Shown: positions 1 through 64,000 of the stretch, in pieces
How positions within the stretch are numbered: position 1 is the stretch's first letter
Layout: every line of letters starts with the position of its first letter
From: a virus
DNA length: 64,000 nucleotides
Reading direction: 5' to 3' (one strand)
Virus record (IMG/VR): IMGVR_UViG_3300015050_000902
Coordinates: 2,581 to 66,580 of that record
Program-made: the position numbers and the translations under genes
The notes under the pieces: model-generated
What the model saw: only the letters and a program-made list of their open reading frames with translations
Told to the model about the DNA's origin: nothing
Databases searched by the model: none

Positions 1-83
1 GGCCGGAGAGCCGGTTCGACAGCGTGACGATGCCGAACGTGCTGCCCTATACCAAGCGCGCCAAGGCCCCCAAGAAGCGCTGA
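1..83 (+). CDS. 3' end of an early gene (partial)
   Basis: Open frame ...SVTMPNVLPYTKRAKAPKKR ending TGA at 81-83. Confidence 0.5.
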   Translation, partial: PESRFDSVTMPNVLPYTKRAKAPKKR

Positions 84-150
84 TGTTTCGGCCTCTGCCC
101 CCGCAAGGCGGCAGAGAGCGAAGCACCATCGCTTCAGCAACTGAAGGAGA
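80..150 (+). promoter_or_regulatory. Structured intergenic RNA element, copy A
   Basis: CTGATGTTTCG-stem(GCAA loop)-CGAAGC..GCTTCAGCAACTGAAGGAG; near-identical to 61930-62000. Confidence 0.7.
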
Positions 151-156
151 AACCGA

Positions 157-879
157 ATGCTTGACCGTAGTGTCCACTTCATCGAACAGGAGCACATCCT
201 CGAACGTGCACCACAGGTGTTCGTGATGGCCAACAACGCCACCGCAGCGCTGGCCGATCAGGAGAAGATCGAGCGCAAGGGCGGCATGCGCCTGACCACC
301 ATCATGAAGGAGAGCATCCTCAACAAGGTGTACGACTTCAAATTCAAGAAGGCCGGCGACAAGCTCGATGCGAAGGAGCTGCAGCTGTCGCACCGTGCGA
401 TGGTGCAGGCGTTCGGGCAGCGCAAGCTCGACATGCTGGCCGAGATCGGGCTGCCCTATGCCCTCACGGCTGTGGACGGCTACGGTGAGCCGCTCACCGG
501 CGAGGAGCTGGACAACTGGCGCGGCACCAAGGTCACGTGGCGTGTCGGCGCCAGCGGCTACTCGATCGTCCTGCATGTGAAGGACCCGCTGCCGAGCGTG
601 CATGGTCGTGCCTCGGCCAAGTACTTCGTGGTGAAGCCGGGCACGCTGGCCGACGCTATCCAGCAGTGGCAGCAGGACTGCACCGAATGGGTAGCTGAGA
701 AGCGCACCATGCAGACTAAGGTCAACGCCGTGCTCAACAGCGTGACCACGTTCAACTCGCTGCAGAAGACATGGCCGGGTGGCGAGCGCTTCTACAAGCA
801 TCTCCCGGTCGACTTCCCGTTCCGCAATCAGGTGCCGGCGGTCCGGGTCGAAGAACTCAACGCTGCGCTGGGCCTCTGA
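157..879 (+). CDS. Nmad5-family (nucleotide modification associated domain 5) protein
   Basis: MRLT..KE.I segment and C-terminal LNSVTT..L..TWP...PAVRVEELNAALGL signature; GGAG RBS. Confidence 0.7.
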   Translation: MLDRSVHFIEQEHILERAPQVFVMANNATAALADQEKIERKGGMRLTTIMKESILNKVYDFKFKKAGDKLDAKELQLSHRAMVQAFGQRKLDMLAEIGLPYALTAVDGYGEPLTGEELDNWRGTKVTWRVGASGYSIVLHVKDPLPSVHGRASAKYFVVKPGTLADAIQQWQQDCTEWVAEKRTMQTKVNAVLNSVTTFNSLQKTWPGGERFYKHLPVDFPFRNQVPAVRVEELNAALGL

Positions 880-950
880 TCCTTCGACACTGCCCCCTGC
901 GGGGGGCAGCACGAAGCACCACGAGCTTCACAACGCAACCAACTGAGGAG
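876..950 (+). promoter_or_regulatory. Structured intergenic RNA element, copy B (diverged)
   Basis: TGA-TCCTTCG-stem-CGAAGC..GCTTCA..CTGAGGAG, same layout as copies A and C. Confidence 0.6.
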
Positions 951-956
951 AATTGA

Positions 957-2129
957 ATGAACATTATCGAAGCACGACGCGAGACCATGGCGCTGATCGA
1001 AGCCGGCAATGCCGCGCTCTGGTCCAGCGGCTCCGGCCTCGGCAAGAGCAGCGTGGCGTTCTCCATGTTCGAGGAGATCAGGGACCGCGATGCTGCGCTC
1101 CCCCGGCCGATCCGCTGGGGCTTTGGCCAAATCTTCGCGGCCACCCAGAACCCGGCCGACATCATCGGCTACCAGTTCAAGGGTGAGCGCACCTACCAGA
1201 TCACCAACCCGGTCACCGGCCAGCCCGTGGATCACACGATCACGGTGACCGAGCCCAGCGTGCCGCTGTGGATGATGATGAGCGACGGCAAGGGCGGCCC
1301 GATGATGCCGGCCTTCATGTTCGACAAGTTCTTCCTGCTGATCGACGAGTACGGCCAGGGTGAAGCCGACACCAAGCGTGTCATCGCCGAGGTGTTCCTC
1401 AACGGTGGCACCAGCCCGTGGTACCTGCCGCACGGCTCTGTGCGTCTGGCCTGCACCAATCAGGGCGCCCGCTACGGTGTGTCGAAAGACTTCGACTTCT
1501 GCATCGCACGTCGTTCGCAGATCGACATCGAAGGCGACATCGACATCACGCTGCGCTACATGGACAAGCCCTACTACCATCAGGGCAAGCAGTGGCAGAC
1601 CACGCCGGTCATCAAGGCGTGGGCAGCGGCGAACCCGCAGATCGTGTTCGAGCAGGAGCCGAAGGAGCAGGGACCGTGGTGCAACCCACGCCAGCTCTGC
1701 GCCGTCGACCGCTACCTGCAGACCAAGTGGCAGATGCAGGGCAATCAGGACATCGAGGCTGTCGCTGCTTCCACCATCGCTGGGACGATCGGCATGCCTG
1801 CCACCCAGTCGCTGCTCTCGCATCTCCAGTTCTTGCTGGAGCTGCCGAGCTACAACGATGTCGTCTCGGACCCAGCGAACTGCCCGGTGCCTAACAGGGC
1901 CGATCTGCAGATGCTGATGGCCTACCAGCTTGCGGGCTACACGCAGCAGGCTGATCTCGGTCCGTGCATCCAGTACATCCAACGCCTGCCGAAGGACATG
2001 GGTGTCACCTACATCAGTTCGCTGCTTCGCAGGGACTACAAGGGCATCATCGGCCAGCCGGCGATGCAGGCCTGGATCAACAAGAACGCGGCTCTGGTGA
2101 GCATCATCTCGTCTCTCGCAACCCAGTAA
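957..2129 (+). CDS. MoxR-like AAA+ ATPase
   Basis: Walker A SGSGLGKS, Walker B LLIDE, sensor NPR; near a VWA/metallopeptidase gene. Confidence 0.8.
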   Translation: MNIIEARRETMALIEAGNAALWSSGSGLGKSSVAFSMFEEIRDRDAALPRPIRWGFGQIFAATQNPADIIGYQFKGERTYQITNPVTGQPVDHTITVTEPSVPLWMMMSDGKGGPMMPAFMFDKFFLLIDEYGQGEADTKRVIAEVFLNGGTSPWYLPHGSVRLACTNQGARYGVSKDFDFCIARRSQIDIEGDIDITLRYMDKPYYHQGKQWQTTPVIKAWAAANPQIVFEQEPKEQGPWCNPRQLCAVDRYLQTKWQMQGNQDIEAVAASTIAGTIGMPATQSLLSHLQFLLELPSYNDVVSDPANCPVPNRADLQMLMAYQLAGYTQQADLGPCIQYIQRLPKDMGVTYISSLLRRDYKGIIGQPAMQAWINKNAALVSIISSLATQ

Positions 2130-2220
2130 GCCCGTACGCGTCTCTCGCCCCCCGTAAGCCGACACCCAGCCGGGCAGGTCCCGGACACATGGCAAGCGGA
2201 CACGGGGCGCGAGAGAGCGC

Positions 2221-2235
2221 TTACCGCCACGGTAA
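2221..2235. repeat. TTACCGYNRCGGTAA palindrome (intergenic)
   Basis: ttaccgccacggtaa. Confidence 0.9.
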
Positions 2236-2408
2236 CAAGGTGCCAATGAATGCCCCGCACTCGTGAAATCTTACAAGGTATGTCATATCGCGATCTAGAG
2301 GCATTCACCGGCCCCGATGACCACTGTGATCGATTGATCGAGTGGAAGGCAGGCAGCATCTCGGTGCTGAAGCATTACAAGCTAGACACCATAACGAGAG
2401 GAGCACAC

Positions 2409-2693
2409 ATGCAAAGACAGTTCACGATCGAGTTGCGGGTTGACTTCGCCGATCCGGAGAAGCTGCCCGAACTCAAGAAGGTGCTGCAGCAGGCTGCGCG
2501 TCATGCGTTCGCCACGGCACAGCTGATCAGCGACAATCCCAAGTCGACCCAGATCGCGATCTTCAGCGACGACTTCTTCTCTGGGCACGAGGAGATCAAG
2601 CTGCTCGACGACACCATTCAGAACGGCCTGGATGAGATCGGCGAGACCAGCGGCAGCGAGGGCATCTCCAGCGAGCTGGCGGGAGCAGTCTGA
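2409..2693 (+). CDS. Hypothetical acidic protein
   Basis: ATG 2409 with GAGGAG RBS; phage-like codon usage. Confidence 0.7.
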   Translation: MQRQFTIELRVDFADPEKLPELKKVLQQAARHAFATAQLISDNPKSTQIAIFSDDFFSGHEEIKLLDDTIQNGLDEIGETSGSEGISSELAGAV

Positions 2694-3040
2694 TGCCGCT
2701 GAGCCCGAAACAGGCCGGCGGCATTGCCAAGCGCAATCGTCTGGCGCGGATGACGCTGCAGGGGGCTGCACCAGCGCTCGGCTCCCTGCCAGCCAGCGTG
2801 TCCCCAATCGCGCCGCCGGCGACGCAAGGGGGCCCTACGCACGCCAATGTGCGCAAGCCCTCTGACCAGCGCTTCCGTTCGTTCTGCGAGCGGTATGCAG
2901 TGGCCAGGGCGCACCTGCTCACCAACGACCCGGCGAAGCTCCCCGAGGAGCAGTGGCTGATGGTGATGGACGCCAAGCGCTTCTATGCCATGATCGAGCG
3001 GGCCGGACAGAACATCCAGCCCGAGGACGGTGTGTTCTGA
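2693..3040 (+). CDS. Hypothetical protein
   Basis: TGATG coupling at both ends. Confidence 0.65.
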   Translation: MPLSPKQAGGIAKRNRLARMTLQGAAPALGSLPASVSPIAPPATQGGPTHANVRKPSDQRFRSFCERYAVARAHLLTNDPAKLPEEQWLMVMDAKRFYAMIERAGQNIQPEDGVF

Positions 3041-3243
3041 TGACGGAGTGCACGGGCAAACGATACTGGAGGAAACGCATCGATGAGTGTGTCGATCGCT
3101 GCCGTGAGCAGTATCGGTTGCGGCTGCACAATCTCTCCCCTAGGATGTCGAACAGGGACCTGCGAAGGTTCACGGCGTGGCATGACAAGCGCCTCTACTA
3201 CCTTCGCAAGGTCCGTGCCCGATGGGGCAAGAGCGCAGCATGA
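3040..3243 (+). CDS. Small basic protein, paralog family A
   Basis: Stop/start overlap; RI.EC..R...W..KRLYYL. Confidence 0.55.
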   Translation: MTECTGKRYWRKRIDECVDRCREQYRLRLHNLSPRMSNRDLRRFTAWHDKRLYYLRKVRARWGKSAA

Positions 3244-3566
3244 GCACCCGGCCATACGCAACACAGGGTGGACTGCGGATCAGGCAATGCTACAATCGCC
3301 GCCTGATCGAGTATCGGCAACGCTGCCGCGAGCTGGTTGACCGGCAGCGGCACCCGATCGGCGCCTGCAGCGCGGACTGGGACGCGTGGGTGCACTGGGT
3401 ACGCGATTGGGAGGCAGCATTGCTTTCCAACCGTGATCGACTGATCGAACAAGCTGAACAACGAGCAAAGGAGCAACGCAGTGAGCGCAAACGCAAATCC
3501 ATCGCCGCCAGTCGAGGAAGAAGAACTCGACTTGACGCCGATCGGGCTGACGCCAGCCCAGACTAG
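3240..3566 (+). CDS. Small basic protein, probable paralog family A
   Basis: ATGA overlap; RIRQCYNR motif. Confidence 0.5.
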   Translation: MSTRPYATQGGLRIRQCYNRRLIEYRQRCRELVDRQRHPIGACSADWDAWVHWVRDWEAALLSNRDRLIEQAEQRAKEQRSERKRKSIAASRGRRTRLDADRADASPD

Positions 3567-4794
3567 CCAGTGGCAGGACACCATGTCGCTCATGGCGTGG
3601 ACCTGTCCCGGCTTCCGCCACCTGTTCTACAAGCTGCTGGCCAACAACTCCGGCAGCTACGGAGCGGTGCCCACCAAGGGTGTCCCGGTCGCTGCGACCG
3701 ACGCCCGCAACATCCTGATCAACCCCGACACGTTCTTCCGCTACTCGCTGAAGGAGCGCGTGTTCATCATGGGGCACGAGGTGGTGCACAACGTCTATGG
3801 CGACGTCGAGTTCCTGAATGCCTGCGCCCGCTCCGGCAACGTGCCGCAGGACAACGGCCAGCCCGGCATCCCCTTCCGCGAGCAGACCATGCAGAAGGCG
3901 ATGGACTACCGCATCAATGCGCTGCTCGAAGAGAGCCGCATCGGCAGCGTGCCGAAGGATGCCTGCCTCGACAAGACCATCGCAACGGCCAACGAAGGCA
4001 TCTGCGATGTCTACAAGAAGGTCTATGAGGACGAAGAGAACGGCGGGCAGAAGACAGGCCCGCACAACCCCTTCGACGTCGTGCTCAAGCCGGGCAAGTC
4101 CAACAACACCCAGCAGCAGCCTCGCAACCCGCAGCAGTGGGCAGTCGAGATCGCGGCAGCGCAGGTGCTGGAGAGCATGAAGAACCAGGGCAAGGGGGCA
4201 GGGGCACTGGATCGCTTCTTCAACCAGCTCCTGAACCCCGTGGTGCCGTGGACCGAGCACATCCGCGGTATCTTCAACCGCAAGGTCGGCAGCGGCAGTT
4301 ACAACTGGCGCAAGCCTGACCGTCGCTTCATCGTGCGGGACCTCTACATGCCCTCCCGCTCCGGCAACGGCGCCGGCTGGGTGGTGTGCTGGGGCGACAC
4401 CTCAGGCTCCATCGGCGAGGATGAGATGTGCCGCTACCTCGCCGAACTGTCCTCCATCCTGGACGAGTGCAAGCCGCAGCGCATCACCATGGTGTGGTGC
4501 GACGACGAGATCGGTGTGCGGGATGACGGCAGCCCGACCATCGACGAGATCGAGGAAGCCATCGACCTCGAAACCATCAAGCACGCCGGTGTCAAGGGCG
4601 GTGGTGGCACGAGTGTCCACCCCGTGTTCGACTGGATCGCCCAGAGCACGGAGACACCCGAGGTGTTCATCGGGTTCACCGACGGCTATGTGGACTTCCC
4701 GCCGCAGGCACCGCCGATCCCGGTGATCATCTGGGCCATGACGACGGACAAGGACGCACCGTTCGGTGAGAACGTGCGGATCAACCCGAAGTGA
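3481..4794 (+). CDS. DUF2201-like metallopeptidase plus VWA domain protein
   Basis: HEVVH (HExxH), MIDAS DTSGS, GGGGT and FTDG motifs. Confidence 0.85.
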   Translation: MSANANPSPPVEEEELDLTPIGLTPAQTSQWQDTMSLMAWTCPGFRHLFYKLLANNSGSYGAVPTKGVPVAATDARNILINPDTFFRYSLKERVFIMGHEVVHNVYGDVEFLNACARSGNVPQDNGQPGIPFREQTMQKAMDYRINALLEESRIGSVPKDACLDKTIATANEGICDVYKKVYEDEENGGQKTGPHNPFDVVLKPGKSNNTQQQPRNPQQWAVEIAAAQVLESMKNQGKGAGALDRFFNQLLNPVVPWTEHIRGIFNRKVGSGSYNWRKPDRRFIVRDLYMPSRSGNGAGWVVCWGDTSGSIGEDEMCRYLAELSSILDECKPQRITMVWCDDEIGVRDDGSPTIDEIEEAIDLETIKHAGVKGGGGTSVHPVFDWIAQSTETPEVFIGFTDGYVDFPPQAPPIPVIIWAMTTDKDAPFGENVRINPK

Positions 4795-4994
4795 TGGAGC
4801 CACGACCAACCAAGGTGCAGCTGTTGGCCGCCCTCGAACGCCTAGAACGGCGCGAGAAGGCGGCCATCGCCGCTGCCGTGATCCATCAAGGTAATTGGAC
4901 GCCCCTGCCGCGCCCCTTTGTGAGGCAGCAGCTGCGCACGTGGTTCGGCCTGCGCAAGGACGAGATCAACAAGCTATGGCGGGGGTGGGAATGA
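4791..4994 (+). CDS. Small protein, paralog family A
   Basis: Overlaps the previous stop; QLRTWFGLRKD. Confidence 0.55.
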   Translation: MMEPRPTKVQLLAALERLERREKAAIAAAVIHQGNWTPLPRPFVRQQLRTWFGLRKDEINKLWRGWE

Positions 4995-5281
4995 TCGGCA
5001 GCAGCCCCGGCCGCCCCGGACCGTACAGCTGCGCGCTCGCAGCCCTCAACAGGGCGCGGTCACGCTACGACGCAGCAGCGCGAGTGTTCAAGCCCGCCTA
5101 CCATCACAACGAGGGCAAGCTGACAGGTCGCGAGCCCCTGACGCAAGCGGAGCACACCGCGGCGATGCGCCGTATGCAATGGCACAAGGCGTGGATCGAG
5201 GTGGGCGAAGCCGCCATCAGATCACACACTAGCGAATATCAAAAGCGCACGGGCAGTTGGTGCTCTTCCGATGGAACATAG
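4991..5281 (+). CDS. Hypothetical protein
   Basis: ATGA overlap with upstream gene. Confidence 0.5.
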   Translation: MIGSSPGRPGPYSCALAALNRARSRYDAAARVFKPAYHHNEGKLTGREPLTQAEHTAAMRRMQWHKAWIEVGEAAIRSHTSEYQKRTGSWCSSDGT

Positions 5282-5465
5282 GGAAGAGAGCGCCGAGAAG
5301 CGCGCGATCCATGAGTGCATGAAGCGGCTGGGCAAGCGGTATCAGCGAACGCACCTCGACATGATCGAGACCGTGCGACCCCAGCTGCGAGAGTGGTTCG
5401 AGGCGCGCATGGATTATCTGCAGGACGAGTATCGGAAGGCGGCCGATGGAAACGATGACCACTGA
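5271..5465 (+). CDS. Small protein, paralog family A
   Basis: CMKR...QLREWFEARMDYLQDEY. Confidence 0.6.
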   Translation: MEHREESAEKRAIHECMKRLGKRYQRTHLDMIETVRPQLREWFEARMDYLQDEYRKAADGNDDH

Positions 5466-5748
5466 CGAGCGCATCCTGTGGTGCATGAAGCGGCACGTGG
5501 CGCGGGAGCACCAGATTTCGCGGGTCCAGGCGCCGCTGCGCATCTGGTTCCTGATGCGGATGGACTACCTGGAGCGCGAATACCTCGCCGCCATCAACGC
5601 CGCCGACAACATCATCGGCAAGCAGTGGCTTTTCGACCAGCGCCCGCGGTTTCGGCTGCGCTACTATAGTTCGGCGCAGAAGGCGCTGATCGACGCTTAC
5701 CGTGACGGTAATCCCCCCACCACAGCAGAGGAGATCAAAAATGGGTAG
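5446..5748 (+). CDS. Small protein, paralog family A
   Basis: CMKR...PLRIWFLMRMDYLEREY. Confidence 0.6.
   Translation: METMTTDERILWCMKRHVAREHQISRVQAPLRIWFLMRMDYLEREYLAAINAADNIIGKQWLFDQRPRFRLRYYSSAQKALIDAYRDGNPPTTAEEIKNG
5697..5711. repeat. TTACCGYNRCGGTAA palindrome (in CDS)
   Basis: ttaccgtgacggtaa. Confidence 0.9.
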
Positions 5749-6466
5749 ACGCAATACACGGCACGTGTCCTCCAACCCGGGCGAGCGTGCTTCGATCGGC
5801 GACAGCTACGTTGCCGAGGCAGTCAAGGCACTCAACACCACCTGTCAGAAGACAGTGACGGTGATGACGCACTGGCAGCAGACCCGGGAGGCCACACTGC
5901 CGATGCTGTTCAGCGATCGGGTCCTCGAAAAGATGCACGCGGTTCGTGGTCTGGTGGATCACCGCAGCGACAACATCAACTACGACATGGGCGACGGTGC
6001 GACGCTGACCATCAACTATCACGAGGCTCGCCTGCCGGCCATCAATGCCACCGCGCTCCGTCACGATCGCGCGATCACGGCAGCGGGGCTGTACGAACAC
6101 ATCGCCGCGATCAAGGCTGTCCACGACCGCTTCGAGGAGGTGAAGGGTGTGCTGCGCTGGTGCAACAAGCACTGCACCCCAGGGGCCATCAGGTACAACT
6201 TCCCCCAGGCACTGCAGCTCTGCCCGCAGGCGCCGGCCTTCCGGGACATGTCCGGTGTCCCGACCCGCCACGTCAACCCGTCGAACATCGGCGGCTGGGT
6301 GCAGCCGATCAAGGATGCGGCAGCGACACTGGCGCAGGCTGTGATGCTCCCCGATGACGTGAAGCCGCGCGACAAGGGCACAATGTGGTTGACATTCGCG
6401 TCGAAGACGATACATCTGGCGGTCGACGCATACTACGAAACGGACGTGATGACCTATAATTTTTAG
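5741..6466 (+). CDS. Hypothetical protein
   Basis: GAGGAG RBS, ATG 5741, 241 aa, ends 8 bp before the polymerase gene. Confidence 0.75.
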   Translation: MGRRNTRHVSSNPGERASIGDSYVAEAVKALNTTCQKTVTVMTHWQQTREATLPMLFSDRVLEKMHAVRGLVDHRSDNINYDMGDGATLTINYHEARLPAINATALRHDRAITAAGLYEHIAAIKAVHDRFEEVKGVLRWCNKHCTPGAIRYNFPQALQLCPQAPAFRDMSGVPTRHVNPSNIGGWVQPIKDAAATLAQAVMLPDDVKPRDKGTMWLTFASKTIHLAVDAYYETDVMTYNF

Positions 6467-6474
6467 AAGGTTGC

Positions 6475-8529
6475 ATGGCGCTCACTCCCCCCAAACCAAA
6501 ACAGCTGCTCTTCCTCGACTTTGAAACCTATTTCGATAGGGAGTACTCGTTGAGGAAGATGCCGACGCCCAACTACATTTTGGACCCCCGGTTCGAGATG
6601 CAGATGTGCGCCGTGAAGATCATGGACCTGACCCCAGTGGGTATGGCCACTGCAGCGCTGAGCGCGCGCTTCAACCCACACCCGCTGGACGAACACTTCA
6701 TCGTCGATGGCCCAGACTTCCAAGACTTCATTGCCACCATCGACCCCAGCACCACCACCACCGTCACCTTCAACGCTCTCTTCGACAACTCCATCCTCGC
6801 ATGGAAATACGGCTGGGTGCCGCACACCATGCTCGACGCGATGGGGATGGCCCGGGCTCTCCTAGGCCACGAACTGACCAGCTTCTCCCTCAAGAACGTC
6901 GCTGACTTCCTGCACCTGGGTGCGAAGGGCGGTGCCCTCGCCAACATGATGGGCAAGCGGCGTGCGCAGATCATCTCGGAAGGGCTCTGGCCCTCGTTCT
7001 GCCAGTACGCGCTGCAGGACAATCACCTGTGTGAGCAAATCTTCCTGCAGCTATACCCCCAATTCCCGTGGAGCGAGCGCCGGCTGATGGACATGGTCAT
7101 CCGCTGCTGTGTCGAACCCCGCTTCCTGGTCAACGTCCCCATGCTCACGCAGCATCTGGAGGACGTGCGGGCAGCCAAGGAGCAGCTGATCAGGGACGCC
7201 GACAATGTCGACCCCAAGATCATCATGTCCACCCCCAAGTTCAAGAAGGCATTGGAGGACCGCGGCGTAGAGGTGGAGATGAAAGTCTCTCCTACGACTG
7301 GCAAGGAGACCCCCTGCTTCGCCAAGACCGACGAGTTCATGGAGCTACTGCAGGATCATGCTGACCCCGTGGTGGCAGCTATGGCAGCGGCACGCATCGG
7401 GCTAAAGTCGACGCTGGAAGAGACACGCTCGGAGAAGCTCCTAAGCGTGGCCAATCAGGACTGGTCGACATGGCACAAACAGTATTCCTCGACCGCCGCT
7501 GACCCGGTCCCCAACTCCGCGCATTACATGCCGATCCCGCTGCGCTACGGTGCGGCACACACTCACCGGCTGGGCGGCGAGTGGGGCATGAACATGCAGA
7601 ACATGCCGACCGTGCGAGGGTCGAAAGGTAAAAGCAAGCTACGCCAGAGCCTCATCGTCGGCCCCGACCAGACTGTGGTGACGTGCGACTTGTCGCAGAT
7701 CGAGGCGCGGCTGGTGGCGTGGATTTGCGGCTGCACCCGGCTCGTCAATGAGTTCGCACAGAACCAAGACCCGTACAGCCTGCTCGCGACGGACATCTTC
7801 GGCAAGCCGATCAACCGCAAGCTGAAGGATGCCAACGGCAAGGTCATCTATGAGATCGAGGGCTTCATCGGCAAGACCGGCATTCTGGGGCTCGGCTACG
7901 GATGCGGCAAGGATAACTTCGACACCATGATCACGCGCTCGGCCCGCAGCATGGGGCTGGACATCTCGCAGGTCTATAACCGCGAGATCGGCGACCGTGG
8001 CGTGGACAGCTATCGCCGGCGCTACCACGAAATCCCGCGCGGCTGGCAAATCCTCGACCAGATGATCCGCACCTACTGGCTCTCTGGATCGAGCACCTGC
8101 AAGTTCGGCCCCTGCGAAATCTCCTACGGTAACGTGCTGCTCCCCTCGGGGCTCTCGCTGCGCTACGCGGAGCCCGGGACGCGCACCAACGATCAAGGCC
8201 GCACCGAATACGTTTACCGCTACGGTAAATTCTGGCACAAACTCTATGGCGCGAAATTCCTGGAGAACATTGTGCAGGCTCTCGCGCGTATCGTGGTGAT
8301 GAATGCAGCACTGCGCATCAGAGACAGAGGGCTCTACACGACGAACCCGCGCGACTATCGCTTCACGCTGCAGGCGCATGACGAACTCGTGTTCATTGTG
8401 CAGACATCGGAGCTTGACGCCGCCAAGAAAATTATCCTAGAGGAGATGCGACGGGTCCCGTCATGGGCACCGACCGCGCCGATTGACGCCGAGTTGGGTC
8501 AAGGCGCTTCATACGGAGAAGCCAAATGA
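6475..8529 (+). CDS. polA: DNA polymerase family A with N-terminal 3'-5' exonuclease
   Basis: Exo I DFET, motif A DLSQIEAR, motif B GKTGILGLGYG, motif C AHDELV. Confidence 0.95.
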   Translation: MALTPPKPKQLLFLDFETYFDREYSLRKMPTPNYILDPRFEMQMCAVKIMDLTPVGMATAALSARFNPHPLDEHFIVDGPDFQDFIATIDPSTTTTVTFNALFDNSILAWKYGWVPHTMLDAMGMARALLGHELTSFSLKNVADFLHLGAKGGALANMMGKRRAQIISEGLWPSFCQYALQDNHLCEQIFLQLYPQFPWSERRLMDMVIRCCVEPRFLVNVPMLTQHLEDVRAAKEQLIRDADNVDPKIIMSTPKFKKALEDRGVEVEMKVSPTTGKETPCFAKTDEFMELLQDHADPVVAAMAAARIGLKSTLEETRSEKLLSVANQDWSTWHKQYSSTAADPVPNSAHYMPIPLRYGAAHTHRLGGEWGMNMQNMPTVRGSKGKSKLRQSLIVGPDQTVVTCDLSQIEARLVAWICGCTRLVNEFAQNQDPYSLLATDIFGKPINRKLKDANGKVIYEIEGFIGKTGILGLGYGCGKDNFDTMITRSARSMGLDISQVYNREIGDRGVDSYRRRYHEIPRGWQILDQMIRTYWLSGSSTCKFGPCEISYGNVLLPSGLSLRYAEPGTRTNDQGRTEYVYRYGKFWHKLYGAKFLENIVQALARIVVMNAALRIRDRGLYTTNPRDYRFTLQAHDELVFIVQTSELDAAKKIILEEMRRVPSWAPTAPIDAELGQGASYGEAK
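8214..8228. repeat. TTACCGYNRCGGTAA palindrome (in polymerase CDS)
   Basis: ttaccgctacggtaa. Confidence 0.9.
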
Positions 8530-8987
8530 GCCTGCCACGAAGCGATGTCCAACATCGCATCTACCTCGCCGGCCCGATGCAGGGCATTCGCGAGTTCAAC
8601 TTCCCCCGCTTCCACGCTGTGTCTGCCGCCTTGCGCGCCCAAGGGCACATCGTATTCTCCCCCGCAGAGAAAGACATCGAGCGTCATGCCGGTGTGGACA
8701 TCTCCAAGGGCAACGAGACCGGAAGCCTCGCCCAGTCCAAGACCGAGCACAAGTTCTCTCTCCGGCAAGCGCTGGATGAGGACCTGCACTTCATCTGTAC
8801 AGTATCCACGCTCGTCGTGATGCTGCCGGGATGGGAGCGCTCCAACGGATCGCAGTCTGAGCAGCGCACCGCTGCCGCCCTCTACAGCGAAGGTGTCGAC
8901 CTTCACTACCTCACCGAGGACGACTGCAAAGCCTGCGAACGCGAGTTCGCTGGTGTGGCACCGGAGGGCAACCCCGATGTCGCGTAA
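8526..8987 (+). CDS. DUF4406 / nucleoside 2-deoxyribosyltransferase-like protein
   Basis: IYLAGPM.G...FNFP.F...G..V.SPAE and LPGWE.S.G...E signatures. Confidence 0.8.
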   Translation: MSLPRSDVQHRIYLAGPMQGIREFNFPRFHAVSAALRAQGHIVFSPAEKDIERHAGVDISKGNETGSLAQSKTEHKFSLRQALDEDLHFICTVSTLVVMLPGWERSNGSQSEQRTAAALYSEGVDLHYLTEDDCKACEREFAGVAPEGNPDVA

Positions 8988-9426
8988 ACCTTCCCCAGCC
9001 TACCGCCCCCGTGCCCAACGCGCGCGTTCTTTAAAAACCGCCGCGCCGGCAACCGCCGCGCCGACGCCGCCCCGCACTCGTCTGATCGAGGGCGACAGCG
9101 CTCACCGCAAGAACTTCCCGATGGTGTCGGGGCTGATCGACTACTTCCCCGACGCGCTGGCGGCGGTGTCGCATGTCTCGTGGGGCGGCAACCAGAAGCA
9201 CAACCCGGGCGAACCGATGCACCACGCCCGCGGCAAGTCAATGGACCACGCCGACTGTATCGCACGGCACCTCACCGAGCGCGGTGGCTACGATGTCATC
9301 ATTATCGATGGTGTTGAACACCGCTTCCGCCACACGGCGGCCCTCGCATGGCGGGCGCTGGCGCTGCTGCAGGAAGAACTCGAACGCGACTTGTCGCTGC
9401 CGCTCCCCAGGGGCGCCAAACTCTAG
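8977..9426 (+). CDS. dATP/dGTP diphosphohydrolase-like protein (DUF5664)
   Basis: FPDALAAV..V...G..KH, D..ARHL, H.AALAWRAL; GGAGG RBS before ATG 8977. Confidence 0.75.
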   Translation: MSRKPSPAYRPRAQRARSLKTAAPATAAPTPPRTRLIEGDSAHRKNFPMVSGLIDYFPDALAAVSHVSWGGNQKHNPGEPMHHARGKSMDHADCIARHLTERGGYDVIIIDGVEHRFRHTAALAWRALALLQEELERDLSLPLPRGAKL

Positions 9427-9439
9427 ACCCGTTCGCGAA

Positions 9440-9454
9440 TTACCGCGACGGTAA
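9440..9454. repeat. TTACCGYNRCGGTAA palindrome (intergenic)
   Basis: ttaccgcgacggtaa. Confidence 0.9.
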
Positions 9455-9477
9455 CGAGCCCGAGGGCCCGGACCAGG

Positions 9478-9885
9478 ATGCCAGAGCCTAAGCAAATGTC
9501 CGAACAGACCCGTCAGGAACTGGAGCGCGGCCGCGTAATCGCTGGCCGCGCGAAACGCAACAGCGACCTCGACCGCTACGTGGCGGGCAAGAAGATCAAA
9601 GTGATGTGCGCGATGCCCGGCCACCCGCTCTGGGAGAACAGGGGCCGAGTGAATTTGTTCTACCTCAACGATGGCGATGCCGACGGCACGCAGCCGATGC
9701 TGGCGCACCAAAACATCATGGACGACGACTATCCGTCGGAGGCCGTGATGGCGACGATCGCGATGGTTGTCGGAGCCACGATCGGCACCGAGGGCATTCC
9801 CGGAGCCGAGACGATTGACAAGGAGACGCGGGATCGCCGCAATGAGTATCGCGACAAGCACCTTGGACACTGGAGAGACAAGTGA
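9478..9885 (+). CDS. Hypothetical protein
   Basis: ORF with phage codon usage; YPS..VMA.I motif resembles the next gene. Confidence 0.65.
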   Translation: MPEPKQMSEQTRQELERGRVIAGRAKRNSDLDRYVAGKKIKVMCAMPGHPLWENRGRVNLFYLNDGDADGTQPMLAHQNIMDDDYPSEAVMATIAMVVGATIGTEGIPGAETIDKETRDRRNEYRDKHLGHWRDK

Positions 9886-10376
9886 AGACGATGCGGCTGA
9901 TGATCGACGACGCCCCGGTCAAAGACGTCAAGGTGGCGCTCGCGAAGGAGCACCACGACCGTGAGCAGACGATCCGCGCGCTCATGGCAAAGGGGCGCTG
10001 CAGCGTGGTGCAGGACAACTGCGCCACCCACATCACCGTGCGCGTGGACACCGAGCACTTCACAGACATCCGCGAGAAATTCCCCACCACCATCCTGATG
10101 GCGAACATCCAGCTGGCCCTCGCTGCCGGGCTGGACGACAGGAACCGGAAGGGTGACCCGTACGACGAGATGTCCAACCACCTGCACGATGCGATGGCCT
10201 ACGGTATCCAGTCCGTCTACCGGGGTGGCCGCAGCGTCGGCAAGTCAGAGGTTCTGGCGATGGGCTACGACGCCCCGGTCTGGACGGACTTCGCGCTGGG
10301 CGACTACCTCTACAACGCCGAGCCGGCGGTTACCGTCACGGTAAAGCAGAAATTCAAAAAGGGGCTACGGCCATGA
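9882..10376 (+). CDS. Hypothetical protein with terminase-like motif fragments
   Basis: GTGA overlap; NHLHDAMAYG and GGRSVGKS segments. Confidence 0.65.
   Translation: MKTMRLMIDDAPVKDVKVALAKEHHDREQTIRALMAKGRCSVVQDNCATHITVRVDTEHFTDIREKFPTTILMANIQLALAAGLDDRNRKGDPYDEMSNHLHDAMAYGIQSVYRGGRSVGKSEVLAMGYDAPVWTDFALGDYLYNAEPAVTVTVKQKFKKGLRP
10330..10344. repeat. TTACCGYNRCGGTAA palindrome (in CDS)
   Basis: ttaccgtcacggtaa. Confidence 0.9.
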
Positions 10377-11080
10377 AGCTCGAAACCCACAGCGCTCCGG
10401 CGCGGAAGGCGACGCAGAAGGAGTGGTCATGGAGCTACTCCAAGCTCAAGAACTTCGAGGTGTGCCCGAAGCGCATGTACGAGGTCGACATCGCCAAGAC
10501 GTTCGCTGACACCGGCGGCGAGGCGCTGGTGTGGGGCAATCAGGTGCACGACGCCCTCGCCAAGGCGCTCAAGAACAACACGCCGCTGCCGAAGGAGATG
10601 GAGGCCTACGCCTATTGGGTCGACCGGGTGCGCCGCGGCACGGGCAAGCTGCTGGTCGAACAGAAGTACGCGATCACGCGGGACTTCAAGGCGACCACCT
10701 ACTTCGCCCCCAACGTCTGGTACCGCGGGATCGGCGACGTGGTGCGGATCAACGACACCGTGGCGCTCGTGCTCGACTGGAAGACAGGCAAAATCCTGGA
10801 AGACAGCGTGCAGCTGATGCTGATGGCGCAATGCCTGTTCAGCCATTTCCCCGAGATCACTCACGTGCGGAGTTCGTTCGTATGGCTGAAGGACGACTGC
10901 GAGACCCCCGAGTTGCTGAGCCGGCAGGAAGTAGCGGACCAGTGGGTCGGCTTGCTCGACCGGGTGAACGGCATGGAGCAGGCAGCGAAGCAGCAGAACT
11001 ATCCGCCCAAGCCCGGGCGCCTCTGCCGCAGCTACTGCCCCGTGACGTCATGCCCGTTTCACGGCAAGGGAGCCCGCTGA
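10373..11080 (+). CDS. Cas4/RecB-like PD-(D/E)XK exonuclease
   Basis: WSYS.L..F..CP, GN.VH, E, D, DWKTGK, QL..A and C-terminal C...CP...C Fe-S ligands. Confidence 0.88.
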   Translation: MKLETHSAPARKATQKEWSWSYSKLKNFEVCPKRMYEVDIAKTFADTGGEALVWGNQVHDALAKALKNNTPLPKEMEAYAYWVDRVRRGTGKLLVEQKYAITRDFKATTYFAPNVWYRGIGDVVRINDTVALVLDWKTGKILEDSVQLMLMAQCLFSHFPEITHVRSSFVWLKDDCETPELLSRQEVADQWVGLLDRVNGMEQAAKQQNYPPKPGRLCRSYCPVTSCPFHGKGAR

Positions 11081-11097
11081 CAAACTACGAGATCAAC

Positions 11098-11487
11098 ATG
11101 CGCAGGCTCGATGCGCAAACACGATGGAGATCACCCGTGGAGAAGAACGACACCATGCCGGGCTGGGGCCCGGGACTGGGCGCGGCAACACAGGCACCGA
11201 AGTCGAAGCCGAAGTGGGAGCGCACGCCGTGGTGGCATTGGCGGCGGCTGCTGGGACAGGCGTGGCGGCTCAGGGATGCCGACAGCCGGCTGGGCTTCGA
11301 TATCGCCTACGAGTATCAGACCCACGGGCAGCGAGCCCGCAACATACTGGAGGAACAATTCAATGTCCGGGACGAGCAACAGGCACCAGACTGGGCCCAC
11401 GGCAATCCGAGCGTTACGAACTCTAAAGGAGAAAGGCTGGCTACCGCCAACCACGGACGTGGCGCTTTTGGTTCGCAAGCTCGATGA
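11098..11487 (+). CDS. Hypothetical protein
   Basis: 3' part of ORF 10531-11487; start uncertain. Confidence 0.4.
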   Translation: MRRLDAQTRWRSPVEKNDTMPGWGPGLGAATQAPKSKPKWERTPWWHWRRLLGQAWRLRDADSRLGFDIAYEYQTHGQRARNILEEQFNVRDEQQAPDWAHGNPSVTNSKGERLATANHGRGAFGSQAR

Positions 11488-11704
11488 AGCTGGCTTCTGC
11501 ATTGTGGATCGCAGTGCGACCTACAAGGCCCCCGAGGGGCGCGGCAACGAGGCCTTCAAAAAGGTGAAGGAGCAACGCCGTGTAGAGCAGGTGGGGAAGC
11601 GGGTTCGTGCCCGACGCGGCAATGAGACGCCGCCGGTTTACACCGGACCCGACTTGATCGGTCAGTCCCACTCTGCGCGGCTTTTGAACGGAGGGCTATC
11701 GTGA
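11363..11704 (+). CDS. Hypothetical basic protein
   Basis: GGAGG RBS before ATG 11363. Confidence 0.55.
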   Translation: MSGTSNRHQTGPTAIRALRTLKEKGWLPPTTDVALLVRKLDEAGFCIVDRSATYKAPEGRGNEAFKKVKEQRRVEQVGKRVRARRGNETPPVYTGPDLIGQSHSARLLNGGLS

Positions 11705-11792
11705 AATTCCAGATCAGGATCAACCTGCGAGCGCTCGAAGGGACCATCCTCTTGGTCATCTTCGCGTTCGCCGTGCTGGGAGTGTTCGGCGC

Positions 11793-12278
11793 ATGGCGCT
11801 AGAGGACCTGCTGCGGGAAGCAGCCACGCGAGGGATCACGCATCTCTCGCTCTCACCGACGCCGAGCGAGGACGGCAAGCGTACCTACTGGCAGGCGCGA
11901 GCCACGCCCTCGACCGAGCACAAATACGTCATGTGCGCCTGCGAGGACCCGGTAGATGCCGTGACGCAGGTGCTGGCCGCGATGGCGAAGGCGCCGAAGC
12001 GCTCCCGCAAGCCCGAGCCGCATCTCGTGCAGAGCCCGGCCAACGCCCTCTACGGGACGATGGCGGCGATCGCCGAGCGGCAGGGGCTCAGCGAAGAGTT
12101 TACCGCCGCGGTAACCGAGCCGCGCCAAACGTTCACCGTGCCGGACGGCTTCACGGCTGCCAGGGACGACGAAGGCCGGGCCACCGGCGAGCTAGTCAAG
12201 ACCGCTCCGGAGCCGGTCGCTTCAGCAGCTCCGCTCAACCTCGAAGAGGAATTTGCTTCATGGCTCCCGAAACCGTAG
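11793..12278 (+). CDS. Hypothetical protein
   Basis: 161-aa ORF coupled to neighbours. Confidence 0.65.
   Translation: MALEDLLREAATRGITHLSLSPTPSEDGKRTYWQARATPSTEHKYVMCACEDPVDAVTQVLAAMAKAPKRSRKPEPHLVQSPANALYGTMAAIAERQGLSEEFTAAVTEPRQTFTVPDGFTAARDDEGRATGELVKTAPEPVASAAPLNLEEEFASWLPKP
12100..12114. repeat. TTACCGYNRCGGTAA palindrome (in CDS)
   Basis: ttaccgccgcggtaa. Confidence 0.9.
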
Positions 12279-12829
12279 CCGCCATCCCGACCGACGTCAT
12301 GATCGACATCGAGACCATGGCGCTCACCCCCGATGCGCTGGTGCTCTCCATCGGTGTCGTCGCGTTCACACCGCGATCACCGACGCTGGCGTTCTCCGGA
12401 CACGAACTGCTGCTCGTGCCGAACTTCATGGATCAGGTCATGCGCGGCCGGCGGATCGACCCGGACACCCAGACGTGGTGGGCATCCCCGCAGCGCGCAG
12501 CAGCGGCAGATCACTGGCTGGCTCCGGCCAAGACCTGCTCGACCGCTGAGACCCTCCGCGCCCTGTCCGACTTTATCCGGACGGAGAAACCGGAGCGTGT
12601 CTGGGCCAACGGTGCCGTGTTCGACATCGGCATTTTGGAGCACCTCTACCGGAGCGCTGGGTTCGTGATCCCGTGGAAGTACAATCAGGTCCGCGACAGC
12701 CGCACCATCCGGCAGGAGCTACCTGCGCTCCCCGACCGCAATACGCCGGTCATGGCAGAAGGGCTTGCACACCACCCGATCGGTGACTGCCGCGTGCAGA
12801 TCGCCGACCTCTGGATCAGGGGCTTCTGA
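12260..12829 (+). CDS. DEDDh 3'-5' exonuclease (DUF5051-like)
   Basis: MIDIET, T..WW, WANG..FD, PW.Y..VRD.RT, HHPIGD. Confidence 0.85.
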   Translation: MAPETVAAIPTDVMIDIETMALTPDALVLSIGVVAFTPRSPTLAFSGHELLLVPNFMDQVMRGRRIDPDTQTWWASPQRAAAADHWLAPAKTCSTAETLRALSDFIRTEKPERVWANGAVFDIGILEHLYRSAGFVIPWKYNQVRDSRTIRQELPALPDRNTPVMAEGLAHHPIGDCRVQIADLWIRGF

Positions 12830-12830
12830 C

Positions 12831-13295
12831 ATGACACCCGAGGGCCGCGTCAAAGCCAAGGTCACCAAAGCCCTCAAGCTGATGGGCAAGGACTGCTGGC
12901 GCTTCATGCCGGTGCAGTCTGGCTACGGCAGCGCGGCCCTCGACTATCTGCTCTGCATCAGGGGGAGGTTCGTGGCCATCGAGACGAAGGCCCCGGGCAA
13001 CAAGCTCACGGCCATGCAGGAAGGTACCAAGGCAGCAATGGAAGCCGCCGGCGGTATCGTCCTCGTGGTGTGGGATGAAGATAGTCTCGCAATCGCAATG
13101 AAGATCATCCTCGCACTGGAGTTCGCACCATATGGCACGTCAGGATCAGGCCGAAACGACACCGTCAATCCCTGTCTACGAGCAGCGGAAGCACAAGGGC
13201 CACAAGAACAACACGTGTGCAAATGGGTCGCTACACAAGAGAATGACCCGGCAGCTGGCGGGGATCATGGCGCACCTGGAGAACCACCCGAATGA
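12831..13295 (+). CDS. VRR-NUC domain endonuclease
   Basis: MTPEGRVK, LDYL.C..GRFVAIETKA, T..Q, AGG.VLVV. Confidence 0.88.
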   Translation: MTPEGRVKAKVTKALKLMGKDCWRFMPVQSGYGSAALDYLLCIRGRFVAIETKAPGNKLTAMQEGTKAAMEAAGGIVLVVWDEDSLAIAMKIILALEFAPYGTSGSGRNDTVNPCLRAAEAQGPQEQHVCKWVATQENDPAAGGDHGAPGEPPE

Positions 13296-13347
13296 CGTCC
13301 TGAGCCGGGCGCGCGTGGCGACGATCAACGAATTACTGCGGCGGTAA
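13132..13347 (+). CDS. Small basic hypothetical protein
   Basis: GGAG upstream; overlaps the VRR-NUC tail; HLENHPND.LS motif. Confidence 0.45.
   Translation: MARQDQAETTPSIPVYEQRKHKGHKNNTCANGSLHKRMTRQLAGIMAHLENHPNDVLSRARVATINELLRR
13333..13347. repeat. Palindrome variant (1 mismatch)
   Basis: ttactgcggcggtaa. Confidence 0.7.
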
Positions 13348-13476
13348 CAATGGAAATCCATGATTGGGACCGCTTCCTCGTATGGCGCCGCGGGCGATGG
13401 TCTCACATGGATCACACTTGGCTCGCGGCACACGGATTGCATCAACCTTTTCACCACCCCCAAACGGAGAACCACC

Positions 13477-13818
13477 ATGGGACAAGCTGACAGACCCGCT
13501 GCCGACGTGCCAATTGATGATGCGCTTTTTGATCGCATCGAGAACGGCCTTAACCAACTCCGCACCGAGCTTCGCAAGGCAATGTCGAAGCACGCGCCAA
13601 TGCACAGCCCCCACGAGGGGCACAGCGTGATCCGCGAAGAACTGGACGAACTCTGGGACCTCGTGAAGATCGACTGCGCTCGCACCATCGAAGGGCGCAA
13701 GGAAGCGCTGCAGGTGGCTGCGATGGGCCTGCGCTTCGCACTCGACCTGTGCGATGCCCCCGACCTGCCGACCCTCCAGGTGCATCAAGCGAGAACCCGT
13801 GTCCCGCACCCGTCCTGA
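13477..13818 (+). CDS. MazG-like NTP pyrophosphohydrolase-fold protein
   Basis: HEG..VI.EE.DELWD..K and EALQVAAM..RF; GGAG RBS. Confidence 0.7.
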   Translation: MGQADRPAADVPIDDALFDRIENGLNQLRTELRKAMSKHAPMHSPHEGHSVIREELDELWDLVKIDCARTIEGRKEALQVAAMGLRFALDLCDAPDLPTLQVHQARTRVPHPS

Positions 13819-14092
13819 CCCGACAACGACGGTTGATCTGACCGACGCGTTCGATCTGGCGGTGGAAGAGGTGACATCTGTTGCACCGCCAGTCCCGGCG
13901 CCGACCGGGCTCTCCGACGAAGAGGATGCGCTGCGCCACATGGCGTTGCGCTTCAACCAGACAATCGAGTGGTGCAACAACTGTGAATGCGCCTACGATA
14001 CCCATACCGATAGCGGCCTGCTCCAGGCCTGCCCTCGCTGCGACGACTGGCTCGACAAAGCCAACAACCCACGCCGAAGAAAACACACATGA
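13754..14092 (+). CDS. Hypothetical protein with C-terminal zinc ribbon
   Basis: CNNC...CPRC; ATGA overlap with helicase. Confidence 0.5.
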   Translation: MPPTCRPSRCIKREPVSRTRPDPTTTVDLTDAFDLAVEEVTSVAPPVPAPTGLSDEEDALRHMALRFNQTIEWCNNCECAYDTHTDSGLLQACPRCDDWLDKANNPRRRKHT

Positions 14093-15660
14093 CCAACGTC
14101 AAAATCTCCCGCAAATTTCAGAAGCTGATCGTGCCGGCCGATGGTAGAGCAGAAGCGCTGTTCCCGTCAGGCGTGCCGATCCCACCCACGGCAGACGATC
14201 CGTGCCCATACCTGATGATCGACCACGAGCTGCGCCACACCATCATGCTGCGCTCGCTGGGCTACCACGTGCCGAACCCGATGCTCTGCTACTACGACTG
14301 GGCCGGTGGCAAGCCGTTCGCCGTGCAGCGCCGCACCGTCGACCTGATGACCACGACCGCGCGCTGCTACGTCCTCAACTCGATGGGCACCGGCAAGACG
14401 AAGGCGACCCTCTGGGCGTGGGATTACCTTCACGGTAACGGCTTTTGCGGCAAGCTGCTCGTCGTCGCGACCCTCTCGACGCTGCGGTTCGTGTGGCAGA
14501 GCGAGGCGTTCCGCACCCTGCCGACGCGCAAGGTGGAAGTGCTGCATGGGACCAAGAAGCAGCGCCTCGAACGTTTGGCCGCGGACGCCGACATCTATGT
14601 GATCAACCACGACGGGCTCCGCACCATCATGCCGGAGCTTCTCGCTCGGACCGACATCGACGTGCTGTGCCTCGACGAAGTCGCGGTATACCGCAATAGC
14701 TCCGATCGGTCCAAGGACATGCGCAAGTTCCAGCAGCGCTTCAAGATCGTGTGGGGCTTGACCGGGCGCCCGATGCCCAACGAGCCAACAGACGTGTGGG
14801 GCATCTCGAAGGTGGTCACCCCCAACACCTCACCGAAGTATTTCCGGCAGGCGCAGGAAATGCTGATGACGAAGATCAACCAGTTCAAGTGGGTGCCGAA
14901 GCCCGAGGCCATCGAGCGCGCCATGGCGATGCTGCAGCCGAACGTCCGGTTCGATCTGGATGCGGTGGTGGAGCTGCCCGAGGTGATCTCACGCACGATC
15001 GACGTGCCGCTCACCTCGATGCAGTCGAAGGTCTACACGACGCTGGCGAAGGAGTTCACTGCCGAGGTCGGCAACGGGCACGTCACCGCGGTCAACGCTG
15101 CGGTCGCGATGGGCAAGCTGCTCCAGGTGTCAGGCGGCTGGGTCTACGCCAACCCGCTGGGCGCGGTGCCGGTGTTCAAGGTGGACGAGCCGATGCCACG
15201 GCATCAGATGCTGATCGACCTGATCAACGAGAACGAGCGCAAGGTGATTGTCTACGTCCCCTATCGCCACGCCATCGACGGGCTCGCCGAAGTCCTCACC
15301 AAGGCGGAGATAGAGTTCGCCGTGGTGCATGGTGAAGTCTCCGGGCGCGGCGACATCTTCAACGCCTTCCAGAACACCGACAAGTACAAGGTGCTGCTGG
15401 CGCACCCGCAGTGCGTTGCCCACGGGCTCACGCTGACAGCGGCGGATACCATCATCTGGTACCTCCCGATCACATCACTGGAAATTTACGAGCAGGCGAA
15501 CGCCCGCATCACTCGCGTCGGGCAGAAGCACAAGCAAAAGGTGCTGCACCTGCAGTCGACGCCGGTGGAGAAGAAAATCTACTCGCTGCTGCAGCGGAAA
15601 CAGAAAGTTCAGGACACGCTGCTGCAGCTGCTGGCAGAGGCTACCGAAGCGAAGCAGTGA
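14089..15660 (+). CDS. SNF2-like superfamily 2 helicase
   Basis: MGTGKT, LDE, LTGRP.PN, HGLTLTAA, QANARITRVGQ. Confidence 0.92.
   Translation: MTNVKISRKFQKLIVPADGRAEALFPSGVPIPPTADDPCPYLMIDHELRHTIMLRSLGYHVPNPMLCYYDWAGGKPFAVQRRTVDLMTTTARCYVLNSMGTGKTKATLWAWDYLHGNGFCGKLLVVATLSTLRFVWQSEAFRTLPTRKVEVLHGTKKQRLERLAADADIYVINHDGLRTIMPELLARTDIDVLCLDEVAVYRNSSDRSKDMRKFQQRFKIVWGLTGRPMPNEPTDVWGISKVVTPNTSPKYFRQAQEMLMTKINQFKWVPKPEAIERAMAMLQPNVRFDLDAVVELPEVISRTIDVPLTSMQSKVYTTLAKEFTAEVGNGHVTAVNAAVAMGKLLQVSGGWVYANPLGAVPVFKVDEPMPRHQMLIDLINENERKVIVYVPYRHAIDGLAEVLTKAEIEFAVVHGEVSGRGDIFNAFQNTDKYKVLLAHPQCVAHGLTLTAADTIIWYLPITSLEIYEQANARITRVGQKHKQKVLHLQSTPVEKKIYSLLQRKQKVQDTLLQLLAEATEAKQ
14424..14438. repeat. Palindrome variant (1 mismatch, in helicase CDS)
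   Basis: ttaccttcacggtaa. Confidence 0.7.
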
Positions 15661-15701
15661 CCTTGCCCGACCGGGCAGAGGCACAAAACAGGGAGACCAC
15701 A

Positions 15702-16181
15702 ATGACTATGATTTCTGAAGCGCCCCCCGCCGAAGTGGCGAACGTGGCGCTGGCTAACGCGACCGGCAACACCCCGGCGCCGGGCACCGCAGCGACGGTG
15801 GACAAGCGGGTGGAACAGTATATCAAGGTGCGCGACGCCATCAAGGCGGCCAACGACGCTCACGAGAATGCGATGAAGCCCCTCGTGGAGCTACAGAATA
15901 TGTTAACCGGTTGGATGCAGAACTTCATGGAACAAGCCGGCGCTGACAACATCAAGACGGCCCACGGCACGTGTTACTCTTCGACGAGATACACGGCCTC
16001 ACTCGCCGACCCCGAGGCGTTTATGAAGCACATCAAAGAGACTGGCAGCTTCGATCTCCTCGATCGCAAAGCGAACGTCACCGCCGTCAAGGACTATGTC
16101 CAGGAGCACGGCAAGCTCCCGCCCGGCGTCAACCTCTCAGCCATCAAGACCGTCGGAGTGCGCCGCGCCTCCGGCAAGTAA
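15702..16181 (+). CDS. Gp157/Gam-like coiled-coil replication-region protein
   Basis: YIKVRD coiled coil, IKT.HGT, DLL..., LPPGV; typical position before SSB. Confidence 0.6.
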   Translation: MTMISEAPPAEVANVALANATGNTPAPGTAATVDKRVEQYIKVRDAIKAANDAHENAMKPLVELQNMLTGWMQNFMEQAGADNIKTAHGTCYSSTRYTASLADPEAFMKHIKETGSFDLLDRKANVTAVKDYVQEHGKLPPGVNLSAIKTVGVRRASGK

Positions 16182-16182
16182 T

Positions 16183-16197
16183 TTACCGTCGCGGTAA
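16183..16197. repeat. TTACCGYNRCGGTAA palindrome (intergenic)
   Basis: ttaccgtcgcggtaa. Confidence 0.9.
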
Positions 16198-16227
16198 CGA
16201 CCCCCAACCTCAACGAAGGACCTACCA

Positions 16228-17415
16228 ATGTCACAAGACTTGATGAACGTCTCCGCGTTCAAGGGCCTCGCGCCCGCTGCGGCATTCGCTGCCGCTCTCG
16301 ACCCACACGCTGAAAGCCTTGCCGATGGCATCGGCAGTTCGTACGGCATCGTCGGCTACAAGGGCAAGGTGTGGAGCCTCCGCTTGCGCGGTGAGACCCA
16401 CATGTTCGTCCGCCCCGATGACGGCTCGCCGGCGGCGTTCCTCGACGTGATCGTGCTGCGCTCGCCGGGCTACAAGTCGAAGAGCTTCTATCCCCCGGGG
16501 ACGTTTCAGGATGGTCAGATCGGCACGCGGCCGACCTGCGCTGCGCTCAACGGCGTGACGCCCGACGCGGACATCGCGGAGCCCCAGAGCAACGCCTGCG
16601 CCACCTGCCCGAAGAACGTGTTCAAGCTGAACGCCGAGGGCCGCAAGACCCGGGACTGCTCCGACTACAAGCGCCTCGCTGTGCTGATCCTGCCGTCGAT
16701 GACGAAGGCTCTGCTCGGTGCGCCGCTGATGGAGCCCGTGTTCCTGCGCGTGCCGGCGGCCTCGCTCAACGACCTCGCCCTGCTCGGTGAGGGCATGTCG
16801 GCGCAGGGCTTCCACTACTCGTCCTACATCACCCGCATCGGGTTCAACCCCGAGAAGCCGCACCCGCAGATGACGTTCCGGGCTCTGCAGCCGTTGACCG
16901 ATCGGGAAGCCCCGCTCGTGCTGCCGCTGCGCGAGGACCAGACCGCCATCCGGATCACGGGCGAGAACGAGACCGCGCCGGTTCGTCCGGCCGGCCAGAC
17001 GATCGCTCCCCAGGAGAACGCCGAGGACAACGCTGCTGCTGCGGCGGCTCAGGCTGCTGCGGCTGCTGCGGCTGCTGCGGCTGCTCAGGCCGCCAAGGAC
17101 AAGGCCGCCAAGGCTGCTGCGGCGAAGGCGGCGAAGGAAGCTGCTGCTGCTGCGAAGGCTGCTGCTGACGCTGCTGCGGCCGCCGCGAACACGGTGGACA
17201 CTGGCTTCGGGGACCTGGGCGGGGAAGTTACCGTCGCGGTAAAGCCCCCGGCGCCGGCGGCTGGGACGGTCGACACTGGCTTCGACGCCGGCGAGCCGAA
17301 CCCGGCCCATACGGCAGGGGCGGCGAGCCCCGGACCCGATGTGAGCGATACGGGGCAGGCTGAGGACGCCGACCTCGATCTCGACGCGCGAGTGGCCGCT
17401 CTCCTGCCGAAGTGA
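16228..17415 (+). CDS. Putative ssDNA-binding/annealing protein with Zn-binding cysteines and Ala-rich/acidic tail
   Basis: P.C...G..PD...C..CP.N...C..KRLAV, LRVPAASL; Ala/Lys linker; acidic C-terminus; between helicase and primase. Confidence 0.65.
   Translation: MSQDLMNVSAFKGLAPAAAFAAALDPHAESLADGIGSSYGIVGYKGKVWSLRLRGETHMFVRPDDGSPAAFLDVIVLRSPGYKSKSFYPPGTFQDGQIGTRPTCAALNGVTPDADIAEPQSNACATCPKNVFKLNAEGRKTRDCSDYKRLAVLILPSMTKALLGAPLMEPVFLRVPAASLNDLALLGEGMSAQGFHYSSYITRIGFNPEKPHPQMTFRALQPLTDREAPLVLPLREDQTAIRITGENETAPVRPAGQTIAPQENAEDNAAAAAAQAAAAAAAAAAAQAAKDKAAKAAAAKAAKEAAAAAKAAADAAAAAANTVDTGFGDLGGEVTVAVKPPAPAAGTVDTGFDAGEPNPAHTAGAASPGPDVSDTGQAEDADLDLDARVAALLPK
17228..17242. repeat. TTACCGYNRCGGTAA palindrome (in CDS)
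   Basis: ttaccgtcgcggtaa. Confidence 0.9.
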
Positions 17416-17419
17416 CGTA

Positions 17420-20400
17420 ATGACCGACTGGAATGCCTCACAGGCCTTCATGGCCCATGTCGTACCGTGGCCGACGTCCCCTCAGGACGTCGGCTACGTC
17501 AACCTGCATTTCAGCAGCGTCGACAGGAAGGATGCGACCAAGCTCTACAAGGGCGGCGGCTGGCCATTCCGCAGTGTCGAACAGTTCATCACCCGAGCCA
17601 AATGGGTGACCACCACCACGCAGTTCAAGGACGTCTGGTTCTGCACCTCGCTGCAGCGTCTGACGAAACCCAATACTCGCAACCCGGCAAAGCCACATGC
17701 TCACCGGCTGGCTGCGAACGCGGTCTCGCTCAAGGCGATCTGGATCGACCTCGACGTCAACCGGCCGGGCGAAACCAACCCCAAGAAATATGCCTCGCTT
17801 GAGGAAGCCCTCAAGACCATTTTCCAGTTCCGCTCCCGCGTCGGGCTGCCGGCGTTCAGCGCGCTCGTATCGAGCGGCGGCGGGCTCCATGTCTACTGGA
17901 TCAGCAAGACGGCGATGAAGCCCTCCGAGTGGGCACCGTTCGCCAGCGGCCTCAAGGCGCTGCTGATCAAGGAGGGAGTGAAGTGCGATGCGGGTCTGAC
18001 CACAGATGCGGCACGCATCCTGCGCGTCCCCGGCACCTTCAACCATAAAGATACGCCGCCCTCGCCGGTCTCGCTGCTCAACATCCCACTGGCGCTCTAC
18101 GACTTCGAGGACAAGCTGGCGTCCCTCAAGGAGTTCGCCACGCCCATCGCTGCAGCCAAGGTAGCAGCACCGGCGCACGAGTTGTTCGTGAATGCCGCTG
18201 CGTTCCAAGGTGTCAAGCCCGCATGGACGGTGGAAGGCCCCGACCTCGATGCAGGGATCGACAAGCAAGCAGAGTTCAAGGTCGACCCCAAGCCAATCTT
18301 CCAGCAGTGCGGGTTCTATCGTGACGCGCTGCTCACCGGCGGCAAGGATCATGACCAGCCGCTCTGGAACCTTGCCGTGCTCGGCACAACCTGGATGGAG
18401 AAGGGCGATGAGATCGCACACGCTGTTTCTAAAGCGCACCCGGGCTATTCCCCGGAGGCTACACAGGCGCTCTACGATCGCAAGGTGGCTGAGCGAACAG
18501 ATGGCGACATTGGATACCCCAGCTGTTCAACCTTTGCAGGCAATGGCAGCAGCGCATGCGCGACGTGCCCGCTCTTCGCAAAAGGCAAGTCACCGCTCAA
18601 TGTGAGGCCGGCTGTTACCGCCGCGGTAAACGGCCCGGCGCTCAACATGGCGACGCCGCTCAACCAGACGCCCCAGGCGAAGGCGCTGTGCCTGCCCGAG
18701 GGCTACGACCTCGACGACGACGGCTACATCTGTAAAGTCAATGAGGTTATCATCGGGGGCGAGACGATGCCTCCGGTGATGCTTCGCCTGTTCCACTCCA
18801 AGCTCACGGACCCGTGGGCGCAGAGCGATCCGGACAGCATCAACTTCAAAACGACCCGCGACAAAGGTCGACCACCGTACGACGCCTCGATCCGTCATGA
18901 GGACATGGGGGGCATGGGGCTTGATAAGATTTTCGCGCGGCAACATGTGAAAATCTACCCTGACAACAAGCGGTTTTTGGAGCACTTCATCGTGTCATGG
19001 CTGGCAAAACTCCACGAGATGCAGGCGGCGCAGCAGTCGCTGCCGTTCGGCTGGTATAAGGAGGCCGGCGCCTATCGAGGCTTCGTCTACGGCGGCCAGC
19101 TGATGAAGGACGACGGCACCGAGCAGCCGTGCGGCGTCGGCGATCCGAAGCTGCGACAGATTTTCCACCCCACCGGCGACCTGCAGCACTGGTTCGACGC
19201 GGCCAAGATCATCACCCAGCAGCGCCGGCCCGAGCTGGACGCCATCATCGCCCTGTCATTCGCCGCGCCCCTCACCGCGCTGATCGGCAAGAACTCCGTG
19301 ACGCTGTGCGCCTATGGCGAGAGCGGCGTCGGCAAGAGCGCTGCCTATTCAGTCGGCGTCGGCGTGTGGGGTCACAGCAAGAAGGGCAAGGCGGTCTCGC
19401 ACTCGACGTTCAACGGCGTGATGCGCAAGATGGGCGAGCTGGCCAACCTGCCGCTCTACTGGGACGAGATCAAGGACCCGAAGGCCCAGGGTGCCGCCTA
19501 CGACTTCATCTACAATGCGTCGGACGGCGTTGAGAAGGACCGCATGGTCGACGGCAAGTCGATGCAGGATCGCGGCACGTGGCAGACCCTCATGATGATG
19601 GCGGCGAACATATCGTTCATCGACTTCGTCGCGTCCAAGGATCGGAGCCACGTCGCCGGCGTCAGTCGCGTGCTGGAGTACAACGTCAAGCGCGCTGTGA
19701 ACCCGGTCGGCCGCATCAGCCAGACCGACGCGGACGTGATCATCGACAAGCTGATGTACAGCTACGGCCAGATGGGCATGCTCTACGCGAAGCTGCTGGC
19801 CATGAACCACGCCGCGATCAAGCAGGAAGCGATCGACACCTGCAAGCAGGTTGAGGCTGACCTTAACGTCACCGAGGAAGAGCGGCTCTGGGTCGCGCTG
19901 GTCGGCACGCTGCTAACCGGCGCGCGGCTGGCCAACCAGCTGGGCACGGACATCGATCTGCCGGCGCTCAAGACGTTCCTCTACGAGGTGCTCCGCGAGA
20001 ACCGCGAGAAGCGCAACACCATGAACCTCAGCGGCACTGGTGACAGCACCGAGGACATCATGACCGGCTACTTCGCCAAGGTGCAGGCCTCCGATCAGGC
20101 GCTGTGGACTTACGGGATGCCAATGGGCGCCGGCAAGCCACCGCCAGTGCTGGTGCTGAAACAGCCGAGCGACATGCGCAACGTCCAGGTGACCACCAAC
20201 GTCGCCGTCCGCTGGGATACCGAGAACGCCACCTGCTACATTCTGCACGAGCACCTCAAGGCCTACCTCGACGAGAACGGCAAGGGCACCTCGACCGTGA
20301 TGAAGTACCTCAAGGACCACTATGGCATGACGATCGAGCGGCGGATCAGCATCGGCGCCGGCACGCTGTTCACCGGCCGCGCGCGGTGCTGCGTGTTCCG

Positions 20401-20527
20401 GAACATCGCCGCCGACAGCGACTGGGGTGAACTTCTCTACCGCTACACGCCGGCAGACAAAATCCCGACGAAGCCGGGGCCGGCTCCGGTCACCGTGGTG
20501 GACACTGGATTTGAGGCCGTAGCCTGA
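17420..20527 (+). CDS. Primase-helicase (AEP/RepB-like primase, Cys cluster, DUF927 and P-loop helicase)
   Basis: WIDLD, SSGGGLHVYW, DAARILRVPGT.N.K, C...C..CP, Walker A GESGVGKS, WDE. Confidence 0.9.
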   Translation: MTDWNASQAFMAHVVPWPTSPQDVGYVNLHFSSVDRKDATKLYKGGGWPFRSVEQFITRAKWVTTTTQFKDVWFCTSLQRLTKPNTRNPAKPHAHRLAANAVSLKAIWIDLDVNRPGETNPKKYASLEEALKTIFQFRSRVGLPAFSALVSSGGGLHVYWISKTAMKPSEWAPFASGLKALLIKEGVKCDAGLTTDAARILRVPGTFNHKDTPPSPVSLLNIPLALYDFEDKLASLKEFATPIAAAKVAAPAHELFVNAAAFQGVKPAWTVEGPDLDAGIDKQAEFKVDPKPIFQQCGFYRDALLTGGKDHDQPLWNLAVLGTTWMEKGDEIAHAVSKAHPGYSPEATQALYDRKVAERTDGDIGYPSCSTFAGNGSSACATCPLFAKGKSPLNVRPAVTAAVNGPALNMATPLNQTPQAKALCLPEGYDLDDDGYICKVNEVIIGGETMPPVMLRLFHSKLTDPWAQSDPDSINFKTTRDKGRPPYDASIRHEDMGGMGLDKIFARQHVKIYPDNKRFLEHFIVSWLAKLHEMQAAQQSLPFGWYKEAGAYRGFVYGGQLMKDDGTEQPCGVGDPKLRQIFHPTGDLQHWFDAAKIITQQRRPELDAIIALSFAAPLTALIGKNSVTLCAYGESGVGKSAAYSVGVGVWGHSKKGKAVSHSTFNGVMRKMGELANLPLYWDEIKDPKAQGAAYDFIYNASDGVEKDRMVDGKSMQDRGTWQTLMMMAANISFIDFVASKDRSHVAGVSRVLEYNVKRAVNPVGRISQTDADVIIDKLMYSYGQMGMLYAKLLAMNHAAIKQEAIDTCKQVEADLNVTEEERLWVALVGTLLTGARLANQLGTDIDLPALKTFLYEVLRENREKRNTMNLSGTGDSTEDIMTGYFAKVQASDQALWTYGMPMGAGKPPPVLVLKQPSDMRNVQVTTNVAVRWDTENATCYILHEHLKAYLDENGKGTSTVMKYLKDHYGMTIERRISIGAGTLFTGRARCCVFRNIAADSDWGELLYRYTPADKIPTKPGPAPVTVVDTGFEAVA
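18615..18629. repeat. TTACCGYNRCGGTAA palindrome (in primase CDS)
   Basis: ttaccgccgcggtaa. Confidence 0.9.
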
Positions 20528-20955
20528 TGGACCGGGACAAGCTCGCCAAGCTGCTGGCAATGACGACCTCCGACAACGACGGCGAAGCGCTCAATGCCGT
20601 GCGCATGGCCAACAAGATGGTAAGGGACGCCGGGATCACGTGGCAGGACGTGCTGCGCGAGCCTGGGGTGCGCGAGATGCACGTGACCATCTCTCCGGGC
20701 CAGTCGTGGAGCATGCAGGCTGGAGCGGCTCCCCAGCACGACTGGGGTGGCATTGCGCCCCACCTCAAGGACAAGGTGATCATCGACACCATGTTCCGTG
20801 GCATCTTTGCTCAGCCGAGGGTTGGGTTCGAGGGCTTCTGGGAGACAATGGACAACATCAAGTCCCACTTCGACCGGCACGGCTCGCTCACCGCGGGTCA
20901 GTATCGAGCGGTGCAGAATAGCTATCGCCGAGCGATGATGAACCGGAAGGGTTGA
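20527..20955 (+). CDS. Hypothetical protein with DUF2786-like N-terminus
   Basis: KLAKLLAM..SDNDGEALNA...A. Confidence 0.65.
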   Translation: MDRDKLAKLLAMTTSDNDGEALNAVRMANKMVRDAGITWQDVLREPGVREMHVTISPGQSWSMQAGAAPQHDWGGIAPHLKDKVIIDTMFRGIFAQPRVGFEGFWETMDNIKSHFDRHGSLTAGQYRAVQNSYRRAMMNRKG

Positions 20956-21109
20956 AATGGTCGTCAAGGATAAACCCGAGCTGCCCGATGACGTAGCCGG
21001 CGAAGATCAGGGCTTTCCACGGGCGGCCTTCGAGGAAGTAGGCGACGACGGTGCCGAGGTAGATGACCCCGACCAGCGCGATGAAGAATGATGACCAGTT
21101 AATGGGCAT
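20888..21109 (-). CDS. Small membrane protein
   Basis: Two hydrophobic helices; last gene of the late arm. Confidence 0.5.
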   Translation of the reverse strand: MPINWSSFFIALVGVIYLGTVVAYFLEGRPWKALIFAGYVIGQLGFILDDHFNPSGSSSLGDSYSAPLDTDPR

Positions 21110-21172
21110 TGGCGAGCGGGGCCGCGTAGGTGGCCCACAGCGCGAACAGCACCATGATCGGAGCGATCCACT

Positions 21173-21346
21173 TCATTTCCGCTTCCTCGTGCTCAAACGT
21201 CGAGCGCGAAACTGGAGCTTGCCATCGACTACCTGATAGTCGACAGCGTGCTCCAGGTTACAGTCGCAGCACTTCTCGTGCTGGCCTGTCCACGCGATGG
21301 TGACCCACTCACCATCTTCAACATGTACGACCGGTTTGCGAGCCAT
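21173..21346 (-). CDS. Small Cys/His protein (57 aa, below ORF-track cutoff)
   Basis: MARKPVVHVEDGEW...CCDCNLEH...; coupled at both ends. Confidence 0.55.
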   Translation of the reverse strand: MARKPVVHVEDGEWVTIAWTGQHEKCCDCNLEHAVDYQVVDGKLQFRARRLSTRKRK

Positions 21347-21525
21347 CAGTCTGCTCCCACGAGCCAGTCAGGATTGTCCCCAGCCTCAAAGCCCTGCATG
21401 TCGTCATCCTTGAGGTGGTAGCGCCGTGGCTTCCTCTTCCTTTTGGGGGGCCTGACGCGTTGCATTGTTCAGCTCCGGATGACATCGACGGCACAGCAGT
21501 TCTGGGATGAGGTGGTCGCACTCGG

Positions 21526-21777
21526 TCAGGAGCGCGGCTTGATCGTTGGCAGACATTTGTCCCCCTTGGATACGTCCTTGAGCGCCGGCGCACAGCCGTG
21601 CCCCTTCCCGGCGCCGCTCTTCGCGTACATTTGATCGCAGTCAGCGCCGGTCTTGGCGTGGTCCGGATCGCGGAACTCGTCGTGCTCCTTGAGGAAGCTG
21701 CGGGTCCGACCGAGCTTGCCCCCGCCACTGGCGTAGTCGGCGTCTCGGGGGGCTTCACCTTTTGCGTATTCGGCCAT
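21526..21777 (-). CDS. Small hydrophilic protein with YAKG/YASGG motifs
   Basis: GGAG RBS; MAEYAKGE. Confidence 0.6.
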   Translation of the reverse strand: MAEYAKGEAPRDADYASGGGKLGRTRSFLKEHDEFRDPDHAKTGADCDQMYAKSGAGKGHGCAPALKDVSKGDKCLPTIKPRS

Positions 21778-21792
21778 GGTCGTCTCCATTTG

Positions 21793-21807
21793 TTACCGTG
21801 ACGGTAA
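21793..21807. repeat. TTACCGYNRCGGTAA palindrome (intergenic)
   Basis: ttaccgtgacggtaa. Confidence 0.9.
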
Positions 21808-21821
21808 GTTCCAAGGGTAAA

Positions 21822-24800
21822 TTATCGGTATCCAGTGCCCTTGCCGACGAGCCCTTCGAGGGGTCCGGAACCGCCCCGTTTGAACCGGGATCGGGCCGCC
21901 TGATCGTTCAGGATCGGGGACTTGCGCTGCCACAGCCTGTTCTTCTCGCTGGGGTCCTTGATGTCGAGCGTCATATCGCGCACAGCCTTGCCTGCCGCGA
22001 TCGCGGCGCGCGCCCCCGGATGCTTATCGTGCGAGGAGGGGTTCTGGGCCTCCTTCTGGATGGCGCCAGCCAGCGTGTTGTAGGGGCTGATGGCGACACG
22101 GGCGACGTGCTCCCCGAGCTGGACGCCGGCACGGGCGGCCGCGGCAGGGCTCCCCTTGACGGCAGCAGCGACGTCTCCAGGCTCCACAATCGACTTGCCG
22201 CGGAAGTCCTTGTTGCTGAGCAGCTGCAGGCCGCCCGACAGCAGCGGCGGCACAGTGGCCACGCCGCGCACGGCCGACATGATGTCCTGCTTGCCCTCGG
22301 CCGCCTGCTCGATGTGATAGGGCACGGTGGTCGGACCGCGGCGCGCGGCCTTCGCATCGTCGTTGCCGGTGATCGCCTTCGCGGCCTGATCGTAGAGGTA
22401 TGGATAGATGAGCGTCGCGAGGATGCCCATCGCCATCAGCTTGCCAGCTGCGTCGACCCGGTCGCCCAGCGTCTTGTCCTTGCTGAAGGCATCGCGGAGG
22501 ATGTTGGCGTACGAGTTGATCATGCCGTAGTGGTACCGGCCGAAGGCAACCTTCGCCGGATCGCCCACGGTCTTTGCGAGCATGCGCCCCCACGGTCCGT
22601 CGCTGCCGACGACGTGCGGCAGACGATAGTTCGGGATGTCGCGCTCTGCCTCGACGATCGCCTTCTTCAGCGAGTGGCCCTGAGCTTCCAGCTCCATCAC
22701 TCGCGCAACGAGGAAGACGTCGCTCGATGCCCACATCAGCGGCGCGGAGAAGTTGTTGTAGATCGCGTTGTGCAGCTTGCGCAGCGGCACGCCCAGCTTG
22801 CCGGCGATGGCGTCCCACTGGTCGGGCTTGCGCTCGATCTCCAGGCCGACGTTCTTCGCGATCTTGCCGAGCATGTCGCGGGTGACGACGCTCGGGTGGA
22901 TCAGGCCAGCCCCCTCCTTCATCATGCCGCGGATGTACGGACCCTGCGTGGTGACCTCGCGGATCGCGTTCGGCAGATGCTGCGTGAAGAGCTTGTAGTT
23001 CTTCGGGATCGACAGGTTGTCCCAGCCGCGACCGACGAACCAGTGCGTGCCCTGATTGTTGATGTGCGGGATCGGCATCCAGAACAGGAGCTTGGTGATC
23101 GAGGAGTTCAGCTGGCGATAGCCGTTCTGCTTGTGACCGGCGAAGTCGTCGAACACAGCCTTCAGGTCCGGGTGCATGAACACGCCGTCCATGTTCGCCA
23201 GATTGGTGGTGTCGTAGCCCTTCGTCACCTTGGTCTGCGGGTTCTTGCTCGACAGGTTCTTGAACTCGGTGGTGTTGGTCAGGCGCGCAAGCTCGGTGAG
23301 ATGGCGCTGCATCGCACCCAGCTGCGCGTTCGCGACCGCTGCCGAGAACGACGCGTTGGTGTAATACTTCATCGGCTTCTTGTCTTCACCGCGGGCGTTG
23401 GCCATGATCTCTTTGGTGGTGGCCTGACGCATGGTGTAGGTGTTCGGGCCAGCGGTATAGATGGCGCCATCCTCGAACTCGAAGTTCGGGTCCTTGATCT
23501 TCTCGCGCTTGTACCGCTCCCACTTCATGAAGCCCTCATCGGTGGGGGCGATCACGTGCCGGCGGCCGGTGGCGTTGTCCACCAGGGCATAGAACTTACG
23601 ATCCTTCGCTGCGTTGGCGTTCGTCGACAGCGCATTGTACTGCGGCGCCGGCTGCGTCGGGTCGTTGGTCGAGTGCAGGATGTCGAAGCCCTTGGTGTCG
23701 CCGCTGGTGATGCGCGAGATGTGGCTGAGCACGTCGGGGCCGATGCGCTTGTCATCGACAGCGCGGATCAGCTTCACGATGTGATCATTGGCATCGAAGA
23801 TCGGCTTGAGGTGCTTGTCGTAGAGCGCCTTGATCGCCGGCGGCAGGTTGTCGATGTGCGTGCCGGTCTGACCTGCCGGCAGCGGGAAGTGCGCACTGTC
23901 CGCATCGCGCGCATGGTAGACCTGCTCCAGGGTCGCCGGGTTGTTCAGCTCCTTGGGGATCGCAGCCAGCTTCTGCACGAGCCGGGTCCACTTCACCTTG
24001 TCCGCGTTGGCGAGCTTGTGCAGGTCATCCGACAGCGACTGGACATAGATGGCGTGCCGCGTGCGCAGCGGCATCGAGCGGTAGCTCTCGGGCTCGCTCT
24101 TCTTGAGCGCCTTGCCAATGCCGGCCATGGCGTTGTTCCAGGCCTGCTTGATCGCGTTGAGATCGAGCGAGCCGCGCTCATCGTTGGCGAACTTCTCGAA
24201 CAGGTCCACCACGCCCTTGGACGCCCGCGGCTCGGCGGCCGCCGGCAGGATGTCGTCGGGGATCACCTTCTTCTGCGCCTTGTTGCCAGCGTCGATCATG
24301 CGCTGCATCTCGGCGGGATCGTGGACCTTGATCTGCTTCACCGGCGCGGCGGCGCCCTCGCTCTCGACGCCGGCGGGCTTGACCGACTTGCGTCCTGCGA
24401 GCTTGGCGGCCTCGGCCTTGCGCATCTCGGCAGCCGAGATCGCCCGGGTGTCGATCTTGGCAAGGGAGCTATCCTTCACGTCGACAGTCTTCGACGGCAG
24501 CTCCTTCAGATCGGCGCGCGACTTCACGGGGGTCGGCTTGACCATGCTCTCGGCTTCTTCGTGCGGCGTGTCGAACAGCTTGCGCTGCGCCGCGCGATTG
24601 GCGTCGATCTTCGCGATCATGTCGTCTTCGACAGTGTTCTGGGTGGCGAGGGCCTGCTCGGCGCGGCCGACCGCATCATCGCCCGAGCGGCGCGACTTCT
24701 CGATGTCGGCGTCGATCCTGTTACCGCTACGGTAATTGTCGGCGGCTTCGTCGGTCGATCGGAGCAGGCGCTCGGCCTCGCGGAACTTCTTGATGTTGCC

Positions 24801-27158
24801 TGGGGTCGGCTTCATCAGGACCTTCTGCGCTTCACGCGCGAGCATCCATTCCTTCGGCTTGTGCGAGGGCTTCCAACCTTCGATGTTCGGCGCGGCCTGC
24901 TTCAGGCGATCGAGCAGCGCGCCGTCATTCTCATCAGCCACCTTCGGCGCAGTCTTCTCATACCAGTCTACGACCTTTTTGTGTGCGGCCGATCGCTCTG
25001 CCGCCTTGGCCTTGGTGTTGGCGGTGACCGGCTGGCCATCGGACGTGAACACACCCTCGACCGGATAGCCGGCGGAGTTGCCGGTACCGACGCCGTACTT
25101 GCGCAGCCGCTTGCCCTCGGCGGCCTTGAGCAGCGTCTCCTCGGGCGCGCTCTCGATCGCCTTGGCTGCAGCCTCATCGCCGGCGGCACGCTTCTTCTCG
25201 ATCAGGTCCTTGATGACGGCACGCTCGACCGCGGGCTTGGCGCCGACAGTCTTCGCCGGCGTGGCCTCACCCTCGAACTTGCCGTAGGGCTTGGTGGCTG
25301 CGCGCGAGGTGTGCTTCTGCAGGAACTTGACGAGGTCACCGCGCGACACCTCGGTGATCGCACCAAGGCGCTCCGCACCCTTGCCGTCGCCGAAGCCGGC
25401 TTCATAGTGCGCACGAGCAGCGGCCTCATCCTTGTAATAGTTGAAGACCTTGTGCTCATCGAACTTGCCGGTCTCGGCGTTGCGCTGGTCGATGATGAAG
25501 TGCTTGTCGCCATGCTCCGGCTGCTCGGCACGCGGACGCGCCCAGTCGATGTGGTCTTTGTCGGCGCCCTTGGTCTTGTTGTAATAGCCGTAGTCGTAGG
25601 GGCTCGTGTGCTCCCACTCGACGCCGTCCGGTCCCTTACCCTTGCGCGTGCCGCCGGCCTCGGTCTCCACCTTCATCGGCTTGCCAAAGTCGTGCGTGCG
25701 ACCCTTCAGATAGTTGCCAGCCTCCGCCTGCCCCTCGGTCGGGGACGGATGCGGTGCTCCCTTGATCTCGGGCATCGGCTTCGGAACTTCAGCGCCCTTG
25801 GACTTGGCGATAGCTGCGGCGGCCTTCGGCGGCATCTTGACCGCTTCGTTCTCACCGACAGCGAGCGGCGCACCGGCTTCAGGGAAGCCAGCGTCCACCA
25901 CCTGGGGAGCTGCCGGACGGTTGGGGTCAAGCGACATCTCGGGCTCGGGCTGGAAGGCCTGACCTTCCTGCTGCGCCGCTACCCGCTGCCGGGCCTGATC
26001 CATACCCTCGCGCTGCATCTGCGAGCCGTTGAGGAGGCCCTCCTCGGACTGCACAGGCGGGCGCTGTGGCGCGGGCTGGCCCACACCGGATGGATGGTCA
26101 TCGAAGCCCGGGATGACCTCCGGACCTGGGTTGGCTGCCTGCGCTGCCGCGATCGTGGCGGGGTCGTGGTCGCCCTGGGTGAGGATGCCCGGCTGATAGT
26201 TCGCCTTGGCGATCTCGCGCATCTGGCTCTCGGGCACGCCCTCCTCGAAGGCAAGCTCGCGCATCACCTCGGGGTCAGCCAGTGCCTCGGCGTAGCGGCC
26301 CTGCATGGCCGGGTCGACACCCTTGGTATAGGTGCGTGCGCTGCGCTGTGGCGCTGATTGCGGGTTGCCCGTGGTCTCGCCTGTTGCCGGCGGCTGGGGC
26401 TGCGCGAGCGAGCTGCCGGCGACGTTGACCTCGACCTCCGGATCATCAACGTCGGCATGAGACTGGGCGGCCTCGGGATTGGCGGCCACGCCGGGACGGC
26501 CGGGCACCATGCGGCCACCGGCGTTCACGAATTTGTCACCGACGCGGTTGACGCCCGGCAGGGCAGCACCAGCGACGACGTTGGCGGCCAGCCGGCGGGC
26601 ATCGAACTCACCCTCGTAGGCCTGCTGCGCGCCCTCGACACCGCCACCGAAGGCGGCACCGGCGCCACGCTGGACGATCTGGTTCATGGCTGGAGCGAGC
26701 TTGGAGGCGCCGGCGACGGGGCTCAGGCCCACAGCGCTGCCGGCGATCTCGCCACCGATCGAGGACCATGGGTTCTCTTCTGCATTGACGCGCTGCTGCT
26801 CGGCGTCGTCGATCCCGACGTACGGCAGGGCGGCTTCCTGCGCCATGTGCGCGCCGACACCAGCTGCGATACCGCCCACCAGACCGCCTGCGAGCGCGCC
26901 CCATGGGCCAGCGGCAGCACCGATCTTGGCACCAGCGCCAATGCCCGCGAGACTGGCGAGGCCGGGACCCACGCTGTGCGCGGCTTTACGGCCGAACGTG
27001 GCGGCGGGCCCCTCGGGGGTCACACCGCTGGGCAGGTCGTCGAAGGCAGGGATGTCGTCAAAGCGCGGGACCGCTGAAGCCGCGGCAGGTGGCTCTGCTG
27101 CGTCGGGCAAATCGTCGAACGACGGGATGTCGTCGAACATCGGGACTTCATCAGCCAT
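21822..27158 (-). CDS. Large internal virion/ejection polyvalent protein with inorganic pyrophosphatase-like domain
   Basis: About 1780 aa, last of the core-protein cluster; Gly/Ala hydrophobic N-region; PT..Q.EAGNY.KG...DYGY...T.GAD.DHID...FDEHKV signature at about 25320-25745. Confidence 0.8.
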   Translation of the reverse strand: MADEVPMFDDIPSFDDLPDAAEPPAAASAVPRFDDIPAFDDLPSGVTPEGPAATFGRKAAHSVGPGLASLAGIGAGAKIGAAAGPWGALAGGLVGGIAAGVGAHMAQEAALPYVGIDDAEQQRVNAEENPWSSIGGEIAGSAVGLSPVAGASKLAPAMNQIVQRGAGAAFGGGVEGAQQAYEGEFDARRLAANVVAGAALPGVNRVGDKFVNAGGRMVPGRPGVAANPEAAQSHADVDDPEVEVNVAGSSLAQPQPPATGETTGNPQSAPQRSARTYTKGVDPAMQGRYAEALADPEVMRELAFEEGVPESQMREIAKANYQPGILTQGDHDPATIAAAQAANPGPEVIPGFDDHPSGVGQPAPQRPPVQSEEGLLNGSQMQREGMDQARQRVAAQQEGQAFQPEPEMSLDPNRPAAPQVVDAGFPEAGAPLAVGENEAVKMPPKAAAAIAKSKGAEVPKPMPEIKGAPHPSPTEGQAEAGNYLKGRTHDFGKPMKVETEAGGTRKGKGPDGVEWEHTSPYDYGYYNKTKGADKDHIDWARPRAEQPEHGDKHFIIDQRNAETGKFDEHKVFNYYKDEAAARAHYEAGFGDGKGAERLGAITEVSRGDLVKFLQKHTSRAATKPYGKFEGEATPAKTVGAKPAVERAVIKDLIEKKRAAGDEAAAKAIESAPEETLLKAAEGKRLRKYGVGTGNSAGYPVEGVFTSDGQPVTANTKAKAAERSAAHKKVVDWYEKTAPKVADENDGALLDRLKQAAPNIEGWKPSHKPKEWMLAREAQKVLMKPTPGNIKKFREAERLLRSTDEAADNYRSGNRIDADIEKSRRSGDDAVGRAEQALATQNTVEDDMIAKIDANRAAQRKLFDTPHEEAESMVKPTPVKSRADLKELPSKTVDVKDSSLAKIDTRAISAAEMRKAEAAKLAGRKSVKPAGVESEGAAAPVKQIKVHDPAEMQRMIDAGNKAQKKVIPDDILPAAAEPRASKGVVDLFEKFANDERGSLDLNAIKQAWNNAMAGIGKALKKSEPESYRSMPLRTRHAIYVQSLSDDLHKLANADKVKWTRLVQKLAAIPKELNNPATLEQVYHARDADSAHFPLPAGQTGTHIDNLPPAIKALYDKHLKPIFDANDHIVKLIRAVDDKRIGPDVLSHISRITSGDTKGFDILHSTNDPTQPAPQYNALSTNANAAKDRKFYALVDNATGRRHVIAPTDEGFMKWERYKREKIKDPNFEFEDGAIYTAGPNTYTMRQATTKEIMANARGEDKKPMKYYTNASFSAAVANAQLGAMQRHLTELARLTNTTEFKNLSSKNPQTKVTKGYDTTNLANMDGVFMHPDLKAVFDDFAGHKQNGYRQLNSSITKLLFWMPIPHINNQGTHWFVGRGWDNLSIPKNYKLFTQHLPNAIREVTTQGPYIRGMMKEGAGLIHPSVVTRDMLGKIAKNVGLEIERKPDQWDAIAGKLGVPLRKLHNAIYNNFSAPLMWASSDVFLVARVMELEAQGHSLKKAIVEAERDIPNYRLPHVVGSDGPWGRMLAKTVGDPAKVAFGRYHYGMINSYANILRDAFSKDKTLGDRVDAAGKLMAMGILATLIYPYLYDQAAKAITGNDDAKAARRGPTTVPYHIEQAAEGKQDIMSAVRGVATVPPLLSGGLQLLSNKDFRGKSIVEPGDVAAAVKGSPAAAARAGVQLGEHVARVAISPYNTLAGAIQKEAQNPSSHDKHPGARAAIAAGKAVRDMTLDIKDPSEKNRLWQRKSPILNDQAARSRFKRGGSGPLEGLVGKGTGYR
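24721..24735. repeat. TTACCGYNRCGGTAA palindrome (in CDS)
   Basis: ttaccgctacggtaa. Confidence 0.9.
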
Positions 27159-27169
27159 GGCATGTGGCC

Positions 27170-28819
27170 TTATTGGCGAACAGGAACGCTCTCGCCATTC
27201 GGTCCACGGGTATACCATGAACCGTTAAAGAACTTTGCACCTTGCACCGGCGGCTTGCCCGGAGACTGCTGCTGGGCAGGGCGCTGCTGCGGCTGCTGCG
27301 GCGCCTGGGGCGCCTGCTGCCGCGCACCGGGTGCGGTGACCGACAGGCTCTCCATGCCCTGCACGCCCATGCTCTCGGCGAGCTTCTTCTCCTGCTCGTT
27401 GAGCGGGGTCATGGACATCATCTTCTGGCCGATCATCTTGACCGCCAGACCCTGCGAGTTGCGGGCATCACGGCTCAGCAGCTCCTGCGCGCGCAGCGCC
27501 AGCTTCTGGGCCTCGATCTTGGCCTTGCCTGCGTCGCGCATGGCATAGCCCTGGGCCTTCTGGGCAGCGACGTCCTTGGCGCCCGCCTGCCGGACACCCT
27601 CCTGCTTGACCCGGCCATCGGCGCCGATACGCGCGACCTCTTCCTTGCGGCGGCCGACTTCGCCGGCGACGTTGACCTTGTTCTCCAGCTCGTCGTAGCG
27701 GCCCTCTTGTGCCGCCATCCACTGGTTGCGCTCTTCCTCCTGGCTGATGCTGGGGAACATGCGCATGGCGCGAGCCTCCAGCTCCGGACCATAATTGGTC
27801 TGGTCCGGCACAGGTGCGGAGCGCTCATCCGATCCGCTCAGGTTCAGCGTCGAAGGAGTTTTTCCGAAGTTGGTTTTCGGCGTGTTCTCCTGGGCGTTGG
27901 GGTCGTAGGCAGCGCTCTCGCTGTTGTCCGCCGGCGGAGCCTGAGGCGCGCGAGCACCACCTGCCCGCGGACCGGTGGCATCCGGACGGCTCGATCGAGC
28001 GAGCGGCGGCATGTCATTGAGCGACTGCGAGCCCCGTGCCGGCACAGAGGGGGAGCCGCCTTCGTTCACGATCTTGCTCAGCGCCTGTGAGGCCCCGACG
28101 CTCATGATCTTATCCCACTGGCCGTCGCCGCCGACGTCGAGCCAGCGCGAGAACTGCTGCGGTGAGAGGAGCTTCTGTTCCGGCTGGCCGCCGGGCGTTG
28201 TTACCGTGGCGGTAATCATGCGGCCGCCGTTGGCCGGCGCGAAGGTGACGTGCGATCCGTCCAGCACGTTGGCCTGGGCTTTGTTCGCAGCATCGATCGC
28301 CGCCCGCATGTCGGCAGGCTTCTGCGGCGTGCCTTCGAGCGCGGTCTTGGCGAACGCGGTCTGGGCGTTGTAGCTCACGCGGTTGGCCTGCATCAGCGCC
28401 CATGCGGCTTCGTCGCCGCCGTTGTCGCGGGCGTGCTTCAGCGCCATCAGGTTGCGCTCGCTCGGGTTCATCTTGCCCTCGGGATCGACCATGCGGCCGG
28501 CGCCGTCGATGGCTTCCGGGGGCATGGCGTCGGAGCCCATCAGGTAGGCGATGACGCTCTTGATACCGTTCTTGGCGGCCTGCGCCGGGCGTGCCAGCGG
28601 GCCGTAGCTCTTGTCCATCAGGCCGGGCTCGTTCTGTCCACCAGGAGCAGCCGGAGCCTCAGCGCCGCCCATGGCAGGCGGCGGGATCGCCGGGTTGCCC
28701 GAGTTGTCGCCAATGCCGGTATCGATCGCGCCGCCCTCAGGGAGCGGCACGCCGGAATTGTCGCCACCCTCTGGGTAGGCGCTGGTGTCGATGGCGGCTT
28801 CTTCGAGATCGGGGTCCAT
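27170..28819 (-). CDS. Internal virion (ejection) protein
   Basis: 549 aa, A/G/P/Q-rich helical, in the core-protein cluster. Confidence 0.7.
   Translation of the reverse strand: MDPDLEEAAIDTSAYPEGGDNSGVPLPEGGAIDTGIGDNSGNPAIPPPAMGGAEAPAAPGGQNEPGLMDKSYGPLARPAQAAKNGIKSVIAYLMGSDAMPPEAIDGAGRMVDPEGKMNPSERNLMALKHARDNGGDEAAWALMQANRVSYNAQTAFAKTALEGTPQKPADMRAAIDAANKAQANVLDGSHVTFAPANGGRMITATVTTPGGQPEQKLLSPQQFSRWLDVGGDGQWDKIMSVGASQALSKIVNEGGSPSVPARGSQSLNDMPPLARSSRPDATGPRAGGARAPQAPPADNSESAAYDPNAQENTPKTNFGKTPSTLNLSGSDERSAPVPDQTNYGPELEARAMRMFPSISQEEERNQWMAAQEGRYDELENKVNVAGEVGRRKEEVARIGADGRVKQEGVRQAGAKDVAAQKAQGYAMRDAGKAKIEAQKLALRAQELLSRDARNSQGLAVKMIGQKMMSMTPLNEQEKKLAESMGVQGMESLSVTAPGARQQAPQAPQQPQQRPAQQQSPGKPPVQGAKFFNGSWYTRGPNGESVPVRQ
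28201..28215. repeat. TTACCGYNRCGGTAA palindrome (in CDS)
   Basis: ttaccgtggcggtaa. Confidence 0.9.
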
Positions 28820-29565
28820 TATGCCGCTTCCTCTTCGGTATCGATCGCGCCCGTTTCTTCCTCGGGCTCGGCTTCGGCGCGCTTGCCGAATGGGTTCTGG
28901 GTCGGGGGCAGGCGACCAGGAGCCGGCTGCAGGGGCTTGATGCCGCTCTCGGACTGGGTACCCGGTACCGCCGGCATGCGGCCGTTCTGGTAGCCTGCGT
29001 TGGCCTGCGCGCCGGGGATCGCGCCCTCTTCCGGATCGGCACCGCCGCTGAGGCCGTGCTTCTGGCGGCCGTAGGCGAGGACCGACTTCACCATCTCGGT
29101 AAGGCCGGCATAGGGGTCGGCGCCGCCAGCGAAGTCGGGCTCCTCACCCTCCATCGGGATGGCGCCGCCGTTGGCCCAATCGGAGGTGAAGCCCATGGAC
29201 CAGTCGCCGCCCTGGGTGAACTGCATGCCCCAGCCGCCGATGCCGGTCGTGTCCTGAATACCGCCAACCGGCGGCCGCGAGTTCGGATCGAGCTGGCCGC
29301 GGCCATAGGTGGGCTTCGGCGGGGGCGGTGCATACATCAGCCCGTGCGCGTTGACCTCGGGGTTATTCTCGAACTCGGACGCGTCGGGCCCGGTGTTGTT
29401 GACCATGCCACCGCCGAACGGTCCGCCGTTGACGGAGGTCGAGCTGCCGCCGGACGCGGCATGGCCGCTACCGAAGCTGCCTGCCTCGGTACCAAACCCG
29501 CCGGCGTCGTTGCCTGCGCCGCTGCCAGCTCCATAAGCGCCGCTCTCGGAAAAATCACGGGGCAT
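28819..29565 (-). CDS. Gly-rich internal virion protein
   Basis: 248 aa, TAATG-coupled. Confidence 0.65.
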   Translation of the reverse strand: MPRDFSESGAYGAGSGAGNDAGGFGTEAGSFGSGHAASGGSSTSVNGGPFGGGMVNNTGPDASEFENNPEVNAHGLMYAPPPPKPTYGRGQLDPNSRPPVGGIQDTTGIGGWGMQFTQGGDWSMGFTSDWANGGAIPMEGEEPDFAGGADPYAGLTEMVKSVLAYGRQKHGLSGGADPEEGAIPGAQANAGYQNGRMPAVPGTQSESGIKPLQPAPGRLPPTQNPFGKRAEAEPEEETGAIDTEEEAA

Positions 29566-29568
29566 GTC

Positions 29569-31329
29569 TTACCTCATCGGTGGTGCGGGACCGCGGGTCG
29601 GCTTGGCCGGCGCGGTGGCGTTCTTCATGCGGGACTGCTCGATCAGCTTCTGGAAGAACTCCTGGCCCTTCCACAGCGCGACGTCCTGCGGGATCACGAA
29701 CTCGTTGGCGTTGAGGCGTGCGGGACCGCTCGGCGACTGCGCCGGGATGTCGTCGACCTGCTGGCCACCGCTCGGGCTCATCTGCTGCGGCACATGGCCA
29801 CCACCCGGCACGGCGCCGCCCTTGGCGTAAACACCGCCATAGTCGTCGTAGTTGCCAGAATAGTCGCCGGCGTAATAGTCGCTGCTCGGGGTGTAGGTGT
29901 CGTAGCCGCCACCGCCGCCGTAATTGCTATAGTCCGTGTAGCTGCTGTTGCCGCCGCCCCAATCCGTGGTGGGGTCCGGCTGATCATAGGTCTGACCCCA
30001 GCCTGGATCGTAGTTGTTGGAGGCAGTGTCATAGCCGATGTTGCCCCAGCTGGTGTCGCTGTAGCCGCTGCCGACGTTGCCATAGGTGTCGTCCGGCCCA
30101 CCATAGTCGTAGGTCTGACCGAAGCCGCTGTCGTTGAACGGGTTGTCCTGATAGCCGAAGTCGCCGTTCCAGACGTCCTGATTGTTGTGGCTGTTGTCGA
30201 TGTTCATCGAGTAGTCGGCGCCGTACTGATCCTGCGCCGGCTGATAATAGTCATCGAACCAGCTGTTCGGCTGCTGGAACTCGTCGCCCGTGATCGCGCC
30301 CTCGCCCTCGAAGGGGCTGTAGCCCTGCGACTGCTGGTTCCACCACGCGCTGTTGTCGGCACCGCCACCGGGGATTTGCATGATGCGCGCCGCGGAGCCG
30401 GCACGGATCGGGTTCGCTCGACCGACGTTGGGCCCAGCCTGCGCGTTGCCGTGCACGGGCATCCACGCGGGGCCACCGCTGCCGCCACCGCTGCCGCCAC
30501 CACCGCCGCCATAGGGCGAGCCACCGCCACCGCCACCGCCGCGCGAGCCGCCACCACCGCCACCGGGGCTGGACGACGATCCGCTGGACTGACCCTGCGA
30601 CTGCTGCCGGTTGCCGATCGGCGGGAGCTTGATGTCCATCGCCGTCTTCAGATACTCGTTCGCAAGCCGGTTGAGGTTCGCACCGGTGTTGGCGTTCGCG
30701 AGGCTCGCGTTGCTGGCTCCGGTGTTGGCCTGGATCGCGGTGTTGTTGACGTTGGCGATTGCGGCAGGCAGCTGCGCGCCGACCTGGACCGCCTGCGTGC
30801 GGAGGTCGCGGCCGATCTGCGCGGTACGATCGCGCTGCTGGTTCATGGCGCCGGCGACATTGGCTGAGTTCTGAACGGCGGCCGCCTTGTCGAGCGCAGC
30901 GTAGCGGCCCGAGCTGGGGTCGATGCCGTAGGAGCGAAGGCTCTCTTCCGCGCCGCGCAGTGCCGCATCGCCGGCCTGGGCCTGCGTGGCACCAGCCATG
31001 CCCATGTCGACCTTCTGGCGGGCAGCCGAGTTGTAGCTGTTGGCCTCGGCGGCGAGCTGGCGGTTCTGGGGGGCGAAGACGTTGTTGTACTGGTCGGTGA
31101 GGTTGTTCGACAGGTCGCCCATCTGCTGGGAGACCCGGAAGAAATTGCCGACGGCTTCGTTCGTGATCTGCGAGGTCTGCGCGAAAACACCCTGCGCCCA
31201 CTGGTTCATCTGCTGAGCGAGGCCGGCAGCGACGGAGCTGAGCTGGTTGATCAGATCGTTCTCATGCGTCGGGATCGCATATGGCGTCGACGAGCTGGAC
31301 TGCGTGCTGGACTGGAACGAAGATGCCAT
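29569..31329 (-). CDS. Internal virion (pilot/ejection) protein with G/Y/D/N low-complexity region
   Basis: Q/A/N helical N-half; C-terminal AKGGAV..DDIPA..ARL...EFVIP motif seen in virion DNA-delivery proteins. Confidence 0.75.
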   Translation of the reverse strand: MASSFQSSTQSSSSTPYAIPTHENDLINQLSSVAAGLAQQMNQWAQGVFAQTSQITNEAVGNFFRVSQQMGDLSNNLTDQYNNVFAPQNRQLAAEANSYNSAARQKVDMGMAGATQAQAGDAALRGAEESLRSYGIDPSSGRYAALDKAAAVQNSANVAGAMNQQRDRTAQIGRDLRTQAVQVGAQLPAAIANVNNTAIQANTGASNASLANANTGANLNRLANEYLKTAMDIKLPPIGNRQQSQGQSSGSSSSPGGGGGGSRGGGGGGGSPYGGGGGGSGGGSGGPAWMPVHGNAQAGPNVGRANPIRAGSAARIMQIPGGGADNSAWWNQQSQGYSPFEGEGAITGDEFQQPNSWFDDYYQPAQDQYGADYSMNIDNSHNNQDVWNGDFGYQDNPFNDSGFGQTYDYGGPDDTYGNVGSGYSDTSWGNIGYDTASNNYDPGWGQTYDQPDPTTDWGGGNSSYTDYSNYGGGGGYDTYTPSSDYYAGDYSGNYDDYGGVYAKGGAVPGGGHVPQQMSPSGGQQVDDIPAQSPSGPARLNANEFVIPQDVALWKGQEFFQKLIEQSRMKNATAPAKPTRGPAPPMR

Positions 31330-31374
31330 GGAGAGTTCCTCGAATAGGGCCCCTCCACGCCTACCATTGGGGCC

Positions 31375-31389
31375 TTAAAGGGTCCTTAA
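31375..31389. promoter_or_regulatory. CtrA box (perfect TTAA-N7-TTAA)
   Basis: ttaaagggtccttaa, about 45 bp upstream of the 31329 start. Confidence 0.7.
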
Positions 31390-32282
31390 CTCCCACCCCC
31401 GCCACCCGAGCCGCCACCGGTGGCCGTGACCGTGGTGAAGTCCGCGCCCTGGGGTCCGGTCTTGTCGACCCGGGATGTGACCGGGTTGTTCGAGGTGCCG
31501 GAGGCCTGGGTGTCATAGCCAGCTGGGTTGACATTGGCGATCTTGGGCGGCGGGCGGCCATGATACCCGAACACTCGAATGGTCGCGTTGCCGTCGGCGC
31601 CGGCGGTCTGCACGCGAAGCGTGGTCAGCGCCCGCGGCACCTTGACGAGGTAGAGCCCGACGAAGGTCGCCTTGGTGGATGGCGGCGTGGTGATCGAGGT
31701 CGTGAGGTTGTAGACATTGACCACCGGAGCCGCGGGACCGACCTGCGTGATGACGTGGAAGCTATCGTTGAACATCATCTGCGGGTACGGGAAGCCGCCG
31801 ACACCATCCTGGAACCGATCGTTCCACAGGGTGGCGTAGGCCTGCGCCTCGGACTGGGTAGCCCAGACACCGGGTGTGCCCGCGAGCTGGGTGCCGTAGG
31901 CGCCGATCAGCAGATAGCCGTTGCCCATGTTGACGAGCTTGGCGAGCTGCGTGCCGTAGGTAACGCCATAGTCGGCCGCGATCACATCGTCGAACGTCGA
32001 GGCGGTGGGGAACGTCGCCATCGGGTTCCAGACATACCACCGGGTGGACGAGGTGGTGCCCCCGGGGGTGAACACCTTTTTGCAGTCCGCCTTGACATCG
32101 AGCAGCTGCTCCTTGGCGCCGAGCAGCAGTCGGACCTGAGGACAGTTCGCCGCGCTTCCGATCATGGTCTTGGTGGCGGTGACCTCGACCACCATGTAGC
32201 CACCCGATGCCGGGAAGTTGATGCCGACGATGGTCTCCAGGAAGTCAAATTTGTAGGGACCGCCCCGGGTGTCGATCGCCAT
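31386..32282 (-). CDS. Putative tail-associated virion protein
   Basis: 298 aa, beta-rich T/G composition, follows the nozzle. Confidence 0.65.
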   Translation of the reverse strand: MAIDTRGGPYKFDFLETIVGINFPASGGYMVVEVTATKTMIGSAANCPQVRLLLGAKEQLLDVKADCKKVFTPGGTTSSTRWYVWNPMATFPTASTFDDVIAADYGVTYGTQLAKLVNMGNGYLLIGAYGTQLAGTPGVWATQSEAQAYATLWNDRFQDGVGGFPYPQMMFNDSFHVITQVGPAAPVVNVYNLTTSITTPPSTKATFVGLYLVKVPRALTTLRVQTAGADGNATIRVFGYHGRPPPKIANVNPAGYDTQASGTSNNPVTSRVDKTGPQGADFTTVTATGGGSGGGGGS

Positions 32283-32656
32283 TACTTACGCTCCCGGTCC
32301 CAGCTCCACAGCTCCTTGGTGGCCTTGTCCGACATCACGAGGCGGTTGATGCGCTCGACGTCGACGTAGACACTGCGGTCCTCGGGACTGAAGATGCGCA
32401 CGGTCTCGATCACGCGAGCGCTCTCGGCCCAGCGTGTCGGCGGGTCCCTCTTTCCATCCTTGCCCCTGGCACCTTTCGCGCCCTGAACGCCCTGCTGGCC
32501 AGCGATGATCATGACCACCTGCCGCATGGAATTTACCGTGGCGGTAAGCGACGCGATGTCAGGGCTCGCCGGCGGGATCGACGGCAGGTCGATCAGGTCG
32601 GGTTGCGAAGTGACCGTTACCGGAGGGATGTGACAGACTGAGTATTCCTGGGCCAT
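32282..32656 (-). CDS. Small tail protein with short Gly-X-Y stretch
   Basis: Coupled ORF; GQQGVQGAKGARGKDG. Confidence 0.6.
   Translation of the reverse strand: MAQEYSVCHIPPVTVTSQPDLIDLPSIPPASPDIASLTATVNSMRQVVMIIAGQQGVQGAKGARGKDGKRDPPTRWAESARVIETVRIFSPEDRSVYVDVERINRLVMSDKATKELWSWDRERK
32533..32547. repeat. TTACCGYNRCGGTAA palindrome (in CDS)
   Basis: ttaccgtggcggtaa. Confidence 0.9.
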
Positions 32657-35373
32657 CAGATGTTCGCCATTGCTTTGACCGAGGTGCCGATCTGGATGTT
32701 GGAGATCGGCACGCGGCCGAGGACTTCCCACTGCCACGTCTCGCCCTTGAAGCCCGAGATGATCCGCAGAATTTCCTGCGGCACCCGAACCTCGCGGCAG
32801 GTGACTAGGCGGCCCGAGCAGTAGACCTTGATGAACGCGTAGCGATCAGCTGGGAGACTGTTCCACACCGGATCGTCCGTGTCCGCTTCGAGGCGTGTCG
32901 CATTGAGCGCCGGCGTCCCTTCCGGGATCGTGAACCAGCATCGCATCGCCTCAAAATTTTTCTTGCTCTTCTGCTGGAACAGCTTCGACTTCCAGTGATA
33001 CGTTTGTGAGACAGGCGCCTGATCCGTGAAGTCATAGTAGTAAACGCCGCCGTTCTGCAGGACGCATCCGACCGCCGACCACTGGTCGATGAAGATGTTG
33101 TCGACATCAAATCCATTGGGTCCGGCGAGGAGTTGAAATCCAAGTCGGTGTCCTCCAGGCTGGGGCCAGATGTCAAACCCGACAGCATCAGCGGCGTTAA
33201 GCTCAATAGTGAAACCACGATCAGCGTCTGACGCATCGCCATTCCGTACAACTCCCAGGGCAAAGTAGCTCGATGCCAGCAGGAAGGCGCACAGGTTCTT
33301 CTGCGGCGTCAGCTGCTGCCAGCGGTTGCGGGTGATCCAGAGTTCGGTCGTGTTGCTCACCGCGCCATACTGCGTCACGCGGATCAGCCCGTTGGGCGAC
33401 GCGTAGTAGACACCGTCGTTCGTTCCGACCACCGATCGGCGCGAGTGGCATGGCTCGCTGTTCTGAACCTTGAGCGCGCTCATCGAGCCCGGGCTCACAC
33501 CGGTTGCGATGTAGGGTGCACCGGAGGTCGCCGCGACCACGCTGTAGCCCGTGACGCCGAGGCCCACGATCGGATACTCGGTGGTCAGCACGTAGCTCGC
33601 CGGCCATGCGTGCGGCCGATACGGTTCGCTGAACCAAATCTCGTTGCCCTTCCAGCCGACAGCCATGCCGTTCGGCATCGAGAGCATCCCGAGCAGACCC
33701 TCGGGCGGCGGCGTCCAGAGCTGCGACTGCAGCTGAAGGTTGGTCACCACAATGTCGTCGCTGATGATGTCGATGTATTGCGCCGTGGTCACATCCATCT
33801 CGGCGACGAAGAAATAGGTCGTCGCGCCGGCCTGCGAGGTCACAGATCGGTAGAGCTTGATCTGCTTGATGTTGCGCGTCACGCCCATCTGGTCGGGTGG
33901 CGGCGTGAACAAGTCGATCGTCCACGTCCCGTTGCTCCACCCGGTAACGGTTGTCGCCGGCGACGGGGGGCTCTCTTCGTCGTACTCGGTGACGTAGGTA
34001 TAGACATAGGCGCGCGCTTCCTGCACCGACGATGAGGTGAGGTTGCCCCACACCTGGAGTTCGCCGAAGCCTCCGACCACGTTGTTGATGATCGCCGGCG
34101 GGCCGTTGCTGTAGGTGTTGAGCACGACAGCGCCGGTGGCGCCCGTGTCGTTGGCGAGCTGCCACACCATGTCGGTGTCGGTCATGAAGCCGATCCAGTA
34201 CTTCACATTCATGAGAAGACCGGTCGGGTTGACAAAGGCGCTGGAAATTTCGTTGCCAGCAGTCACGCCCGCGACCGGCGAGCCGGTGTTGAGCAGCTGG
34301 TTCGGCTGGCCATCAAGGTCGTCGTAGACCACCGCGGCGAACTCCGCGAGCGCCACCGTCTCCATCGGCATGGCGCTGATGTCGTTCAGGATCATGTTGC
34401 CGTCGGGCGTTACCGGGATGAGGTAAAGAATGTTGCCGCCCGGGTTGCCAGTTGCCGTGCTCGTGCTGGTAGGGAAGCCCAGCTGAACGTCGTCGCCGCC
34501 GCCGTCGACGGCAACACCGGGGGAGCATCCAGGCGCAGGGACCCCAAGGAGCCACGCCGGATCACCCGCTTCGATGCGGTCTCGGGTGTTATACATGGGC
34601 GCGACGGAGGGGCTGGCGAAGTAGTAGCGGTCAAAGCTGTCGTCCACCACTGGGCTGCGCATGACATCAGTGTCAGGGTCAACAAACTCCAGCCAAACGC
34701 TAGGTCCGGTGATACCTGTATCAAACGAGAGGTTGGTGCCTCCCTGGAAGTTCGGGGTAGCGACGTCGTTGTAACGCCATTCAAGGCGCGAGCTGGGCGA
34801 AGCAGCGACAAGCGTCGAATTGTAGGCAGCTCCAAAGGTCGGCGCATAAACATGAATGCGCGGAACATCCGTCGCAATCTCGTTCGTGGTGGTCGGCTCG
34901 TGCTGATTGATTGCCGGATTGCGCACAGTGCCCGTACCATACCAAACTCCCCTGTTGGTCGCGGCGCCGTTCTCGATCGTGAACGCGGCGAAGAGATGCG
35001 TGACGGCATCGACGGCAGAGGCGCCGATCAGCACGTCATAGGCTTCAGCGACTTCATCGCGGAAGGTGTAGACCTCCTCGCCGAGATCGACGGTATCGCC
35101 GTCCACCGGCTTGTCGAGCACGTAGAGGATCGCATTGGCGATGTCCTCGCTCTGCCGCGGCAGGCGATACGCGAACTTCGCAGCGCTGTTGAGGAGGGTG
35201 TAGAGCAGCTTCGGCGTGCGCCAGCCTTCGAGCGCGCCGGAGAACAGGTAGCCGTTCTCGGAGTAGGACGCCTGATTGTTGGGGATCAGGTGATCGTTCC
35301 ACGCGGGCAGCATGCCCCCAAACTGTTCGAGCACAAAGGCATCGGGGTTAGTTTGGGGGGCAGGTACTGGCAT
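32656..35373 (-). CDS. Tail tubular/nozzle protein (P22 gp10-like stabilization protein)
   Basis: 905 aa; FGGM.P start, YVYTYVT...EESPPSP, FSEPY.PHAWP, YASPNGL, WKSK.F. Confidence 0.8.
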   Translation of the reverse strand: MPVPAPQTNPDAFVLEQFGGMLPAWNDHLIPNNQASYSENGYLFSGALEGWRTPKLLYTLLNSAAKFAYRLPRQSEDIANAILYVLDKPVDGDTVDLGEEVYTFRDEVAEAYDVLIGASAVDAVTHLFAAFTIENGAATNRGVWYGTGTVRNPAINQHEPTTTNEIATDVPRIHVYAPTFGAAYNSTLVAASPSSRLEWRYNDVATPNFQGGTNLSFDTGITGPSVWLEFVDPDTDVMRSPVVDDSFDRYYFASPSVAPMYNTRDRIEAGDPAWLLGVPAPGCSPGVAVDGGGDDVQLGFPTSTSTATGNPGGNILYLIPVTPDGNMILNDISAMPMETVALAEFAAVVYDDLDGQPNQLLNTGSPVAGVTAGNEISSAFVNPTGLLMNVKYWIGFMTDTDMVWQLANDTGATGAVVLNTYSNGPPAIINNVVGGFGELQVWGNLTSSSVQEARAYVYTYVTEYDEESPPSPATTVTGWSNGTWTIDLFTPPPDQMGVTRNIKQIKLYRSVTSQAGATTYFFVAEMDVTTAQYIDIISDDIVVTNLQLQSQLWTPPPEGLLGMLSMPNGMAVGWKGNEIWFSEPYRPHAWPASYVLTTEYPIVGLGVTGYSVVAATSGAPYIATGVSPGSMSALKVQNSEPCHSRRSVVGTNDGVYYASPNGLIRVTQYGAVSNTTELWITRNRWQQLTPQKNLCAFLLASSYFALGVVRNGDASDADRGFTIELNAADAVGFDIWPQPGGHRLGFQLLAGPNGFDVDNIFIDQWSAVGCVLQNGGVYYYDFTDQAPVSQTYHWKSKLFQQKSKKNFEAMRCWFTIPEGTPALNATRLEADTDDPVWNSLPADRYAFIKVYCSGRLVTCREVRVPQEILRIISGFKGETWQWEVLGRVPISNIQIGTSVKAMANI

Positions 35374-35381
35374 CTAGGGCC

Positions 35382-35849
35382 TCAGCGCGTAATGGCCGGG
35401 TCCCTCGAATTGAGGCCCGGAACAAAGTCGTTCGGACGATGCACCGGAGTTGTTAAGCCTTCGTTACGGTCCCGCTCGGGGGCGGGGCGGTGAGCCTGCT
35501 GCTCGGCGGCCTTCTGCTGGACCTTGCGGCCGGCACCAAGCTCCGCTTCGAGCTGCGCCATCTGGCGCGCGGTGCGCGGCGGCGGAATATACTCGACCGG
35601 CTTGGCGCGCTCGCTGTGCTGACGGAGCCCGTCGAGCAGAGCCTCGCGACCTTGCGCGGCGAGGCCGATGATCGAGACAGGCTCACGTTCGGCTTCCTCG
35701 GCAAGCTCCTGTTGCTTACGCGAAAGGGCGGCCAAGCGAGCGGCGTTTTGCTCCTCGGCTGCCGCCATGGCCTTTGCCGTCGGCTCGGGAGCCGGTTGCG
35801 CGGGCAACTCCACTGACGCTTCCGGGGTCTTGTCCTGAACTGCTTCCAT
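35382..35849 (-). CDS. Hypothetical helical protein
   Basis: AGGAG RBS before ATG 35849. Confidence 0.6.
   Translation of the reverse strand: MEAVQDKTPEASVELPAQPAPEPTAKAMAAAEEQNAARLAALSRKQQELAEEAEREPVSIIGLAAQGREALLDGLRQHSERAKPVEYIPPPRTARQMAQLEAELGAGRKVQQKAAEQQAHRPAPERDRNEGLTTPVHRPNDFVPGLNSRDPAITR
35453..35467. promoter_or_regulatory. CtrA-like box (1 mismatch)
   Basis: ttaagccttcgttac, about 80 bp upstream of the nozzle gene. Confidence 0.4.
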
Positions 35850-35978
35850 AGTCTTCTCCTGAGTAGGCGAGTTGGGAACCGCCTGAGGCAGCCCGGCGGG
35901 CGCCGGGACTGTTACGTTGCGATCGGCCTTGAGTGAAAGGCGGGGTCGATTGCGCATCTGGTTTCCTTTTACTGGGCA

Positions 35979-36413
35979 TCAGGATTTGGTCCGGTTCAGC
36001 ACGGCGGCAGTGATGCCCATGCCGGTACTGGTGACGAAGATGCCACCGATGATCACGCCAGCCCACTCGGCGGTGAACCCGGTGAGCGGCGGGGTGTAGC
36101 CATAGGTGCCCCAGAAGAACTTGTGGATGATGTTGTCCCACACGATCGACTTGTTCATGAAGAAAATCAGTGGGGCGGCGAAGCCACCGACAATGAACTG
36201 CAGGAAGCGCGAGCCCGCGACCGCCTGGAGCCAGCCGACCTTCGTCTGGTTGTTCTCAACCTCAGCACGGATGGCACCGAGCGCGACGTCACGGGTCACA
36301 CCCATGCGCGTCTGGTACATTGCCACCTTGCTGTCCATCCACTTGCCGGCGACGAACTGCACCAGCTTCGAGATGCCGGGGATCATGCCTAGCAGGGTCA
36401 TGATGATGGTCAT
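35979..36413 (-). CDS. Holin-like membrane protein
   Basis: 2-3 TM segments, in the lysis cluster. Confidence 0.6.
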   Translation of the reverse strand: MTIIMTLLGMIPGISKLVQFVAGKWMDSKVAMYQTRMGVTRDVALGAIRAEVENNQTKVGWLQAVAGSRFLQFIVGGFAAPLIFFMNKSIVWDNIIHKFFWGTYGYTPPLTGFTAEWAGVIIGGIFVTSTGMGITAAVLNRTKS

Positions 36414-36787
36414 TCGTCGTCATCCTTGAGGGCGATCGAGCGCAGTCGAGCGACGATGGTGAGCGCAGAGATGGCCATCAAAACGAACCCGAGGACCTTC
36501 GGGTTGGCGCCGAGCATCTCGGTCATCTGCGCGCGGAAGTCCGGATCACCGAGGAACGTGGCGATCGGATCAATCCAGCTGAACAGCTGGCCCACGAGCT
36601 GCACGATGTACATCCAGGCGATCACGAGTGAGTTGCCGCACAGCGCCCAGGCCTTCTCCCAGAAGCCATCGGCGACTTCGTAGAAGTGCTTGAGCTGCGG
36701 CAGCGCGCGCAAGAACGGGCGCACGAAGAGCCAGTACGTGACGATGGCGCCGGGCAGGATGAGTGCAGCGTAGACCGTGAGCGACAT
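36410..36787 (-). CDS. Membrane protein (holin/antiholin candidate)
   Basis: About 3 TM segments, directly after the putative lysin. Confidence 0.6.
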   Translation of the reverse strand: MSLTVYAALILPGAIVTYWLFVRPFLRALPQLKHFYEVADGFWEKAWALCGNSLVIAWMYIVQLVGQLFSWIDPIATFLGDPDFRAQMTEMLGANPKVLGFVLMAISALTIVARLRSIALKDDDE

Positions 36788-36788
36788 G

Positions 36789-37514
36789 TTACTTCTCCGG
36801 TGGCGCGAGCAGAACCGGCTCCGGCGTTACCGCCACGGTAACATCGGGCGGCGGCGCGAGCACGGCCGGCAGATCGGCCTTGACAACGCGGGTCTGCTTG
36901 TAGCGCCAGATCGCGTAGATCGCGACGGCGACGGCCACGCCGATTGCGAGCGCCCAGATCGGGTTGAAGCCACCCTGCACCGCGGTTGCGGTTGCGGAGG
37001 TACCACCACCGGCGGCGACAGTGCCCTTCTGCTTGGCGGTTGCCACCTTCGGAGCAGCGCCGGACATCACGCGCTTTTGTGCGTCGACCCAGATCGGATC
37101 AGCGACAGGCATGGGCTTGCCGGCTTCGTGGGCGGCCTGCACCTTGAGGAACGTCACGCCGTTCGGGCCGCGCCAGAACTCGTCGTTCATGACGGTGTTG
37201 CGCGTCATGCTCGGAATTTTGCGGGTCACATGGGTGATGTAGGCCTCGACGTGATTGCCGCCGGACCAAATTTTCAGCGCTGCCGCCAGCGTCTTGTTGC
37301 GGTAGTTCTGGGACGAGCGCCACAGATCGAGCTGCGCGCAGATGCCCCCGACCCACTCCTCGAAGATCGCGATCTTGTTCCCCTTGCCGTTGCCACCTTG
37401 TCCGGTGCCATCGTTCAGGTAGACCCAGCTCTTCGAGCCCCACTTCGTGGCGCGAGCGTTGGGCCACATGGCGCCGGGGTTCTTATAGCGGATTGCTGCG
37501 GGTTCGCGGGCCAT
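36789..37514 (-). CDS. Putative endolysin (NPG-type lysozyme-like) with C-terminal TM anchor
   Basis: IRYKNPGA, F.....G..A...L, TL..A...W, N....Y...V pattern; hydrophobic C-terminal helix; adjacent holin candidates. Confidence 0.65.
   Translation of the reverse strand: MAREPAAIRYKNPGAMWPNARATKWGSKSWVYLNDGTGQGGNGKGNKIAIFEEWVGGICAQLDLWRSSQNYRNKTLAAALKIWSGGNHVEAYITHVTRKIPSMTRNTVMNDEFWRGPNGVTFLKVQAAHEAGKPMPVADPIWVDAQKRVMSGAAPKVATAKQKGTVAAGGGTSATATAVQGGFNPIWALAIGVAVAVAIYAIWRYKQTRVVKADLPAVLAPPPDVTVAVTPEPVLLAPPEK
36827..36841. repeat. TTACCGYNRCGGTAA palindrome (in CDS)
   Basis: ttaccgccacggtaa. Confidence 0.9.
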
Positions 37515-37523
37515 CTGAATACC

Positions 37524-37844
37524 TCAGGTTGCGACGATGTAAAATTCGATGCTGTCGTTCTTGATCTCGCCGCGGCTGTCCGTGAATTGCACAAGCACGG
37601 TAAAGACTTCCTGAACGGCACCGCCGGCGAGGAAGAACACGATCGCTTGAGAAGGCGTGATCGCGACCCCACTGATCACGACACCAGTAGGTGCGGGATC
37701 GTTGGCCGGATCGAGCTGCACGGTCAGGTTGGTCTCGGTGAGGGTCGCGTTGACGTCCTCCAGGAAGTCGGAGCAATCGATCGTGTATTTGATCTTGTTG
37801 CCCGCACCGTGCGAGCGGCGTCCAAGGGTTGGCTGGGTGCTCAT
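37524..37844 (-). CDS. Fibre-tail adaptor-like Ig-fold protein
   Basis: YTIDCSDFL...FFLAGG...; paralog of the N-terminus of 37854-39137. Confidence 0.6.
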   Translation of the reverse strand: MSTQPTLGRRSHGAGNKIKYTIDCSDFLEDVNATLTETNLTVQLDPANDPAPTGVVISGVAITPSQAIVFFLAGGAVQEVFTVLVQFTDSRGEIKNDSIEFYIVAT

Positions 37845-37853
37845 GGCGGTTCC

Positions 37854-39140
<1,287 letters not shown>

Positions 39141-39263
39141 TCACCTCGCCGGTACGGTGAAGGTCCGCGGCACAGGTTGGACGACGAACGTGCGCGAGGG
39201 CGCCGGCACCGTGAACTCGCGGTTCGGTGCGGCTACGACAAAATCTGGTGAGCTGTCTGCCAT
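39141..39263 (-). CDS. 40-aa protein with three R.F.V repeats
   Basis: TGATG-coupled; REFTVP/RTFVVQ/RTFTVP. Confidence 0.5.
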   Translation of the reverse strand: MADSSPDFVVAAPNREFTVPAPSRTFVVQPVPRTFTVPAR

Positions 39264-39967
39264 CAGTTGATCACCGTTCCAAAGCCCCGGATGACAGGCG
39301 GCGGCGGTGCGCCACCAGCGAGCACGTCGACGGAGAACATCCACGGCGTCTCGCTCGGGCTGCCGGTGAGCGTCTGCCCGCTGAGCGCGGTGGGCTGCAC
39401 CTTGTAGCCGCCCACCGTATAGGTTCGGTTGCTACCAGAGACCGGCTCGTTATTGACCGGGCCCATGTCGGTATATCCGGACGGCGACGCCTGCGTGAAC
39501 GAAGCCGCGCGCGTGGTCTGGTGCGTGATGACCAGCACATCGTTCGCGTCCCAGGCGATGCCGCCGACGGACGGCGAAGAGCCGGCACCGATGTTGCCTG
39601 CTTCAAACGGGAGACCAGCGTTGGTGTCCCACGGGTTCGCGGTGTCGAATACCCCTGTCACGGAGAAGAGGATGAGCGTGCGGGTGTTGAGCGAGTTGTC
39701 GGTAAACGAGATGTTCGCAGAGGAGAGCTGCGAAGCAGCGTATGCCCACCATACTTCCTGGGTCGTGACCGCACCGCTGCCGTCGGTCTGGCTCTTCGTG
39801 GAACGCTGCACCCACGTCAGACCGCCGCCAGTGACGGCCGACACCGAGCACGCCGCGCTGCTGCACAGGGCGATCAGCGCCACGACGATACGACCAGCAC
39901 CGGAGTTGGAATAGGCGCCAAACCCGTTGGTCACACTGACCGAGACATTCTCTGCTGCAATCGCCAT
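39263..39967 (-). CDS. Virion surface/fibre-tip protein
   Basis: 234 aa, S/T/G beta-rich, between fibre genes. Confidence 0.65.
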   Translation of the reverse strand: MAIAAENVSVSVTNGFGAYSNSGAGRIVVALIALCSSAACSVSAVTGGGLTWVQRSTKSQTDGSGAVTTQEVWWAYAASQLSSANISFTDNSLNTRTLILFSVTGVFDTANPWDTNAGLPFEAGNIGAGSSPSVGGIAWDANDVLVITHQTTRAASFTQASPSGYTDMGPVNNEPVSGSNRTYTVGGYKVQPTALSGQTLTGSPSETPWMFSVDVLAGGAPPPPVIRGFGTVIN

Positions 39968-40752
39968 TAGAGCCTCGTGACCTTGAGCGCGCAGGTGACC
40001 CGCGTGATCGTGGAGCAGCTGTTGACATTGAACGCGAGGACGTCACCCGCGGCAAGCGAGGTGGTCCAGCCGGTGAGCGTGGTGTCTTCCGACTTCTTCG
40101 CAGCCGAGATCGTTGGCGGCGCGCTCGCGGTGATCTTGTCGCCAGATGCCGGATGCGTCGGCGGATCGAAGTCCGTGTAGGTGCAGCGGAAGATGTCCAC
40201 CACCACGCTGCCGGTCTGATCGGCGAGCAGAGTGTTGGCCGTGATCACGCAGGCGAAGTCGACGCGCAGATAGCCAGCGATGCCGGTACCGATGACCGCA
40301 CCGACGCCGTCGATGACGAACTCCAGGCCGGCAACCTGGGACGGCCCGGTCGCACCGGTGGAGCCCGTTACGCCGGCGGTGCCGGAGGGACCAGTGGGGC
40401 CGGTCGGGCCGCCGCTCGGGCCAGTCACGCCGGAAGGACCCGTCGGGCCAGTGCCAAACGGTCCGGTGTTGCCAGTCGGGCCGGTGGCGCCGAGGGCATC
40501 GAGGCCAGTCGGACCGACGTTGCCCGGAGGACCCGTGTAGCCAGTAAGGCCACGAGGACCCGTGCCGCCGGTCGGACCCGTGGTGCCTGATCCGGTCGCG
40601 CCGGTGGGACCGGTGTTGCCGGTGGGCGCAGGTGTGCCGCTCGGGCCGGTGTTGCCCGTCGGACCCGTGGGGCCGCCAGACGGACCCGTGGGGCCGCCAA
40701 TGACCACGACCGGCATCGCCATGATTGCGGCTGGTTCTACGACCTGGACCAT
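39967..40752 (-). CDS. Collagen-like fibre protein
   Basis: [11 protein letters not shown] repeats plus C-terminal beta domain. Confidence 0.85.
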
Positions 40753-40753
40753 C

Positions 40754-41125
40754 TCAATTCTCCGTGACGCCTTGACTGATGAAGAGATGCCCCTGCATCA
40801 GCAGGACGCGGACCGGCGGGACGCTCTCGTCGAACATGATGAGGTCGTAGACATAGTCGTTGACCGGGAGGGCCGCCTGCAGGGCGGTGTCGCTCACGTT
40901 GAGGTGGAGCACGCGCAGCACAGCATCGTCGACGATGATCTCGCTGTTGGCGTCATCGAGCGTGAGCAGCGGCGTGACGTCATCGCGCGAGGCCTTGATC
41001 TCCAGGATGAAGTGTTGGCCGGTGAAGCTCCACGACGTATCGCCCTCCGTCCCGAACCGGAAGGCATCCTGGAGCGTGGCGTTGTTCGACGCGTAGATGT
41101 TGACGCATGCTGCTGTGCGGGCCAT
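40754..41125 (-). CDS. BppU-like Ig-fold fibre attachment protein
   Basis: W.FTG..., YVYDL...L..G...I..GVT pattern. Confidence 0.65.
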
Positions 41126-41769
41126 CAGAACCTCCGATCGCTACCGCCGCCGGTCGCGGGCACACCGCTCTGCTGGCTGTCGGTGCGGAACGATTGCGGG
41201 AAGCGCCATGCCTGCGTGCCGTTCGTGTTCGCGCGCAGCTTGCTGACACGAGCGCGAGCGATGGCGTCACGGAAGCGCTTGAGATGGTAGGAGGCCATGC
41301 GCTCGTTGGCATAGCTCTTGTTGGGCTGCGACATCATCTTGCCGAGGAGCCCGTCGAGAATACCGACGTGCCAGATCGGCAGGACCCAGTCGGGCGCGAC
41401 TGGCATTTGATCGCGCTGCGTCGGGAGCGCGCAGTTCGTCACGACCTCAGCATAGTAGGTCTGGTCGCTGTTCGGTGCGTACCCGAGCAGCAGCTCGCCG
41501 ATGTTCGGCATGACCGCCGGCACCGGGTAGCCCGCGGCGTCGGAGACCATCACAAGCCGGATGATCTGGCCCTCGTTGACCTGCAGCGGGTAGACGCGCG
41601 AGGTCGTGACGGCGTTGACCAGAACGGTCTGCGTCCAGCACGAGCTATCGTTGAAGAACTCGGTGAGCACGTCATACAGCTCACCCTTGAGACCCTTGTC
41701 GGACACGCCGACGAGCTTCACGGTGGCCTGAGTGATCAGCTGATCCCAGTCTCGTTTCTCGATGGCCAT
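41125..41769 (-). CDS. Head-tail adaptor protein
   Basis: EFF..S.CW, G.L..MM.QP.K.Y.N...A.YH...F; position after capsid. Confidence 0.7.
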   Translation of the reverse strand: MAIEKRDWDQLITQATVKLVGVSDKGLKGELYDVLTEFFNDSSCWTQTVLVNAVTTSRVYPLQVNEGQIIRLVMVSDAAGYPVPAVMPNIGELLLGYAPNSDQTYYAEVVTNCALPTQRDQMPVAPDWVLPIWHVGILDGLLGKMMSQPNKSYANERMASYHLKRFRDAIARARVSKLRANTNGTQAWRFPQSFRTDSQQSGVPATGGGSDRRF

Positions 41770-42164
41770 TATGCTGCTCCCGGTTGCGGCGCGCTGGGCG
41801 TGGGCTTGCCGACGAGCATGGTGTTGAACAGGTTGAGGAAGGCGGACGCGCGGGCATCCTGGATGTCTTCTTGGTCGCGCATCAGCGCGTGCGCCACCAT
41901 GCCGTAGAGGATCGCCATGCGGAACGGTTCTTCCATCTGCACCTCGGTGCCGTCCTTGCCCTGGAAGCTCTGGACGCCCTTCTTGCCGGGCGCGCATTTG
42001 TTGTAGAGGAACAGGTCGGCGCGCAGCCGGCGCGCTTCGAGCAGCGTCACGTTCATCGCGACCACGAGACTGTCATCATCGTATCGGTACGGCGCGATCG
42101 TGTCCTGCAGGAGGACGCGCCCGTCGTCGATGTAGTCGTTGATGGTGTCGAGCGCTGAGGACAT
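41769..42164 (-). CDS. Head completion/adaptor protein
   Basis: R.LLQD...RY.D..L....N......R.R.DLF. Confidence 0.7.
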   Translation of the reverse strand: MSSALDTINDYIDDGRVLLQDTIAPYRYDDDSLVVAMNVTLLEARRLRADLFLYNKCAPGKKGVQSFQGKDGTEVQMEEPFRMAILYGMVAHALMRDQEDIQDARASAFLNLFNTMLVGKPTPSAPQPGAA

Positions 42165-42181
42165 GGACGGACCCGCCAAAG

Positions 42182-42212
42182 AAAAGCCCCCGCAGCATTA
42201 CCCGCGGGGGCC
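42182..42212 (-). terminator. Rho-independent terminator after major capsid gene
   Basis: GCCCCCGC stem followed by a U-rich tract on the - strand. Confidence 0.75.
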
Positions 42213-42227
42213 TTAATCTTTGGTTTA
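42213..42227. promoter_or_regulatory. CtrA-like box (1 mismatch)
   Basis: ttaatctttggttta upstream of the adaptor genes. Confidence 0.45.
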
Positions 42228-42242
42228 CAGACCGAGCAGCGC

Positions 42243-43253
42243 TTAGCTGTTCGGGGTCACCTGCGCCTGGACCAGCGCCTTGCCGTCGACGACCTGATAG
42301 CCGTAGACCTGAAGGCCGCGGAGGATTTGACCGAAGGTCAGCTCCGACCGCAGGGTCTCCACCTTGCTGATCTGCGAGGCGAAGGTCAGTCCGTGGGCAT
42401 GGCCCGCGAAGATCGGCCACTCGCCGGCGTCGAAGTTGGCGGCGTCGGTGCTGTTGTTCGGCAGCAGGTTGGAGATGTAGATCGTGAACCGATCCACCAT
42501 GCCCAGCCGGCCGTTGCGCAGCATCGAGACGCTGTCACCCGACAGGTATGCCTGACGCAGTTCGGACTGTTTGATCATCCGGCCAGCCCACGACGGCATG
42601 ACGACCCAGCGGCCGACTTCCGGAATGTTCTGTTCGTCGAGCACCTGACCCATGCGCATCAGCACGTCCAGGAGTTCGATGTCGCCGACGCCCGGGTTCT
42701 TGGAGACCACGCTGAGCGGGGTACCCTTGACACCGAGGTTGATGTTGCCCGTGATGGCGCCCGCCGAGATGCCGCGGTTGGCCGCGACCATCTGGTTGAC
42801 GATACCATCGAGCACATCGCTGTCGACCGTGATCTTCAGCTGCTGCGCCGCGTCGTCCGACCACATGGAGAGGACGTTCAGATCGCTCTGAATTTCCATC
42901 ACGTCGTCGAGGATCAGCGAGAAGTACTTGCCGTTGCCGATGTACAGCTCGACGGTGCCGCCGGTCGGGCGGTCGAGGCCGAGCAGGCCGTCGGACTTGT
43001 AGTCGTGGATGGTGATCGTCGGCTTCGTGCGGATTTTGACACGATCGCCCTTGTTCTTGATCTCGCCTTCGTAGTCGGTATTCGAGATCGCGGCGAGCAC
43101 GGTGCTCGCGTAGAACTTCTCGACGAGCTTGCCCGACCAGATTTCCGGGATGAAGCCCGTGGTCTGGAGGGAGTTGCCCGAGCTACCTACCGGGTAGATG
43201 GCTGGCGAAGAGCCCGACGTTGCGCCGGGAAAACCTGCTGAGGGAATGGGCAT
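42243..43253 (-). CDS. Major capsid protein (HK97 fold)
   Basis: FIPEIWSGKL...NTDYEGEI...GD.VKI, GRWVVMP, FGQILRGLQVYG; after scaffold, before terminator. Confidence 0.92.
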   Translation of the reverse strand: MPIPSAGFPGATSGSSPAIYPVGSSGNSLQTTGFIPEIWSGKLVEKFYASTVLAAISNTDYEGEIKNKGDRVKIRTKPTITIHDYKSDGLLGLDRPTGGTVELYIGNGKYFSLILDDVMEIQSDLNVLSMWSDDAAQQLKITVDSDVLDGIVNQMVAANRGISAGAITGNINLGVKGTPLSVVSKNPGVGDIELLDVLMRMGQVLDEQNIPEVGRWVVMPSWAGRMIKQSELRQAYLSGDSVSMLRNGRLGMVDRFTIYISNLLPNNSTDAANFDAGEWPIFAGHAHGLTFASQISKVETLRSELTFGQILRGLQVYGYQVVDGKALVQAQVTPNS

Positions 43254-43292
43254 GGCTGAAAGCCCCAATCTGTGGGGCTCGTAAGCCCCGGG

Positions 43293-44447
43293 TTATCGGA
43301 TACGCCCTTCTCTCTGTGCCGCCTGAAGATCAGCTTCGATTTGTCTGTACTCGGCTTCGCGGCCGGCATAGACGCCTTTGCGGCTGTCATCATAGAACTT
43401 GGAGATTTGGGCGCGGGTGTAGATCGGCTTTTCGCTGGGCACCTGGGTGTCTCCCGATGCCGGCCTAGCCCTGCCGGGGGCTGCGAGGGTCTCCAGGTTC
43501 ACAGCAGCGTGTCGAGGAGCGGGACCGGGGTCCTGCTGTTCGAGCTGTTGCGCCGGAGCTTGCATGCCCGTGGCGTGTGCTTCCGCAATAAAGTCCTTGA
43601 AGAGCGCGATCGTCTGCGGGGCATTTGCGCCGTCGACTGCCGCCTTCAACATGTTCCCTCGTAGCTGACCAGTGTAAACGTTCGGTAAACGCAGCCACGA
43701 CTTGAACTGGACGGAGGTGTTGATCTGCCGCCAGTTGGGGATGTCACGATCGAGAACCTGGAAGAGTTCGCGCTTGCTCGTCGACTGCACGCGCTGCGTC
43801 AATTGCTGGTTCTGCGCCCGCAATTGTTCGAGTTCGGGGGTCACGCTCTCGCGCGCGGCGCGGCGTGCGAGGTCGATCAGCTCATCGCCGTAGGCCTCCC
43901 GGTCGGCTTCGGTGATCAAGTTACCGTGATCACCCCCGCGAGCACGAATTTGTTCTTGCGTCGGCGCCTGCTGGTTCTGCAGCAGGTTCTGGGTGGAGAC
44001 CAGCTCCTGCCCGAGCTGGCGCATCTGTTCCTCCATGCCGGCGCATTCCCGCACCTTGGCCTGGAAGCGTCCCTGCATCGACAGGAAGCGGTGGCGCCAT
44101 TCCTCGGCGGTGACGTTCTGGTCGGCCGCCGACGGCGCGGGGTGCTGTTGGTCGCCCTGCTGCGCGACGAAGTTCTGGGCCTGTGCGGCGCGCGCGGCTT
44201 CGGCCTCGGCAGCCTGGGCATCGAGCTGGGCCTGGGACGGCTGGTTGACCGGCGCGGGCGGGGGCGGCTGCGGCAGGTCCTCCTTCTTCGGCGCGGGCGG
44301 CTGGTTGTCGTCGCGCGGGTAATACTGGCGATGCAGCTCCTCGGCAGCCGACGCGCCGGCGGCGACGTGATCGGGGATGCGCACGTTCGGGTCGATCGAG
44401 GCGGGGGTGGGATTGGTGATCTGCTTGAGACCTTCGTTGGCTGACAT
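43293..44447 (-). CDS. Capsid scaffolding protein
   Basis: Coiled coil, P/Q-rich, ends AQREGRIR, directly upstream of the capsid gene. Confidence 0.82.
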   Translation of the reverse strand: MSANEGLKQITNPTPASIDPNVRIPDHVAAGASAAEELHRQYYPRDDNQPPAPKKEDLPQPPPPAPVNQPSQAQLDAQAAEAEAARAAQAQNFVAQQGDQQHPAPSAADQNVTAEEWRHRFLSMQGRFQAKVRECAGMEEQMRQLGQELVSTQNLLQNQQAPTQEQIRARGGDHGNLITEADREAYGDELIDLARRAARESVTPELEQLRAQNQQLTQRVQSTSKRELFQVLDRDIPNWRQINTSVQFKSWLRLPNVYTGQLRGNMLKAAVDGANAPQTIALFKDFIAEAHATGMQAPAQQLEQQDPGPAPRHAAVNLETLAAPGRARPASGDTQVPSEKPIYTRAQISKFYDDSRKGVYAGREAEYRQIEADLQAAQREGRIR

Positions 44448-44701
44448 CAGGGCTGTCCTTGTGCGGTGGGGGGTGCGGAATGGCCGGCGGGATGGCGAAG
44501 CAACTTGAGCAGGTGCAGGAATGCCTGCGCCCGACCCTGTGCGTTGAGGATTTCGGATTGATCGGCGCTCGTTACCGCCACGGTAACTTCGGTCGCGTAG
44601 GCGTCGAACACCTGACAGAACTCGTCATACTCTTTCGGAGCGGCGATCTGCAGGCGGTGCGCGTATTGGGCTAGGATGTTGCTCGGGCTAAAGGACTTCA
44701 A
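44447..44701 (-). CDS. Small head-module protein
   Basis: TTG start overlapping the previous stop; AQGRAQA motif. Confidence 0.6.
   Translation of the reverse strand: MKSFSPSNILAQYAHRLQIAAPKEYDEFCQVFDAYATEVTVAVTSADQSEILNAQGRAQAFLHLLKLLRHPAGHSAPPTAQGQP
44572..44586. repeat. TTACCGYNRCGGTAA palindrome (in CDS)
   Basis: gttaccgccacggtaac. Confidence 0.9.
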
Positions 44702-44928
44702 GCGATACCGTTTCCGCTCCAATGGCCGGAACCGAGCCCATCAGGGGCGGGAGCAGGTCGCTGGGGCTGTGCCATGGGGGTGGCTTTGCCGTAGGACTGA
44801 AAACTCGCGGGGCCACCACCGGTGGCGGCTGCGGGCAGGGTGCGCTGGGACGAGCCTTTGTTCGGCGCGTTGTCCAGGGTGCCCTTACGGGAATGCGGGG
44901 CGAGGGGGGTCATGTCTTTCTTGAACAT
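44698..44928 (-). CDS. Small G/P-rich protein
   Basis: Coupled; shares a YGK motif with the neighbour. Confidence 0.6.
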   Translation of the reverse strand: MFKKDMTPLAPHSRKGTLDNAPNKGSSQRTLPAAATGGGPASFQSYGKATPMAQPQRPAPAPDGLGSGHWSGNGIA

Positions 44929-45140
44929 CAGATGCCTCCGAGGCGACCGCTGCTGTCACCGGGACCGAACGGAGAGATCGGCGGGGGCGTGTCGAACCCG
45001 CGTTCCTTCTTGCCATAGTCCCGAGTGTTCTTGAGGTGAGGCTTGGGAGCCGCACCAGATGGCCCGACGCGCGACGGTCCGCCCGAGCTGGGGACAGCCG
45101 CCGGTTTACCCGGGCCGCGTGAGCTGATACCGCGTGCCAT
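44928..45140 (-). CDS. Small basic G/P-rich protein
   Basis: TAATG/TGATG coupling. Confidence 0.6.
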   Translation of the reverse strand: MARGISSRGPGKPAAVPSSGGPSRVGPSGAAPKPHLKNTRDYGKKERGFDTPPPISPFGPGDSSGRLGGI

Positions 45141-45361
45141 TATCGGGCGCTGGTAATGCCGGCCTGGGCGGGCATGGCGCCTGAATAGCCGAACATCTTG
45201 CCGGAGCCACCCTTGGCGAACTTGTCGCCCGGTGCGGAGCCGGAGCCCTTGTCGGTCGTGCCCGCGGCCTGCGGGCCAGCGGCCTGCTCACCGAACATGT
45301 GGGTCTTGCCACCTTTGGCGAACTCGACGTTGCTCTCGGTCTTTTTGGTGAACGCGGCCAT
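45140..45361 (-). CDS. Small protein with two FAKGG...MFG repeats
   Basis: AAGGAG RBS; internal duplication. Confidence 0.7.
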   Translation of the reverse strand: MAAFTKKTESNVEFAKGGKTHMFGEQAAGPQAAGTTDKGSGSAPGDKFAKGGSGKMFGYSGAMPAQAGITSAR

Positions 45362-45411
45362 TGGAAAGTCTCCTTGGGAACCTTGGTCGCGTTCACCTAA
45401 GCGCGTGGGGA

Positions 45412-45426
45412 TTAAAAACCCCTTAA
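45412..45426. promoter_or_regulatory. CtrA box (perfect TTAA-N7-TTAA)
   Basis: ttaaaaaccccttaa, about 50 bp upstream of the scaffold/capsid operon. Confidence 0.7.
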
Positions 45427-45986
45427 CGCTTGACCATCAGCAGGCGCTCGGCCTTGTGCGTCGTGAACTCCTCGATCTGCACGCCCTGCGGGAAGTGGCG
45501 ATACATGTGGATCAGATCGTTGTTCGGCACCTTGTAGGGGCAGACGTCCTCGACCGCGTAGACGCCGTCGCGCTTCAGGTAGGGGAACAGATCGCACAGC
45601 AGGTTGAGCTGCGGCAGCGGATCGTGCACGGCGTCGTCAACGATCAGGTCGAAGTCGCCGCCGAACCGCTCGATCACCTCGTGCAGCTGTCCGCTGTTGT
45701 AGGCGTCGCACTGCGCCGTCCGGATGCTCTGCTGGTCGTTGAAGATGAAGCGGTTGTCGTAGTCGATGCCGAAGATCGCCGCGTTCGGGAAATAGTCCCG
45801 CCATGCGAACAGGCTGGCGCCGACGACGTTGTTGGGGATGTCGCGGAAGCCGCAGATGCCGATCTCCAGCACACGCTTCACGTCGAAGCGCTTCTGCTCC
45901 AGATATTTTTCGTAGGCGGCGGTGTAGCCCCAGATGCCTTTGTCGGTACCGTATTTGGTGAATAGGCTTTCGAGATAGGTGTCCAT
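45423..45986 (-). CDS. Class I SAM-dependent methyltransferase (sugar O-methyltransferase-like)
   Basis: KYGTDK, VLEIGI, GASL..WRDYFPNA.IFGID, FDLIVDD..H, GVYAVED. Confidence 0.85.
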   Translation of the reverse strand: MDTYLESLFTKYGTDKGIWGYTAAYEKYLEQKRFDVKRVLEIGICGFRDIPNNVVGASLFAWRDYFPNAAIFGIDYDNRFIFNDQQSIRTAQCDAYNSGQLHEVIERFGGDFDLIVDDAVHDPLPQLNLLCDLFPYLKRDGVYAVEDVCPYKVPNNDLIHMYRHFPQGVQIEEFTTHKAERLLMVKR

Positions 45987-46645
45987 CAGCGTAGCTCCAG
46001 GTTGTCAAACATTGAAACGTTGTGATCGGCCTTGTACCAGTGGAAGGGCAGCTTGTGCTGCGCCTCGACACGGGCCCAGGTGTTCACTTCCCACTCGACG
46101 TTCTTCGTCGACGAGATATGCTTGCGCGCCGCGACACGGCACTCGAAGTCGAGCTGGTCAACCAGCTTGCGCGGAACGGCGAGGACGGAGCCACAAAATC
46201 TCCAGCACGGATAGGCACTCTCAATAGCGACAGGACGCTCTTGCCAGCAGCCGGGCGCGTAGATCGCCTTGTCATCGAGCTTCTCCATGAACTCGTAGAT
46301 GGCTTGGTTGTTGACCCCGGGCAGGCGGAAGATGCCGTAGTCGACCCACACCAGCACGTCGGCGTCGGGGTCTTCGTCCGCAGCCTGCACCAGCCACGAT
46401 GTCTTCTGGTGGTTGACGCAGTGATACACCAGCGAGTTCTTGCTGGGGTTGTCGTGCTCCGACGACTTCGGCGTGAACGGAAGCGTGTTGATGTACTTCG
46501 TCAGCCACAGGTCCTTCGGGTGCATGTAGAAGGCCTTCTTCTGAACGGGGACCCCGCTCAGCTTCTCCCCCAGCTCGCCGTACTCGACGGCGCTGCGGGG
46601 GTGTCCGGGGATGGGTACGTAGCCGGTGACGAGTTTAACCTTCAT
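45986..46645 (-). CDS. HtrL/WlaTC-like glycosyltransferase
   Basis: LVTGY, K...L..A...DP, WVDYGIF, WRFCGSV, EVNTWA, WYKADHN. Confidence 0.7.
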   Translation of the reverse strand: MKVKLVTGYVPIPGHPRSAVEYGELGEKLSGVPVQKKAFYMHPKDLWLTKYINTLPFTPKSSEHDNPSKNSLVYHCVNHQKTSWLVQAADEDPDADVLVWVDYGIFRLPGVNNQAIYEFMEKLDDKAIYAPGCWQERPVAIESAYPCWRFCGSVLAVPRKLVDQLDFECRVAARKHISSTKNVEWEVNTWARVEAQHKLPFHWYKADHNVSMFDNLELR

Positions 46646-48662
46646 GGAATTTCCAGATCATGCGTGAGACTTCTTCGATTGACACGGTCGCCACGTGGGC
46701 TTCCGCATCGCGGACACCGAACGACAAGATCAGATCGTCGCCGTTGGGATGCTTGGCGAGGCCAGCGCAGAACTCGATCTGGCGCTCATAGAACACGAAC
46801 GGCAGGCTGAGCCGGAACAGACGGCCCTCGCCATCGAACCACGCGAAGCGATGCCAGTACGTGCGCTTGTTGTTGGTGGGGTCGTTGGCTGCTTCGTGCA
46901 CCACGGCGAGGTAGCCCGCCTTGAACGGGATCAACTGCGACGAGCCGCTGATCTGGTCAGCTGCCACCTTGATGTCGAACTTCTCGACGGGGGTCTGACG
47001 CGGCAGCGCGCGATCGAGCCCGGCGAACGGAGTGATGATGGTGTCCAGCCGATAGATGAAGCGCTGGTCGTGGAAGTGCATCCAGTTCTTCTCGTTGACC
47101 GAACCCATGTCCACAACCCGCCAGCGGTCAACGCTCATGGTGGGGGTGTCGAGATTGTAGCTCACCGAGCCGATGACCTGCTGGCAGGTCCCCTCGTAGC
47201 TCAGCTCGCGGACGCAGGCGTTGAAGTGAAGCTGGCCGTTGTAGTGCCAGAGCCGGACGTCCTCCAGCCCGATGACCATGTCCCAGGCGGGCTCGGGCCG
47301 GCTCCAGAGCAGCTCGCTCGACTTGTAGACATTCAGGTTGTCGTCGAGTTTTACAATGAAGTTGCGGGTGACGATCGGTGCATCGCCGCACTGCTGCTCG
47401 CCGATCATATAGCGGCCGTGCTCGTCGATCGTGTAGTTGACACAGCGGATGTTGCAGTAGACGTGGTCGGCGAACTGCTCGACCGCTGGGTTCATCGCCG
47501 TGTAGCCTTCCGGCGCGACGAAGTCGAGGCGCTTGCCCTTGAACGACGGGCAATAATGGCTCAGCGGCAGAGTGTACCAGAAGAGGTTCGACCGCGCGCT
47601 CGCGCGGACTTCCGCGTTGCACGTTGGATCGAGCGCGAGATCATCCGTAACCTGGAACGCGCAATTGCGCTCTTTAGGCTCATAGTATCCCGTGACCGAA
47701 TACTCGTAGCGCAGGCCGTGGCTATAAACAAAATCGTTGACAAAGAGGAGGTCATTGGGTCTCGGGATGTTCATGCCGTGCTTGGCATAGAGGTTGGCAA
47801 TGCTGTTCATGCCCTTCTCGCGATAATGCTTCGCGAGGTCGTAGAGTGGCTCCGCCCGGGTTGGTCGGAAGTTGAAGGCATCGTTCAGGCCGGAGACGTA
47901 GGCGCTGTCGAGCCCGCGGTCCTTCCAACAGCCGGCGATCCCCATCATGGCGCTGTGGGTCTCTTCATCCCAGCCGCCGAGGTCGACACGGCGCTGGTAG
48001 GCGGCGATGGCCTCGATCGGCCGACCCCAGTCGCGATAGCTGTTGCCGAGGTAATACCAGTAGCGCCCGTTGTTGGGTTCGCTCCTAAGGCCTTCTTCGA
48101 GCAGTGTCACGTCGCGCTCGAATTTATCGGCACGGTTGGCGCCGTCGGCGTGGTCGATGAAGTGTGCGCCCTTGATCATGCCCTGCGAGGGAATGTCGAT
48201 GTATTCGTGGGTGACGCCGACGTAGGGCGGCTTGCCCCAGGTCAGGTTGACGACGCGGCGGTTGGCGTAGCTCACCACGCCACCCTTCTGGATCATGTCG
48301 TAGGAGGCGTCGGCGCCGGAGAGCCGATGGAAGACCTTGGGGTCCTCGACAACAAGCTCCATGTCAGCGTCCATCATCAGCGCAAACTGGCACCACTGCA
48401 GCTGGCCCTTGCCGTTGCGGTTCTGCGCCAGCTCGAACGCATCGTTGCGCGCCTGGGAGAAATTCTCGAACGTGCCGACGACGATCTCGTAGGGCACGCC
48501 GTCGTCCTGGCACAGGCGTTTGATCTTGTTGATGGTGTCGTCGGTCGATCCGGTATCGAGGATCACCACTGACTTGACGTAGGGCAGGACAGACAGAAGG
48601 CAGCGGTCAATGCGCGCGGCCTCGTTCTTGACAATCATGTTCAAGCAGAGCGATGGCTTCAT
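46635..48662 (-). CDS. Glycosyltransferase family 2 with TPR and C-terminal beta-propeller (GH130-like) domain
   Basis: LNMIVKNE, DTGSTD, F...RN, DAD, GVTHE; TPR RYWYYLGNSY and RAEPLY; propeller NP, EDVR, EKNW, IEFCAGL. Confidence 0.9.
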   Translation of the reverse strand: MKPSLCLNMIVKNEAARIDRCLLSVLPYVKSVVILDTGSTDDTINKIKRLCQDDGVPYEIVVGTFENFSQARNDAFELAQNRNGKGQLQWCQFALMMDADMELVVEDPKVFHRLSGADASYDMIQKGGVVSYANRRVVNLTWGKPPYVGVTHEYIDIPSQGMIKGAHFIDHADGANRADKFERDVTLLEEGLRSEPNNGRYWYYLGNSYRDWGRPIEAIAAYQRRVDLGGWDEETHSAMMGIAGCWKDRGLDSAYVSGLNDAFNFRPTRAEPLYDLAKHYREKGMNSIANLYAKHGMNIPRPNDLLFVNDFVYSHGLRYEYSVTGYYEPKERNCAFQVTDDLALDPTCNAEVRASARSNLFWYTLPLSHYCPSFKGKRLDFVAPEGYTAMNPAVEQFADHVYCNIRCVNYTIDEHGRYMIGEQQCGDAPIVTRNFIVKLDDNLNVYKSSELLWSRPEPAWDMVIGLEDVRLWHYNGQLHFNACVRELSYEGTCQQVIGSVSYNLDTPTMSVDRWRVVDMGSVNEKNWMHFHDQRFIYRLDTIITPFAGLDRALPRQTPVEKFDIKVAADQISGSSQLIPFKAGYLAVVHEAANDPTNNKRTYWHRFAWFDGEGRLFRLSLPFVFYERQIEFCAGLAKHPNGDDLILSFGVRDAEAHVATVSIEEVSRMIWKFHEG

Positions 48663-48703
48663 GGCAGGCGTCCTGAGTTGGGGTTCAGGGTTATGACGCT
48701 AGA

Positions 48704-49243
48704 TCAGCCGTTCGAGATACGCAAGCAGTTTGCGCCGGTGCAGCCGGGCAGTCGCCAGACGGCGCCGTTGATCTGCGGGTTCTCCGTCGGCGGGGACCAC
48801 ACGTTGTCCTCGACCGGTCCAGGTGCACCCACGATACCGCGTTGTCCAGTCGTGCCAGAGGGTCCGGTGGCGCCGGTCGCGGACTGCGCGCCGGTGGGGC
48901 CATCACGACCTGTTGATCCGCCTGTCGGTCCGGTGTCGCCGGTGCGGCCCGTAGCGCCGCGGCCGGTGTTGCCGGTCGGACCGGTGCGGCCGCGATAGCC
49001 GGTGGGTCCGGTGACGCCGGGTCCCATCGCGCCGCGGTTGCCCGTTGCGCCGGTGGAGCCCGTCGGTCCGGTCGACGCCGGGTTGCTGCCGGTGGGTCCG
49101 GTTGCACCAGTCGATCCCTGATAGCCCGGGATGTTCTTCGTGTTGACGAGATCGACCGCGAGCTTGAGGACAGCCGGAATGCGGTTGTCGTCATAGGTCT
49201 CCGGCAGATCGGGATCAGGGATGATCGGAGGAACGTTGGTCAT
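48704..49243 (-). CDS. Collagen-like G-X-T fibre protein (paralog 2)
   Basis: YD.N....VLK..VD..N, GXT repeats, PPT.NP..NG.VW tail. Confidence 0.85.
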
Positions 49244-49254
49244 GTGCGTTCCCC

Positions 49255-49755
49255 TTAACCAGCCGAGACGGTGAGCACGCCGCTGTTATTCCAAACCTGC
49301 CCGTTGACGTGCGGGTCGGAGGTCGGCGGGATGATGATCTTGGCGATGGTGCCGGTCGGTCCGGTGTTGCCGGTCGCACCCGTGGCTCCGCGCGCGCCGG
49401 TCGGGCCTGTACGTCCGAGGCCCGTGGGACCGGTCGCACCCGTGGCTCCAGGGCTCGGGCCGGTTGCGCCGAACGGACCTGCGGGACCCGTCGGGCCCGG
49501 TCCAGTCGGGCCGGTGTTGCCAGTCGCACCCTGCGCGCCATCCGGGCCAACCACATAGCCCGTCGGGCCGGTTGCTCCAGTGACGCCGGTGGGTCCGGTG
49601 TTGCCTCGCGCGCCGGTCGATGAGCCGGTCGGGCCGGTTACGCCGGCAGCGCCCGTGGGGCCGCCGACCGAACCTGAATTGATGGCGTCGACCACTTCCT
49701 TGAGGACGCGGCCGAGAGTGTTGCGATCGTAATTGCGCGAGCTGAGAATGGGCAT
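49255..49755 (-). CDS. Collagen-like G-X-T fibre protein (paralog 1)
   Basis: YD.N....VLK.VVD..N, GXT repeats, PPTSDP..NGQVW tail. Confidence 0.85.
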
Positions 49756-49836
49756 TTGGTCGTCCCCTGCCAGTAACTGGACCTCGGCAAAACGCCGAAC
49801 ATGTTCCGGGTCTATCGTTCAATCCCTACCAACCCC

Positions 49837-50871
49837 TTAACCCCAGGGGTTGAAGCCGGACGGAGCGGCGTTGACGAACGGCGCCGCGGTGTCGATCGTG
49901 ACGTTGCCGGTGTTCTGGACGAAGGCCAGCGGGAAGATCGCGGTCGCACCGCCGACGGACGACGTGATCGCGATGCCGCCGGTGCCGGTGGCCGGGTTGG
50001 CCGTGCCGCTGGCGTTCCAGTTGCCTGCATCGTACCTGAACCACATCAGGCGCGCGTCGAGGTCGATCGCGACACCGACCACCTTGCCTGAGGGCACGCT
50101 ACCCATGTTGCCGCCGCCGTTGGCGATGCCGCCCCAGTTGAGGACGGTCATCGAGTTCGCCTGCGAATTGTCGTTCAGGGTGTAGCTGGAGTTACCGACG
50201 CCGCAGGCGCCGTTGTTGTTGAACAGGACGGTCGGAAACTCGAAATAGTACTTGCCCGTGGTGTGGGACAGCGTGCCGCGGCAGCCGTAGTTGCCCGCGC
50301 CGCCACCGTTGAAGGTGAGGTCGGAGTTCGTCAGCGTCGAGCCCGTCGTCTTGTCCGCAGAGTTCCAGGTCGATGGCGGTGCCGCGTAGGTGAACAGGCC
50401 CGTGCCCGTGCCGGAGCCGGCCGGGGTCGTGACGACGACGTCGGTCGCGCCCGCAGCGTGGGCGGGGGACGTCGCAGTGATGGTGGTGTCGTTCACCACG
50501 GTGATGCCGGTCGCGGCGCTGCCGCCGATGGTCACTGCCGTGGCGCCGGTGAAGTTCTCGCCCGTGATGGTGACGGACGTGCCGCCGGCAGTCGTGCCGC
50601 CGGTGGGGTCGATGCTGAGCACGACGGGCGGCAGCGCGCCGCCACCGTAGCCGTCAATGATGATCGTCGGCAGCCCAGCGATCCCGGTACCCGCGAAGCA
50701 GACCGTGGCGAACGTCCCGGTCGGGCCGCTGGCGCCGGTCGGGCCAGTGATCTGGGCGAACGTGGGAAAGCGGCCGTAGTCGATGCCGGTCGGGCCGGTC
50801 GACAGGATGTTGACGTTCTTGAACAGGCCGGTCGGGCCCGTGGGTCCGTCGAGGACAAATACCGACTTCAT
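49837..50871 (-). CDS. Virion decoration protein: short GPT repeats, IPT/TIG domain, SPRY/concanavalin-like domain
   Basis: P.V.SI.P..G...GGT.VTITG.NF (IPT); TWN.ADK, GKYYFE, VGVAIDLD...WF (SPRY-like). Confidence 0.8.
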   Translation of the reverse strand: MKSVFVLDGPTGPTGLFKNVNILSTGPTGIDYGRFPTFAQITGPTGASGPTGTFATVCFAGTGIAGLPTIIIDGYGGGALPPVVLSIDPTGGTTAGGTSVTITGENFTGATAVTIGGSAATGITVVNDTTITATSPAHAAGATDVVVTTPAGSGTGTGLFTYAAPPSTWNSADKTTGSTLTNSDLTFNGGGAGNYGCRGTLSHTTGKYYFEFPTVLFNNNGACGVGNSSYTLNDNSQANSMTVLNWGGIANGGGNMGSVPSGKVVGVAIDLDARLMWFRYDAGNWNASGTANPATGTGGIAITSSVGGATAIFPLAFVQNTGNVTIDTAAPFVNAAPSGFNPWG

Positions 50872-53189
50872 CCGACGCCTCCGCTAACCGGCTTCGCGCC
50901 GGACCCAGGCTGGACGCCGGTGAGGTGGGTCTGCGGCCCCATGCTATTCGACAGCTGGCTGGGCTGCGAGCCCTGGGCCTGCTTGGCGCGTTCCTCGGTG
51001 CCATCCTGCGGGTGTTGTCCACCCAGGTCCATGTCCGGGTTGTTGGTGGTCGACGTGCCGCCGGGGTTCTGCTGCTGCATGCCCGGGCGTTCCGGATAGC
51101 CGTCCGGCATCTGCGCGCGAGCAGCGAGCGCACCTTCGGTGAGCTGGCTGGTGATCTTCTTGACACCGCTCTCGACGCCCTGCGCCACCGCCTTCTGGAC
51201 GGCTTGGTCGATCGCACCCTGGCCGGAGGCGGCCGCCTTCTTGTCGGCTTCGACCATGCGGTCAATCATATCCTCGGGCGGGACGATCTCCTCGCCGGGC
51301 ATGCCGATCGTGGTCGAGACCGAGCGCAGGATCACGGAGCGCCCCTTGATGCCCATGATCTTCTGGTCGGTCGGGTTGTTGGTCGCGGTCAGGAACTCGA
51401 TCTGGCGCTGGCGGAGCGTCTCGCGCTGGATCGCGACGTTGACACCCTGCACGGTCAGGCGCTCGTTGCCGGTCAGCAGTCCGCTCTCATCGGTGAGGAG
51501 GAGCAGGTCCTGCAGCTGCAGCATCGAGCCTTCGATGATGTCGCGGTCAATGTTCGCCGACACCGTCTGCAAAATCTTCGACGCGTTGCCCATCAGCATC
51601 GCGAGGCCGGACGCAGTTCGACCCGCGCCGCCGCCACCGGAGCCACCGACATACTTCGGGATGGCTGAGACGTCGTCGGCAATCGAGACAAACTCCTGAT
51701 AGACCGCGATCAGCTGCTGCGCGTTCGAGGCCGGCATGAAGAAGCTGATGGGCTGCTTGCCCGAGCTGGTCATCGGATCGTTCCGGACGTGCCAACGCTT
51801 CCATGGGTACATGTCCTCGCCGTTTTCCTCCGGCGCCAGCATGTCGTCATTGACGACGACCTGGGGGCCCGAAGCGATGGCAATGTTGTTGATCAGCGCG
51901 CGCAGCGTTGCGTTCGCGCTCTCCTGGAGATCGGTGAGCAGATCGGTGAGGCCGTTGCCTACTGGTGTCCCCGGCACCTTCTCGAACGAAGTAATAAAAT
52001 AAGGGTGGCGCTGTCGCGGTGAAGGCGACATGTGACACTTGATGACGTGGCTTCCGACGACCCATACCTGCACGTGGTAATCGCGCAGCTCGTCGGGAAC
52101 AGGCATTCCATAATCCTGCAGAATGCGGCCCTGAACATTGCCGTTGAACTCCATCATCGAGATCATGCCGGAGCGGTTCCAGGCCGGGTTCTCCCGGTTC
52201 TCCAGCACGCTGCGCTCGGCGTCGGTGGTGTCCCAGTTGTCGTAGAGACCGCCGCGGCCATACTCATCGAGCACAGCCCTGATCTCGGCGGTGTTGTAGC
52301 CGGGCAGGTCGAGCAGATCGTTCAGCTCGGCGCGAGTGACGCGCAGCTTCTCGATCACATTTGCGTTTTCGATGTCCGCGACGCCGGGCGTGAACCACAG
52401 GTCGAACGGACTGACCCGGTTCCAGGTCAGCGTCGGGGTCTGCTTGATCGACGGCTGTCCGCCTCCGGGCGGCCACTGCACCGACGGGATCACCTTGACG
52501 ACGGGACCCTTGATGCAGGCGAACGGGAAGATGGTAAGGTCCACGAGGAACTCGGCGAGCGCGTGATAGTAGCCGCCCTTGTTCAGCATGTCCTGGATTT
52601 TGTCGCCGCTCGTGCGGGCCTGATCGGTGGCCTTGCGCTTGGCCGCGTCGGTGGCCTGCTCCATGAGCATGCGCTTGCGCTCGGACAGATCGCCGGGCGA
52701 CGGCGGCTGACCCAGCTTCTGGGCGACCTGCATGGCCTCCGCTTTGACCAGCGCCTCGATCTTGGCGATGATCTCGGGCGGCACCTCGGGGTTCTTCTCG
52801 GGCTGCAACGACCACGGGATGTCCTGCCCCAGGTAGATGTCGCGGAGCAGCGACGTCGCGGCGCGGCACTTCTGCGCGATCAGCCGGGCGAAGACGGTCG
52901 AGCCGCCCTGCTTGGTGATGTCAGCGAGCTTGGTCGGATCATACTGGCCGTTGAATGAGCGCAACGCGGCGAGCATGCGGTTGCTCCAGCCGGCCTGCGT
53001 GTTGCGGTGGTTCCGGAAAATCTCGAACTGGCCTTTGACGTAGCCGGCGAGCTGCGGGTAGGCGGGCTGCGCGGACATCGTCGCCGCCTGCGCGGCCGCG
53101 GCTTTCTGCGACGCAGCTTCTGCCAGCTGCTTCTCCAGTTCGGCTGGACCGGTGAACTGGATGACGCCGTTTTGTCCGAGGTCTGCCAT
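50868..53189 (-). CDS. Portal protein
   Basis: 773 aa after terminase; RVSPFD, ASGPQV, P.K.W, GAGRTASGLAMLM. Confidence 0.9.
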   Translation of the reverse strand: MADLGQNGVIQFTGPAELEKQLAEAASQKAAAAQAATMSAQPAYPQLAGYVKGQFEIFRNHRNTQAGWSNRMLAALRSFNGQYDPTKLADITKQGGSTVFARLIAQKCRAATSLLRDIYLGQDIPWSLQPEKNPEVPPEIIAKIEALVKAEAMQVAQKLGQPPSPGDLSERKRMLMEQATDAAKRKATDQARTSGDKIQDMLNKGGYYHALAEFLVDLTIFPFACIKGPVVKVIPSVQWPPGGGQPSIKQTPTLTWNRVSPFDLWFTPGVADIENANVIEKLRVTRAELNDLLDLPGYNTAEIRAVLDEYGRGGLYDNWDTTDAERSVLENRENPAWNRSGMISMMEFNGNVQGRILQDYGMPVPDELRDYHVQVWVVGSHVIKCHMSPSPRQRHPYFITSFEKVPGTPVGNGLTDLLTDLQESANATLRALINNIAIASGPQVVVNDDMLAPEENGEDMYPWKRWHVRNDPMTSSGKQPISFFMPASNAQQLIAVYQEFVSIADDVSAIPKYVGGSGGGGAGRTASGLAMLMGNASKILQTVSANIDRDIIEGSMLQLQDLLLLTDESGLLTGNERLTVQGVNVAIQRETLRQRQIEFLTATNNPTDQKIMGIKGRSVILRSVSTTIGMPGEEIVPPEDMIDRMVEADKKAAASGQGAIDQAVQKAVAQGVESGVKKITSQLTEGALAARAQMPDGYPERPGMQQQNPGGTSTTNNPDMDLGGQHPQDGTEERAKQAQGSQPSQLSNSMGPQTHLTGVQPGSGAKPVSGGVG

Positions 53190-53238
53190 TGGATATTCTA
53201 CTCGCGCGGGTTCCCATAACGCCCTCGCATGGCTGGCC

Positions 53239-53253
53239 CTAAAAACTCCTTAA
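53239..53253. promoter_or_regulatory. CtrA-like box (1 mismatch) in the portal/holin divergent region
   Basis: ctaaaaactccttaa plus an extra GTTAAC half-site near 53264. Confidence 0.55.
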
Positions 53254-53313
53254 CGACGGAAACGTTAACCTCTTGCTGGCATCACTGGAGGCCTCAAACG
53301 GGAGTGCGGGTCA

Positions 53314-53601
53314 GTGGAACAGAACGTCAGCAGCACCATCAACCAGTGGGTCGGAAACATCTTTTCGGCCGGCGCAATCGTGTCCACCGCGATGGGGTGG
53401 CTGCCGGCTATCGCCGCGGCGATGGGCGGTCTGTGGTACCTGATCCAGATTTACGAGAGTGCAACCGTACAACGTTGGGTGGCCACTCGGCGCATCCGTA
53501 AAATTGCGCGGATGAAGGCTCGGGTGATGATGCTAGAAGCACGTCACCGGGCGCCTCTGCGGGGGCTCGATCCTCTCGACGACGGGCCGGATGCGCCTTA
53601 G
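53314..53601 (+). CDS. Holin-like small membrane protein, antisense to the late arm
   Basis: GGAG RBS; hydrophobic helices then Arg/Lys-rich tail; fills the gap between terminase and portal. Confidence 0.6.
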   Translation: MEQNVSSTINQWVGNIFSAGAIVSTAMGWLPAIAAAMGGLWYLIQIYESATVQRWVATRRIRKIARMKARVMMLEARHRAPLRGLDPLDDGPDAP

Positions 53602-55052
53602 GTCCATCCATTCGCTGAAACGGCACCACGTTTCTTCGTGCGCGGGCGGAGCCGGCGCGTGATCTCAGGCACAATGCCACCATGCACGACAAGAGCAACA
53701 TACTGAAGATCGTCGGCGACATGTGAGAACCCTTCCTTGTCGTTCTTCTCGGGCACGGTCTTGAGCGCCCCCGACTTGAATTTCGTGAAGCGATAGCCGC
53801 CCGACATGGCGCGGCAGAGGTGCGGTGCGCCGGTGCGTGAGATGATCAGGCTCGGCCCGCCGTTGGTCTGACGCCCCAGCAGATGCTCGACGGCGCGCAG
53901 CCGCGGCTCGATGTCGTTGGTCGGCGCCGGGAACGCCGGCAAGCCCATGCGCTGGAGCGCGTCGATGCAGCTCTCCTCGCCGATGGAGCCCTTCGCCACG
54001 CCGCTCGGATCGCCGACGCAGCAGACCTTGTAGCCGATGAACCGGTTCGAGTAGAGCACCGGCCGCAGGTTCTGCTCGACGTGCTTCTCCAGGCCGACGT
54101 TGGTGCCCGGGACTTCCTGATGCACGATCAGGCGCCCCATGTGATCCATCTGACAGATCAGCGACCACGGGTTGCGGCCGAAGTCCTGTCCGATGAGGAG
54201 GGGGTATCCGGGAATAAGCAGAGTGTCCTGGACAATGTGGAAGTCGGACTTGAATGTGTTTTTGAAAACTGCCGCGCCAGACGGATCATCGCCATACTCA
54301 GCCTTGACATATCGGCGGACCCAGTCGCTGTCCTCACCGTACATCTCAACGAAGCGCTCATAATACTTTCGGCCCTGCGCAAGGCGTGCCGGGTGATCAA
54401 TGGGCAGCTTGATGGTGTCTTCATTCTGCACCAGCCAGTTCAGGTTCTCGGCGTCGAAGGCAAGCCCGGAGGGCTGCTTAAAAATCTGCACGTCCATCGG
54501 AGGGTTCTCCATGTACGTGTGCCACGGCGTCATCTCGGTCGGGAAGTTCGTGTCGGCGATGAAGCCGTGCCATGACGGCGTACCCTGAGCGCCGGAGGGA
54601 TAGCGGCCCAAGCGACCAGAGATAGGAGCAACAACGTCCAGGTCCATCTCAATACATTCCGAGAGCCACGCTCCAGTGAGCTGCATGGACAGCAGCCGGG
54701 CTTGGTCCTCAGAATTCTCCAGAGGGATAAACACCCACTCGGATCGCACATCGTCGAACTCCACGTGGAACGTGTTCTCGGACACCTTCCAATACCCGAG
54801 GCTGCCGAGCCAGCTTTGGCAGTCCTTGAGCACGGTGTCCTTCAATTGCTTCAGGGTCTGGCGCACGACGGCGTGCCGCGTGTAGCGATAGCCGTCGGCA
54901 GCGCGCGACTGCCCGAGCGATCGGCGCAGCAGCTCGATGACGGCAGCGGTGGTCTTGCCGGAGCCGACAGGCCCGGCGATCAGGCGGCCGAACGCCTCGC
55001 TCTTCATGAAGCGAGCGCAGGTCGGCGGCGCTGCGTAATTGAGGTCAGGCAT
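53598..55052 (-). CDS. terL: Terminase large subunit
   Basis: GPVGSGKT, LTGAWLSE, GRYPS, DTN, GQDFG, SHVADDLQY. Confidence 0.93.
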   Translation of the reverse strand: MPDLNYAAPPTCARFMKSEAFGRLIAGPVGSGKTTAAVIELLRRSLGQSRAADGYRYTRHAVVRQTLKQLKDTVLKDCQSWLGSLGYWKVSENTFHVEFDDVRSEWVFIPLENSEDQARLLSMQLTGAWLSECIEMDLDVVAPISGRLGRYPSGAQGTPSWHGFIADTNFPTEMTPWHTYMENPPMDVQIFKQPSGLAFDAENLNWLVQNEDTIKLPIDHPARLAQGRKYYERFVEMYGEDSDWVRRYVKAEYGDDPSGAAVFKNTFKSDFHIVQDTLLIPGYPLLIGQDFGRNPWSLICQMDHMGRLIVHQEVPGTNVGLEKHVEQNLRPVLYSNRFIGYKVCCVGDPSGVAKGSIGEESCIDALQRMGLPAFPAPTNDIEPRLRAVEHLLGRQTNGGPSLIISRTGAPHLCRAMSGGYRFTKFKSGALKTVPEKNDKEGFSHVADDLQYVALVVHGGIVPEITRRLRPRTKKRGAVSANGWT

Positions 55053-55182
55053 CTTCACCCTCGTCGTTGTCGGGCACGCGGAGCATGGGCTTCTCGCACG
55101 CCTCACACCAAGGGATGGAGCGGAGCATTGACGGATGCTCCTTCACCTCACCGCAGTCGTTGCAGATATACAGGTCAAGCAT
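55045..55182 (-). CDS. 45-aa zinc-ribbon protein (below ORF-track cutoff)
   Basis: YICNDCGE...WCEACEKPM; overlaps both neighbours. Confidence 0.6.
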   Translation of the reverse strand: MLDLYICNDCGEVKEHPSMLRSIPWCEACEKPMLRVPDNDEGEDA

Positions 55183-56308
55183 GAGTGATGTTGTCCTTGC
55201 GGCTGTCCGCGAAGTCCTGCCAGCTCACCCAAGGTTGCGCCTGCGCCAGTGGCTGGAGCTGCTTCTCCAGGTAGACCTGCCAGTGAGCCGTGATGCCATG
55301 CTCCGGATGCGTGAACCACAGCGCCTGCGAAGGTCGCGAAAATGGTGCCCGCAGAACCAGATGAGCATACTCGTCATAACCTTTAAGCGAGTTGTTGACG
55401 ATGAGCCCAGGGAGAGTGATGTACTGATGCCAATGGCCAATAAGAAGAGTGTCGAAGTCGCGCCCGATCTGGGCTTCAGAGCGATGCGTCTTGAGCGTGC
55501 CGCGCATGATCGGGCCCAGCGCTCCAATGATGCCATCGCCGCCCTTAGTGCCGAGGCTGTCGCCGTGAGTGAGTAGATAGCGATGGCCAAAGATGTTAAA
55601 CGCGCAGTCTGCAGTTTCTGGGATCGCGAACTGGACATGCTTGCTCTTCCTGAAGTGGCGCGCGACGTTGCAGTAGACGTTCCACTCGTGCGAGGTGAAG
55701 ACGCGCTGCTTCATCTGCATCTTCTTGGTGGAGCGGCCGTGGTTGCCGACGACGCACGGCACGAAGAGCTTCCCGAAGCTGGTCGCCATCAGTTCGAGCC
55801 CACCGCAGATCAGGTCCGTGAGGTCCTCGATCGACTGCTGCGTGGTGCGGTCGTTGGTCTTCATCAGCTCTTCGTGGATATCGCCGCCCAGCATGTCGCC
55901 GCCCAGCGCGACAACGCAGCCCGGATAGCTGATGCGCGCGCGGCCCATGTGGTTGAAGGCGAGGTCGACGGTGGTCTCGGCGAGGTGCTTGATGCGGCGC
56001 GCAGCAACACGCTTGTCATAAGTGTTGATGCCGGGCATGCGGACGACTTCGCCGTAGTGGAAGTCGCTCCAAATAGTTGCCGGCACTCCTCGGGCGCCAG
56101 CTCGACCTTCACGTACTGTCCATTCCGGGGGTTCAGGATCGTAAGCTGCGATCTTGTAGATGTTCTCGCGGATGGTTTTCGCATCGTCGGTGTCCTTGGT
56201 GAGGGCCTCGATCTGCTTCTTGTTCTCGGTCAAGATGCGGTTCTTCTCCCGGATGATCGAGAGCGCATCGTTGAGTTGGTCCTGGGTGCTCTTACGTGGC
56301 GTGGCCAT
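55175..56308 (-). CDS. Calcineurin-like metallophosphoesterase
   Basis: SDFHYG, GDMLGG.IH, GNHG, HGD, GHWH; N-terminal coiled coil. Confidence 0.85.
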   Translation of the reverse strand: MATPRKSTQDQLNDALSIIREKNRILTENKKQIEALTKDTDDAKTIRENIYKIAAYDPEPPEWTVREGRAGARGVPATIWSDFHYGEVVRMPGINTYDKRVAARRIKHLAETTVDLAFNHMGRARISYPGCVVALGGDMLGGDIHEELMKTNDRTTQQSIEDLTDLICGGLELMATSFGKLFVPCVVGNHGRSTKKMQMKQRVFTSHEWNVYCNVARHFRKSKHVQFAIPETADCAFNIFGHRYLLTHGDSLGTKGGDGIIGALGPIMRGTLKTHRSEAQIGRDFDTLLIGHWHQYITLPGLIVNNSLKGYDEYAHLVLRAPFSRPSQALWFTHPEHGITAHWQVYLEKQLQPLAQAQPWVSWQDFADSRKDNITHA

Positions 56309-56514
56309 CTAGTCTCTCCTTGCGACGTCGTTTACGTCTCCAGCGTCGATCAACCCCAGCGGGCGTTCTCTCTGCGCGACGGTACCTTGCTTGCCCTAAT
56401 GGGCCCTTATCGTATCTCCGGTTGGCCTCGCGGCTCAGCGGTGTCTGCCGGTAGCGAAACTGCACCTCGCGGCCCTTCGGCGATCGGCCGAAGCGGGCCC
56501 AGCTGGCCTTGCGT

Positions 56515-57171
56515 TTATCCGTCCGGGAGTAGCGCGCGACCGACAGCAGGTTGAGGAGGTAGACTTTGAGGCGCATTTGCCGTGACGGTAATTTTCTGGT
56601 CTGCGCCAAGGTCAATGTTAATAGAGAAGCGTTCGCCTGGAGCAGCCGCGCCGTCTTTTCGCTCACCAACGTCGGCGATTTTTGCAAAGAGCTTAGCAGC
56701 TTCGATGACGCCTGGGAGCCCTTCGCCCTTGTTCTGCATACGCGCGCCGAGACCGAGTAGACTGTCTTCGAGGATAGCGGCGGCCTCGACTTTAATTCTA
56801 TCTTGAGTTGATAGTGGGGCGTGCCACTCTTTGCAGGCGGCGGCGAACGTTTCGCGGAAGAAGTCGTTGTGGACCTTGAGGAACTCGAACTGCGCGTTGT
56901 CAAGTTTGAACTCCTTGAGGATGACCGCCTCTTCCTTGATGTCCATCGCCAGCTCGCGGGCCAGCTTCGCCAGCTCGGGCCATGTCAGCGCCGGCAGCTG
57001 GACGAGCGCCTTCGCCGCCTGAACGCCAGCAGGCGTCAACCCCCCAGGAGGGAGAGCTTCGGGTTCAGGCGGCGCTGGGTCCGGAATTACCGTGGCGGTA
57101 ACAGGCCCGTCGGGGTCATAGACCTCGCCGGCGAGCACGTCGCCAAAGCCTGTGTCGATGATCTCGGTCAA
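56515..57171 (-). CDS. terS: Putative terminase small subunit
   Basis: TTG start overlapping the upstream TGA; helical protein with C-terminal FSINIDLG strand, upstream of terL. Confidence 0.6.
   Translation of the reverse strand: MTEIIDTGFGDVLAGEVYDPDGPVTATVIPDPAPPEPEALPPGGLTPAGVQAAKALVQLPALTWPELAKLARELAMDIKEEAVILKEFKLDNAQFEFLKVHNDFFRETFAAACKEWHAPLSTQDRIKVEAAAILEDSLLGLGARMQNKGEGLPGVIEAAKLFAKIADVGERKDGAAAPGERFSINIDLGADQKITVTANAPQSLPPQPAVGRALLPDG
56577..56591. repeat. Palindrome variant (1 mismatch, in CDS)
   Basis: ttgccgtgacggtaa. Confidence 0.7.
57087..57101. repeat. TTACCGYNRCGGTAA palindrome (in CDS)
   Basis: ttaccgtggcggtaa. Confidence 0.9.
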
Positions 57172-57539
57172 TGGACTTTGTCCTTGCTGGTCGGACACTG
57201 CCGCAGCTGCTGCACGAGCGAGGCGACTTCCTGGGCCTGCTTCTGGACCAGCGCGGTGATCCCCTCGCGCGCCTTGTCGAACGCGTTCTGGTCGAGCACG
57301 CCGTTGATGTAGACCTGATTGATGTTGTTGAGCAGCCAGAGCTTGGCGCACTGCGCATAGAGCCCTACGCAGGCCGCGGCCGCGCCGGTGAACTGGTCGC
57401 GCACGACGCTGCGGTCGTAGACATCCGCGAGCGCCTGGACGGCGCCGGCCTGGGTCGCTTCGATGAACTCGGTGCTGCCGTCGGCGGGAGCGCTGAGCAG
57501 GCGCAGGATGAAGTCTTCGTCGAGCACGGGGTCAGACAT
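57168..57539 (-). CDS. Hypothetical protein
   Basis: 123-aa coupled ORF. Confidence 0.6.
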   Translation of the reverse strand: MSDPVLDEDFILRLLSAPADGSTEFIEATQAGAVQALADVYDRSVVRDQFTGAAAACVGLYAQCAKLWLLNNINQVYINGVLDQNAFDKAREGITALVQKQAQEVASLVQQLRQCPTSKDKVH

Positions 57540-58098
57540 TGGCGGGGTCCGCGCTGCTGGAGAGAAGCCCGATCGCGATGTCGCGGGAGCGGGCGGAGAT
57601 CAGATAGCCGAGCCCCCACATGGTCTCGATGTGAATGTCGTGGGGCTTGAGCTTCTTGCGCAGCTTGCAGATCATGACGTCGACCATCTTGACGTCGGTC
57701 TCGTCGCGCGCGGGATCGCCGGGCCGGTTCTGTTCGATGACGTGGTGGAGTTGTTGCTTGGTGACTTCGTTCCGCTTCAGCATCGCGGCGAGCATGACAG
57801 CTTCGAGCGGCGAGCATTTGAAGAAGCGGGCACAGGCGCATTTGAGGGCGTTGTCATCTTCGAGCGGTGAGCCGTTGAAGGGACTGCGCTGGTGTCGCGT
57901 TGTGCCGGGTGGCCAGTCGTCCTTCGGCAGTTCGAGGATGGTACCGGCCTGGACTGCTTCCTTGAAGAGTTCGTATAGGTCAGCTGAGGGGATGTGCAGC
58001 GATCGAGCGATGGCGCGTACTGGGATGCCTTCGTCAGCGAGGCGGACGGCGATGGCGGTGGGGGATGGGGCGGGCTCGACGGCTGCGATCGCGTTCAT
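57532..58098 (-). CDS. Transcription regulator: N-terminal HTH plus CtrA-like OmpR/PhoB winged helix, no receiver domain
   Basis: KMVDVMICKLRKKL...HIETMWGLGY resembles the CtrA DNA-binding segment (KIIDVFICKLRKKL...IETVWGRGY, from memory). Confidence 0.85.
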   Translation of the reverse strand: MNAIAAVEPAPSPTAIAVRLADEGIPVRAIARSLHIPSADLYELFKEAVQAGTILELPKDDWPPGTTRHQRSPFNGSPLEDDNALKCACARFFKCSPLEAVMLAAMLKRNEVTKQQLHHVIEQNRPGDPARDETDVKMVDVMICKLRKKLKPHDIHIETMWGLGYLISARSRDIAIGLLSSSADPANV

Positions 58099-58209
58099 GC
58101 TGGGCTCCGAATGCGTGGGGAGCCTGTGGCTTCAGCCCCCCGGTAACCACAGCGTCTTTGCTCGAACCTGTCGCGCGCAGCCATGCCGTCCGGGTAATAG
58201 GCACGAACC

Positions 58210-58224
58210 TTAACGCGATGTCAA
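58210..58224. promoter_or_regulatory. CtrA-like box (1 mismatch) upstream of the CtrA-like gene
   Basis: ttaacgcgatgtcaa. Confidence 0.45.
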
Positions 58225-58546
58225 CGGCTTCGCGCAGCGGCGCTTGGCGATCCGGATCAACCACTCGGGAGCACCGCGTGATCGCGCGCCCTCCTCGATC
58301 TGCGCGTCGCTATAGCCCTGGCCACGATAGTGGTTGACCAGTGGACACGCGTTCGTGAGGCTCCAGGTCAGGACGATCGCGAGCATCATTGATCAACACC
58401 TTGTGATGGGTAGGTGACGGCGCCGTCACGGAGACGTGAAGTAGGCCCGCCAGCACACCCCCAACGGTGTCGCTTGGTGCCGGAACGGCGAAGCGACGCG
58501 GCCGGCGGGCCCGCGAGAAATAAAGCACGCGCGCGTTAACGAGGAC

Positions 58547-58681
58547 TTACTGGTCCTTCCAGGGGCCGCGGCCGTGCCGACGCTTCTGCTGGTCGTAGTT
58601 GTCCCAGAGCAGCGCGAGCACGAGGATGATGGCGCCGGCGATCAGCTGGCCCGTGGCGTATTCGGTGACAAGGTTCCGCAT
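58547..58681 (-). CDS. 44-aa single-pass membrane protein
   Basis: MRNLVTEYATGQLIAGAIILVLALLW... Confidence 0.45.
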   Translation of the reverse strand: MRNLVTEYATGQLIAGAIILVLALLWDNYDQQKRRHGRGPWKDQ

Positions 58682-58872
58682 TGGGGTCCAGCCTCGATCT
58701 CAAGGTAGCGTGGTCACAAACTCTTGAACGAACAGTTTACGGCACGGGCGGTTGCCCCGGTGCCCCCCGAGGGCGACCCCCAACCGAAAGGAGCAGCGCC
58801 AAATGGCCCTACCTCCCGAGAATGAGCCATCAAGCCCAGACCCACCACGCTGAGGTCCGGCAGGGTGCTGTC

Positions 58873-59100
58873 CTAGGACAGCACCCACCGCAGCGCGCCA
58901 AGCAGGACGGCTCCCGCGGCATTGGCGCCCACGACGGTCACCACGACGGCAAGCACCCGGCAGCGGATCGGTTCGAGCTTCTTGTCGTCGACGAAGGTAT
59001 CGGCCAGCCCGAGCGCGGCGCCGGCGACCGCCACCAAGGCAGCGTTCGCGAGCGCGAAGTAGAAGGCGGCAATGGGGAACCAGTCAGGTTGGAAGCGCAT
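58873..59100 (-). CDS. Small membrane protein
   Basis: Two hydrophobic segments; AGGA RBS. Confidence 0.55.
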   Translation of the reverse strand: MRFQPDWFPIAAFYFALANAALVAVAGAALGLADTFVDDKKLEPIRCRVLAVVVTVVGANAAGAVLLGALRWVLS

Positions 59101-59103
59101 GGC

Positions 59104-59367
59104 CTATCCTTCCGCGATGTCTTTGAGGGTGGCGTCGGCGCAGTCGGCCGCGAGCCAAGCGCAGTTCCAGGCCATCGTCGTGTTGTCCTTCTTCGACACC
59201 GGCGCCGCCGGCTTCGGTCTGTAAAGGTCGATGTCCTTGCGCAGGGTGGTGAAGGTCTTGTTGAAGGTGCCGCGGGCGACGATCGACCATTTGCGCCATT
59301 GCCTGGGAGGGACCCGGTACATGTTGCGGGTGAACGGAAAATCTTTTGCATCGCTTTCGACGGACAT
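59104..59367 (-). CDS. Hypothetical protein
   Basis: 87 aa; GGAG upstream. Confidence 0.6.
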   Translation of the reverse strand: MSVESDAKDFPFTRNMYRVPPRQWRKWSIVARGTFNKTFTTLRKDIDLYRPKPAAPVSKKDNTTMAWNCAWLAADCADATLKDIAEG

Positions 59368-59394
59368 CCTGAGTGCTCCAGGGTGGGAGAGAAA

Positions 59395-59409
59395 TTACCG
59401 TGGCGGTAA
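59395..59409. repeat. TTACCGYNRCGGTAA palindrome (intergenic)
   Basis: ttaccgtggcggtaa. Confidence 0.9.
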
Positions 59410-59608
59410 ATCATGATCGCACTATGCGACCGTGAGGGGAATTTGGCCTTCCCACCTTAACAAAAGGTAAATATACCTTTTTACCCCCTATATATTCCGG
59501 GCTGCGGTCTCGCGAAGCGAGACAAGGGGGCCCGGTCCAAGCACCCCGGGGGATGCAAGGAACGGGCGGGAGAAGGTGCCCTTGCCGCGTCGGGCAAGGG
59601 CGATCTCG

Positions 59609-59782
59609 TTAGATGGTGGCGTTCAGGCTCACCTTGACGTCACCGAAACCGGTGAAGCCTGACGTGGTGGCAAGCACTTTCGTCTTGCCCGACTTGGAGG
59701 GCTGCGCCTGCTCCTTGGCCTTCGCGCTGATGTCGATGGTCAGAACCAGCGTATCGCCCTTGATCTCGCCTTTGACGTTCAT
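59609..59782 (-). CDS. 57-aa beta-rich basic protein, possibly nucleic-acid binding (below ORF-track cutoff)
   Basis: MNVKGEIKGDTLVLTID...PSKSGKTKVLATT.G; GAGGAG RBS; followed by a GC hairpin at 59578-59601. Confidence 0.7.
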   Translation of the reverse strand: MNVKGEIKGDTLVLTIDISAKAKEQAQPSKSGKTKVLATTSGFTGFGDVKVSLNATI

Positions 59783-59959
59783 GGTACACTCCTCAGTGTG
59801 GCGTCGAACCGGGATGGTCGACTGCCCTCGCCGCGTCGGGCAAACGGCGCCGATCGGCCCCTTCGGGGCAACGCGCGTTCTTCACATCCGGGCGCGCGAG
59901 GGGCTCGCAAGGTGCAAGGGTGGGCCTGCCCAGGCAGGAGAGTTCGCTCCTAATCCCGT

Positions 59960-60560
59960 TTGAAGGTATCAAGGTAGTACCTTGCTATGCGTGGTTCGCA
60001 TGGCTATGTGGTAATTAGGTAGCGACGTTTACCCTTTGTTTAATACCCAAGGCTACTGGCGCCGGACCAATTGCGTGCCAGTTAACTGGTCAATTCTTGG
60101 ACCGATTTAACCTTTTGATCTTGCAAGAGAATTGGGTTAATTGGTCAATTGGCACGCTTTTTCACGGGGTGTGGTGGACTATGAGACGTCATTCTAATAA
60201 ACCCTTAACGCGGGGAGCGCATGGGTCGTTCGGCAGGCTAATTGGCCTATTGGCAAGAAAACAAGGTAAACACTATAGATTTAAAATTTGCGTCGAAAAA
60301 ACATAGACATAAATTGACCAAACCAGCGTTTACCCTTTTTAAAGATGACGTCCACGTTAAGGGTTTGTTTAAATGACGTTTCATGTGGGGTACCCCGAAA
60401 AAGGCGTGCCAATTGGACCAATTAGACCAATTACATTTTTGCAACACCTGTCGAGCGGCCTCCAGCCACAGCAATTCTGCCGGCCCTCAAGCCGTTCATC
60501 TTGTATACCACAAATCGTGGACCAATTAGATTGAGCGTGCCAATTACACGAACGCAGCGT
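59960..60560. promoter_or_regulatory. AT-rich divergent control region, candidate origin or genome end
   Basis: Most AT-rich long stretch; imperfect inverted repeat 60131-60212 / 60353-60432; CCAATT iterations; CtrA-like boxes at 60029, 60194, 60357. Confidence 0.65.
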
Positions 60561-60826
60561 GAACGATCACGGCGACGTTATCAGCGAGGCGCTGCCTTCG
60601 CAGCGCCGGAACTCCGTGTGTCTGCCACCAGATCGTATCCGGTCCAGGCCGGCAGGACTGCCTCCTAAGCGCAGGCTTTGCCGATGTTGGCTGCCGATGT
60701 TCCCACCACCCGCGGGCGATGGCTCTGCGCGCGCGAGGGCCGCCCGACGCGGCGATTGCGGGCCGCGCCCCGTTCCACTACAGGACGGCGTGTTTGAGCC
60801 CGATCAGGTTGCTGAGGAGCACCACA

Positions 60827-61066
60827 ATGACGTCATTCACCAGAGCACTCTACCGCCGCGATCCAGCTGCAGCTGAGGCGTTCCATCGTCAACGCACGTT
60901 CGAGCAGCAGTCTGCACACGGCAGGCCCGGCACGCTGAGCAAGACTGTCGGCTTCGGCAGGCGAACGCCCACCGGCGTCGTGGGCTGCGCCACGCTGTGC
61001 GACCACCCGGGCTGTGCGCAGGGCTGCACCCTCGCTGGCCGTCGTGAAGCGTTCCTCTGGGAGTGA
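60827..61066 (+). CDS. Small Cys-containing early protein
   Basis: CTGAGGAG RBS; C...C.HPGC...C. Confidence 0.55.
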   Translation: MTSFTRALYRRDPAAAEAFHRQRTFEQQSAHGRPGTLSKTVGFGRRTPTGVVGCATLCDHPGCAQGCTLAGRREAFLWE

Positions 61067-61350
61067 GCACGATGCGCACCGGGTTCCAACAGGTTACCGC
61101 CACGGTAACACCAGCCAAACGACCCAAATGGTCGTTCAATGTGCTGGCGGTCGTGCGCAGCCTCGAAGGTACCAAGGTGGAGGTGTTCGATGACTACACC
61201 TTCGCCCAGCGCTGGACACAAGCGTTCGGCGGCGGCACTGTCTGGCCGCGGGACGTTGTGGCCGACTACACCTCGACCAGCGTGACGCTGAAGAGCGGCA
61301 TCGAGATGGTCGAGCCCACGATCGAGCCCTACCAGCTCGAACTGATCTGA
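61063..61350 (+). CDS. Early protein ending in QLELI
   Basis: GTGA overlap; 95 aa. Confidence 0.6.
   Translation: MSTMRTGFQQVTATVTPAKRPKWSFNVLAVVRSLEGTKVEVFDDYTFAQRWTQAFGGGTVWPRDVVADYTSTSVTLKSGIEMVEPTIEPYQLELI
61094..61108. repeat. TTACCGYNRCGGTAA palindrome (in CDS)
   Basis: gttaccgccacggtaac. Confidence 0.9.
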
Positions 61351-61376
61351 ACCCCCAACCACTGAGGAGTGAGACC

Positions 61377-61928
61377 ATGAACGTTGAGAGACTGAGGCAG
61401 CTGGCCAACCTGTTGCGGGCCGATGCTATCAACCCTACCGGCGTCAAGTTTGATCTGGGCGTCTGGGCGTCGCCATGTGCGAGCATCGCTCAGGGCTTCG
61501 AGTTCGACGACACCGTGGACCTGTCGAACTGGCGCGAGATGAAGGGGCCCGAGACGAAGAAGATCGAGATGTCGTGCAACACGTTTGCATGTGCACTCGG
61601 GCTGGCTGCGCTCGACCCTGAGTTCCAGAAGCAGGGCCTGAGCTACACCTTCCTGCCGACCCATCGTGACAACCACCAGGGCACGATGATGCCGATCTAC
61701 GCCGGCCAGACCGGCTGGGACGGCGGTGCGCTGTTCTTCGACATCAGCACCGCGGATGCCCGCTACTTCTTCGACCCGGAGTGCTACGACGGCACACCGC
61801 GCCATGCCGAGGGCGAGCTGTTCGTTGCCGAGCGCATCGAGAACTTCATCGAAGGCAAGATCGACCGTGAGCTGCACCCCGCGTTCTACGACGACGACGA
61901 CGGCGACGACGACTACGACAACGACTGA
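61377..61928 (+). CDS. Early hypothetical protein with acidic tail
   Basis: GAGGAG RBS; MNVERL..LA..L, FDL..W, C.T.ACALG.A motif common in phage early proteins. Confidence 0.75.
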   Translation: MNVERLRQLANLLRADAINPTGVKFDLGVWASPCASIAQGFEFDDTVDLSNWREMKGPETKKIEMSCNTFACALGLAALDPEFQKQGLSYTFLPTHRDNHQGTMMPIYAGQTGWDGGALFFDISTADARYFFDPECYDGTPRHAEGELFVAERIENFIEGKIDRELHPAFYDDDDGDDDYDND

Positions 61929-61929
61929 G

Positions 61930-62000
61930 CTGATGTTTCGGCCTGTCCCCCCGCAAGGCGGGACAGTGCGAAGCAACACCGCTTCAGCGATCTGAGGAGA
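61930..62000 (+). promoter_or_regulatory. Structured intergenic RNA element, copy C
   Basis: CTGATGTTTCGGCCTGTCC-CCGCAAGG-GGACAG-CGAAGC..GCTTCAGCGATCTGAGGAG; stem covaries with copy A. Confidence 0.7.
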
Positions 62001-62007
62001 TCACAAC

Positions 62008-62289
62008 ATGAACTATCCCTTCAAGGCTAAGTTCACTGCCACACCGCAGCACGATGCGGAAGGCTTCACCGTGCAGGATGCGAAGTGCGTGGGTTGCGCA
62101 CCTGCTGACATGTGCCCCCGAAGCGGGCACTGCGAGCGCTACATGTCCCCGATCAGGGAGACGCACGGCATCCCGGCCTATATGGTCACTGCGATGCGCG
62201 AGCATGGCGCTGCCAAGCTCAACCCCGAGGGCTGGCGCGAAGTGGACGGCGTCAAGCTGCCTGACATCGCATGGGGAGAGCCCTCGTGA
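62008..62289 (+). CDS. Early hypothetical protein (Cys cluster)
   Basis: RBS; C.GC....CP...HC.RY. Confidence 0.65.
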   Translation: MNYPFKAKFTATPQHDAEGFTVQDAKCVGCAPADMCPRSGHCERYMSPIRETHGIPAYMVTAMREHGAAKLNPEGWREVDGVKLPDIAWGEPS

Positions 62290-62489
62290 GGGAAGCTCGA
62301 ACCAAGGTCTGCAGCGTGGTGGTGCGCAACCCCAACGGCAAGAAGGGCCGTGTCAAGGTGACAGCGCAGTACTTCCGCATCACCGAGGGGGCGCTTGTGT
62401 TCCGCAACTACATCCCCGACAACTATCCCGAAACAGTCCGCGTGTTCGCACCGGGCTACTGGTTGGAGGTTGTGCCCCATGCCTCGTAG
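62286..62489 (+). CDS. Early hypothetical protein
   Basis: GTGA overlap; G.LVF...VFAPG.W..V. Confidence 0.6.
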   Translation: MREARTKVCSVVVRNPNGKKGRVKVTAQYFRITEGALVFRNYIPDNYPETVRVFAPGYWLEVVPHAS

Positions 62490-62596
62490 CATGCAATTCA
62501 TGATGGCCTCGCTCGGCACGATGGTTGGCGTGCTGGCGCTCTGCGGCACGGTGCTCGCCGTCGTTGGCACCTATCGAGAACTCACGGGAGGCTGCA

Positions 62597-62983
62597 TTGG
62601 CTGACACAGAGAAGCTCAAGGCTCGCTACGGCGAGAGTGAGCACGGCAACTTCGCCGTGATCGACACGATCGGCGTGCCTCACCCCTACATGATCGGGCC
62701 GAAGCACGTGGAGTATGCGAGCGACTTTGGTGGTGGCGTGCTCAATGAGCGCACCATCACCGCTGCCGAGCGCATCGGTGCGAAGTGCTGCCAGCGCGGC
62801 TGTCAGCTGAAGTGGAAGGACCACGAGCACGCCTTGCTGGTCTCGTGCAAAGCGCCTATGATCGACAACGGCAAGGGCTCACCCGAGCTGCATGCCTACT
62901 TGCTCAAGGTGAAGCATCTGTGCGAAGAGGACAAGTACGTCGGCTTCGCATTCATGGAGCACCAACTGAAGGCAACCAACTGA
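62597..62983 (+). CDS. Early hypothetical protein
   Basis: GGAGG RBS before TTG; H...C....C...H residues. Confidence 0.6.
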   Translation: MADTEKLKARYGESEHGNFAVIDTIGVPHPYMIGPKHVEYASDFGGGVLNERTITAAERIGAKCCQRGCQLKWKDHEHALLVSCKAPMIDNGKGSPELHAYLLKVKHLCEEDKYVGFAFMEHQLKATN

Positions 62984-63096
62984 TGTCTGAGCTGCCCCCC
63001 TTCACCACCGCCGAGCACGCACTTGTGCTCGGCGCACCCTGCATCCTCATCATGGCGGCAGCTGTGCTGCTGCTCTATGTGTTCTGGGGTACCTGA
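62983..63096 (+). CDS. 37-aa membrane peptide
   Basis: TGATG coupling on both sides; one TM. Confidence 0.5.
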   Translation: MSELPPFTTAEHALVLGAPCILIMAAAVLLLYVFWGT

Positions 63097-63362
63097 TGCC
63101 ATTCTTCGCCCACAGCTTCGCAGCGCGCCGTGAACGGGACTACGCTGTCCTGTTCAAGGGCGAGCGCGACATCGCAATGGCGGTGCTGGCTGGCTTCACC
63201 ATCGTCGAAGAGACGACGAAGCTCGGTGCAATACCGACCGGGTTCGTCACGCTATACAGCCCAAGCGGCGAGGACCTGGGCACGAACAGTACACGTGAGG
63301 CTGCCGCGTCCTATGCAGTATCGCTTATGGAGCTTCGCTCTCCGCCATGGTGGGCGCGATGA
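63096..63362 (+). CDS. Early protein, paralog family B
   Basis: IAMAVLAGF...SPSG..LG..STR.AAA. Confidence 0.6.
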   Translation: MPFFAHSFAARRERDYAVLFKGERDIAMAVLAGFTIVEETTKLGAIPTGFVTLYSPSGEDLGTNSTREAAASYAVSLMELRSPPWWAR

Positions 63363-63568
63363 GCACACAGGAAGAGATCACGATCGCGAAGATGGTGCTG
63401 GCTGGATGGCGCTTCGAGCCCATCAGCATCAACGTCGGCACTGGCGCTCGCAACTATCGCGTTGTCAGCCCTAACGGGCGCAGCATTGGGATGCGCAGCA
63501 CGCGCTACACTGCAGCGCTGATGGCGGAGAGATACATGGAGGAGTACTGCGTTGGGCCATCTGCCTAA
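63359..63568 (+). CDS. Early protein, paralog family B
   Basis: IAKMVLAGW...SPNG..IG..STR..AA. Confidence 0.6.
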   Translation: MSTQEEITIAKMVLAGWRFEPISINVGTGARNYRVVSPNGRSIGMRSTRYTAALMAERYMEEYCVGPSA

Positions 63569-63989
63569 GCACATCAAGGTAAAACGCTTCCAGCGAACGA
63601 TGCGCCTCATTGCGATGGCTGCACTCGCGGGCTGCGTCTACGAGGAGCGGATCACGCGAGCATGGCGCTTGCGCCATGACACATCAAAGGACCCGCGGGA
63701 CTGGGGCATCATCTATCCCGACGGGAAGGAGAGCGCATCGTATCACAGCAAGACTGCATGCGCGAGGCGTTACCTGAAGTGGTTCCTAGGTCGGCACGAT
63801 GCGCTGTCCGAGCTGGAGAGGCTGGCAGATCGAGTTAGCCCCACCGGGCGCTTGGCTGGGCACTCCGCCGGCGGTCGCTTCAATGCCACGCTCTGGAGCA
63901 GGAAGCTGGGCAAGACCATCGCAGCTGACTACCAGCAGATCGAGCTGCGCGTGCTGGCACAAATGGAGGAGTACAATCATGTCGGTTGA
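63552..63989 (+). CDS. Early protein, paralog family B with PolA-motif-like C-terminal extension
   Basis: IAMAALAGC...YPDG; tail TGRL...ADYQQIELRVLA. Confidence 0.6.
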   Translation: MGHLPKHIKVKRFQRTMRLIAMAALAGCVYEERITRAWRLRHDTSKDPRDWGIIYPDGKESASYHSKTACARRYLKWFLGRHDALSELERLADRVSPTGRLAGHSAGGRFNATLWSRKLGKTIAADYQQIELRVLAQMEEYNHVG

Positions 63990-64000
63990 TCGAGCGAAGC

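Follow-up and report, generated by a model that had tools for sequence, protein, structure and literature searches.

A genome-wide palindrome array in an uncultured phage and its relatives: putative docking sites for a dimeric DNA-binding protein

Results and discussion

The genome of an uncultured phage (a 66,580-bp record) was found to contain an array of 19 exact copies of a 15-letter palindrome, TTACCGYNRCGGTAA, about one per 3.5 kb and within genes as well as between them. The motif is lineage-specific and family-wide, the positions of the sites are conserved among related phages, and selection acts at the level of the DNA. We infer, with a probability of about 0.55, that a phage-encoded, dimeric, sequence-specific DNA-binding protein docks on these sites in double-stranded DNA and co-evolves with them.

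The palindrome array

An earlier note on the window (the 64,000-nucleotide stretch analysed here) had listed 18 exact copies and three with one mismatch (at 13333, 14424 and 56577). All 21 were recovered, each exact copy precisely where it had been placed (Table 1), and a one-mismatch search of the whole window returned no others (21 of 21 already listed), so that the suspicion of further copies did not hold. The nineteenth exact copy, at genome position 1843, is not part of the window. The expectation of far less than one copy by chance was confirmed: 100 dinucleotide shuffles yielded no exact copy (relaxed pattern: mean 0.05, maximum 1), and the pattern read backwards does not occur in the phage genome. 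Likewise, 500 synonymous-codon shuffles of the genes called by our home-made codon-bias caller gave 0.068 copies on average and never more than 2, against 13 observed in genes. The centre reads Y-N-R, as claimed, in 19 of 19 sites of this phage and in 106 of 108 sites of the seven genomes compared, while the centre positions 7 and 9 could form a Watson-Crick pair in just 32 of these 108. Beyond the 15 bp no flanking sequence is conserved among the sites. The two reported gaps are genuine (36.8-44.6 kb and 44.6-57.1 kb), the site that separates them being the only one across about 20 kb of head genes.

Table 1. Palindrome sites and discussed genes in the window
Feature	Position	Strand	Remarks
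Exact site	2221..2235		Intergenic, MoxR ATPase gene/small acidic protein gene; conserved in G001, G002
Exact site	5697..5711		Near 3' end of 100-aa ORF, read A-Y-R-D-G-N; next start 37 nt on
Exact site	8214..8228		PolA gene, aa 583, Y-R-Y-G-K; intact in G001-G004
Exact site	9440..9454		Intergenic, after MazZ-like gene
Exact site	10330..10344		3' end of 164-aa ORF, V-T-V-T-V-K
Exact site	12100..12114		Within 161-aa ORF, F-T-A-A-V-T
One-mismatch site	13333..13347		TTACTG arm
One-mismatch site	14424..14438		SNF2 helicase gene, aa 115, D-Y-L-H-G-N
Exact site	16183..16197		Intergenic; 2 nt past stop codon, 31 nt before start of 395-aa SSB-like gene
Exact site	17228..17242		Within 395-aa SSB-like gene, V-T-V-A-V-K
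Exact site	18615..18629		DUF927 primase-helicase gene, aa 401, V-T-A-A-V-N; same position in G001-G005
Exact site	21793..21807		Intergenic, minus-strand late genes on either side
Exact site	24721..24735		1778-aa virion lysin/ejection gene, N-Y-R-S-G-N
Exact site	28201..28215		Within 549-aa late gene
Exact site	32533..32547		Within 124-aa late gene; lost in G003, G004
Exact site	36827..36841		3' end of 241-aa late gene
Exact site	44572..44586		84-aa head-module gene; intact in G001-G004
One-mismatch site	56577..56591		Within TerS-like gene
Exact site	57087..57101		Within TerS-like 218-aa gene
Exact site	59395..59409		Intergenic; 35 nt before minus-strand gene start
Exact site	61094..61108		5' end of 92-aa early ORF
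MoxR-class AAA+ ATPase, N4 gp24-like	957..2129	+	phrog_1297
Small acidic protein, ATPase and VWA protein on either side	2409..2693	+	Start may be 2250 or 2409
DUF2201_N metallopeptidase plus VWA protein, N4 gp25-like	3481..4794	+	Invariant HExxH and MIDAS motifs
241-aa protein, no known fold	5741..6466	+	Last gene of block missing from motif-less relatives
wHTH (Trans_reg_C) protein, earlier candidate reader	57532..58098	-	Rejected on phyletic pattern

Gene context of the sites

With the home-made gene caller, 13 of the 18 exact copies in the window fall in genes and five are intergenic (2221, 9440, 16183, 21793 and 59395). The earlier count of 16 of 21 copies inside genes was right in that most are genic and not in its exact number, our calls giving 15 of 21 with the one-mismatch copies included. 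GTA, said to be a rare codon favoured by the sites, indeed makes up 4% of the valine codons, and motifs account for 10 of its 56 occurrences. The two peptide readings described before were also found to coincide with the motif: all 10 peptides of the form [FLIV]T[AV][TA]V[IMTNKSR] in the proteome, and 3 of 3 of the form xYRxG[KN], are encoded as the motif.

Compared with the 11.4% of DNA that is non-coding, sites are over-represented outside called genes (36 of 93, P = 9.5e-12; home-made gene caller). A site often starts 1-3 nt past a stop codon, and many intergenic sites occupy the gap that separates a stop codon from the following RBS, their centre lying 21-38 nt upstream of the start. Matches to sigma-70-like promoters and terminators were not enriched in the 1-20 kb region and, among the matches listed, none overlaps a site. 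The centre base of intergenic sites shows a weak polarity on the sense strand (C24:G12, P = 0.065, the sites not being independent), which is unexpected for a purely symmetric site.

Conservation and motif switching in related phages

In relatives that are about 70% identical, 23 of 30 projected sites had kept all 12 arm bases, four had one mismatch and three were lost (blastn blocks of 64-75% identity); the centre of the conserved sites varies within Y-N-R. A relaxed site is found at the SNF2 helicase position in G001 and in the cultured Rhizobium phage RHph_TM3_14A. The motif particular to the lineage is present at the junction of site 16183 in G001, G002, G004, G007 and G008, and in the orthologue of the TerS-like gene of site 57087 in G001, G003, G004 and G006.

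The motif itself switches between lineages. Its variants in the family include TTACGG-N3, TTACAG-N3/4, TTACCT-N4 (also present in RHph_TM3_14A), TTGATCC-N2 and TGTTCC-N1/2, with 19 copies of the own motif in G006, 18 in G007, 26 in G008, 18 in G009, 37 in G010 and 34 in RHph_TM3_14A. The closest cultured relatives infect Rhizobium. A single PolA clade holds TTACCG, TTACGG and TTACTG types, and such differences between close relatives fit a reader that is encoded by the phage and co-evolves with its sites. Related phages each retain a version of their own at matching positions, which points to a genuine array of putative docking sites. Two relatives, G011 and G012, have no motif; they are not sisters in a tree of seven proteins.

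The switches can be followed at the level of codons. At aa 401 of the primase the peptide V-T-A-T-V is common to both lineages, encoded as GTT ACC GCC ACG GTA in TTACCG phages and as GTT ACG GCC ACC GTA in G006, a close relative with TTACGG arms, so that swapped Thr codons altered the motif and left the peptide unchanged. The site over YRYGK in PolA is present in five TTACCG genomes and was synonymously recoded away in G006, and one variable loop of a PD-(D/E)XK nuclease holds three different palindromes in G006, G007 and G008. Arm conservation, synonymous switches and codon shuffles all bear out the proposal that selection acts on the DNA rather than on the protein, and the aligned sequences indicate that this selection is purifying.

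Double-stranded sites or hairpins

The dyad symmetry of the sites supports the dimeric reader that had been proposed. The degenerate inner positions are symmetric as well: the half-site of G010 has T58/C13/G1 at position 6 and Y in 70 of 72 cases at position 7, and in G007 and G008 the palindrome continues right through the centre. This favours a dimeric protein on double-stranded DNA over a hairpin.

It is nevertheless possible, though we think it unlikely, that the sites act as hairpins (5-7-bp stem, 3-4-nt loop) in single-stranded DNA or RNA, either as N4-style extruded promoters or priming sites or as signals that a phage factor reads in RNA processing, stability or translation. A 6-bp stem with a 3-nt loop matches the geometry of the virion-RNA-polymerase promoter hairpins of N4, and a stem-loop fits all variants (6+3 for TTACCG-YNR, 6+4 for TTACCT-N4, 5+3 or 5+4 for the TGTTCC variants). 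The half-site spacing shifts by one within genomes (N5/N6 in RHph_TM3_14A, N1/N2 in G008, N3/N4 in G009), which a hairpin would accommodate more easily than a rigid dimer; the location of many intergenic sites between stop codon and RBS, their weakly polar centre base and the gp24/gp25 and replication module common to this phage and N4-like phages also agree with it. However, the preferences next to the loop and at the centre are dyad-symmetric in a way that a hairpin cannot pair, and no covariation is seen at stem-edge positions that are not conserved (C..A and A..A pairs), positions 6 and 11 being unpaired in 12 of 36 sites of G010 and 13 of 26 of RHph_TM3_14A. Sense-strand G-U wobbles are not favoured in the one-mismatch copies (1 of 3), sites at conserved positions lie deep inside long genes, the array is not confined to an early region, and no T7- or N4-like RNA polymerase was detected in the phage. 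A search with PF00940 gave no match (nor did its control), and the 1778-aa virion protein had no sequence match in the PDB.

Candidate readers

Among about 50 window proteins scanned with Pfam, a DNA-binding domain was recognised in the CtrA-like wHTH protein alone (Trans_reg_C; phrog_31800), and the proteins scanned gave no sign of repressor, integrase or partition genes. A specificity-determining-position test singled out no protein. The wHTH protein, found in G001, G003, G004, G006, G009 and G015, had been named as a possible reader, but the motif-less G011 and G012 have it as well, and neither tblastn nor PF00486 detects it in the motif-bearing G007, G008, G010 and RHph_TM3_14A. Its gene has no site within 400 bp in any of five genomes, and its identity to G000 (57% in the motif-switched G006 versus 61-63% in same-motif relatives) drops in G006 no more than that of other genes; that it reads the palindrome is scarcely credible. 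A second named candidate, a 57-aa protein, was found in just 3 of the 14 relatives searched. The TerS-like protein (56515-57171) may be the reader, yet it too occurs in motif-less relatives.

A nucleoid, cell-cycle or defence factor of the host could instead read the sites, so that the motif would track the host. None of the phage proteins scanned emerged as the reader, host switches could drive motif changes, and the outline TTA-N9-TAA resembles the CtrA box (TTAA-N7-TTAA) in what are likely alphaproteobacterial hosts. We regard this as very improbable. A genome-wide code of the suggested host factor finds no support in 401 alphaproteobacterial genomes (which may omit the true hosts), where the maximum was three copies per genome, no more than for the reversed control; 50 of the 401 hold any copy, with centres that are not Y-N-R and a similar result for that control. 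Three further genomes held 3, 1 and 5 copies versus 4, 3 and 6 for the control, and a genome-contig search gave scattered single matches across phyla. Moreover, the canonical TTAA-N7-TTAA occurs just twice in G000, half-sites differ between close relatives, and the array was lost along with phage genes in two independent lineages.

Association with an early gene block

The best genomic correlate of the motif is a five-gene early block encoding a 235-aa helical protein, the gp24-like MoxR ATPase, a small acidic protein, the gp25-like VWA-metallopeptidase and a 241-aa protein. The block shares the phyletic pattern of the motif within the family: ATPase and DUF2201 protein are present in 12 of 12 motif-bearing and in neither of two motif-less genomes. 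Of 61 PolA loci, 43 had module and motif, six of the 49 module-bearing loci had no clear array, ten had neither and two had some other repeat without the module (Fisher P = 4.7e-6), the module-less loci belonging to four separate clades. This association may only mirror wholesale replacement of the early region.

It is decidedly unlikely, in our estimate, that the gp24-like/gp25-like pair or another block protein itself uses the sites, for instance by loading at them or by remodelling or removing a site-bound protein. Family members with a TTAC-type array have the block and those without it do not, the module-less loci form four separate clades, and both enzymes look active from their motifs (Walker A and B; invariant HExxH, MIDAS DxSGS). 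In the motif-switched G006 the 235-aa protein has changed faster (11 of 43 otherwise invariant columns, versus 5-7% in ATPase, VWA protein and PolA); it had no informative fold match, no Pfam match and no Phage_Repressor_c match, an Atlas feature match of 0.81 being below the lead threshold. Against such a role, the ATPase is by predicted fold (AF2 model, pLDDT 87.7; top Foldseek matches NorQ, McrB and CbbQ) a NorQ/CbbQ-type protein remodeller without a DNA-binding domain, and the pair is shared by 492 phage records, of which most are N4-like. No dispersed palindrome was seen in the 33 and 41 kb scanned of two N4-like phages that have gp24/gp25, and mycobacteriophage Corndog has a dyad-repeat array and no DUF2201_N, indicating that outside the family the block neither predicts the array nor is needed for it. 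A virion-assembly role was proposed for such pairs (Iyer et al. 2021, PMC7824862).

A model for the array

For the dimeric, phage-encoded reader, the half-site contacted by the protein would be TTACCGY, and the array would be an old network whose positions are stable. With 12 to 37 sites in each genome of about 57-68 kb, it reaches its highest density in the early/replication arm, and its sites are fitted into gaps between stop codon and RBS or into tolerant peptide loops. A shift in reader specificity would lead to the site sequence being rewritten in concert. The sites are not tied to promoters, so the protein most likely acts on the whole phage chromosome. As its function we infer blocking or timing of transcription elongation, stoperator-like, as the likeliest role; marking or organising the phage DNA would be a second.

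Comparison with known systems

Palindromes of 12-16 bp that are read by dimers and dispersed to organise a replicon are known from matS/MatP, parS/ParB, SlmA and Noc. The sites described here differ from these in sequence and are far denser (1 per 2-4 kb), the array is absent from the bacterial genomes searched, and no MatP, ParB, SlmA or Noc domain was seen among the proteins scanned. The hairpin promoters of N4 share with our sites a short inverted repeat (5-7-bp stem, 3-nt loop), but they are few, lie upstream of early genes and are read by a giant virion RNA polymerase, of which no phage counterpart was detected here, whereas our sites are genome-wide and many are intragenic. Repressor c of phiC31 is a single phage protein that binds many dispersed copies of a conserved inverted repeat, as we propose; phiC31 is temperate, its repeats serve as intergenic operators, and no Phage_Repressor_c match was found in our phage.

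The distribution does resemble that of the stoperators of Cluster A mycobacteriophages, as the earlier note had remarked. These too are reported to be spread genome-wide (20-30 sites), mostly off promoters, to act on elongation and not initiation, and to have a consensus that differs between subclusters in step with the cognate repressor (Mavrich and Hatfull 2019, PMC6550527; PMC9283540). Unlike our dyad-symmetric sites, stoperators are asymmetric 13-bp sites of a monomeric repressor, oriented with transcription, and belong to temperate phages with an immunity repressor (PMC6550527; PMC9283540); no repressor was found among the proteins scanned here.

The closest known case is that of the 17-bp dyad repeats of Cluster O mycobacteriophages (TGTTCGG-N3-CCGAACA in Corndog), so that this kind of array has already been seen, unexplained, in other phages; their function was given as unknown (Cresawn et al. 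2015, PMC4351075). Our palindrome scan recovered the Corndog repeats as a positive control. Cluster O is an unrelated lineage with an unrelated host (actinophage siphoviruses), and Corndog differs in the missing DUF2201_N. The comparison published for Cluster O covers only five near-identical genomes and is not known to show lineage-specific switching, positional conservation across switches or synonymous rewriting (PMC4351075). Otherwise the likeness is extensive: inverted arms that do not vary and flank a variable 3-bp centre, copies numbering in the tens across a genome of about 70 kb (34 in Corndog), about one-third of the repeats in coding regions, a higher density at one genome end without ties to promoters, phages that are not evidently temperate and, as here, the prediction of a dimeric DNA-binding protein (PMC4351075).

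Array of palindromes and selection at the DNA level

All 18 exact copies of TTACCGYNRCGGTAA listed in the earlier note were found in the window where it had placed them, as were its three copies with one mismatch, to which a one-mismatch search of the window added no others, and just beyond the window there is a 19th exact copy in the same IMG/VR record (66,580 bp, with ends that overlap by 123 bp and a GC content of 63%). The arms of TTACCG(Y)-N-(R)CGGTAA are invariant in all 19 sites and the centre is variable; the copies are spread over all modules and 13 of them lie within called genes. Dinucleotide shuffles yielded 0 copies and the reversed pattern also yielded 0. That selection acts on the DNA rather than on the protein, as had been proposed, held up when synonymous codons were shuffled within genes: the shuffles gave 0.068 copies on average and never more than 2 (500 trials), against 13 observed in coding sequence. 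Wherever the proteome has a peptide compatible with the motif, it is encoded as the motif (all 10 in the V-T-A/V-T/A-V frame and all three in the Y-R-x-G-K/N frame), and the motifs hold 10 of the 56 GTA codons of the genome, where GTA makes up 4% of the valine codons. Around the sites nothing was conserved past 15 bp.

Five IMG/VR relatives that share 71-73% nucleotide identity with the phage across 17-58% of the genome contain 21, 12, 18, 16 and 7 motif copies. The sites of the phage were projected onto them via blastn alignments, and in 23 of the 30 alignable site-genome pairs all 12 arm bases were present, with one mismatch in four pairs and loss of the site in three; by our own arithmetic, a set of 12 bases would survive by chance at ~70% identity in roughly 1% of cases (0.7^12). 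The central triplet of the projected sites drifts, but inside Y-N-R. The array is strongly selected and the finding is real.

Motif switching among relatives

Among the relatives at least eight variants of the motif were found. In the cultured Rhizobium phage RHph_TM3_14A, which grows on Rhizobium etli and is a member of the same family, TTACC-N6-GGTAA (mostly TTACCT-N4-AGGTAA) occurs in 26 copies and TTACC-N5-GGTAA in 8, and the related genomes G006, G007, G008, G009 and G010 carry TTACGG-N3-CCGTAA (19 copies), TTGATCC-N2-GGATCAA (18 copies), TGTTCC-N1/2-GGAACA (26 copies), GTTACAG-N3/4-CTGTAAC (18 copies) and TTACCT-N4-AGGTAA (37 copies), respectively. The genome G015 has 18 copies of the TTACCG-N3 type, and loci centred on PolA add the variants TTACTG-N3, TTACT-N6 and CTTACC-N6.

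The positions of the sites outlast the motif sequence. In the comparison of orthologous genes that the earlier note had suggested, V-T-A-T-V is kept at primase residue 401 and is encoded as GTT ACC GCC ACG GTA in the TTACCG phages and as GTT ACG GCC ACC GTA in G006. Likewise, the PolA peptide YRYGK holds a site in five TTACCG genomes and is synonymously recoded in G006 (TAT CGG TAC GGC AAG). In the PD-(D/E)XK nuclease, G006, G007 and G008 each have a different palindrome, and a different peptide, in the same variable loop, and in several lineages the local motif is found at the junction before the gene for a 395-aa SSB-like protein and in the TerS-like gene. The synonymous swaps that switch or erase sites are an unusually clean proof of DNA-level selection. 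The motif of G007 includes two GATC sites, and Dam-type GATC methylation, if any, would therefore mark every site in that genome.

Placement of the sites

In six genomes 36 of the 93 sites lie outside called genes, compared with 11.4% of non-coding DNA (P = 9.5e-12). Many sites start 1-3 nt past a stop codon with their centre 21-38 nt ahead of the next start, and other sites lie deep within long genes at conserved positions. On average, the early/replication arm of the phage has a site every 2.4 kb and the tail/ejection genes have one every 3.9 kb, and there are 0 sites in 11.8 kb of genes for head and packaging. Neither promoters of the sigma-70-like type nor intrinsic terminators were enriched (1-20 kb), none of the matches listed overlapped with a site, and a promoter or terminator role was rejected on these grounds.

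Duplex site or hairpin

Because any sequence-specific hairpin is also a DNA palindrome, the arms alone are compatible with both forms, and we looked at the inner positions. Of 108 TTACCG-type sites, 106 have Y at position 7 and R at position 9, and these two positions are Watson-Crick partners in 32 of the 108 only. In the half-sites of G010 the base counts at position 6 are T58/C13/G1, and 70 of 72 have Y at position 7; positions 6 and 11 are unpaired in 12 of the 36 G010 sites and 13 of the 26 sites of RHph_TM3_14A, and in G008 the palindrome runs through the centre. This pattern is the half-site degeneracy expected of two identical protein subunits on duplex DNA, not stem covariation, which argues against sites that act as hairpins. 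The hairpin alternative draws on a half-site spacing that differs by 1 bp inside single genomes and on a weak bias in the sense-strand centre base of the intergenic sites (C24:G12; P = 0.065, for sites that are not independent). N4-type hairpin promoters have a 5-7-bp stem and a 3-nt loop and occur as a few sites upstream of early genes. The 6+3 geometry of stem and loop, as read here from the sequence, fits these promoters, whereas the spread of 19 sites over all modules, 13 of them inside genes, does not. We favour the duplex reading over the hairpin reading by about three to one. The sites are best read as a docking array for a predicted phage-encoded dimeric DNA-binding protein that would act on the whole chromosome.

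Candidate readers and host

The winged-helix (wHTH) protein that the earlier note had named as a candidate reader of the sites is encoded in each of the genomes G011 to G015, of which G011 and G012 lack the motif, and is absent from the motif-bearing G010, G007, G008 and RHph_TM3_14A (tblastn, PF00486), and it was rejected. The second candidate, a 57-aa protein, fared no better, being found in only three of the 14 relatives searched. A host factor had been proposed as well. Of 401 alphaproteobacterial genomes 50 contain the motif, none in more than 3 copies, with a similar result for the reversed control and centres that are not Y-N-R, and exact-word searching of genomes totalling 596 Gb gave scattered single matches; in the absence of enrichment in either set a genome-wide code of the host was rejected. 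Two exact copies of TTACCGCCACGGTAA lie 1.4 kb apart in an alphaproteobacterial MAG, and another MAG (G016) has three TTACCG-type copies on the small contigs C164, C212 and C528. These copies may be phage DNA binned with a host, in which case they would point to the host.

Scans of roughly 50 proteins with Pfam or PHROGs found no domain of a repressor, an integrase or parAB, and the proteins scanned also gave no ParB or MatP domain. A double-HTH protein of RHph_TM3_14A (EVB41_045) has no similarity to a 183-aa protein of our phage. Other candidates in RHph_TM3_14A are the homologue of a 235-aa early protein (EVB41_028), the gp24-like and gp25-like proteins (EVB41_051 and EVB41_055), EVB41_056 and the TerS-like protein (EVB41_018). 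A test for specificity-determining positions singled out no protein; in the primase 12 columns were changed in both G006 and the phage locus L206 versus 6.1 expected, with only six same-motif rows.

Loss of the array and the early gene block

Several scans of the complete relatives G011 and G012 detected no dispersed palindrome. In a tree of seven proteins G011 groups with the motif-bearing G015 (support 99) and G012 with G013 and G014 (support 100), and the two are not sisters. The MoxR ATPase and the DUF2201 protein are missing from both, profile level included, as are three neighbouring proteins, the 235-aa, the small acidic and the 241-aa protein; the five genes form an early block. Two other word excesses were rejected as site arrays: that of CTCGAG in G011 is a Leu-Glu codon pair, and CCGG-N5-CCGG, strongly over-represented in G012, G013 and G014 (48-91 copies, with repeated 10-mers such as CCGGTCGGGC), was attributed to collagen-like G-X-Y repeat genes.

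The searches gave 383 homologues of the ATPase and 165 relatives of PolA. We examined 80 PolA-centred loci and counted the 61 with enough upstream DNA. With the block present, 43 loci have a palindrome array and 6 have none; with the block absent, 2 have other repeats (not TTAC-type) and 10 have no array (Fisher P = 4.7e-6 over the 61 loci, not corrected for phylogeny). The loci that lack the block represent four separate clades. An IMG/VR relative without the block (L251) contains five TAGGACA-N3-TGTCCTA-type palindromes (AGGAC-N5-GTCCT) in 18 kb, which may be an independent array in a lineage without the block.

The modelled ATPase (pLDDT 87.7) has NorQ, McrB and CbbQ as top Foldseek matches, i.e. 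a MoxR-class AAA+ fold, and its DUF2201 partner (Pfam PF13203 and PF09967) has invariant HExxH and MIDAS motifs; sequence searches of the PDB with both proteins gave nothing meaningful. The pair corresponds to gp24/gp25 of N4-like phages. Its tblastn matches land on Schitoviridae genes annotated gp25 and metallopeptidase, and the DUF2201 protein alone has matches in 492 phage records, mostly Schitoviridae. In two N4-like phages that carry the gp24/gp25 pair, scans of 33 and 41 kb detected no dispersed palindrome, and DUF2201_N is absent from Corndog, a mycobacteriophage that has dyad repeats. Since the link between block and array is thus not general, the block is a lead to the neighbourhood of the reader, not an identification.

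The 235-aa protein was modelled with a pLDDT of 81.9 (AF2); Foldseek gave nothing at E <= 0.001, a VIA-wide comparison gave only a C-terminal helical hairpin (Z <= 6.7), and the ESM Atlas gave unnamed viral clusters and a match of 0.81 to a phiC31-repressor cluster, below the lead threshold. For the 241-aa protein the ESM Atlas gave nothing. It is a long shot that the palindromes are a 'self barcode' of the phage, in which a fast-evolving reader from the early block (the 235-aa helical protein being the best guess) would bind the phage chromosome every 2-4 kb and would be stripped or cleaved at a set time by the adjacent gp24/gp25-type pair of MoxR ATPase and VWA-metallopeptidase, and in which the specificity of such a DNA-bound timer or protection system would diversify among competing relatives. 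If true, the N4 gp24/gp25 pair, which is widespread, would for the first time have a function assigned to it.

Gene content of the phage

The plus-strand arm encodes the MoxR-type ATPase, the DUF2201 metallopeptidase-VWA protein, a family A DNA polymerase, the PD-(D/E)XK nuclease, an SNF2 helicase and a DUF927 primase-helicase, and the minus-strand arm an SU10-like portal, TerL, internal virion proteins and a lysin-bearing 1778-aa virion protein (no match to the PDB with phmmer). No close match to the phage was present in the phage collection searched; by TerL (49.5% identity) the nearest cultured phages are the Rhizobium phages RHph_TM3_14A, TM27A, TM27B and TM29. A PF00940 search for a phage RNA polymerase was silent, as it was in the control genomes. 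With its N4-like replication module and no phage RNA polymerase detected, the phage may be an RNAP-less relative of the Schitoviridae.

The Nmad5, DUF4406 and MazZ-like genes together suggest that the phage may alter the nucleotide pool or DNA bases. Glycosyltransferase and methyltransferase genes lie in the interval from portal to scaffold; the part of PMC4351075 on Cluster O phages also places such genes between portal and protease. The 395-aa core protein is rich in Cys in its N-terminal half and has a long, Ala-rich region of low complexity, two copies of a VDTGF motif and an acidic tail; it has no match in Pfam or PHROG and looks like an SSB-type hub protein.

Location of the features discussed in the text
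Feature	Sequence	Position	Remark
Nmad5 (nucleotide-modification-associated)	window	157-879	
MoxR-type ATPase	window	957-2129	
VWA-metallopeptidase (DUF2201)	window	3481-4794	
DUF4406	window	8526-8987	
MazZ-like dATP/dGTP diphosphohydrolase N-terminal domain	window	8977-9426	
Rv2179c-like 3'-5' exoribonuclease domain	window	12260-12829	E = 6e-30
395-aa core protein	window	16228-17415	
Glycosyltransferase and methyltransferase genes	window	45423-50871	GT2 by Pfam
wHTH protein	window	57532-58098	minus strand
57-aa protein	window	59609-59782	
Small early protein, short C-terminal family A polymerase motif	window	63552-63989	Pfam DNA_pol_A, E = 9e-4, residues 121-139
gp24/gp25-like pair	phage locus L403	10876-13111	
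gp24/gp25-like pair	phage locus L404	18803-21053	
Double-HTH protein	RHph_TM3_14A	24216-24767	
Two TTACCGCCACGGTAA copies	MAG G018, contig C10	111582-112973	

Implications

In a few groups of phages, dispersed dyad repeats have been on record since at least 2015, and in the literature on Cluster O their function is still given as unknown (PMC4351075). New here is the demonstration that the motif switches in concert with positions conserved; also new are lineages with a natural loss of the array that is linked to a defined gene block, and cultured members in which the question can be tested. The family holds many diverged genomes with the motif rewritten at stable positions, which makes the question of the array testable, and four clades that lost the array along with the defined five-gene early block serve as natural controls. 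As the four cultured Rhizobium phages belong to the family, binding and recoding experiments are possible. Phage coding sequence can carry a second, lineage-specific code whose strength suffices to fix rare codons and entire peptides, which matters for gene annotation, codon-usage analysis and phage engineering.

Comparison with known systems

The CtrA box has the consensus TTAA-N7-TTAA. The motif described here is TTAC-N7-GTAA, canonical boxes number 2 in the phage and 0-6 in relatives, and, unlike what a CtrA-family regulator would require, the wHTH gene does not co-occur with the sites. Arrays of the parS/ParB or matS/MatP kind would call for a cognate ParB or MatP protein in the phage or for sites on the host chromosome; neither domain was found in the proteins scanned, and the alphaproteobacterial genomes searched are not enriched.

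Literature searches (main texts) retrieved no paper describing this motif. The query 'RHph_TM3_14A' found none, queries on palindromes and phage genomes and on phiC31 conserved inverted repeats gave nothing relevant and nothing usable, respectively, one on MoxR/VWA/DUF2201/bacteriophage gave a passage of Iyer 2021 only, and PMC13611946 does not mention palindromes.

The likeness to mycobacteriophage stoperators that the earlier note had drawn stands in part. In the account of Cluster A in PMC6550527 stoperators are dispersed and promoter-independent, with a lineage-specific consensus that co-varies with the repressor, and they are asymmetric, oriented and monomer-bound elements of temperate phages. 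Dispersal, promoter independence and a lineage-specific consensus are shared, whereas the sites described here are dyad-symmetric.

The closest described case is the 17-bp repeat of the Cluster O mycobacteriophages (TGTTCGG-N3-CCGAACA, 34 copies in Corndog), which in the passages of PMC4351075 on these repeats has invariant arms and a variable centre, lies in coding regions in about one-third of the copies, is denser at one genome end of phages that are not temperate, and is predicted to be bound by a dimeric DNA-binding protein. The likeness, which is descriptive and does not define a homology family, consists of invariant 6-7-bp inverted arms with a short variable centre, tens of copies that are both intergenic and intragenic, and sites with no promoter-like match (1-20 kb, among the matches listed).

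Follow-up and report, generated by a model that had tools for sequence, protein, structure and literature searches.

In Clostridioides difficile, the glycosyltransferase SgtA, which is encoded beside bclA3, transfers beta-O-GlcNAc onto Thr residues of GPT repeats, as described in PMC7157674. The PBCV-1 protein A064R, as described in PMC9614988, carries two rhamnosyltransferase domains and a rhamnose 2-O-methyltransferase domain that serve capsid N-glycans. In actinobacteriophages, glycans have also been reported, at the C-termini of capsid and tail tube (Freeman et al. 2023, as cited in PMC12619734). In addition, SPP1 gp12, the product of a head-module gene, is described as a short collagen-like trimer that binds the capsid surface (PMC6316719).

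Here we analyzed a 64,000-nucleotide window (positions 2,581 to 66,580 of IMG/VR record IMGVR_UViG_3300015050_000902) of an uncultured, short-tailed phage with a complete genome of 66,580 bp (~66 kb). Thr-rich collagen genes and three sugar-handling enzymes stand right after its portal gene, and therefore the phage probably coats its own particle with sugars. We propose, with a rough probability of 0.55, that this cassette is a phage-encoded cytoplasmic protein O-glycosylation system inserted in the head-assembly operon.

Organization of the locus

The six cassette genes are densely packed between the portal gene and the gene of a putative scaffold. All of them are present as the original prediction had placed them, co-oriented and closely spaced, at the positions given below together with their context and the further candidate acceptors.

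50868..53189, (-) strand: portal protein, the upstream boundary (context); 56% identity to the annotated portal of Rhizobium phage RHph_TM27A; PHROG 332/1216
49837..50871, (-) strand: three-part virion-type protein, 344 aa; GPTG module, TIG/IPT and SPRY-like part
49255..49755, (-) strand: collagen-like protein A, 166 aa; Pfam Collagen 36 bits
48704..49243, (-) strand: collagen-like protein B, 179 aa, paralogue of A; Pfam Collagen 39 bits
46635..48662, (-) strand: 675-aa enzyme; GT2, TPR and beta-propeller
47553..48662, (-) strand: GT2-TPR half of the 675-aa enzyme (residues 1 to ~370), SunS/ThuS-like; proposed priming protein glycosyltransferase
46635..47552, (-) strand: propeller of the 675-aa enzyme (residues ~371-675), GH130/GT108-like; proposed beta-mannosyl-adding (or trimming) module
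45986..46645, (-) strand: 219-aa protein with a GT-A fold, A064R-D1/HtrL_YibB-like; proposed second, elongating glycosyltransferase
45423..45986, (-) strand: 187-aa class I SAM methyltransferase, MycE/TylE type; proposed glycan-capping sugar O-methyltransferase
44447-45361: four small conserved ORFs between the methyltransferase gene and the putative scaffold
43293..44447, (-) strand: putative scaffold, the downstream boundary (context), preceding the major capsid gene; PHROG 13678, of unknown function; syntenic gene in RHph_TM27A
42243..43268, (-) strand: major capsid protein (context); 67.5% identity to the RHph_TM27A major capsid protein; PHROG 267
39967..40752, (-) strand: tail-module collagen-like protein, 261 aa, further candidate acceptor; Pfam Collagen 33 bits
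37854..39137, (-) strand: tail fibre, 427 aa, further candidate acceptor; Gp77-like fibre-tail adaptor N-terminus and collagen stalk; Pfam Collagen 48 bits

The portal gene is followed by the TIG/IPT-SPRY-like gene, the two Thr-rich collagen-like genes and then the three enzymes. Intergenic distances within the cassette range from -11 to +81 nt; the enzyme genes overlap one another by 11 and 1 nt, and the portal stop overlaps the start of the next gene by 4 nt. The scaffold label is presumptive and comes from the position of the gene. The complete genome yielded no gene for an NDP-sugar epimerase/dehydratase or a nucleotidyltransferase, in agreement with the original prediction, which had seen no sugar-synthesis genes. 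It likewise yielded no tyrosine integrase, and the three enzymes are part of its late head module.

Collagen-like proteins and the post-portal protein

The two G-X-T collagens predicted in the head module and the two predicted in the tail module all score above the Pfam Collagen cut-off of 27.2 bits. Collagen A has 33 interrupted G-x-y triplets, with Thr at y in 20 of them, a short N-terminal helix-like segment and a C-terminal tip of ~30 aa, and collagen B has 31 triplets with Thr at y in 16, so that Thr occupies the y position in 52-61% of the triplets of these two proteins. Outside the repeats, neither protein gave a Pfam match. Homologues of collagen A (42-78% identity) are found at the syntenic position in relatives, and the position of collagen B is likewise syntenic. 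In the tail module, the 261-aa protein has 36 triplets, 19 of them with Thr at y, and a C-terminus that matches PHROG 35197/10330 'virion structural protein'; the 427-aa tail fibre has 57 triplets, 33 with Thr at y, and its Gp77 score of 25.2 bits is under the Pfam cut-off of 27.

The post-portal protein had been called IPT/SPRY. The IPT part holds, with a Pfam TIG/IPT match at residues 82-162 (E 6e-15), whereas residues 165-344 gave no match in the Pfam search, and the SPRY label comes from ESM Atlas SPRY features (score 0.97) and a predicted structure with a TM of 0.88 (by query) to SPRY-bearing viral clusters. In relatives L010, L018, L020 and L025, the SPRY part is located in the tail module instead. 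Residues 1-79 form a conserved module with repeated GPTG motifs, which shows 42-51% identity to small ORFs or N-termini directly after the portal in relatives. The G-x-T-[GA] motif occurs 8 times in the protein, against 2.6 expected.

Conservation among relatives

The cassette is kept throughout a large uncultured phage clade, in which portal identity goes down to 57-60%. In 45 of 52 dereplicated types, the GT2-TPR gene is immediately preceded by one to three collagen genes, and this is the co-occurrence that the original prediction had proposed as a check. Among portal-anchored loci that include the whole interval, the GT2-TPR gene is present in 35/35 and collagens in 33/35. The arrangement is beyond chance, as it is kept across a diverged clade; the synteny was inherited within one clade, and therefore these counts do not stand for many independent events. 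In the cultured jumbo phage Tunturi_5, which is independent, 3.7 kb separate a GT2-TPR gene from the gene of a collagen-bearing tail fibre. No cassette was found in cultured members, and the nearest cultured relatives have neither these enzymes nor collagens; neither the GT2-TPR enzyme nor a collagen above the cut-off was found in the cultured outgroup RHph_TM27A, an outgroup that is effectively one lineage. No collagen-like ORF was found within 10 kb of the distant fused forms L053 and L054 (described below).

In relatives, the cassette site also holds genes for a sulfotransferase, an NDP-sugar dehydratase/epimerase, an NDP-hexose C-methyltransferase, a 2OG oxygenase, a DUF4422 protein and an O-methyltransferase; the site behaves like a glycan island with variable sugar-tailoring genes. 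The 219-aa gene is absent from 4 of 50 types and a detectable homologue of the 187-aa methyltransferase is missing in 14 of 41. Therefore, the pathway is not fixed.

Seven of the 52 types, and also L034 and L043/L044, which are outside the filter of the 52, keep the GT2-TPR and 219-aa genes and have no head-module collagens, and thus there is no strict dependence on the two head-module collagen genes. Because of these seven types, we only infer that the collagens are the glycan acceptors. In the collagen position of two collagen-less loci there is a small ORF with short G-x-T motifs (90 aa in L034, 120 aa in L051). Such loci, together with the conserved GPTG module after the portal, are compatible with a glycosylated virion whose main acceptors are the post-portal protein, fibre tips or another exposed protein, the collagens being mere neighbours; mycobacteriophage glycans, which PMC12619734 places at capsid and tail-tube C-termini, point in the same direction. 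However, all five records without head-module collagens that were checked encode collagens elsewhere, and G-x-T-[GA] sites are mostly found in the four collagens (20-40 in each; the post-portal protein has 8 and the capsid protein none). We therefore regard such other acceptors as unlikely to be the main ones.

The 675-aa enzyme and the nature of its target

The three parts of the predicted GT2-TPR-propeller enzyme were recovered by different routes. GT2 scores 34.6 bits in Pfam (cut-off 23.3); the TPR matches are under the Pfam cut-offs, and the fold is SunS/ThuS-like; the AF2 model (pLDDT 91.7) contains a five-bladed, GH130-like propeller. The GT2-TPR half matches SunS in sequence (7msp, phmmer E 1.7e-8) and SunS/ThuS in fold (Foldseek E ~1e-13 over 290-385 columns), and it shows a weak match to the flagellin glycosyltransferase GmaR (E 0.0023). 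SPbeta yolJ is also among the matches of the enzyme. Residues D36, D41 and D98-A99-D100 are invariant in 22 homologues. By sequence and model, the N-terminal half resembles enzymes that directly glycosylate peptides or proteins, namely SunS, ThuS and, weakly, GmaR. We also considered membership in the NCBIfam SunS equivalog, where the score was 38.9 bits against a cut-off of 350; therefore, the phage enzyme is not a member. SunS-type enzymes also modify non-collagen peptides, which was counted against reading the collagens as acceptors.

No hydrophobic segments were found in the three enzymes (top Kyte-Doolittle 19-residue mean <=1.33). Together with the lack of a detected tyrosine integrase, this argues that the target is a protein and not a lipid-linked acceptor. 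One might suppose instead that the enzymes modify host molecules during infection (O-antigen, EPS, capsule or flagellin), leading to superinfection exclusion or receptor masking. Polysaccharide pathways commonly hold GT2 enzymes, GH130-like mannose enzymes and sugar O-methyltransferases, peripheral polysaccharide enzymes may be without membrane segments, and GmaR, the weak relative mentioned above, acts on flagellin. However, the overlapping genes are located inside the late head operon, the cassette accompanies collagen genes in most types, and the GT2-TPR half is best matched, in both sequence and fold, by peptide glycosyltransferases. In addition, no tyrosine integrase was found, and therefore lysogenic conversion is unlikely. 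We consider a role on host molecules quite unlikely.

The propeller, the 219-aa protein and the methyltransferase

By Foldseek (E 1.8e-9 to 1e-7, TM by target 0.5-0.63), the propeller matches GH130 beta-mannoside phosphorylases, the mannoside synthase Uhgb_MS and Leishmania MPT-2, a GDP-mannose mannosyltransferase. No sequence match to GH130 was found in Pfam or the PDB, and the propeller could be a phosphorylase or hydrolase instead of a transferase. The propeller shows 29% identity (E 2e-31) to a cyanophage 'MGP' protein, in which the segment GLEDCR is the sole PF04041 match; the G-x-E-D-x-R segment of the propeller (G465, E467, D468 and R470, all invariant) aligns with it.

The 219-aa protein has no match of its own in Pfam, NCBIfam or PHROG. 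Its AF2 model (pLDDT 90.8) has a GT-A fold, for which the best Foldseek match is PBCV-1 A64R (E 1.4e-5); VIA-align gave Z 12.6 and rmsd 3.4 over 164 residues against A064R domain 1, at 12-14% sequence identity. Thus, of the predicted HtrL-like glycosyltransferase, the glycosyltransferase fold is upheld, whereas the HtrL_YibB link is transitive only: the fused relative L054 passes the PF09612 cut-off with 38.7 bits, and weak matches come from 4 of 18 clade homologues. The 219-aa domain is fused to GT2-TPR-propeller in L053 (909 aa), to the propeller alone in L054 (557 aa) and to DUF4422 in P0121/P0122 (494-497 aa).

The expected class I methyltransferase was also recovered. The 187-aa protein matches TylE (8ia9, phmmer E 4.3e-17) and MycE (3ssm, phmmer E 3.9e-16), with the LEIG, DDxxH and ED motifs aligned among the three; it is under the Pfam cut-offs and matches PHROG 21658 methyltransferase. 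Sequences and models support the view that the three enzymes form a coherent soluble set for glycan building and tailoring.

It is also conceivable that the genes do not belong to one pathway, with the methyltransferase acting on a non-sugar and the propeller being catabolic, for example on host mannans. GH130 members are mainly phosphorylases and hydrolases according to the PDB match titles, and the cyanophage homologue is annotated as a mannan-degradation enzyme (PMC12801897). The methyltransferase scores under the Pfam cut-offs fit this as well. However, the propeller is covalently joined to the glycosyltransferase in 22/22 aligned homologues and to the 219-aa glycosyltransferase domain in L053 and L054, its PDB fold matches include the mannoside synthase and GDP-Man-dependent transferases, and the sole PDB relatives of the methyltransferase by phmmer are sugar O-methyltransferases. 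Separate pathways thus appear distinctly improbable. Hypermodification of phage DNA by the glycosyltransferases is very improbable: phage glycosyltransferases often act on DNA (as cited in PMC12619734) and the genome has, at 157-879, a gene for an Nmad5 'nucleotide modification associated' domain protein, but a thymidylate-synthase-like hydroxymethylase was not found in it, a TET/JBP search run without a positive control gave no match, the enzymes are in the head operon and not in the replication module, and the TPR domain, SunS-like fold and macrolide-sugar-type O-methyltransferase are unlike known DNA glycosylation systems.

Proposed mechanism

We favour O-glycosylation of the virion by the cassette. 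What is established directly comprises the gene set with its predicted folds and conserved candidate catalytic residues, the lack of membrane segments, the synteny in the clade and the variable tailoring genes. Virion glycosylation as originally predicted is partly supported: the coherent soluble enzyme set, the lack of sugar-nucleotide synthesis genes in the phage and the linkage to collagens stand, but the enzymes do not strictly depend on the two head-module collagen genes. The collagens may sit on the head and the glycan may be exosporium-like, with stabilisation, adhesion or shielding as putative roles.

During late expression, the SunS/GmaR-like GT2-TPR half would put a first sugar, from a host UDP-sugar, on Thr (or Ser) of the Gly-x-Thr repeats of the two upstream collagens and probably also of the two tail-module collagens and the post-portal GPTG-motif protein, with the TPR domain holding the protein substrate. 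The fused propeller may then add beta-mannose, with GDP-mannose or mannose-1-phosphate as donor, and the A064R-D1/HtrL-like GT-A protein a further sugar, after which the MycE/TylE-type enzyme would O-methylate a sugar at the end of the glycan. Trimeric collagen whiskers on the virion would in this way come to carry short O-glycans with methyl caps. As the phage lacks genes for sugar nucleotides, the host would supply the sugars; what each sugar is, and whether the second step precedes the third, are guesses.

Comparison with known systems

SPP1 gp12, likened here by description, has only 64 aa, and glycosylation is not mentioned in the excerpted text of PMC6316719. In mycobacteriophages, phage-encoded glycosyltransferases likewise modify virion proteins, although the excerpted text of PMC12619734 gives that system neither collagen acceptors nor a GT2-TPR-GH130 enzyme. 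SunS and ThuS (PDB 7msn, 7msp, 7msk) share the GT-A plus TPR-like helical architecture and glycosylate peptides directly in the cytoplasm. However, SunS is without a propeller and its target residue is a Cys in a bacteriocin precursor; the phage shows no evident gene for a peptide of this kind. The five-bladed propeller fold is shared with GH130 phosphorylases/synthases and Leishmania GT108 (PDB 9erg, 5b0p, 6q4z), whereas the phage domain is fused to a glycosyltransferase and has no Pfam/PDB sequence match.

In structure, no protein matches the 219-aa protein better than A064R does with its domain 1, and A064R is a precedent for a virus-encoded soluble glycosyltransferase joined with a sugar O-methyltransferase to finish the glycans of a virion protein (PMC9614988); its domain order is mirrored by the phage gene order, glycosyltransferase then methyltransferase. 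It differs in belonging to a eukaryotic giant virus with N-linked glycans and in its low identity, and the phage methyltransferase is related to MycE/TylE. Compared with C. difficile SgtA-BclA3 and Bacillus BclA, where the collagen-like glycoproteins belong to the spore exosporium, and with SgtA likened by description, the phage enzyme has a fused GH130-like propeller and two partner enzymes. At 166-179 aa, the phage collagens are short, and beyond the repeats they gave no Pfam match; they are therefore BclA analogues and not family members. What these systems have in common with the phage is that a soluble glycosyltransferase gene adjoins a Gly-Pro-Thr collagen-like gene.

Genome context and layout of the cassette

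The source record measures 66,580 bp, carries direct terminal repeats and was judged complete. The window corresponds to its bases 2581-66580 and has a GC content of approximately 63%. The late arm, which is encoded on the minus strand, contains the following virion genes.

Late-arm virion genes of the phage (window numbering)
53598-55106, minus strand: terminase large subunit
50868-53189, minus strand: portal
42243-43268, minus strand: major capsid protein
late arm, minus strand: internal virion proteins
21822-27218, minus strand: 1798-aa virion protein with a lysozyme- or endolysin-like segment at residues ~490-646

The 1798-aa virion protein also showed a weak DarB-like antirestriction match. 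The closest cultured phages were four almost identical Rhizobium phages (RHph_TM27A type), with 56% identity in the portal and 67.5% in the capsid protein. At the DNA level, no megablast match to the 5.4-kb region was found among 50,697 phage records, and no close DNA relative was recovered.

Downstream of the portal, the gene order was a 344-aa protein, two collagen-like proteins, the 675-aa GT2-TPR enzyme, a 219-aa protein, a 187-aa methyltransferase, four small ORFs, a putative scaffold and the capsid protein, with an intergenic spacing of -11 to +81 nt and with the three enzyme genes overlapping one another. The gene set and the positions described in the original prediction were confirmed, as were the two further collagens in its tail module, which scored over the Pfam Collagen cut-off. 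Only three small genes lie between the portal and the gene at the scaffold position in RHph_TM27A, and therefore the window phage carries approximately 5.5 kb extra in this interval. A promoter and terminator scan of 41900-55300 gave no usable signal (four promoter-like sites against 2.1 expected, and six terminator-like sites against 9.6 expected). No epimerase or nucleotidyltransferase gene was found anywhere in the window phage; therefore, host sugar nucleotides must be used, as had been predicted.

The three enzymes

An AF2 model of the 675-aa enzyme was built from 22 homologues, with a pLDDT of 91.7. Residues 9-103 matched the Pfam GT2 family (PF00535) at 34.6 bits against a cut-off of 23.3, and the acidic residues D36, D41 and D98-A99-D100 were invariant in the 22 homologues; we take these to be the nucleotide-binding Asp and the DXD motif of GT-A enzymes. 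Residues 1-~370 matched the glycocin S-glycosyltransferases SunS/ThuS by sequence (E 1.7e-8), and Foldseek recovered the same architecture of a GT-A domain followed by TPR-like helices in 7msn, 7msk and 7msp (E ~1e-13, TM by target 0.54-0.64). The SunS equivalog (NCBIfam TIGR04195) was not reached, and identity with it is ruled out by a score of 38.9 bits against a cut-off of 350. A glycocin-type peptide pathway was also rejected, given that no precursor-like gene is peculiar to the cassette: in RHph_TM27A, which lacks the cassette, the small ORFs found here at 44447-45361 are matched by genes in corresponding positions.

The remaining part of the enzyme (residues ~371-675) formed a five-bladed propeller in the model. 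Its fold matched GH130 beta-mannoside phosphorylases, a mannoside synthase and the GDP-mannose-dependent MPT-2 of Leishmania (Foldseek E 1.8e-9 to 1e-7, TM by target 0.5-0.63). Residues 355-675 gave no match to PF04041 up to E 10, and a propeller profile of 24 homologues returned no GH130 chain among PDB sequences, with one row at chance level only. Thus, the propeller originally described stands as a fold, and its assignment to GH130 is supported by the fold but not by the Pfam and PDB profile searches. A sequence relationship was found with the stand-alone ‘MGP’ protein of cyanophage S-SCSM2R (29% identical, E 2e-31). MGP itself scored 21.4 bits against PF04041, under the cut-off of 26, and the sole matching part was a G-L-E-D-C-R segment, which aligns with the invariant G465-x-E467-D468-x-R470 of the 675-aa enzyme. 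In the propeller homologues, R600, Y602, H604 and R605 were invariant as well, and D468 lies within the segment aligned to PF04041. The G-x-E-D-x-R motif presumably carries the catalytic Asp of GH130.

The propeller could nevertheless have a catabolic role, the one assumed for MGP in the cyanophage paper (PMC12801897). Against this, it is constantly fused to glycosyltransferases, and we therefore argue for a biosynthetic role. In S-SCSM2R (L149:2983-5812), the MGP gene follows a baseplate gene and is itself followed by the gene for a 621-aa TPR-DUF6445 protein, so that the pairing of propeller and TPR recurs in unfused form in the structural region of a cyanomyovirus. Giant viruses and uncultured tailed phages frequently encode predicted proteins with the complete GT2-TPR-propeller architecture. 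It formed clusters of 50-175 members, mostly Nucleocytoviricota, in the ESM Atlas, which also included forms of ~900 aa with HtrL_YibB on 15% of members, and the top BFVD matches of the 675-aa enzyme were one uncultured Caudovirales phage and several pithovirus-like genomes (E 8e-39 to 1e-25).

The 219-aa protein had no family match of its own, either in Pfam (up to E 10) or in NCBIfam. Its AF2 model (pLDDT 90.8) showed a GT-A fold, for which the closest structure was domain 1 of PBCV-1 A064R (Foldseek E 1.4e-5; VIA-align Z 12.6, rmsd 3.4 over 164 residues), followed in VIA-align by LARGE1 (11.4), XXT1 (10.4) and GT6 enzymes (~9.9). Only one Asp (D102, in W-V-D-Y-G) was invariant at the strand end where the DXD motif is expected. 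The label ‘HtrL-like’ from the original prediction holds transitively: the window's own protein did not match HtrL_YibB (PF09612), but four of 18 clade homologues did so weakly (best E 0.0027), and a fused relative, L054 (27% identical), reached 38.7 bits against a cut-off of 24.1. In L054 (9791-11461), the 219-aa domain and just the propeller make up one protein of 557 aa. The 909-aa protein of another distant viral contig (L053:9734-12460) joins the 219-aa domain to the entire GT2-TPR-propeller, and two homologous proteins of 494-497 aa (P0121 and P0122) fuse it to DUF4422, another glycosyltransferase-type family. These fusions suggest that the cassette enzymes work together. The contigs L053 and L054 have a GC of 0.37-0.40 and possibly derive from giant viruses; when the 909-aa protein was used as the query, it recovered itself and the window phage's own clade and nothing else.

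Residues 7-150 of the 187-aa protein aligned with the catalytic domains of TylE and MycE (E 4.3e-17 and 3.9e-16), which methylate a sugar hydroxyl of macrolide glycosides. The LEIG, D-D-x-x-H and E-D motifs were in register, and we take them to be the SAM and metal motifs. The N-terminal auxiliary domain (~160 aa) of MycE/TylE is absent from the phage protein, whose alignment with the PDB chains is confined to their residues 161-302 and 187-326, and NCBIfam gave no match. None of the three enzymes contained a hydrophobic segment. Taken together, the view that they constitute a glycan-building set is well supported.

Collagen-like proteins and the post-portal protein

The four collagen-like proteins scored 36, 39, 48 and 33 bits against Pfam Collagen (PF01391; cut-off 27.2), and each contained 31-57 G-x-y triplets in runs of 3-11 with short interruptions. 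In the two head-module collagens (166 and 179 aa, with 33 and 31 triplets), x was Pro or Ala and y was Thr in 20 and 16 triplets, respectively. No Pfam family besides Collagen was found in these two proteins, nor was a BclA-specific N-terminal targeting domain or C-terminal globular domain, so that they resemble the BclA-type exosporium glycoprotein in their Gly-Pro-Thr repeats alone. The larger tail-module collagen begins with a Gp77-like fibre-tail adaptor that scored slightly under the Pfam cut-off.

The 344-aa protein (49837-50871) had been labeled IPT/SPRY. Its TIG/IPT domain was confirmed by Pfam (E 6e-15). For the SPRY part the evidence is divided: the C-terminal 180 residues gave no match to PF00622 up to E 10, but showed SPRY features of 0.97 in the ESM Atlas and a TM of 0.88 by query to clusters with SPRY in 17-96% of members. 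Residues 1-79 constitute a conserved module in which (T/A)GPTG(x)F motifs recur; in many relatives this module is a stand-alone ORF of 83-92 aa directly after the portal (for example, L012:4309-4587 and L016:5521-5787). The SPRY-like part is located in the tail module in four relatives (L010, L018, L020 and L025), and this suggests domain shuffling between head-anchored and tail-anchored fibres.

Distribution of the cassette in related phages

A search of a large protein collection returned 363 relatives of the 219-aa protein at E 0.001 or better; among the 120 matches listed, all were 66-99% identical and many were on contigs of 62-69 kb. With the 219-aa protein as the anchor, 52 viral loci were sampled, and with the portal as the anchor, the best 80 of 236. 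The recurring order was portal, variable protein, collagens, GT2-TPR, 219-aa gene, methyltransferase, small ORFs, scaffold and capsid. Among the portal-anchored loci that reached the scaffold or capsid (n=35, from the best 80 of 236), GT2-TPR was present in 35 of 35, the 219-aa gene in 31 and collagens within the interval in 33.

When GT2-TPR genes sharing 97% nucleotide identity were collapsed, 52 types remained. Between the portal and the enzyme, two collagen genes were found in 33 types, three in 10, one in two and none in seven. The filter for dereplication (a portal alignment past residue 700 and 80% coverage of the 675-aa protein) dropped L034 and L043/L044, relatives that have no head-module collagens, and the true collagen-bearing share is therefore nearer 45/54. 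Accordingly, the co-occurrence of glycosyltransferase genes with G-x-T collagens raised in the original prediction was found in most types (45 of 52) but fails for the head module in the other seven and in L034 and L043/L044. In five records without head-module collagens, collagens were encoded elsewhere in all five. Some of the loci without head-module collagens also contain, adjoining GT2-TPR, a conserved ~300-aa protein with the motif SFEFLIWL and no Pfam match (L034:7102-8004; L131:16186-17082). The ten types with three rather than two tandem paralogous short collagen genes in the portal-to-GT2-TPR interval are represented by L031-L033, L035-L037, L040, L092, L100, L106 and L121; such a triplet would fit putative heterotrimeric fibres.

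Of the 50 types whose flanks were long enough to judge, 46 carried the 219-aa gene; the window phage's methyltransferase had a homologue in 27 of 41 types. The outgroup RHph_TM27A had no GT2-TPR match and no collagen over the cut-off. By tblastn, the 219-aa protein had no match in the 50,697 phage records, which thus hold no cultured phage with the cassette. Its profile found only three MAG contigs in the genomes of 185,579 species, and one of them (L056) looks frameshifted. Judged from these sequence searches, the 219-aa family is essentially viral.

Two of the relatives carry additional enzymes at the same site, none of which is present in the window phage.

Additional enzymes at the cassette site in relatives (locus numbering)
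L036, 4949-5761, 10672-11688, 12296-12865, 13529-14353 and 14295-15584: sulfotransferase; NDP-sugar 4,6-dehydratase/epimerase (E 2.5e-45); O-methyltransferase (Methyltransf_24); NDP-hexose C-methyltransferase (E 3.8e-55); PF13640-type 2OG-Fe(II) oxygenase
L037, 10648-11358 and 11633-12889: DUF4422; C-methyltransferase

Tailoring genes that vary around a constant core, here GT2-TPR, are expected of loci that build surface glycans, and this suggests that the locus is one of them. PF13640 includes prolyl 4-hydroxylases, so that the L036 oxygenase might hydroxylate the adjacent collagens.

Candidate acceptors of the proposed glycan

The best reading is that the cassette glycosylates virion proteins with the collagens as the main acceptors, to which we assign a probability of roughly 0.55; the acceptors are its weak point. 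Several observations favour collagens. They adjoin the enzymes in most relatives (45/52 types), and collagens and enzymes are present or absent together when the clade is compared with the outgroup. The GT2-TPR half is of the peptide/protein type, which also counts in its favour. A precedent is SgtA, which is encoded beside bclA3 and is reported to add beta-O-GlcNAc to Thr of GPT repeats (PMC7157674). Each of the four collagens contained the motif G-x-T-[GA] 20-40 times; the post-portal protein contained it eight times, where 2.6 would be expected, and the capsid protein lacked it. Since G-x-y repeats define a collagen, part of this concentration is trivial. An independent case is the cultured jumbo phage Tunturi_5: it has a GT2-TPR gene with 39% identity across the N-terminal half, situated 3.7 kb away from a gene for a tail fibre whose collagen stretch comprises 46 triplets and 25 G-x-T-[GA] motifs. 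At this locus (L150, from a Tunturiibacter phage; 5998-7101 and 7388-12978), the GT2-TPR gene adjoins four paralogous proteins of ~283 aa as well as the collagen-bearing tail fibre gene.

Other observations count against collagens. Some types keep the enzymes without head-module collagens, and no collagen-like ORF was found within 10 kb on each side of the distant fused forms in L053 and L054. The GT2-TPR family includes enzymes for non-collagen peptides (SPbeta yolJ was matched), and all of the co-occurrence counts stem from one inherited arrangement. Loci without head-module collagens have a small ORF with short G-x-T motifs in the same place. Given that this ORF fills the place of the collagens and that the GPTG module is conserved after the portal, the acceptor set may extend beyond collagens. 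Thus, the original interpretation is partly supported: the enzymes hold as a glycan-building set, and the collagens, absent from the head module in seven of 52 types, are candidate acceptors.

We also considered whether the enzymes act outside the virion. Modification of the host surface is unlikely: the cassette is embedded in the head operon, and no tyrosine integrase was found in the phage, on which ground lysogenic seroconversion was rejected. The early arm encodes a protein (157-879, plus strand) that contains the ‘nucleotide modification associated’ domain Nmad5 (E 1.1e-12), which may point to a modification of DNA or nucleotides independent of the cassette. Glycosylation of phage DNA by the cassette glycosyltransferases is likewise unlikely and was rejected, given that this protein is encoded in the early arm and that neither a thymidylate-synthase-like enzyme nor, in a search without a positive control, a TET/JBP match was found.

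Implications and comparison with known systems

Combining these lines, we tentatively offer a joint reading that is rather unlikely to hold as a whole: a clade of uncultured, probably alphaproteobacterial podophages would wear collagen whiskers (whose two or three tandem chains may heterotrimerise) with O-linked, beta-mannosylated, methyl-capped glycans, and the enzyme line responsible, a SunS-like primer with a GH130/GT108-like propeller plus an A064R/HtrL-like GT-A enzyme, would be common to eukaryotic giant viruses. If this reading is true, the propeller would be the first domain of GH130 fold in a bacterial virus with a known role in elongating glycans linked to protein, and the variable tailoring genes (sulfotransferase, C-methyltransferase, dehydratase and 2OG oxygenase) would be signs of a virion glycan code that evolves rapidly. 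On the best reading given above, with the collagens as main acceptors, sugar-coated collagen fibres would be a conserved trait of a large and widespread clade of uncultured phages with Gram-negative hosts. The glycans could then influence how particles adsorb, how stable they are and whether hosts or grazers recognise them, and also the immunological behaviour of phage preparations.

The 675-aa enzyme, as a compact natural fusion of a predicted protein-priming glycosyltransferase and a GH130-fold module, is attractive for enzymology and glyco-engineering, and it links phage and giant-virus glycobiology because it has close structural relatives in pithovirus-like and other giant viruses. The cassette as a whole, consisting of two candidate collagen substrates and three enzymes, all small and soluble, lends itself to direct testing.

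Head modules are known to encode collagen-like accessory proteins of the capsid, such as SPP1 gp12 (PMC6316719), and phage-encoded virion glycosylation has to date been demonstrated in mycobacteriophages (as cited in PMC12619734). In a literature search that covered few subscription journals and no supplements, no paper turned up that deals with a GT2-TPR-GH130 enzyme or with collagen-like virion fibres glycosylated by phage enzymes. In its arrangement, the phage cassette is comparable to SgtA-BclA3, with a glycosyltransferase gene beside a Thr-rich collagen gene. In PBCV-1, A064R is reported to provide chlorovirus glycosyltransferases and a sugar O-methyltransferase for the capsid protein glycan (PMC9614988), and in the phage, similarly, viral soluble glycosyltransferases and a sugar O-methyltransferase would finish a virion glycan. 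The phage system belongs to neither the SgtA-BclA3 nor the A064R family.

Follow-up and report, generated by a model that had tools for sequence, protein, structure and literature searches.

A phage-encoded, receiver-less regulator with a CtrA-type winged helix, and CtrA-type boxes before phage structural genes

Introduction

In Alphaproteobacteria, CtrA acts as the master switch of the cell cycle, and phages of these bacteria respond to it through CtrA boxes. Published reports describe the binding of host CtrA to sites in several phages of Alphaproteobacteria (PMC9437464) and a requirement of phage Jorvik for host ctrA, with a CtrA site lying between its operons for packaging and for structure (PMC10589892); CtrA-activated promoters usually have a single CtrA site at -35 (PMC11264516). 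Brevundimonas phage Delta, the phiCbK-like phages and Jorvik ('lytic deferment') all have CtrA boxes in their regulatory regions, rely on host CtrA and are not reported to encode a CtrA-like protein. Phage-encoded, receiver-less CtrA-like regulators are represented, in the open literature searched, only by brief remarks on an ORF of roseophage RDJLphi1 (Hynes 2016, Fogg 2019; PMC6363796, PMC5026251).

Here we analyse a 64,000-nucleotide stretch of viral DNA (IMG/VR record IMGVR_UViG_3300015050_000902, positions 2,581 to 66,580; hereafter the window), which is nearly the whole of a phage genome of ~66 kb. Like Delta, the phiCbK-like phages and Jorvik, this phage has CtrA-type boxes at its promoters, and the site reported for Jorvik lies in the same place as the box that we find before the portal gene; in contrast to those phages, the present clade encodes a CtrA-like protein of its own.

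A two-domain regulator without a receiver

The regulator gene (Table 1) starts with ATG, with GGAG 6 nt 5' of it, and its translation contains DEGIPVRAIARSL close to the N-terminus and DVKMVDVMICKLRKKLKPHDIHIETMWGLGY close to the C-terminus; the HTH-like and CtrA-like segments that a preliminary, sequence-only reading of the locus had quoted are thus both encoded here. A family of 303 proteins, summarised at 55-82% identity, matches the regulator at E ≤ 1e-3. Among the 120 matches listed, identity ranges from 53 to 100% and length coverage from 85 to 100%, and an alignment of 36 family members contains 38 invariant columns spread over both halves of the protein. These matches, their near-full-length conservation and the invariant columns show that the ORF is not a chance one.

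Table 1. Positions in the window of the regulator, its parts and the sites discussed in the text
Feature	Position	Strand	Remark
Regulator gene, 188 aa	57532..58098	minus	N-terminal HTH, PxDDWPPG linker, CtrA-type winged helix, C-terminal helix
N-terminal three-helix HTH, residues 13-51	57946..58062	minus	helices 13-22, 27-34 and 38-51 in the model
Linker motif PKDDWPPG, P58-x-x-D61-W62-P63	57904..57927	minus	invariant columns
OmpR/CtrA-type winged helix, residues 82-167	57598..57855	minus	model, Foldseek, CtrA identity
C-terminal helix, residues 169-183	57550..57594	minus	helix in the AlphaFold2 model
Portal box TTAAGGAGTTTTTAG	53239..53253	minus	starts 64 nt upstream of the portal start at 53189
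Second core GTTAAC	53262..53270		15 nt (start to start) upstream of the portal box
Exact box TTAAGGACCCTTTAA	31375..31389	minus	60 nt upstream of the structural gene starting at 31329
Exact box TTAAGGGGTTTTTAA	45412..45426	minus	upstream of the ORF starting at 45396
Box TTAAGGGTTTATTAG	60194..60208	minus	AT-rich control region, points into the minus-strand arm
Box TTAAGGGTTTGTTTA	60357..60371	plus	control region, points into the plus-strand replication arm
One-mismatch box TTGACATCGCGTTAA, core CGTTAAGG	58210..58224	minus	starts 126 nt upstream of the regulator start
Small ORFs before the regulator	59609..59782, 59104..59367, 58873..59100, 58547..58681, 58210..58389	minus	ORF list
AT-rich control region between the two arms	59980..60560		AATTGG-type iterons

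The AlphaFold2 model of the whole regulator (pLDDT 88.3, pTM 0.70) consists of a generic three-helix HTH joined to an OmpR-type winged helix, with the receiver domain absent. The HTH stands where CtrA has its receiver with the phospho-acceptor aspartate, and a Pfam search of the 188-residue protein returned no Response_reg match even at E ≤ 10. The earlier description of a phage-encoded, receiver-less protein with an extra N-terminal HTH agrees with both results, the three helices of the HTH being present in the model.

The N-terminal HTH, when modelled on its own, reaches pLDDT 96. Pfam identified HTH_23 in 18 and HTH_7 in 17 of the N-terminal domains of 38 family members. The best VIA match is the Tn3 resolvase DNA-binding domain (Z 6.1), with many HTH classes within ~1 Z, and the GcrA domain 5yiu (Z ~5.3) is one of many tied folds; hhalign against a GcrA-like protein gave a probability of 0.4%, and Foldseek with this domain returned nothing at E ≤ 1e-3. 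Assignments to a GafA module (hhalign probability 0.8% against a GafA homologue) and to a sigma region-4 module were rejected; the VIA ties at Z 5-6 extend across many HTH classes. DUF6456 (PF20057) did not match the window's regulator and is not among the top 25 families for the 38 N-terminal domains.

In the linker that follows, P58, D61, W62 and P63 are invariant in 36 sequences and correspond to P49, D52, W53 and P54 of the 38-sequence N-domain alignment. The modelled C-terminal helix, in which R172 is invariant and L179 almost so among 36 members, is a possible dimerisation element.

The winged helix and its affinity to CtrA

The modelled winged helix comprises an extra helix (82-93), helix 1 (97-108), a strand (111-113), helix 2 (114-123), recognition helix 3 (137-153) and a wing (157-167) with strands 157-160 and 164-167. 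The four-stranded beta-sheet that precedes helix 1 in CtrA is absent from the model, helix 82-93 taking its place, and in the alignment the CtrA sheet region stands opposite unrelated regulator sequence. Pfam Trans_reg_C (PF00486) scores 30.9 bits (gathering threshold 26.2), but the match is confined to residues 129-166, which align with profile positions 39-76 of 77. Relatives match the whole profile, one of them (L006) covering positions 5-77 of 77 at 49 bits, and 119 of the 120 relatives listed carry a precomputed PF00486 annotation. The top Foldseek matches are OmpR/PhoB-type DNA-binding domains (probability 0.99-1.0 over 75-81 columns; rmsd 2.0-3.2 in the top ten), including SaeR, ArlR, AdeR, ToxR, PhoP, PhoB and OmpR, and a sequence search of the PDB returned generic OmpR-type domains only, the best being ArlR (6.5e-5).

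Within this superfamily, the nearest relative is CtrA. Residues 132-165, covering helix 3 and the wing, are 62% identical to Novosphingobium CtrA (34 residues, 37 aligned columns), and the two proteins have in common the motif K-x-VDV-x-ICKLRKKL...IET-x-WG-x-GY. The NCBIfam CtrA model (NF045991) matched all 36 members searched and gave the lowest best E of any family (2.6e-9, against 1.5e-7 for TctD), with the window's regulator scoring 33.4 bits, far under the equivalog cut-off of 350. When compared by BLAST with 35 host OmpR-type domains, 77 of 95 distinct family domains matched CtrA best, by a median margin of 6.5 bits (42.7 bits for CtrA against 30.8 for non-CtrA in the window's regulator), while 17 of the 95 scored higher with a 456-aa non-CtrA Mesorhizobium protein. 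Identical columns number 27-31 of 91 with CtrA and 19-20 of 89-91 with generic paralogues.

In an unrooted tree, 21 generic OmpR paralogues from three alphaproteobacterial genomes form one clade (support 100/100, stem 0.73) that leaves out the CtrA orthologues and every receiver-less protein. The two-domain proteins form a clade of their own (98/92), and a branch with support 97/94 places CtrA and the generic paralogues opposite the receiver-less group, with CtrA between the two. Because the tree is unrooted, calling the family 'CtrA-derived' depends on rooting within the generic OmpR family. By sequence, the closest paralogue of the regulator's winged helix is CtrA. The sequence-only reading had termed this close match established, which was too strong ahead of any such comparison; the match itself is borne out by the tree, the BLAST counts and the identity values. 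It had also named phylogeny and structure prediction as checks: the regulator did not group with generic OmpR domains, and the model showed an OmpR/PhoB-type winged helix behind an N-terminal HTH.

The published CtrA determinant T170/K171 is kept in the regulator as T113/K114. At one position of helix 3, which we take to be base-contacting by analogy with PhoB, CtrA has Phe and the phage family Met, Ile, Leu or Val, and because of this replacement the DNA specificity of the phage family may differ from that of CtrA. The regulator differs from CtrA further in lacking the receiver, its phospho-acceptor and the N-terminal beta-sheet, and in having gained the N-terminal HTH and the C-terminal helix.

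Receiver-less relatives in other phages and prophages

The 'CzcR-like response regulator' of RDJLphi1 and RDJL3 and Rhodobacter capsulatus phage proteins such as gp59 of RcLkye are likewise phage-encoded and receiver-less and have a CtrA-type winged helix, with 35% identity to that of the regulator over 92 columns. The RDJL3 protein also has an HTH_23-like module (EGMPMREIARN, against EGIPVRAIARS in the regulator; hhalign probability 51%, E 1.5e-4), but its modules are in permuted order, with the HTH C-terminal rather than first. The RDJL3 and RcLkye proteins differ also in beginning with a GafA-type DUF6456 segment, and the present family belongs to another, ~66-kb phage lineage.

A second set consists of short, receiver-less proteins (111-181 aa) with the CtrA domain only, found in prophages of Bosea, Brevundimonas, Methylosinus, Methylobacterium, Devosia and others. 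They have the CtrA-type helix 3 and wing and a helix in place of the beta-sheet, and in the unrooted tree they branch beside the two-domain clade; unlike the regulator, they have no N-terminal HTH and keep the Phe of helix 3. Our search of the open literature found no earlier description of them. Their genes sit in early operons near methyltransferase, ParB-like and primase genes. In an Enterovirga prophage, a relative of the regulator lies in an early operon between DnaA-domain-IV-like and GcrA-like genes, and these early-operon locations and neighbours suggest a module for mimicry of the host cell cycle.

Gene order around the regulator

In 25 of 26 large related loci, covered up to 10 kb past the regulator, the gene lies upstream of portal and 1.2-3.5 kb from TerL. 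The sequence-only reading placed it at the head of the late arm; five small ORFs of that arm come before it (Table 1), and it leads the packaging and structural genes as the first gene with wide conservation. Most of 16 relatives examined have an AT-rich segment, comparable to the window's control region, 2-3.5 kb upstream of the regulator. A scan of 57000-61500 with the sigma-70 consensus, which is uninformative for alphaproteobacterial promoters, gave 0 promoter-like sites.

Proximity to TerL raises the question of whether the regulator is a small-terminase-like, DNA-recognition subunit for packaging rather than a transcription factor, the more so as its HTH resembles that of a small terminase (4xvn), although at Z 5.5 many other classes are level with it. 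In a divergent subgroup, however, g56515 (56515..57351), exo and TerL are inverted as one unit with the regulator left behind, and g56515 is the better small-terminase candidate because it moves with TerL and the regulator does not. The bacterial relatives, moreover, lie in early or replication operons of prophages and not beside terminases, and the model has no small-terminase-type oligomerisation core. We consider a packaging role highly improbable.

CtrA-type boxes before portal and elsewhere

CtrA-type boxes were scored as TTAA-N7-TTAA with at most one mismatch and core CGTTAAGG. The portal box is a candidate operator of the late promoter. Of 24 distinct relatives, 21 have a box in the 160 nt before portal (500 shuffles: mean 1.58, maximum 7), and in 20 of the 24 it starts at -75 to -45; two control windows further upstream of portal held boxes in 0 of 24; the portal regions of three loci (L088, L100 and L138) have no box. 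This positionally conserved box is a new finding. A related Rhizobium phage without the regulator has neither a box before portal nor any enrichment (3 boxes against 3.6 expected). The fixed place of the box lends indirect support to the earlier suggestion that late genes could be driven by the regulator. The second core next to the portal box faces a divergent small ORF (53314..53601, plus strand) and has a counterpart in three relatives (L084, L085 and L094).

Other sites are more varied. The first TAA of the box at 31375..31389 is the stop codon of the preceding gene, and the box at 45412..45426 is the weakest site because it overlaps both the upstream gene's stop codon and a short GGGG/CCCC hairpin; altogether, of the window's five best boxes, two share sequence with such a stop codon and one with a hairpin. 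A TTAA match at 42213 and a GTTAAGG core at 49258 were discarded as sites, the first being the terminator after the capsid gene and the second a stop codon plus Shine-Dalgarno sequence. The GTTAAGG core occurs 11 times in the window, nine times between genes, and all nine intergenic copies are co-oriented with transcription. Over the 24 loci taken together, boxes number 157 where local composition predicts 85.7, an excess of only 1.8 times.

The window's control region holds 4 boxes against 0.46 (reached by 0 of 300 shuffles), and the box at 60357..60371 is an inverted copy of that at 60194..60208, with ~65 nt of similar flank. Across the AT-rich control regions of 14 phages, enrichment is seen in only 4, 6 have no box and the total is 20 against 10.6, with exact TTAA-N7-TTAA matches at 0-1 per segment. 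Upstream of the regulator itself, 9 of 24 relatives have a box within 150 nt, against 0.53 in shuffles, and 13 of 24 have one within 500 nt, against 1.74.

Host CtrA could read the same boxes, as has been shown for other alphaproteobacterial phages (PMC9437464, PMC10589892). Host CtrA~P would then time phage expression to the cell cycle, as in 'lytic deferment', and the phage protein would be an antagonist or host-directed factor that competes for CtrA boxes on the phage or the host genome (origin, flagellar, pilus and division genes), with the outcome that early promoters are shut off or the host cell cycle is rewired or arrested. In its favour, besides the binding of host CtrA to phage sites and the need of Jorvik for host ctrA, with a CtrA site placed as the portal box is, are the boxes that precede the regulator and those of the early control region, the phage protein being absent at the start of infection, and the early-operon prophage relatives with their hint of cell-cycle mimicry. 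This explanation leaves unaccounted for why the clade keeps both the regulator and a fixed portal box and why the regulator-less relative has no box. The protein, moreover, retains helix 2, helix 3 and the wing in full activator-type form, including the T170-equivalent residue. We regard it as possible but on the unlikely side.

A 15-bp palindrome and the iterons as candidate targets

A palindrome, TTAC-N7-GTAA, has the same 15-bp geometry as the CtrA box and occurs (at most two mismatches) at 23 sites in the genome, 21 of them in the window against 0.32 expected; in one relative (L148) it lies 3 nt upstream of the portal box. These features, together with the altered specificity position in helix 3 and the variability among relatives of both the N-terminal recognition helix and the iterons, would fit a protein of CtrA-like fold that binds something else, the iterons or the palindrome (perhaps through its N-terminal HTH), with TTAA-type boxes not being its sites. 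Yet roughly half of the loci of at least 14 kb keep the regulator with the palindrome absent, and among relatives whose helix 3 is the same or almost the same, the palindrome is TTACCG, TTACGG or missing (helix 3 reads KM(V/I)DV(I/V)ICHLRK(K/R)L in all of L088, L086 and L130). The palindromes are, moreover, mostly inside genes, unlike operators. The iterons also differ from phage to phage: the window and L084 have helix 3 in common and carry AATTGGTCC and AAATGTCC, respectively. Such a target is therefore doubtful.

The palindrome was rejected because neither its presence nor its variants covary with either recognition helix, and a Tyr42/Arg correlation, to which L148 and L116 are exceptions, tracks phylogeny; the iterons were rejected because they differ between phages with identical helix 3. 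The proposal of the sequence-only reading that the extra HTH reads the palindrome fails on the many relatives in which the same helices accompany a missing or variant palindrome.

Discussion

We lean towards the reading that the regulator is a phosphorylation-independent activator of phage promoters that binds CtrA-type boxes. In this protein, which has a CtrA-lineage winged helix, a small HTH, a rigid PxDDWPPG linker and a helix would stand in for the receiver and for the N-terminal beta-sheet of the winged helix. Since the receiver is absent, the host CckA-ChpT-CtrA phosphorelay should have no hold on the protein, which should be active once made. It would bind boxes of the form TTAA-N7-TTAR that overlap the -35 of phage promoters, chiefly that of the portal and structural operon but also at sites preceding its own gene and within the divergent control region, and would recruit host RNA polymerase as CtrA does at class II promoters, turning on middle and late genes at any stage of the host cell cycle. 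We infer that the regulator rather than host CtrA reads the boxes, and likewise infer activation and the mode of dimerisation. The combination of a CtrA head that has no phosphorylation switch with CtrA-type boxes before the structural genes makes it probable, as far as sequence can tell, that the phage runs its own always-on copy of the host master switch.

Activation by the regulator and reading by host CtrA are compatible, in that the phage protein could lock in a programme begun by host CtrA. Extended further, this gives a self-contained CtrA circuit, an idea that we put forward tentatively and think rather unlikely as a whole. Host CtrA~P would first license two sets of boxes, those of the control region and those preceding the regulator, which would confine infection to the right cell type; next, the phage copy, always on, would take over the same boxes and lock structural-gene expression through the portal promoter; and it would at the same time occupy host CtrA sites at the origin and at division and motility genes, freezing the host cell cycle.

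The analysis brings together scattered remarks on CtrA-like ORFs in roseophages and gene-transfer-agent regulation, and describes a large uncultured phage clade that combines a switch-less CtrA head with a fixed box before the structural genes. It offers a testable case of a virus that may have copied the host master regulator to escape or take over host signalling, and the regulator may be useful, as a naturally occurring CtrA DNA-binding module with constitutive activity, in dissecting promoter recognition by CtrA. If the circuit is real, the short and two-domain prophage relatives, which sometimes lie beside DnaA-domain-IV-like, GcrA-like and methyltransferase genes, would belong to a set of cell-cycle regulator mimics that viruses use widely in Alphaproteobacteria.

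A conserved regulator gene near the start of the structural arm

The window (C1:2581-66580) belongs to a record made up of one contig of 66,580 bp. Its replication and structural arms are divided by an AT-rich region that spans about 59.98-60.56 kb. Besides the large terminase (TerL), portal and capsid, the structural arm encodes tail fibres, an internal virion protein and a giant protein of 1798 aa. By TerL, the closest cultured relatives are Rhizobium phages of the RHph_TM3_14A group (49.5% identity). The regulator had been placed at the head of the late arm in the sequence-only reading. It is the first widely conserved gene of that arm but not the very first, because five small ORFs on the same strand lie between it and the AT-rich region. 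This position is stable: 25 of the 26 loci that span 17 kb or more have the regulator upstream of the portal and at a distance of 1.2-3.5 kb from TerL, the sole exception being an Enterovirga-type prophage (L146). In a more distant subgroup the gene at 56515..57351, an exonuclease gene and TerL are inverted as one block with the regulator unmoved; the gene at 56515..57351 is therefore likelier to be the small terminase than is the regulator.

Features of the window discussed in the text
Feature	Position	Strand	Remarks
Replication arm	about 1-21 kb	+	family A DNA polymerase, helicase, primase, exonucleases, nucleotide-modification genes
Structural arm	58.1 kb down to 21.8 kb	-	runs towards replication arm (convergent)
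Box	31389..31375	-	well-formed, GTTAAGG core
Capsid	42243..43268	-	in structural arm
Box	45426..45412	-	well-formed, GTTAAGG core
Portal	50868..53189	-	in structural arm
Portal box TTAAGGAGTTTTTAG	53253..53239	-	begins 64 nt before portal start codon
TerL	53598..55106	-	in structural arm
Regulator gene	57532..58098	-	188 aa, ATG start, GGAG 6 nt 5' of ATG
Control region	59980-60560		AT-rich; AATTGG(T/C) repeat arrays, period about 9 bp
Inverted box pair	60208..60194 and 60357..60371	-/+	control region, GTTAAGG cores

Several other genes of the window are distinctive. Nmad5, an ATPase, a DUF2201 metallopeptidase/VWA protein, a deoxyribosyltransferase-like protein and a dATP/dGTP diphosphohydrolase N-domain (157-879, 957-2129, 3481-4794 and 8526-9426) form a cluster that suggests DNA base modification. 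The giant virion-type protein (21822-27218) carries a lysozyme-like segment at residues about 490-650, and a 675-aa glycosyltransferase-TPR protein adjoins a methyltransferase-like gene (45423-48662). Between TerL and portal, a small 95-aa ORF of hydrophobic appearance (53314-53601, +), whose start codon and Shine-Dalgarno sequence are kept in relatives, lies on the opposite strand, so that the portal promoter region is divergent.

Both protein segments quoted in the sequence-only reading are present in the translated regulator, and a Pfam search likewise found no receiver domain. At E<=1e-3 the regulator has 303 relatives out of 698 candidate proteins of 103-329 aa; among the 120 matches listed, identity is 53-100% and query coverage 85-100%, many being on contigs of 63-69 kb. 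IMG/VR holds 160 relatives, and the 80 loci retrieved show 37-63% identity. In an alignment of 36 members, 38 columns do not vary; they are found in both halves and include E23, G24, P26, I30, A31 and R32 in the N-terminal half, P58, D61, W62 and P63 in the linker, and K137, V139, D140, V141, I143, C144, R147, K148, K149, I157, T159, W161, G162, G164 and Y165 in the winged helix.

The winged helix is closest to CtrA

Pfam matched Trans_reg_C to the regulator at 30.9 bits (gathering score 26.2), spanning only the second half of the profile (39-76 of 77), with a weak HTH_23 match at residues 16-37; PHROGs gave weak matches to 'transcriptional regulator' families. The top NCBIfam model was CtrA at 33.4 bits, far under its 350-bit equivalog cut-off, followed by TctD at 28.1 bits. 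The CtrA model matched all 36 family members, with the lowest E-value of any family (2.6e-9 versus 1.5e-7 for TctD). A one-genome-per-species scan returned 148 relatives, of which the best 80 are nearly all alphaproteobacterial and fall into three classes: two-domain proteins with an HTH and a winged helix (L001-L017), short receiver-less proteins of 111-181 aa (L018-L030, L034, L044) and CtrA with a receiver (most of L031-L080).

Because the scan patterns were derived from the query, biasing the list towards the shared motif of the recognition helix (helix 3), we included all Trans_reg_C matches from three alphaproteobacterial genomes (Mesorhizobium 18, Devosia 9, Enterovirga 13) in a tree of the domain. 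Of the 225 sequences 201 were distinct; a cut at 80% identity left 135, and thinning of the phage family at 62% brought the set to 104. The tree does not include L190 or the ten matches lacking loci. All 21 generic paralogues fall in one 100/100 clade (stem 0.73), CtrA orthologues group at 98/55, and the two-domain proteins form a 98/92 clade beside the short receiver-less proteins. A 97/94 branch of this unrooted tree separates CtrA and the generic paralogues from the receiver-less proteins. Descent from CtrA would thus hold only with the root among the generic paralogues, a rooting that we assume and consider reasonable.

A comparison independent of rooting gave the same affinity. Against 35 host OmpR-type domains from the same genomes (3 CtrA and 32 others; two receiver-less proteins, a 269-aa CtrA-like protein from L032 and two domains not recovered were left out), CtrA was the top BLAST match for 77 of 95 distinct family domains. 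For 17 of the remaining 18 the best match was the winged helix of a 456-aa non-CtrA Mesorhizobium ORF (L203), and for one another protein. The window's protein scored 42.7 bits to CtrA and 30.8 to the best other domain; its domain is identical to CtrA at 27-31 of 91 columns, versus 19-20 of 89-91 for generic paralogues, and helix 3 and the wing are 62% identical to those of a Novosphingobium CtrA. At one helix 3 position the Phe of CtrA is replaced by Met, Ile, Leu or Val in the phage family. Residues T168/T170, which Delaby et al. 2019 (PMC6847485) identify as a determinant of promoter choice by CtrA, align with E111/T113, with numbering carried over from a Mesorhizobium CtrA of 231 aa in which both positions are T; T113 and K114 are almost invariant in the family. 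The proposed likeness to CtrA is thus borne out by four sequence-based tests, and the regulator is a real, conserved, receiver-less protein and, subject to the rooting, one of the CtrA lineage.

The AlphaFold2 model is confident (pLDDT 88.3, pTM 0.70). A three-helix bundle (13-22, 27-34, 38-51) and a lower-confidence linker precede helices 82-93 and 97-108, strand 111-113, helix 114-123, the long helix 137-153, a hairpin (157-160/164-167) and a last helix (169-183). The best Foldseek matches in the PDB were all OmpR/PhoB-type DNA-binding domains (SaeR, ArlR, AdeR, ToxR, PhoP, PhoB, OmpR), with probability 0.99-1.0 over 74-81 columns yet E about 1e-2; a profile search of PDB sequences gave ArlR at 6.5e-5. 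OmpR-type domains have a four-stranded sheet before helix 1; the regulator lacks it, and the model shows a helix in its place. Modelled alone, the N-terminal domain reached pLDDT 96. Pfam matched HTH_23 in 18 and HTH_7 in 17 of 38 such domains, and the top VIA-align match (Z 6.1) was Tn3 resolvase, with Lrp/AsnC, DeoR, TrpR, small-terminase, GcrA and sigma region-4 domains within about one Z unit; this domain is a generic HTH. The C-terminal helix and the HTH are candidate elements for dimerization of the receiver-less protein.

Relatives in prophages and roseophages

All eight bacterial loci that we looked at (four two-domain, four short) contain some of the following: CI-like repressors, CII-like activators, methyltransferases, ParB-like proteins, primases, helicases and replication initiators. 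These bacterial relatives are prophage early genes. In an Enterovirga aerilata prophage region (L006, 5522-7094), three consecutive genes encode a DnaA domain IV-like protein (Bac_DnaA_C, 59 bits), a two-domain CtrA-like protein and a GcrA-like protein (63 bits), a trio that by sequence resembles cell-cycle regulators; a CI-like repressor lies upstream, and a helicase, a Holliday-junction resolvase and a replication initiator follow. The short proteins, which consist of the CtrA domain only, occur in prophage early operons with DNA methyltransferase, ParB-like and primase genes in Bosea, Brevundimonas, Methylosinus, Methylobacterium, Ancylobacter and Devosia.

Hynes et al. 2016 (PMC5026251) and Fogg 2019 (PMC6363796) remark, with no functional assay, on a receiver-less ORF of roseophage RDJLphi1 that resembles the activator portion of CtrA. 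The RDJL3 counterpart of this ORF combines DUF6456, described as GafA-type (Sherlock and Fogg 2022, PMC9638019), with Trans_reg_C and a C-terminal HTH; RcLkye gp59 has DUF6456 and Trans_reg_C. Unlike both, the regulator family lacks DUF6456 and carries its HTH in front. That HTH bears a weak likeness (probability 51%) to the C-terminal HTH of RDJL3, and profile comparison with the GafA N-terminus and GcrA showed no resemblance. In the literature on CtrA-like phage and prophage proteins we found no description of the regulator family, the short prophage proteins or the conserved portal box. What is new is the domain arrangement and the phage lineage, for a kind of protein already glimpsed in roseophages.

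The dispersed palindrome and the control region

The 15-bp palindrome TTACCG-YNR-CGGTAA occurs at 21 window sites between 2221 and 61108 (for example 2221, 5697, 9440, 16183, 21793 and 59395), versus 0.32 expected, and at 23 in the genome (<=2 mismatches). Sites are mostly within genes, some between, and denser in the replication arm; at least nine precede a gene start by 13-40 nt. The suggestion that the extra HTH recognizes this palindrome did not hold up: relatives have the same motif, variants (TTACGG in L086, TTACTG in L090, L092 and L093) or none, while the regulator helices are unchanged. We found no covariation with the regulator across relatives and rejected the palindrome as its operator. 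Relative L148 has one copy 3 nt ahead of its portal box. In Rhizobium phage RHph_TM3_14A, the 58-nt gap between the portal and a divergent gene before TerL holds a GTTACC-N6-GGTAAC palindrome (10660-10690 of locus L197), reminiscent of the TTACC/GGTAA half-sites of the palindrome in the window.

The control region, probably the origin with divergent early promoters, contains an inverted repeat of about 65 bp with a CGTTAAGGGTTT box at the start of each arm. Relatives have other iterons in the equivalent region (AAATGTCC, AAGTGTCC, AAATGGTGGGG); since these differ among phages with identical helix 3, iterons were also rejected as the regulator's target.

A CtrA-type box upstream of the portal

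Boxes of the form TTAA-N7-TTAA (at most one mismatch) occur within 160 nt upstream of the portal in 21 of 24 distinct regions, versus a mean of 1.58 and a maximum of 7 in 500 dinucleotide shuffles, and start at -75 to -45 in 20 of the 24; two control windows further upstream had a box in 0 of 24. The portal box is common to both synteny types despite a different neighbouring gene and unalignable flanks. One common core is CGTTAAGG, and the four closest relatives have a -10-like GTTAT(A/G) element 18 nt after the box. A regulator-less Rhizobium phage, representing one lineage only, showed no box before the portal and no enrichment.

Across the 24 loci we counted 157 boxes versus 85.7 +/- 8.5 in local-composition shuffles, clustered at the portal promoter, in the control region and directly upstream of the regulator. 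Ahead of the regulator gene, the nearest 150 nt contain a box in 9 of 24 loci (shuffles 0.53) and the nearest 500 nt in 13 (1.74). Control regions alone are inconsistent (enrichment in 4 of 14, zero boxes in 6). The window has 11 copies of GTTAAGG, where about 5 are expected; nine copies lie between genes, all pointing with transcription, and five, including the portal box, form well-formed boxes. Several boxes share bases with the TAA stop codon of the gene before them, and some are perhaps non-functional for that reason. Judged from sequence, the portal box, which stands ahead of the structural genes, is a new candidate operator.

The usual layout of CtrA-activated promoters, as described in PMC11264516, has one CtrA site at -35. 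The simplest account is that the regulator binds and activates at the boxes: a receiver-less CtrA-type protein would turn on the structural operon with no need for the host phosphorelay. The phage boxes may equally be read by host CtrA, which is reported to read sites in other phages (Mascolo 2022, PMC9437464) and to be needed by phage Jorvik, whose site lies between the packaging and structural operons (PMC10589892). The two could also act as a relay, in which host CtrA would act first on the boxes and the phage copy afterwards; such a host-then-phage order would be consistent with the boxes found ahead of the regulator and in the early control region.
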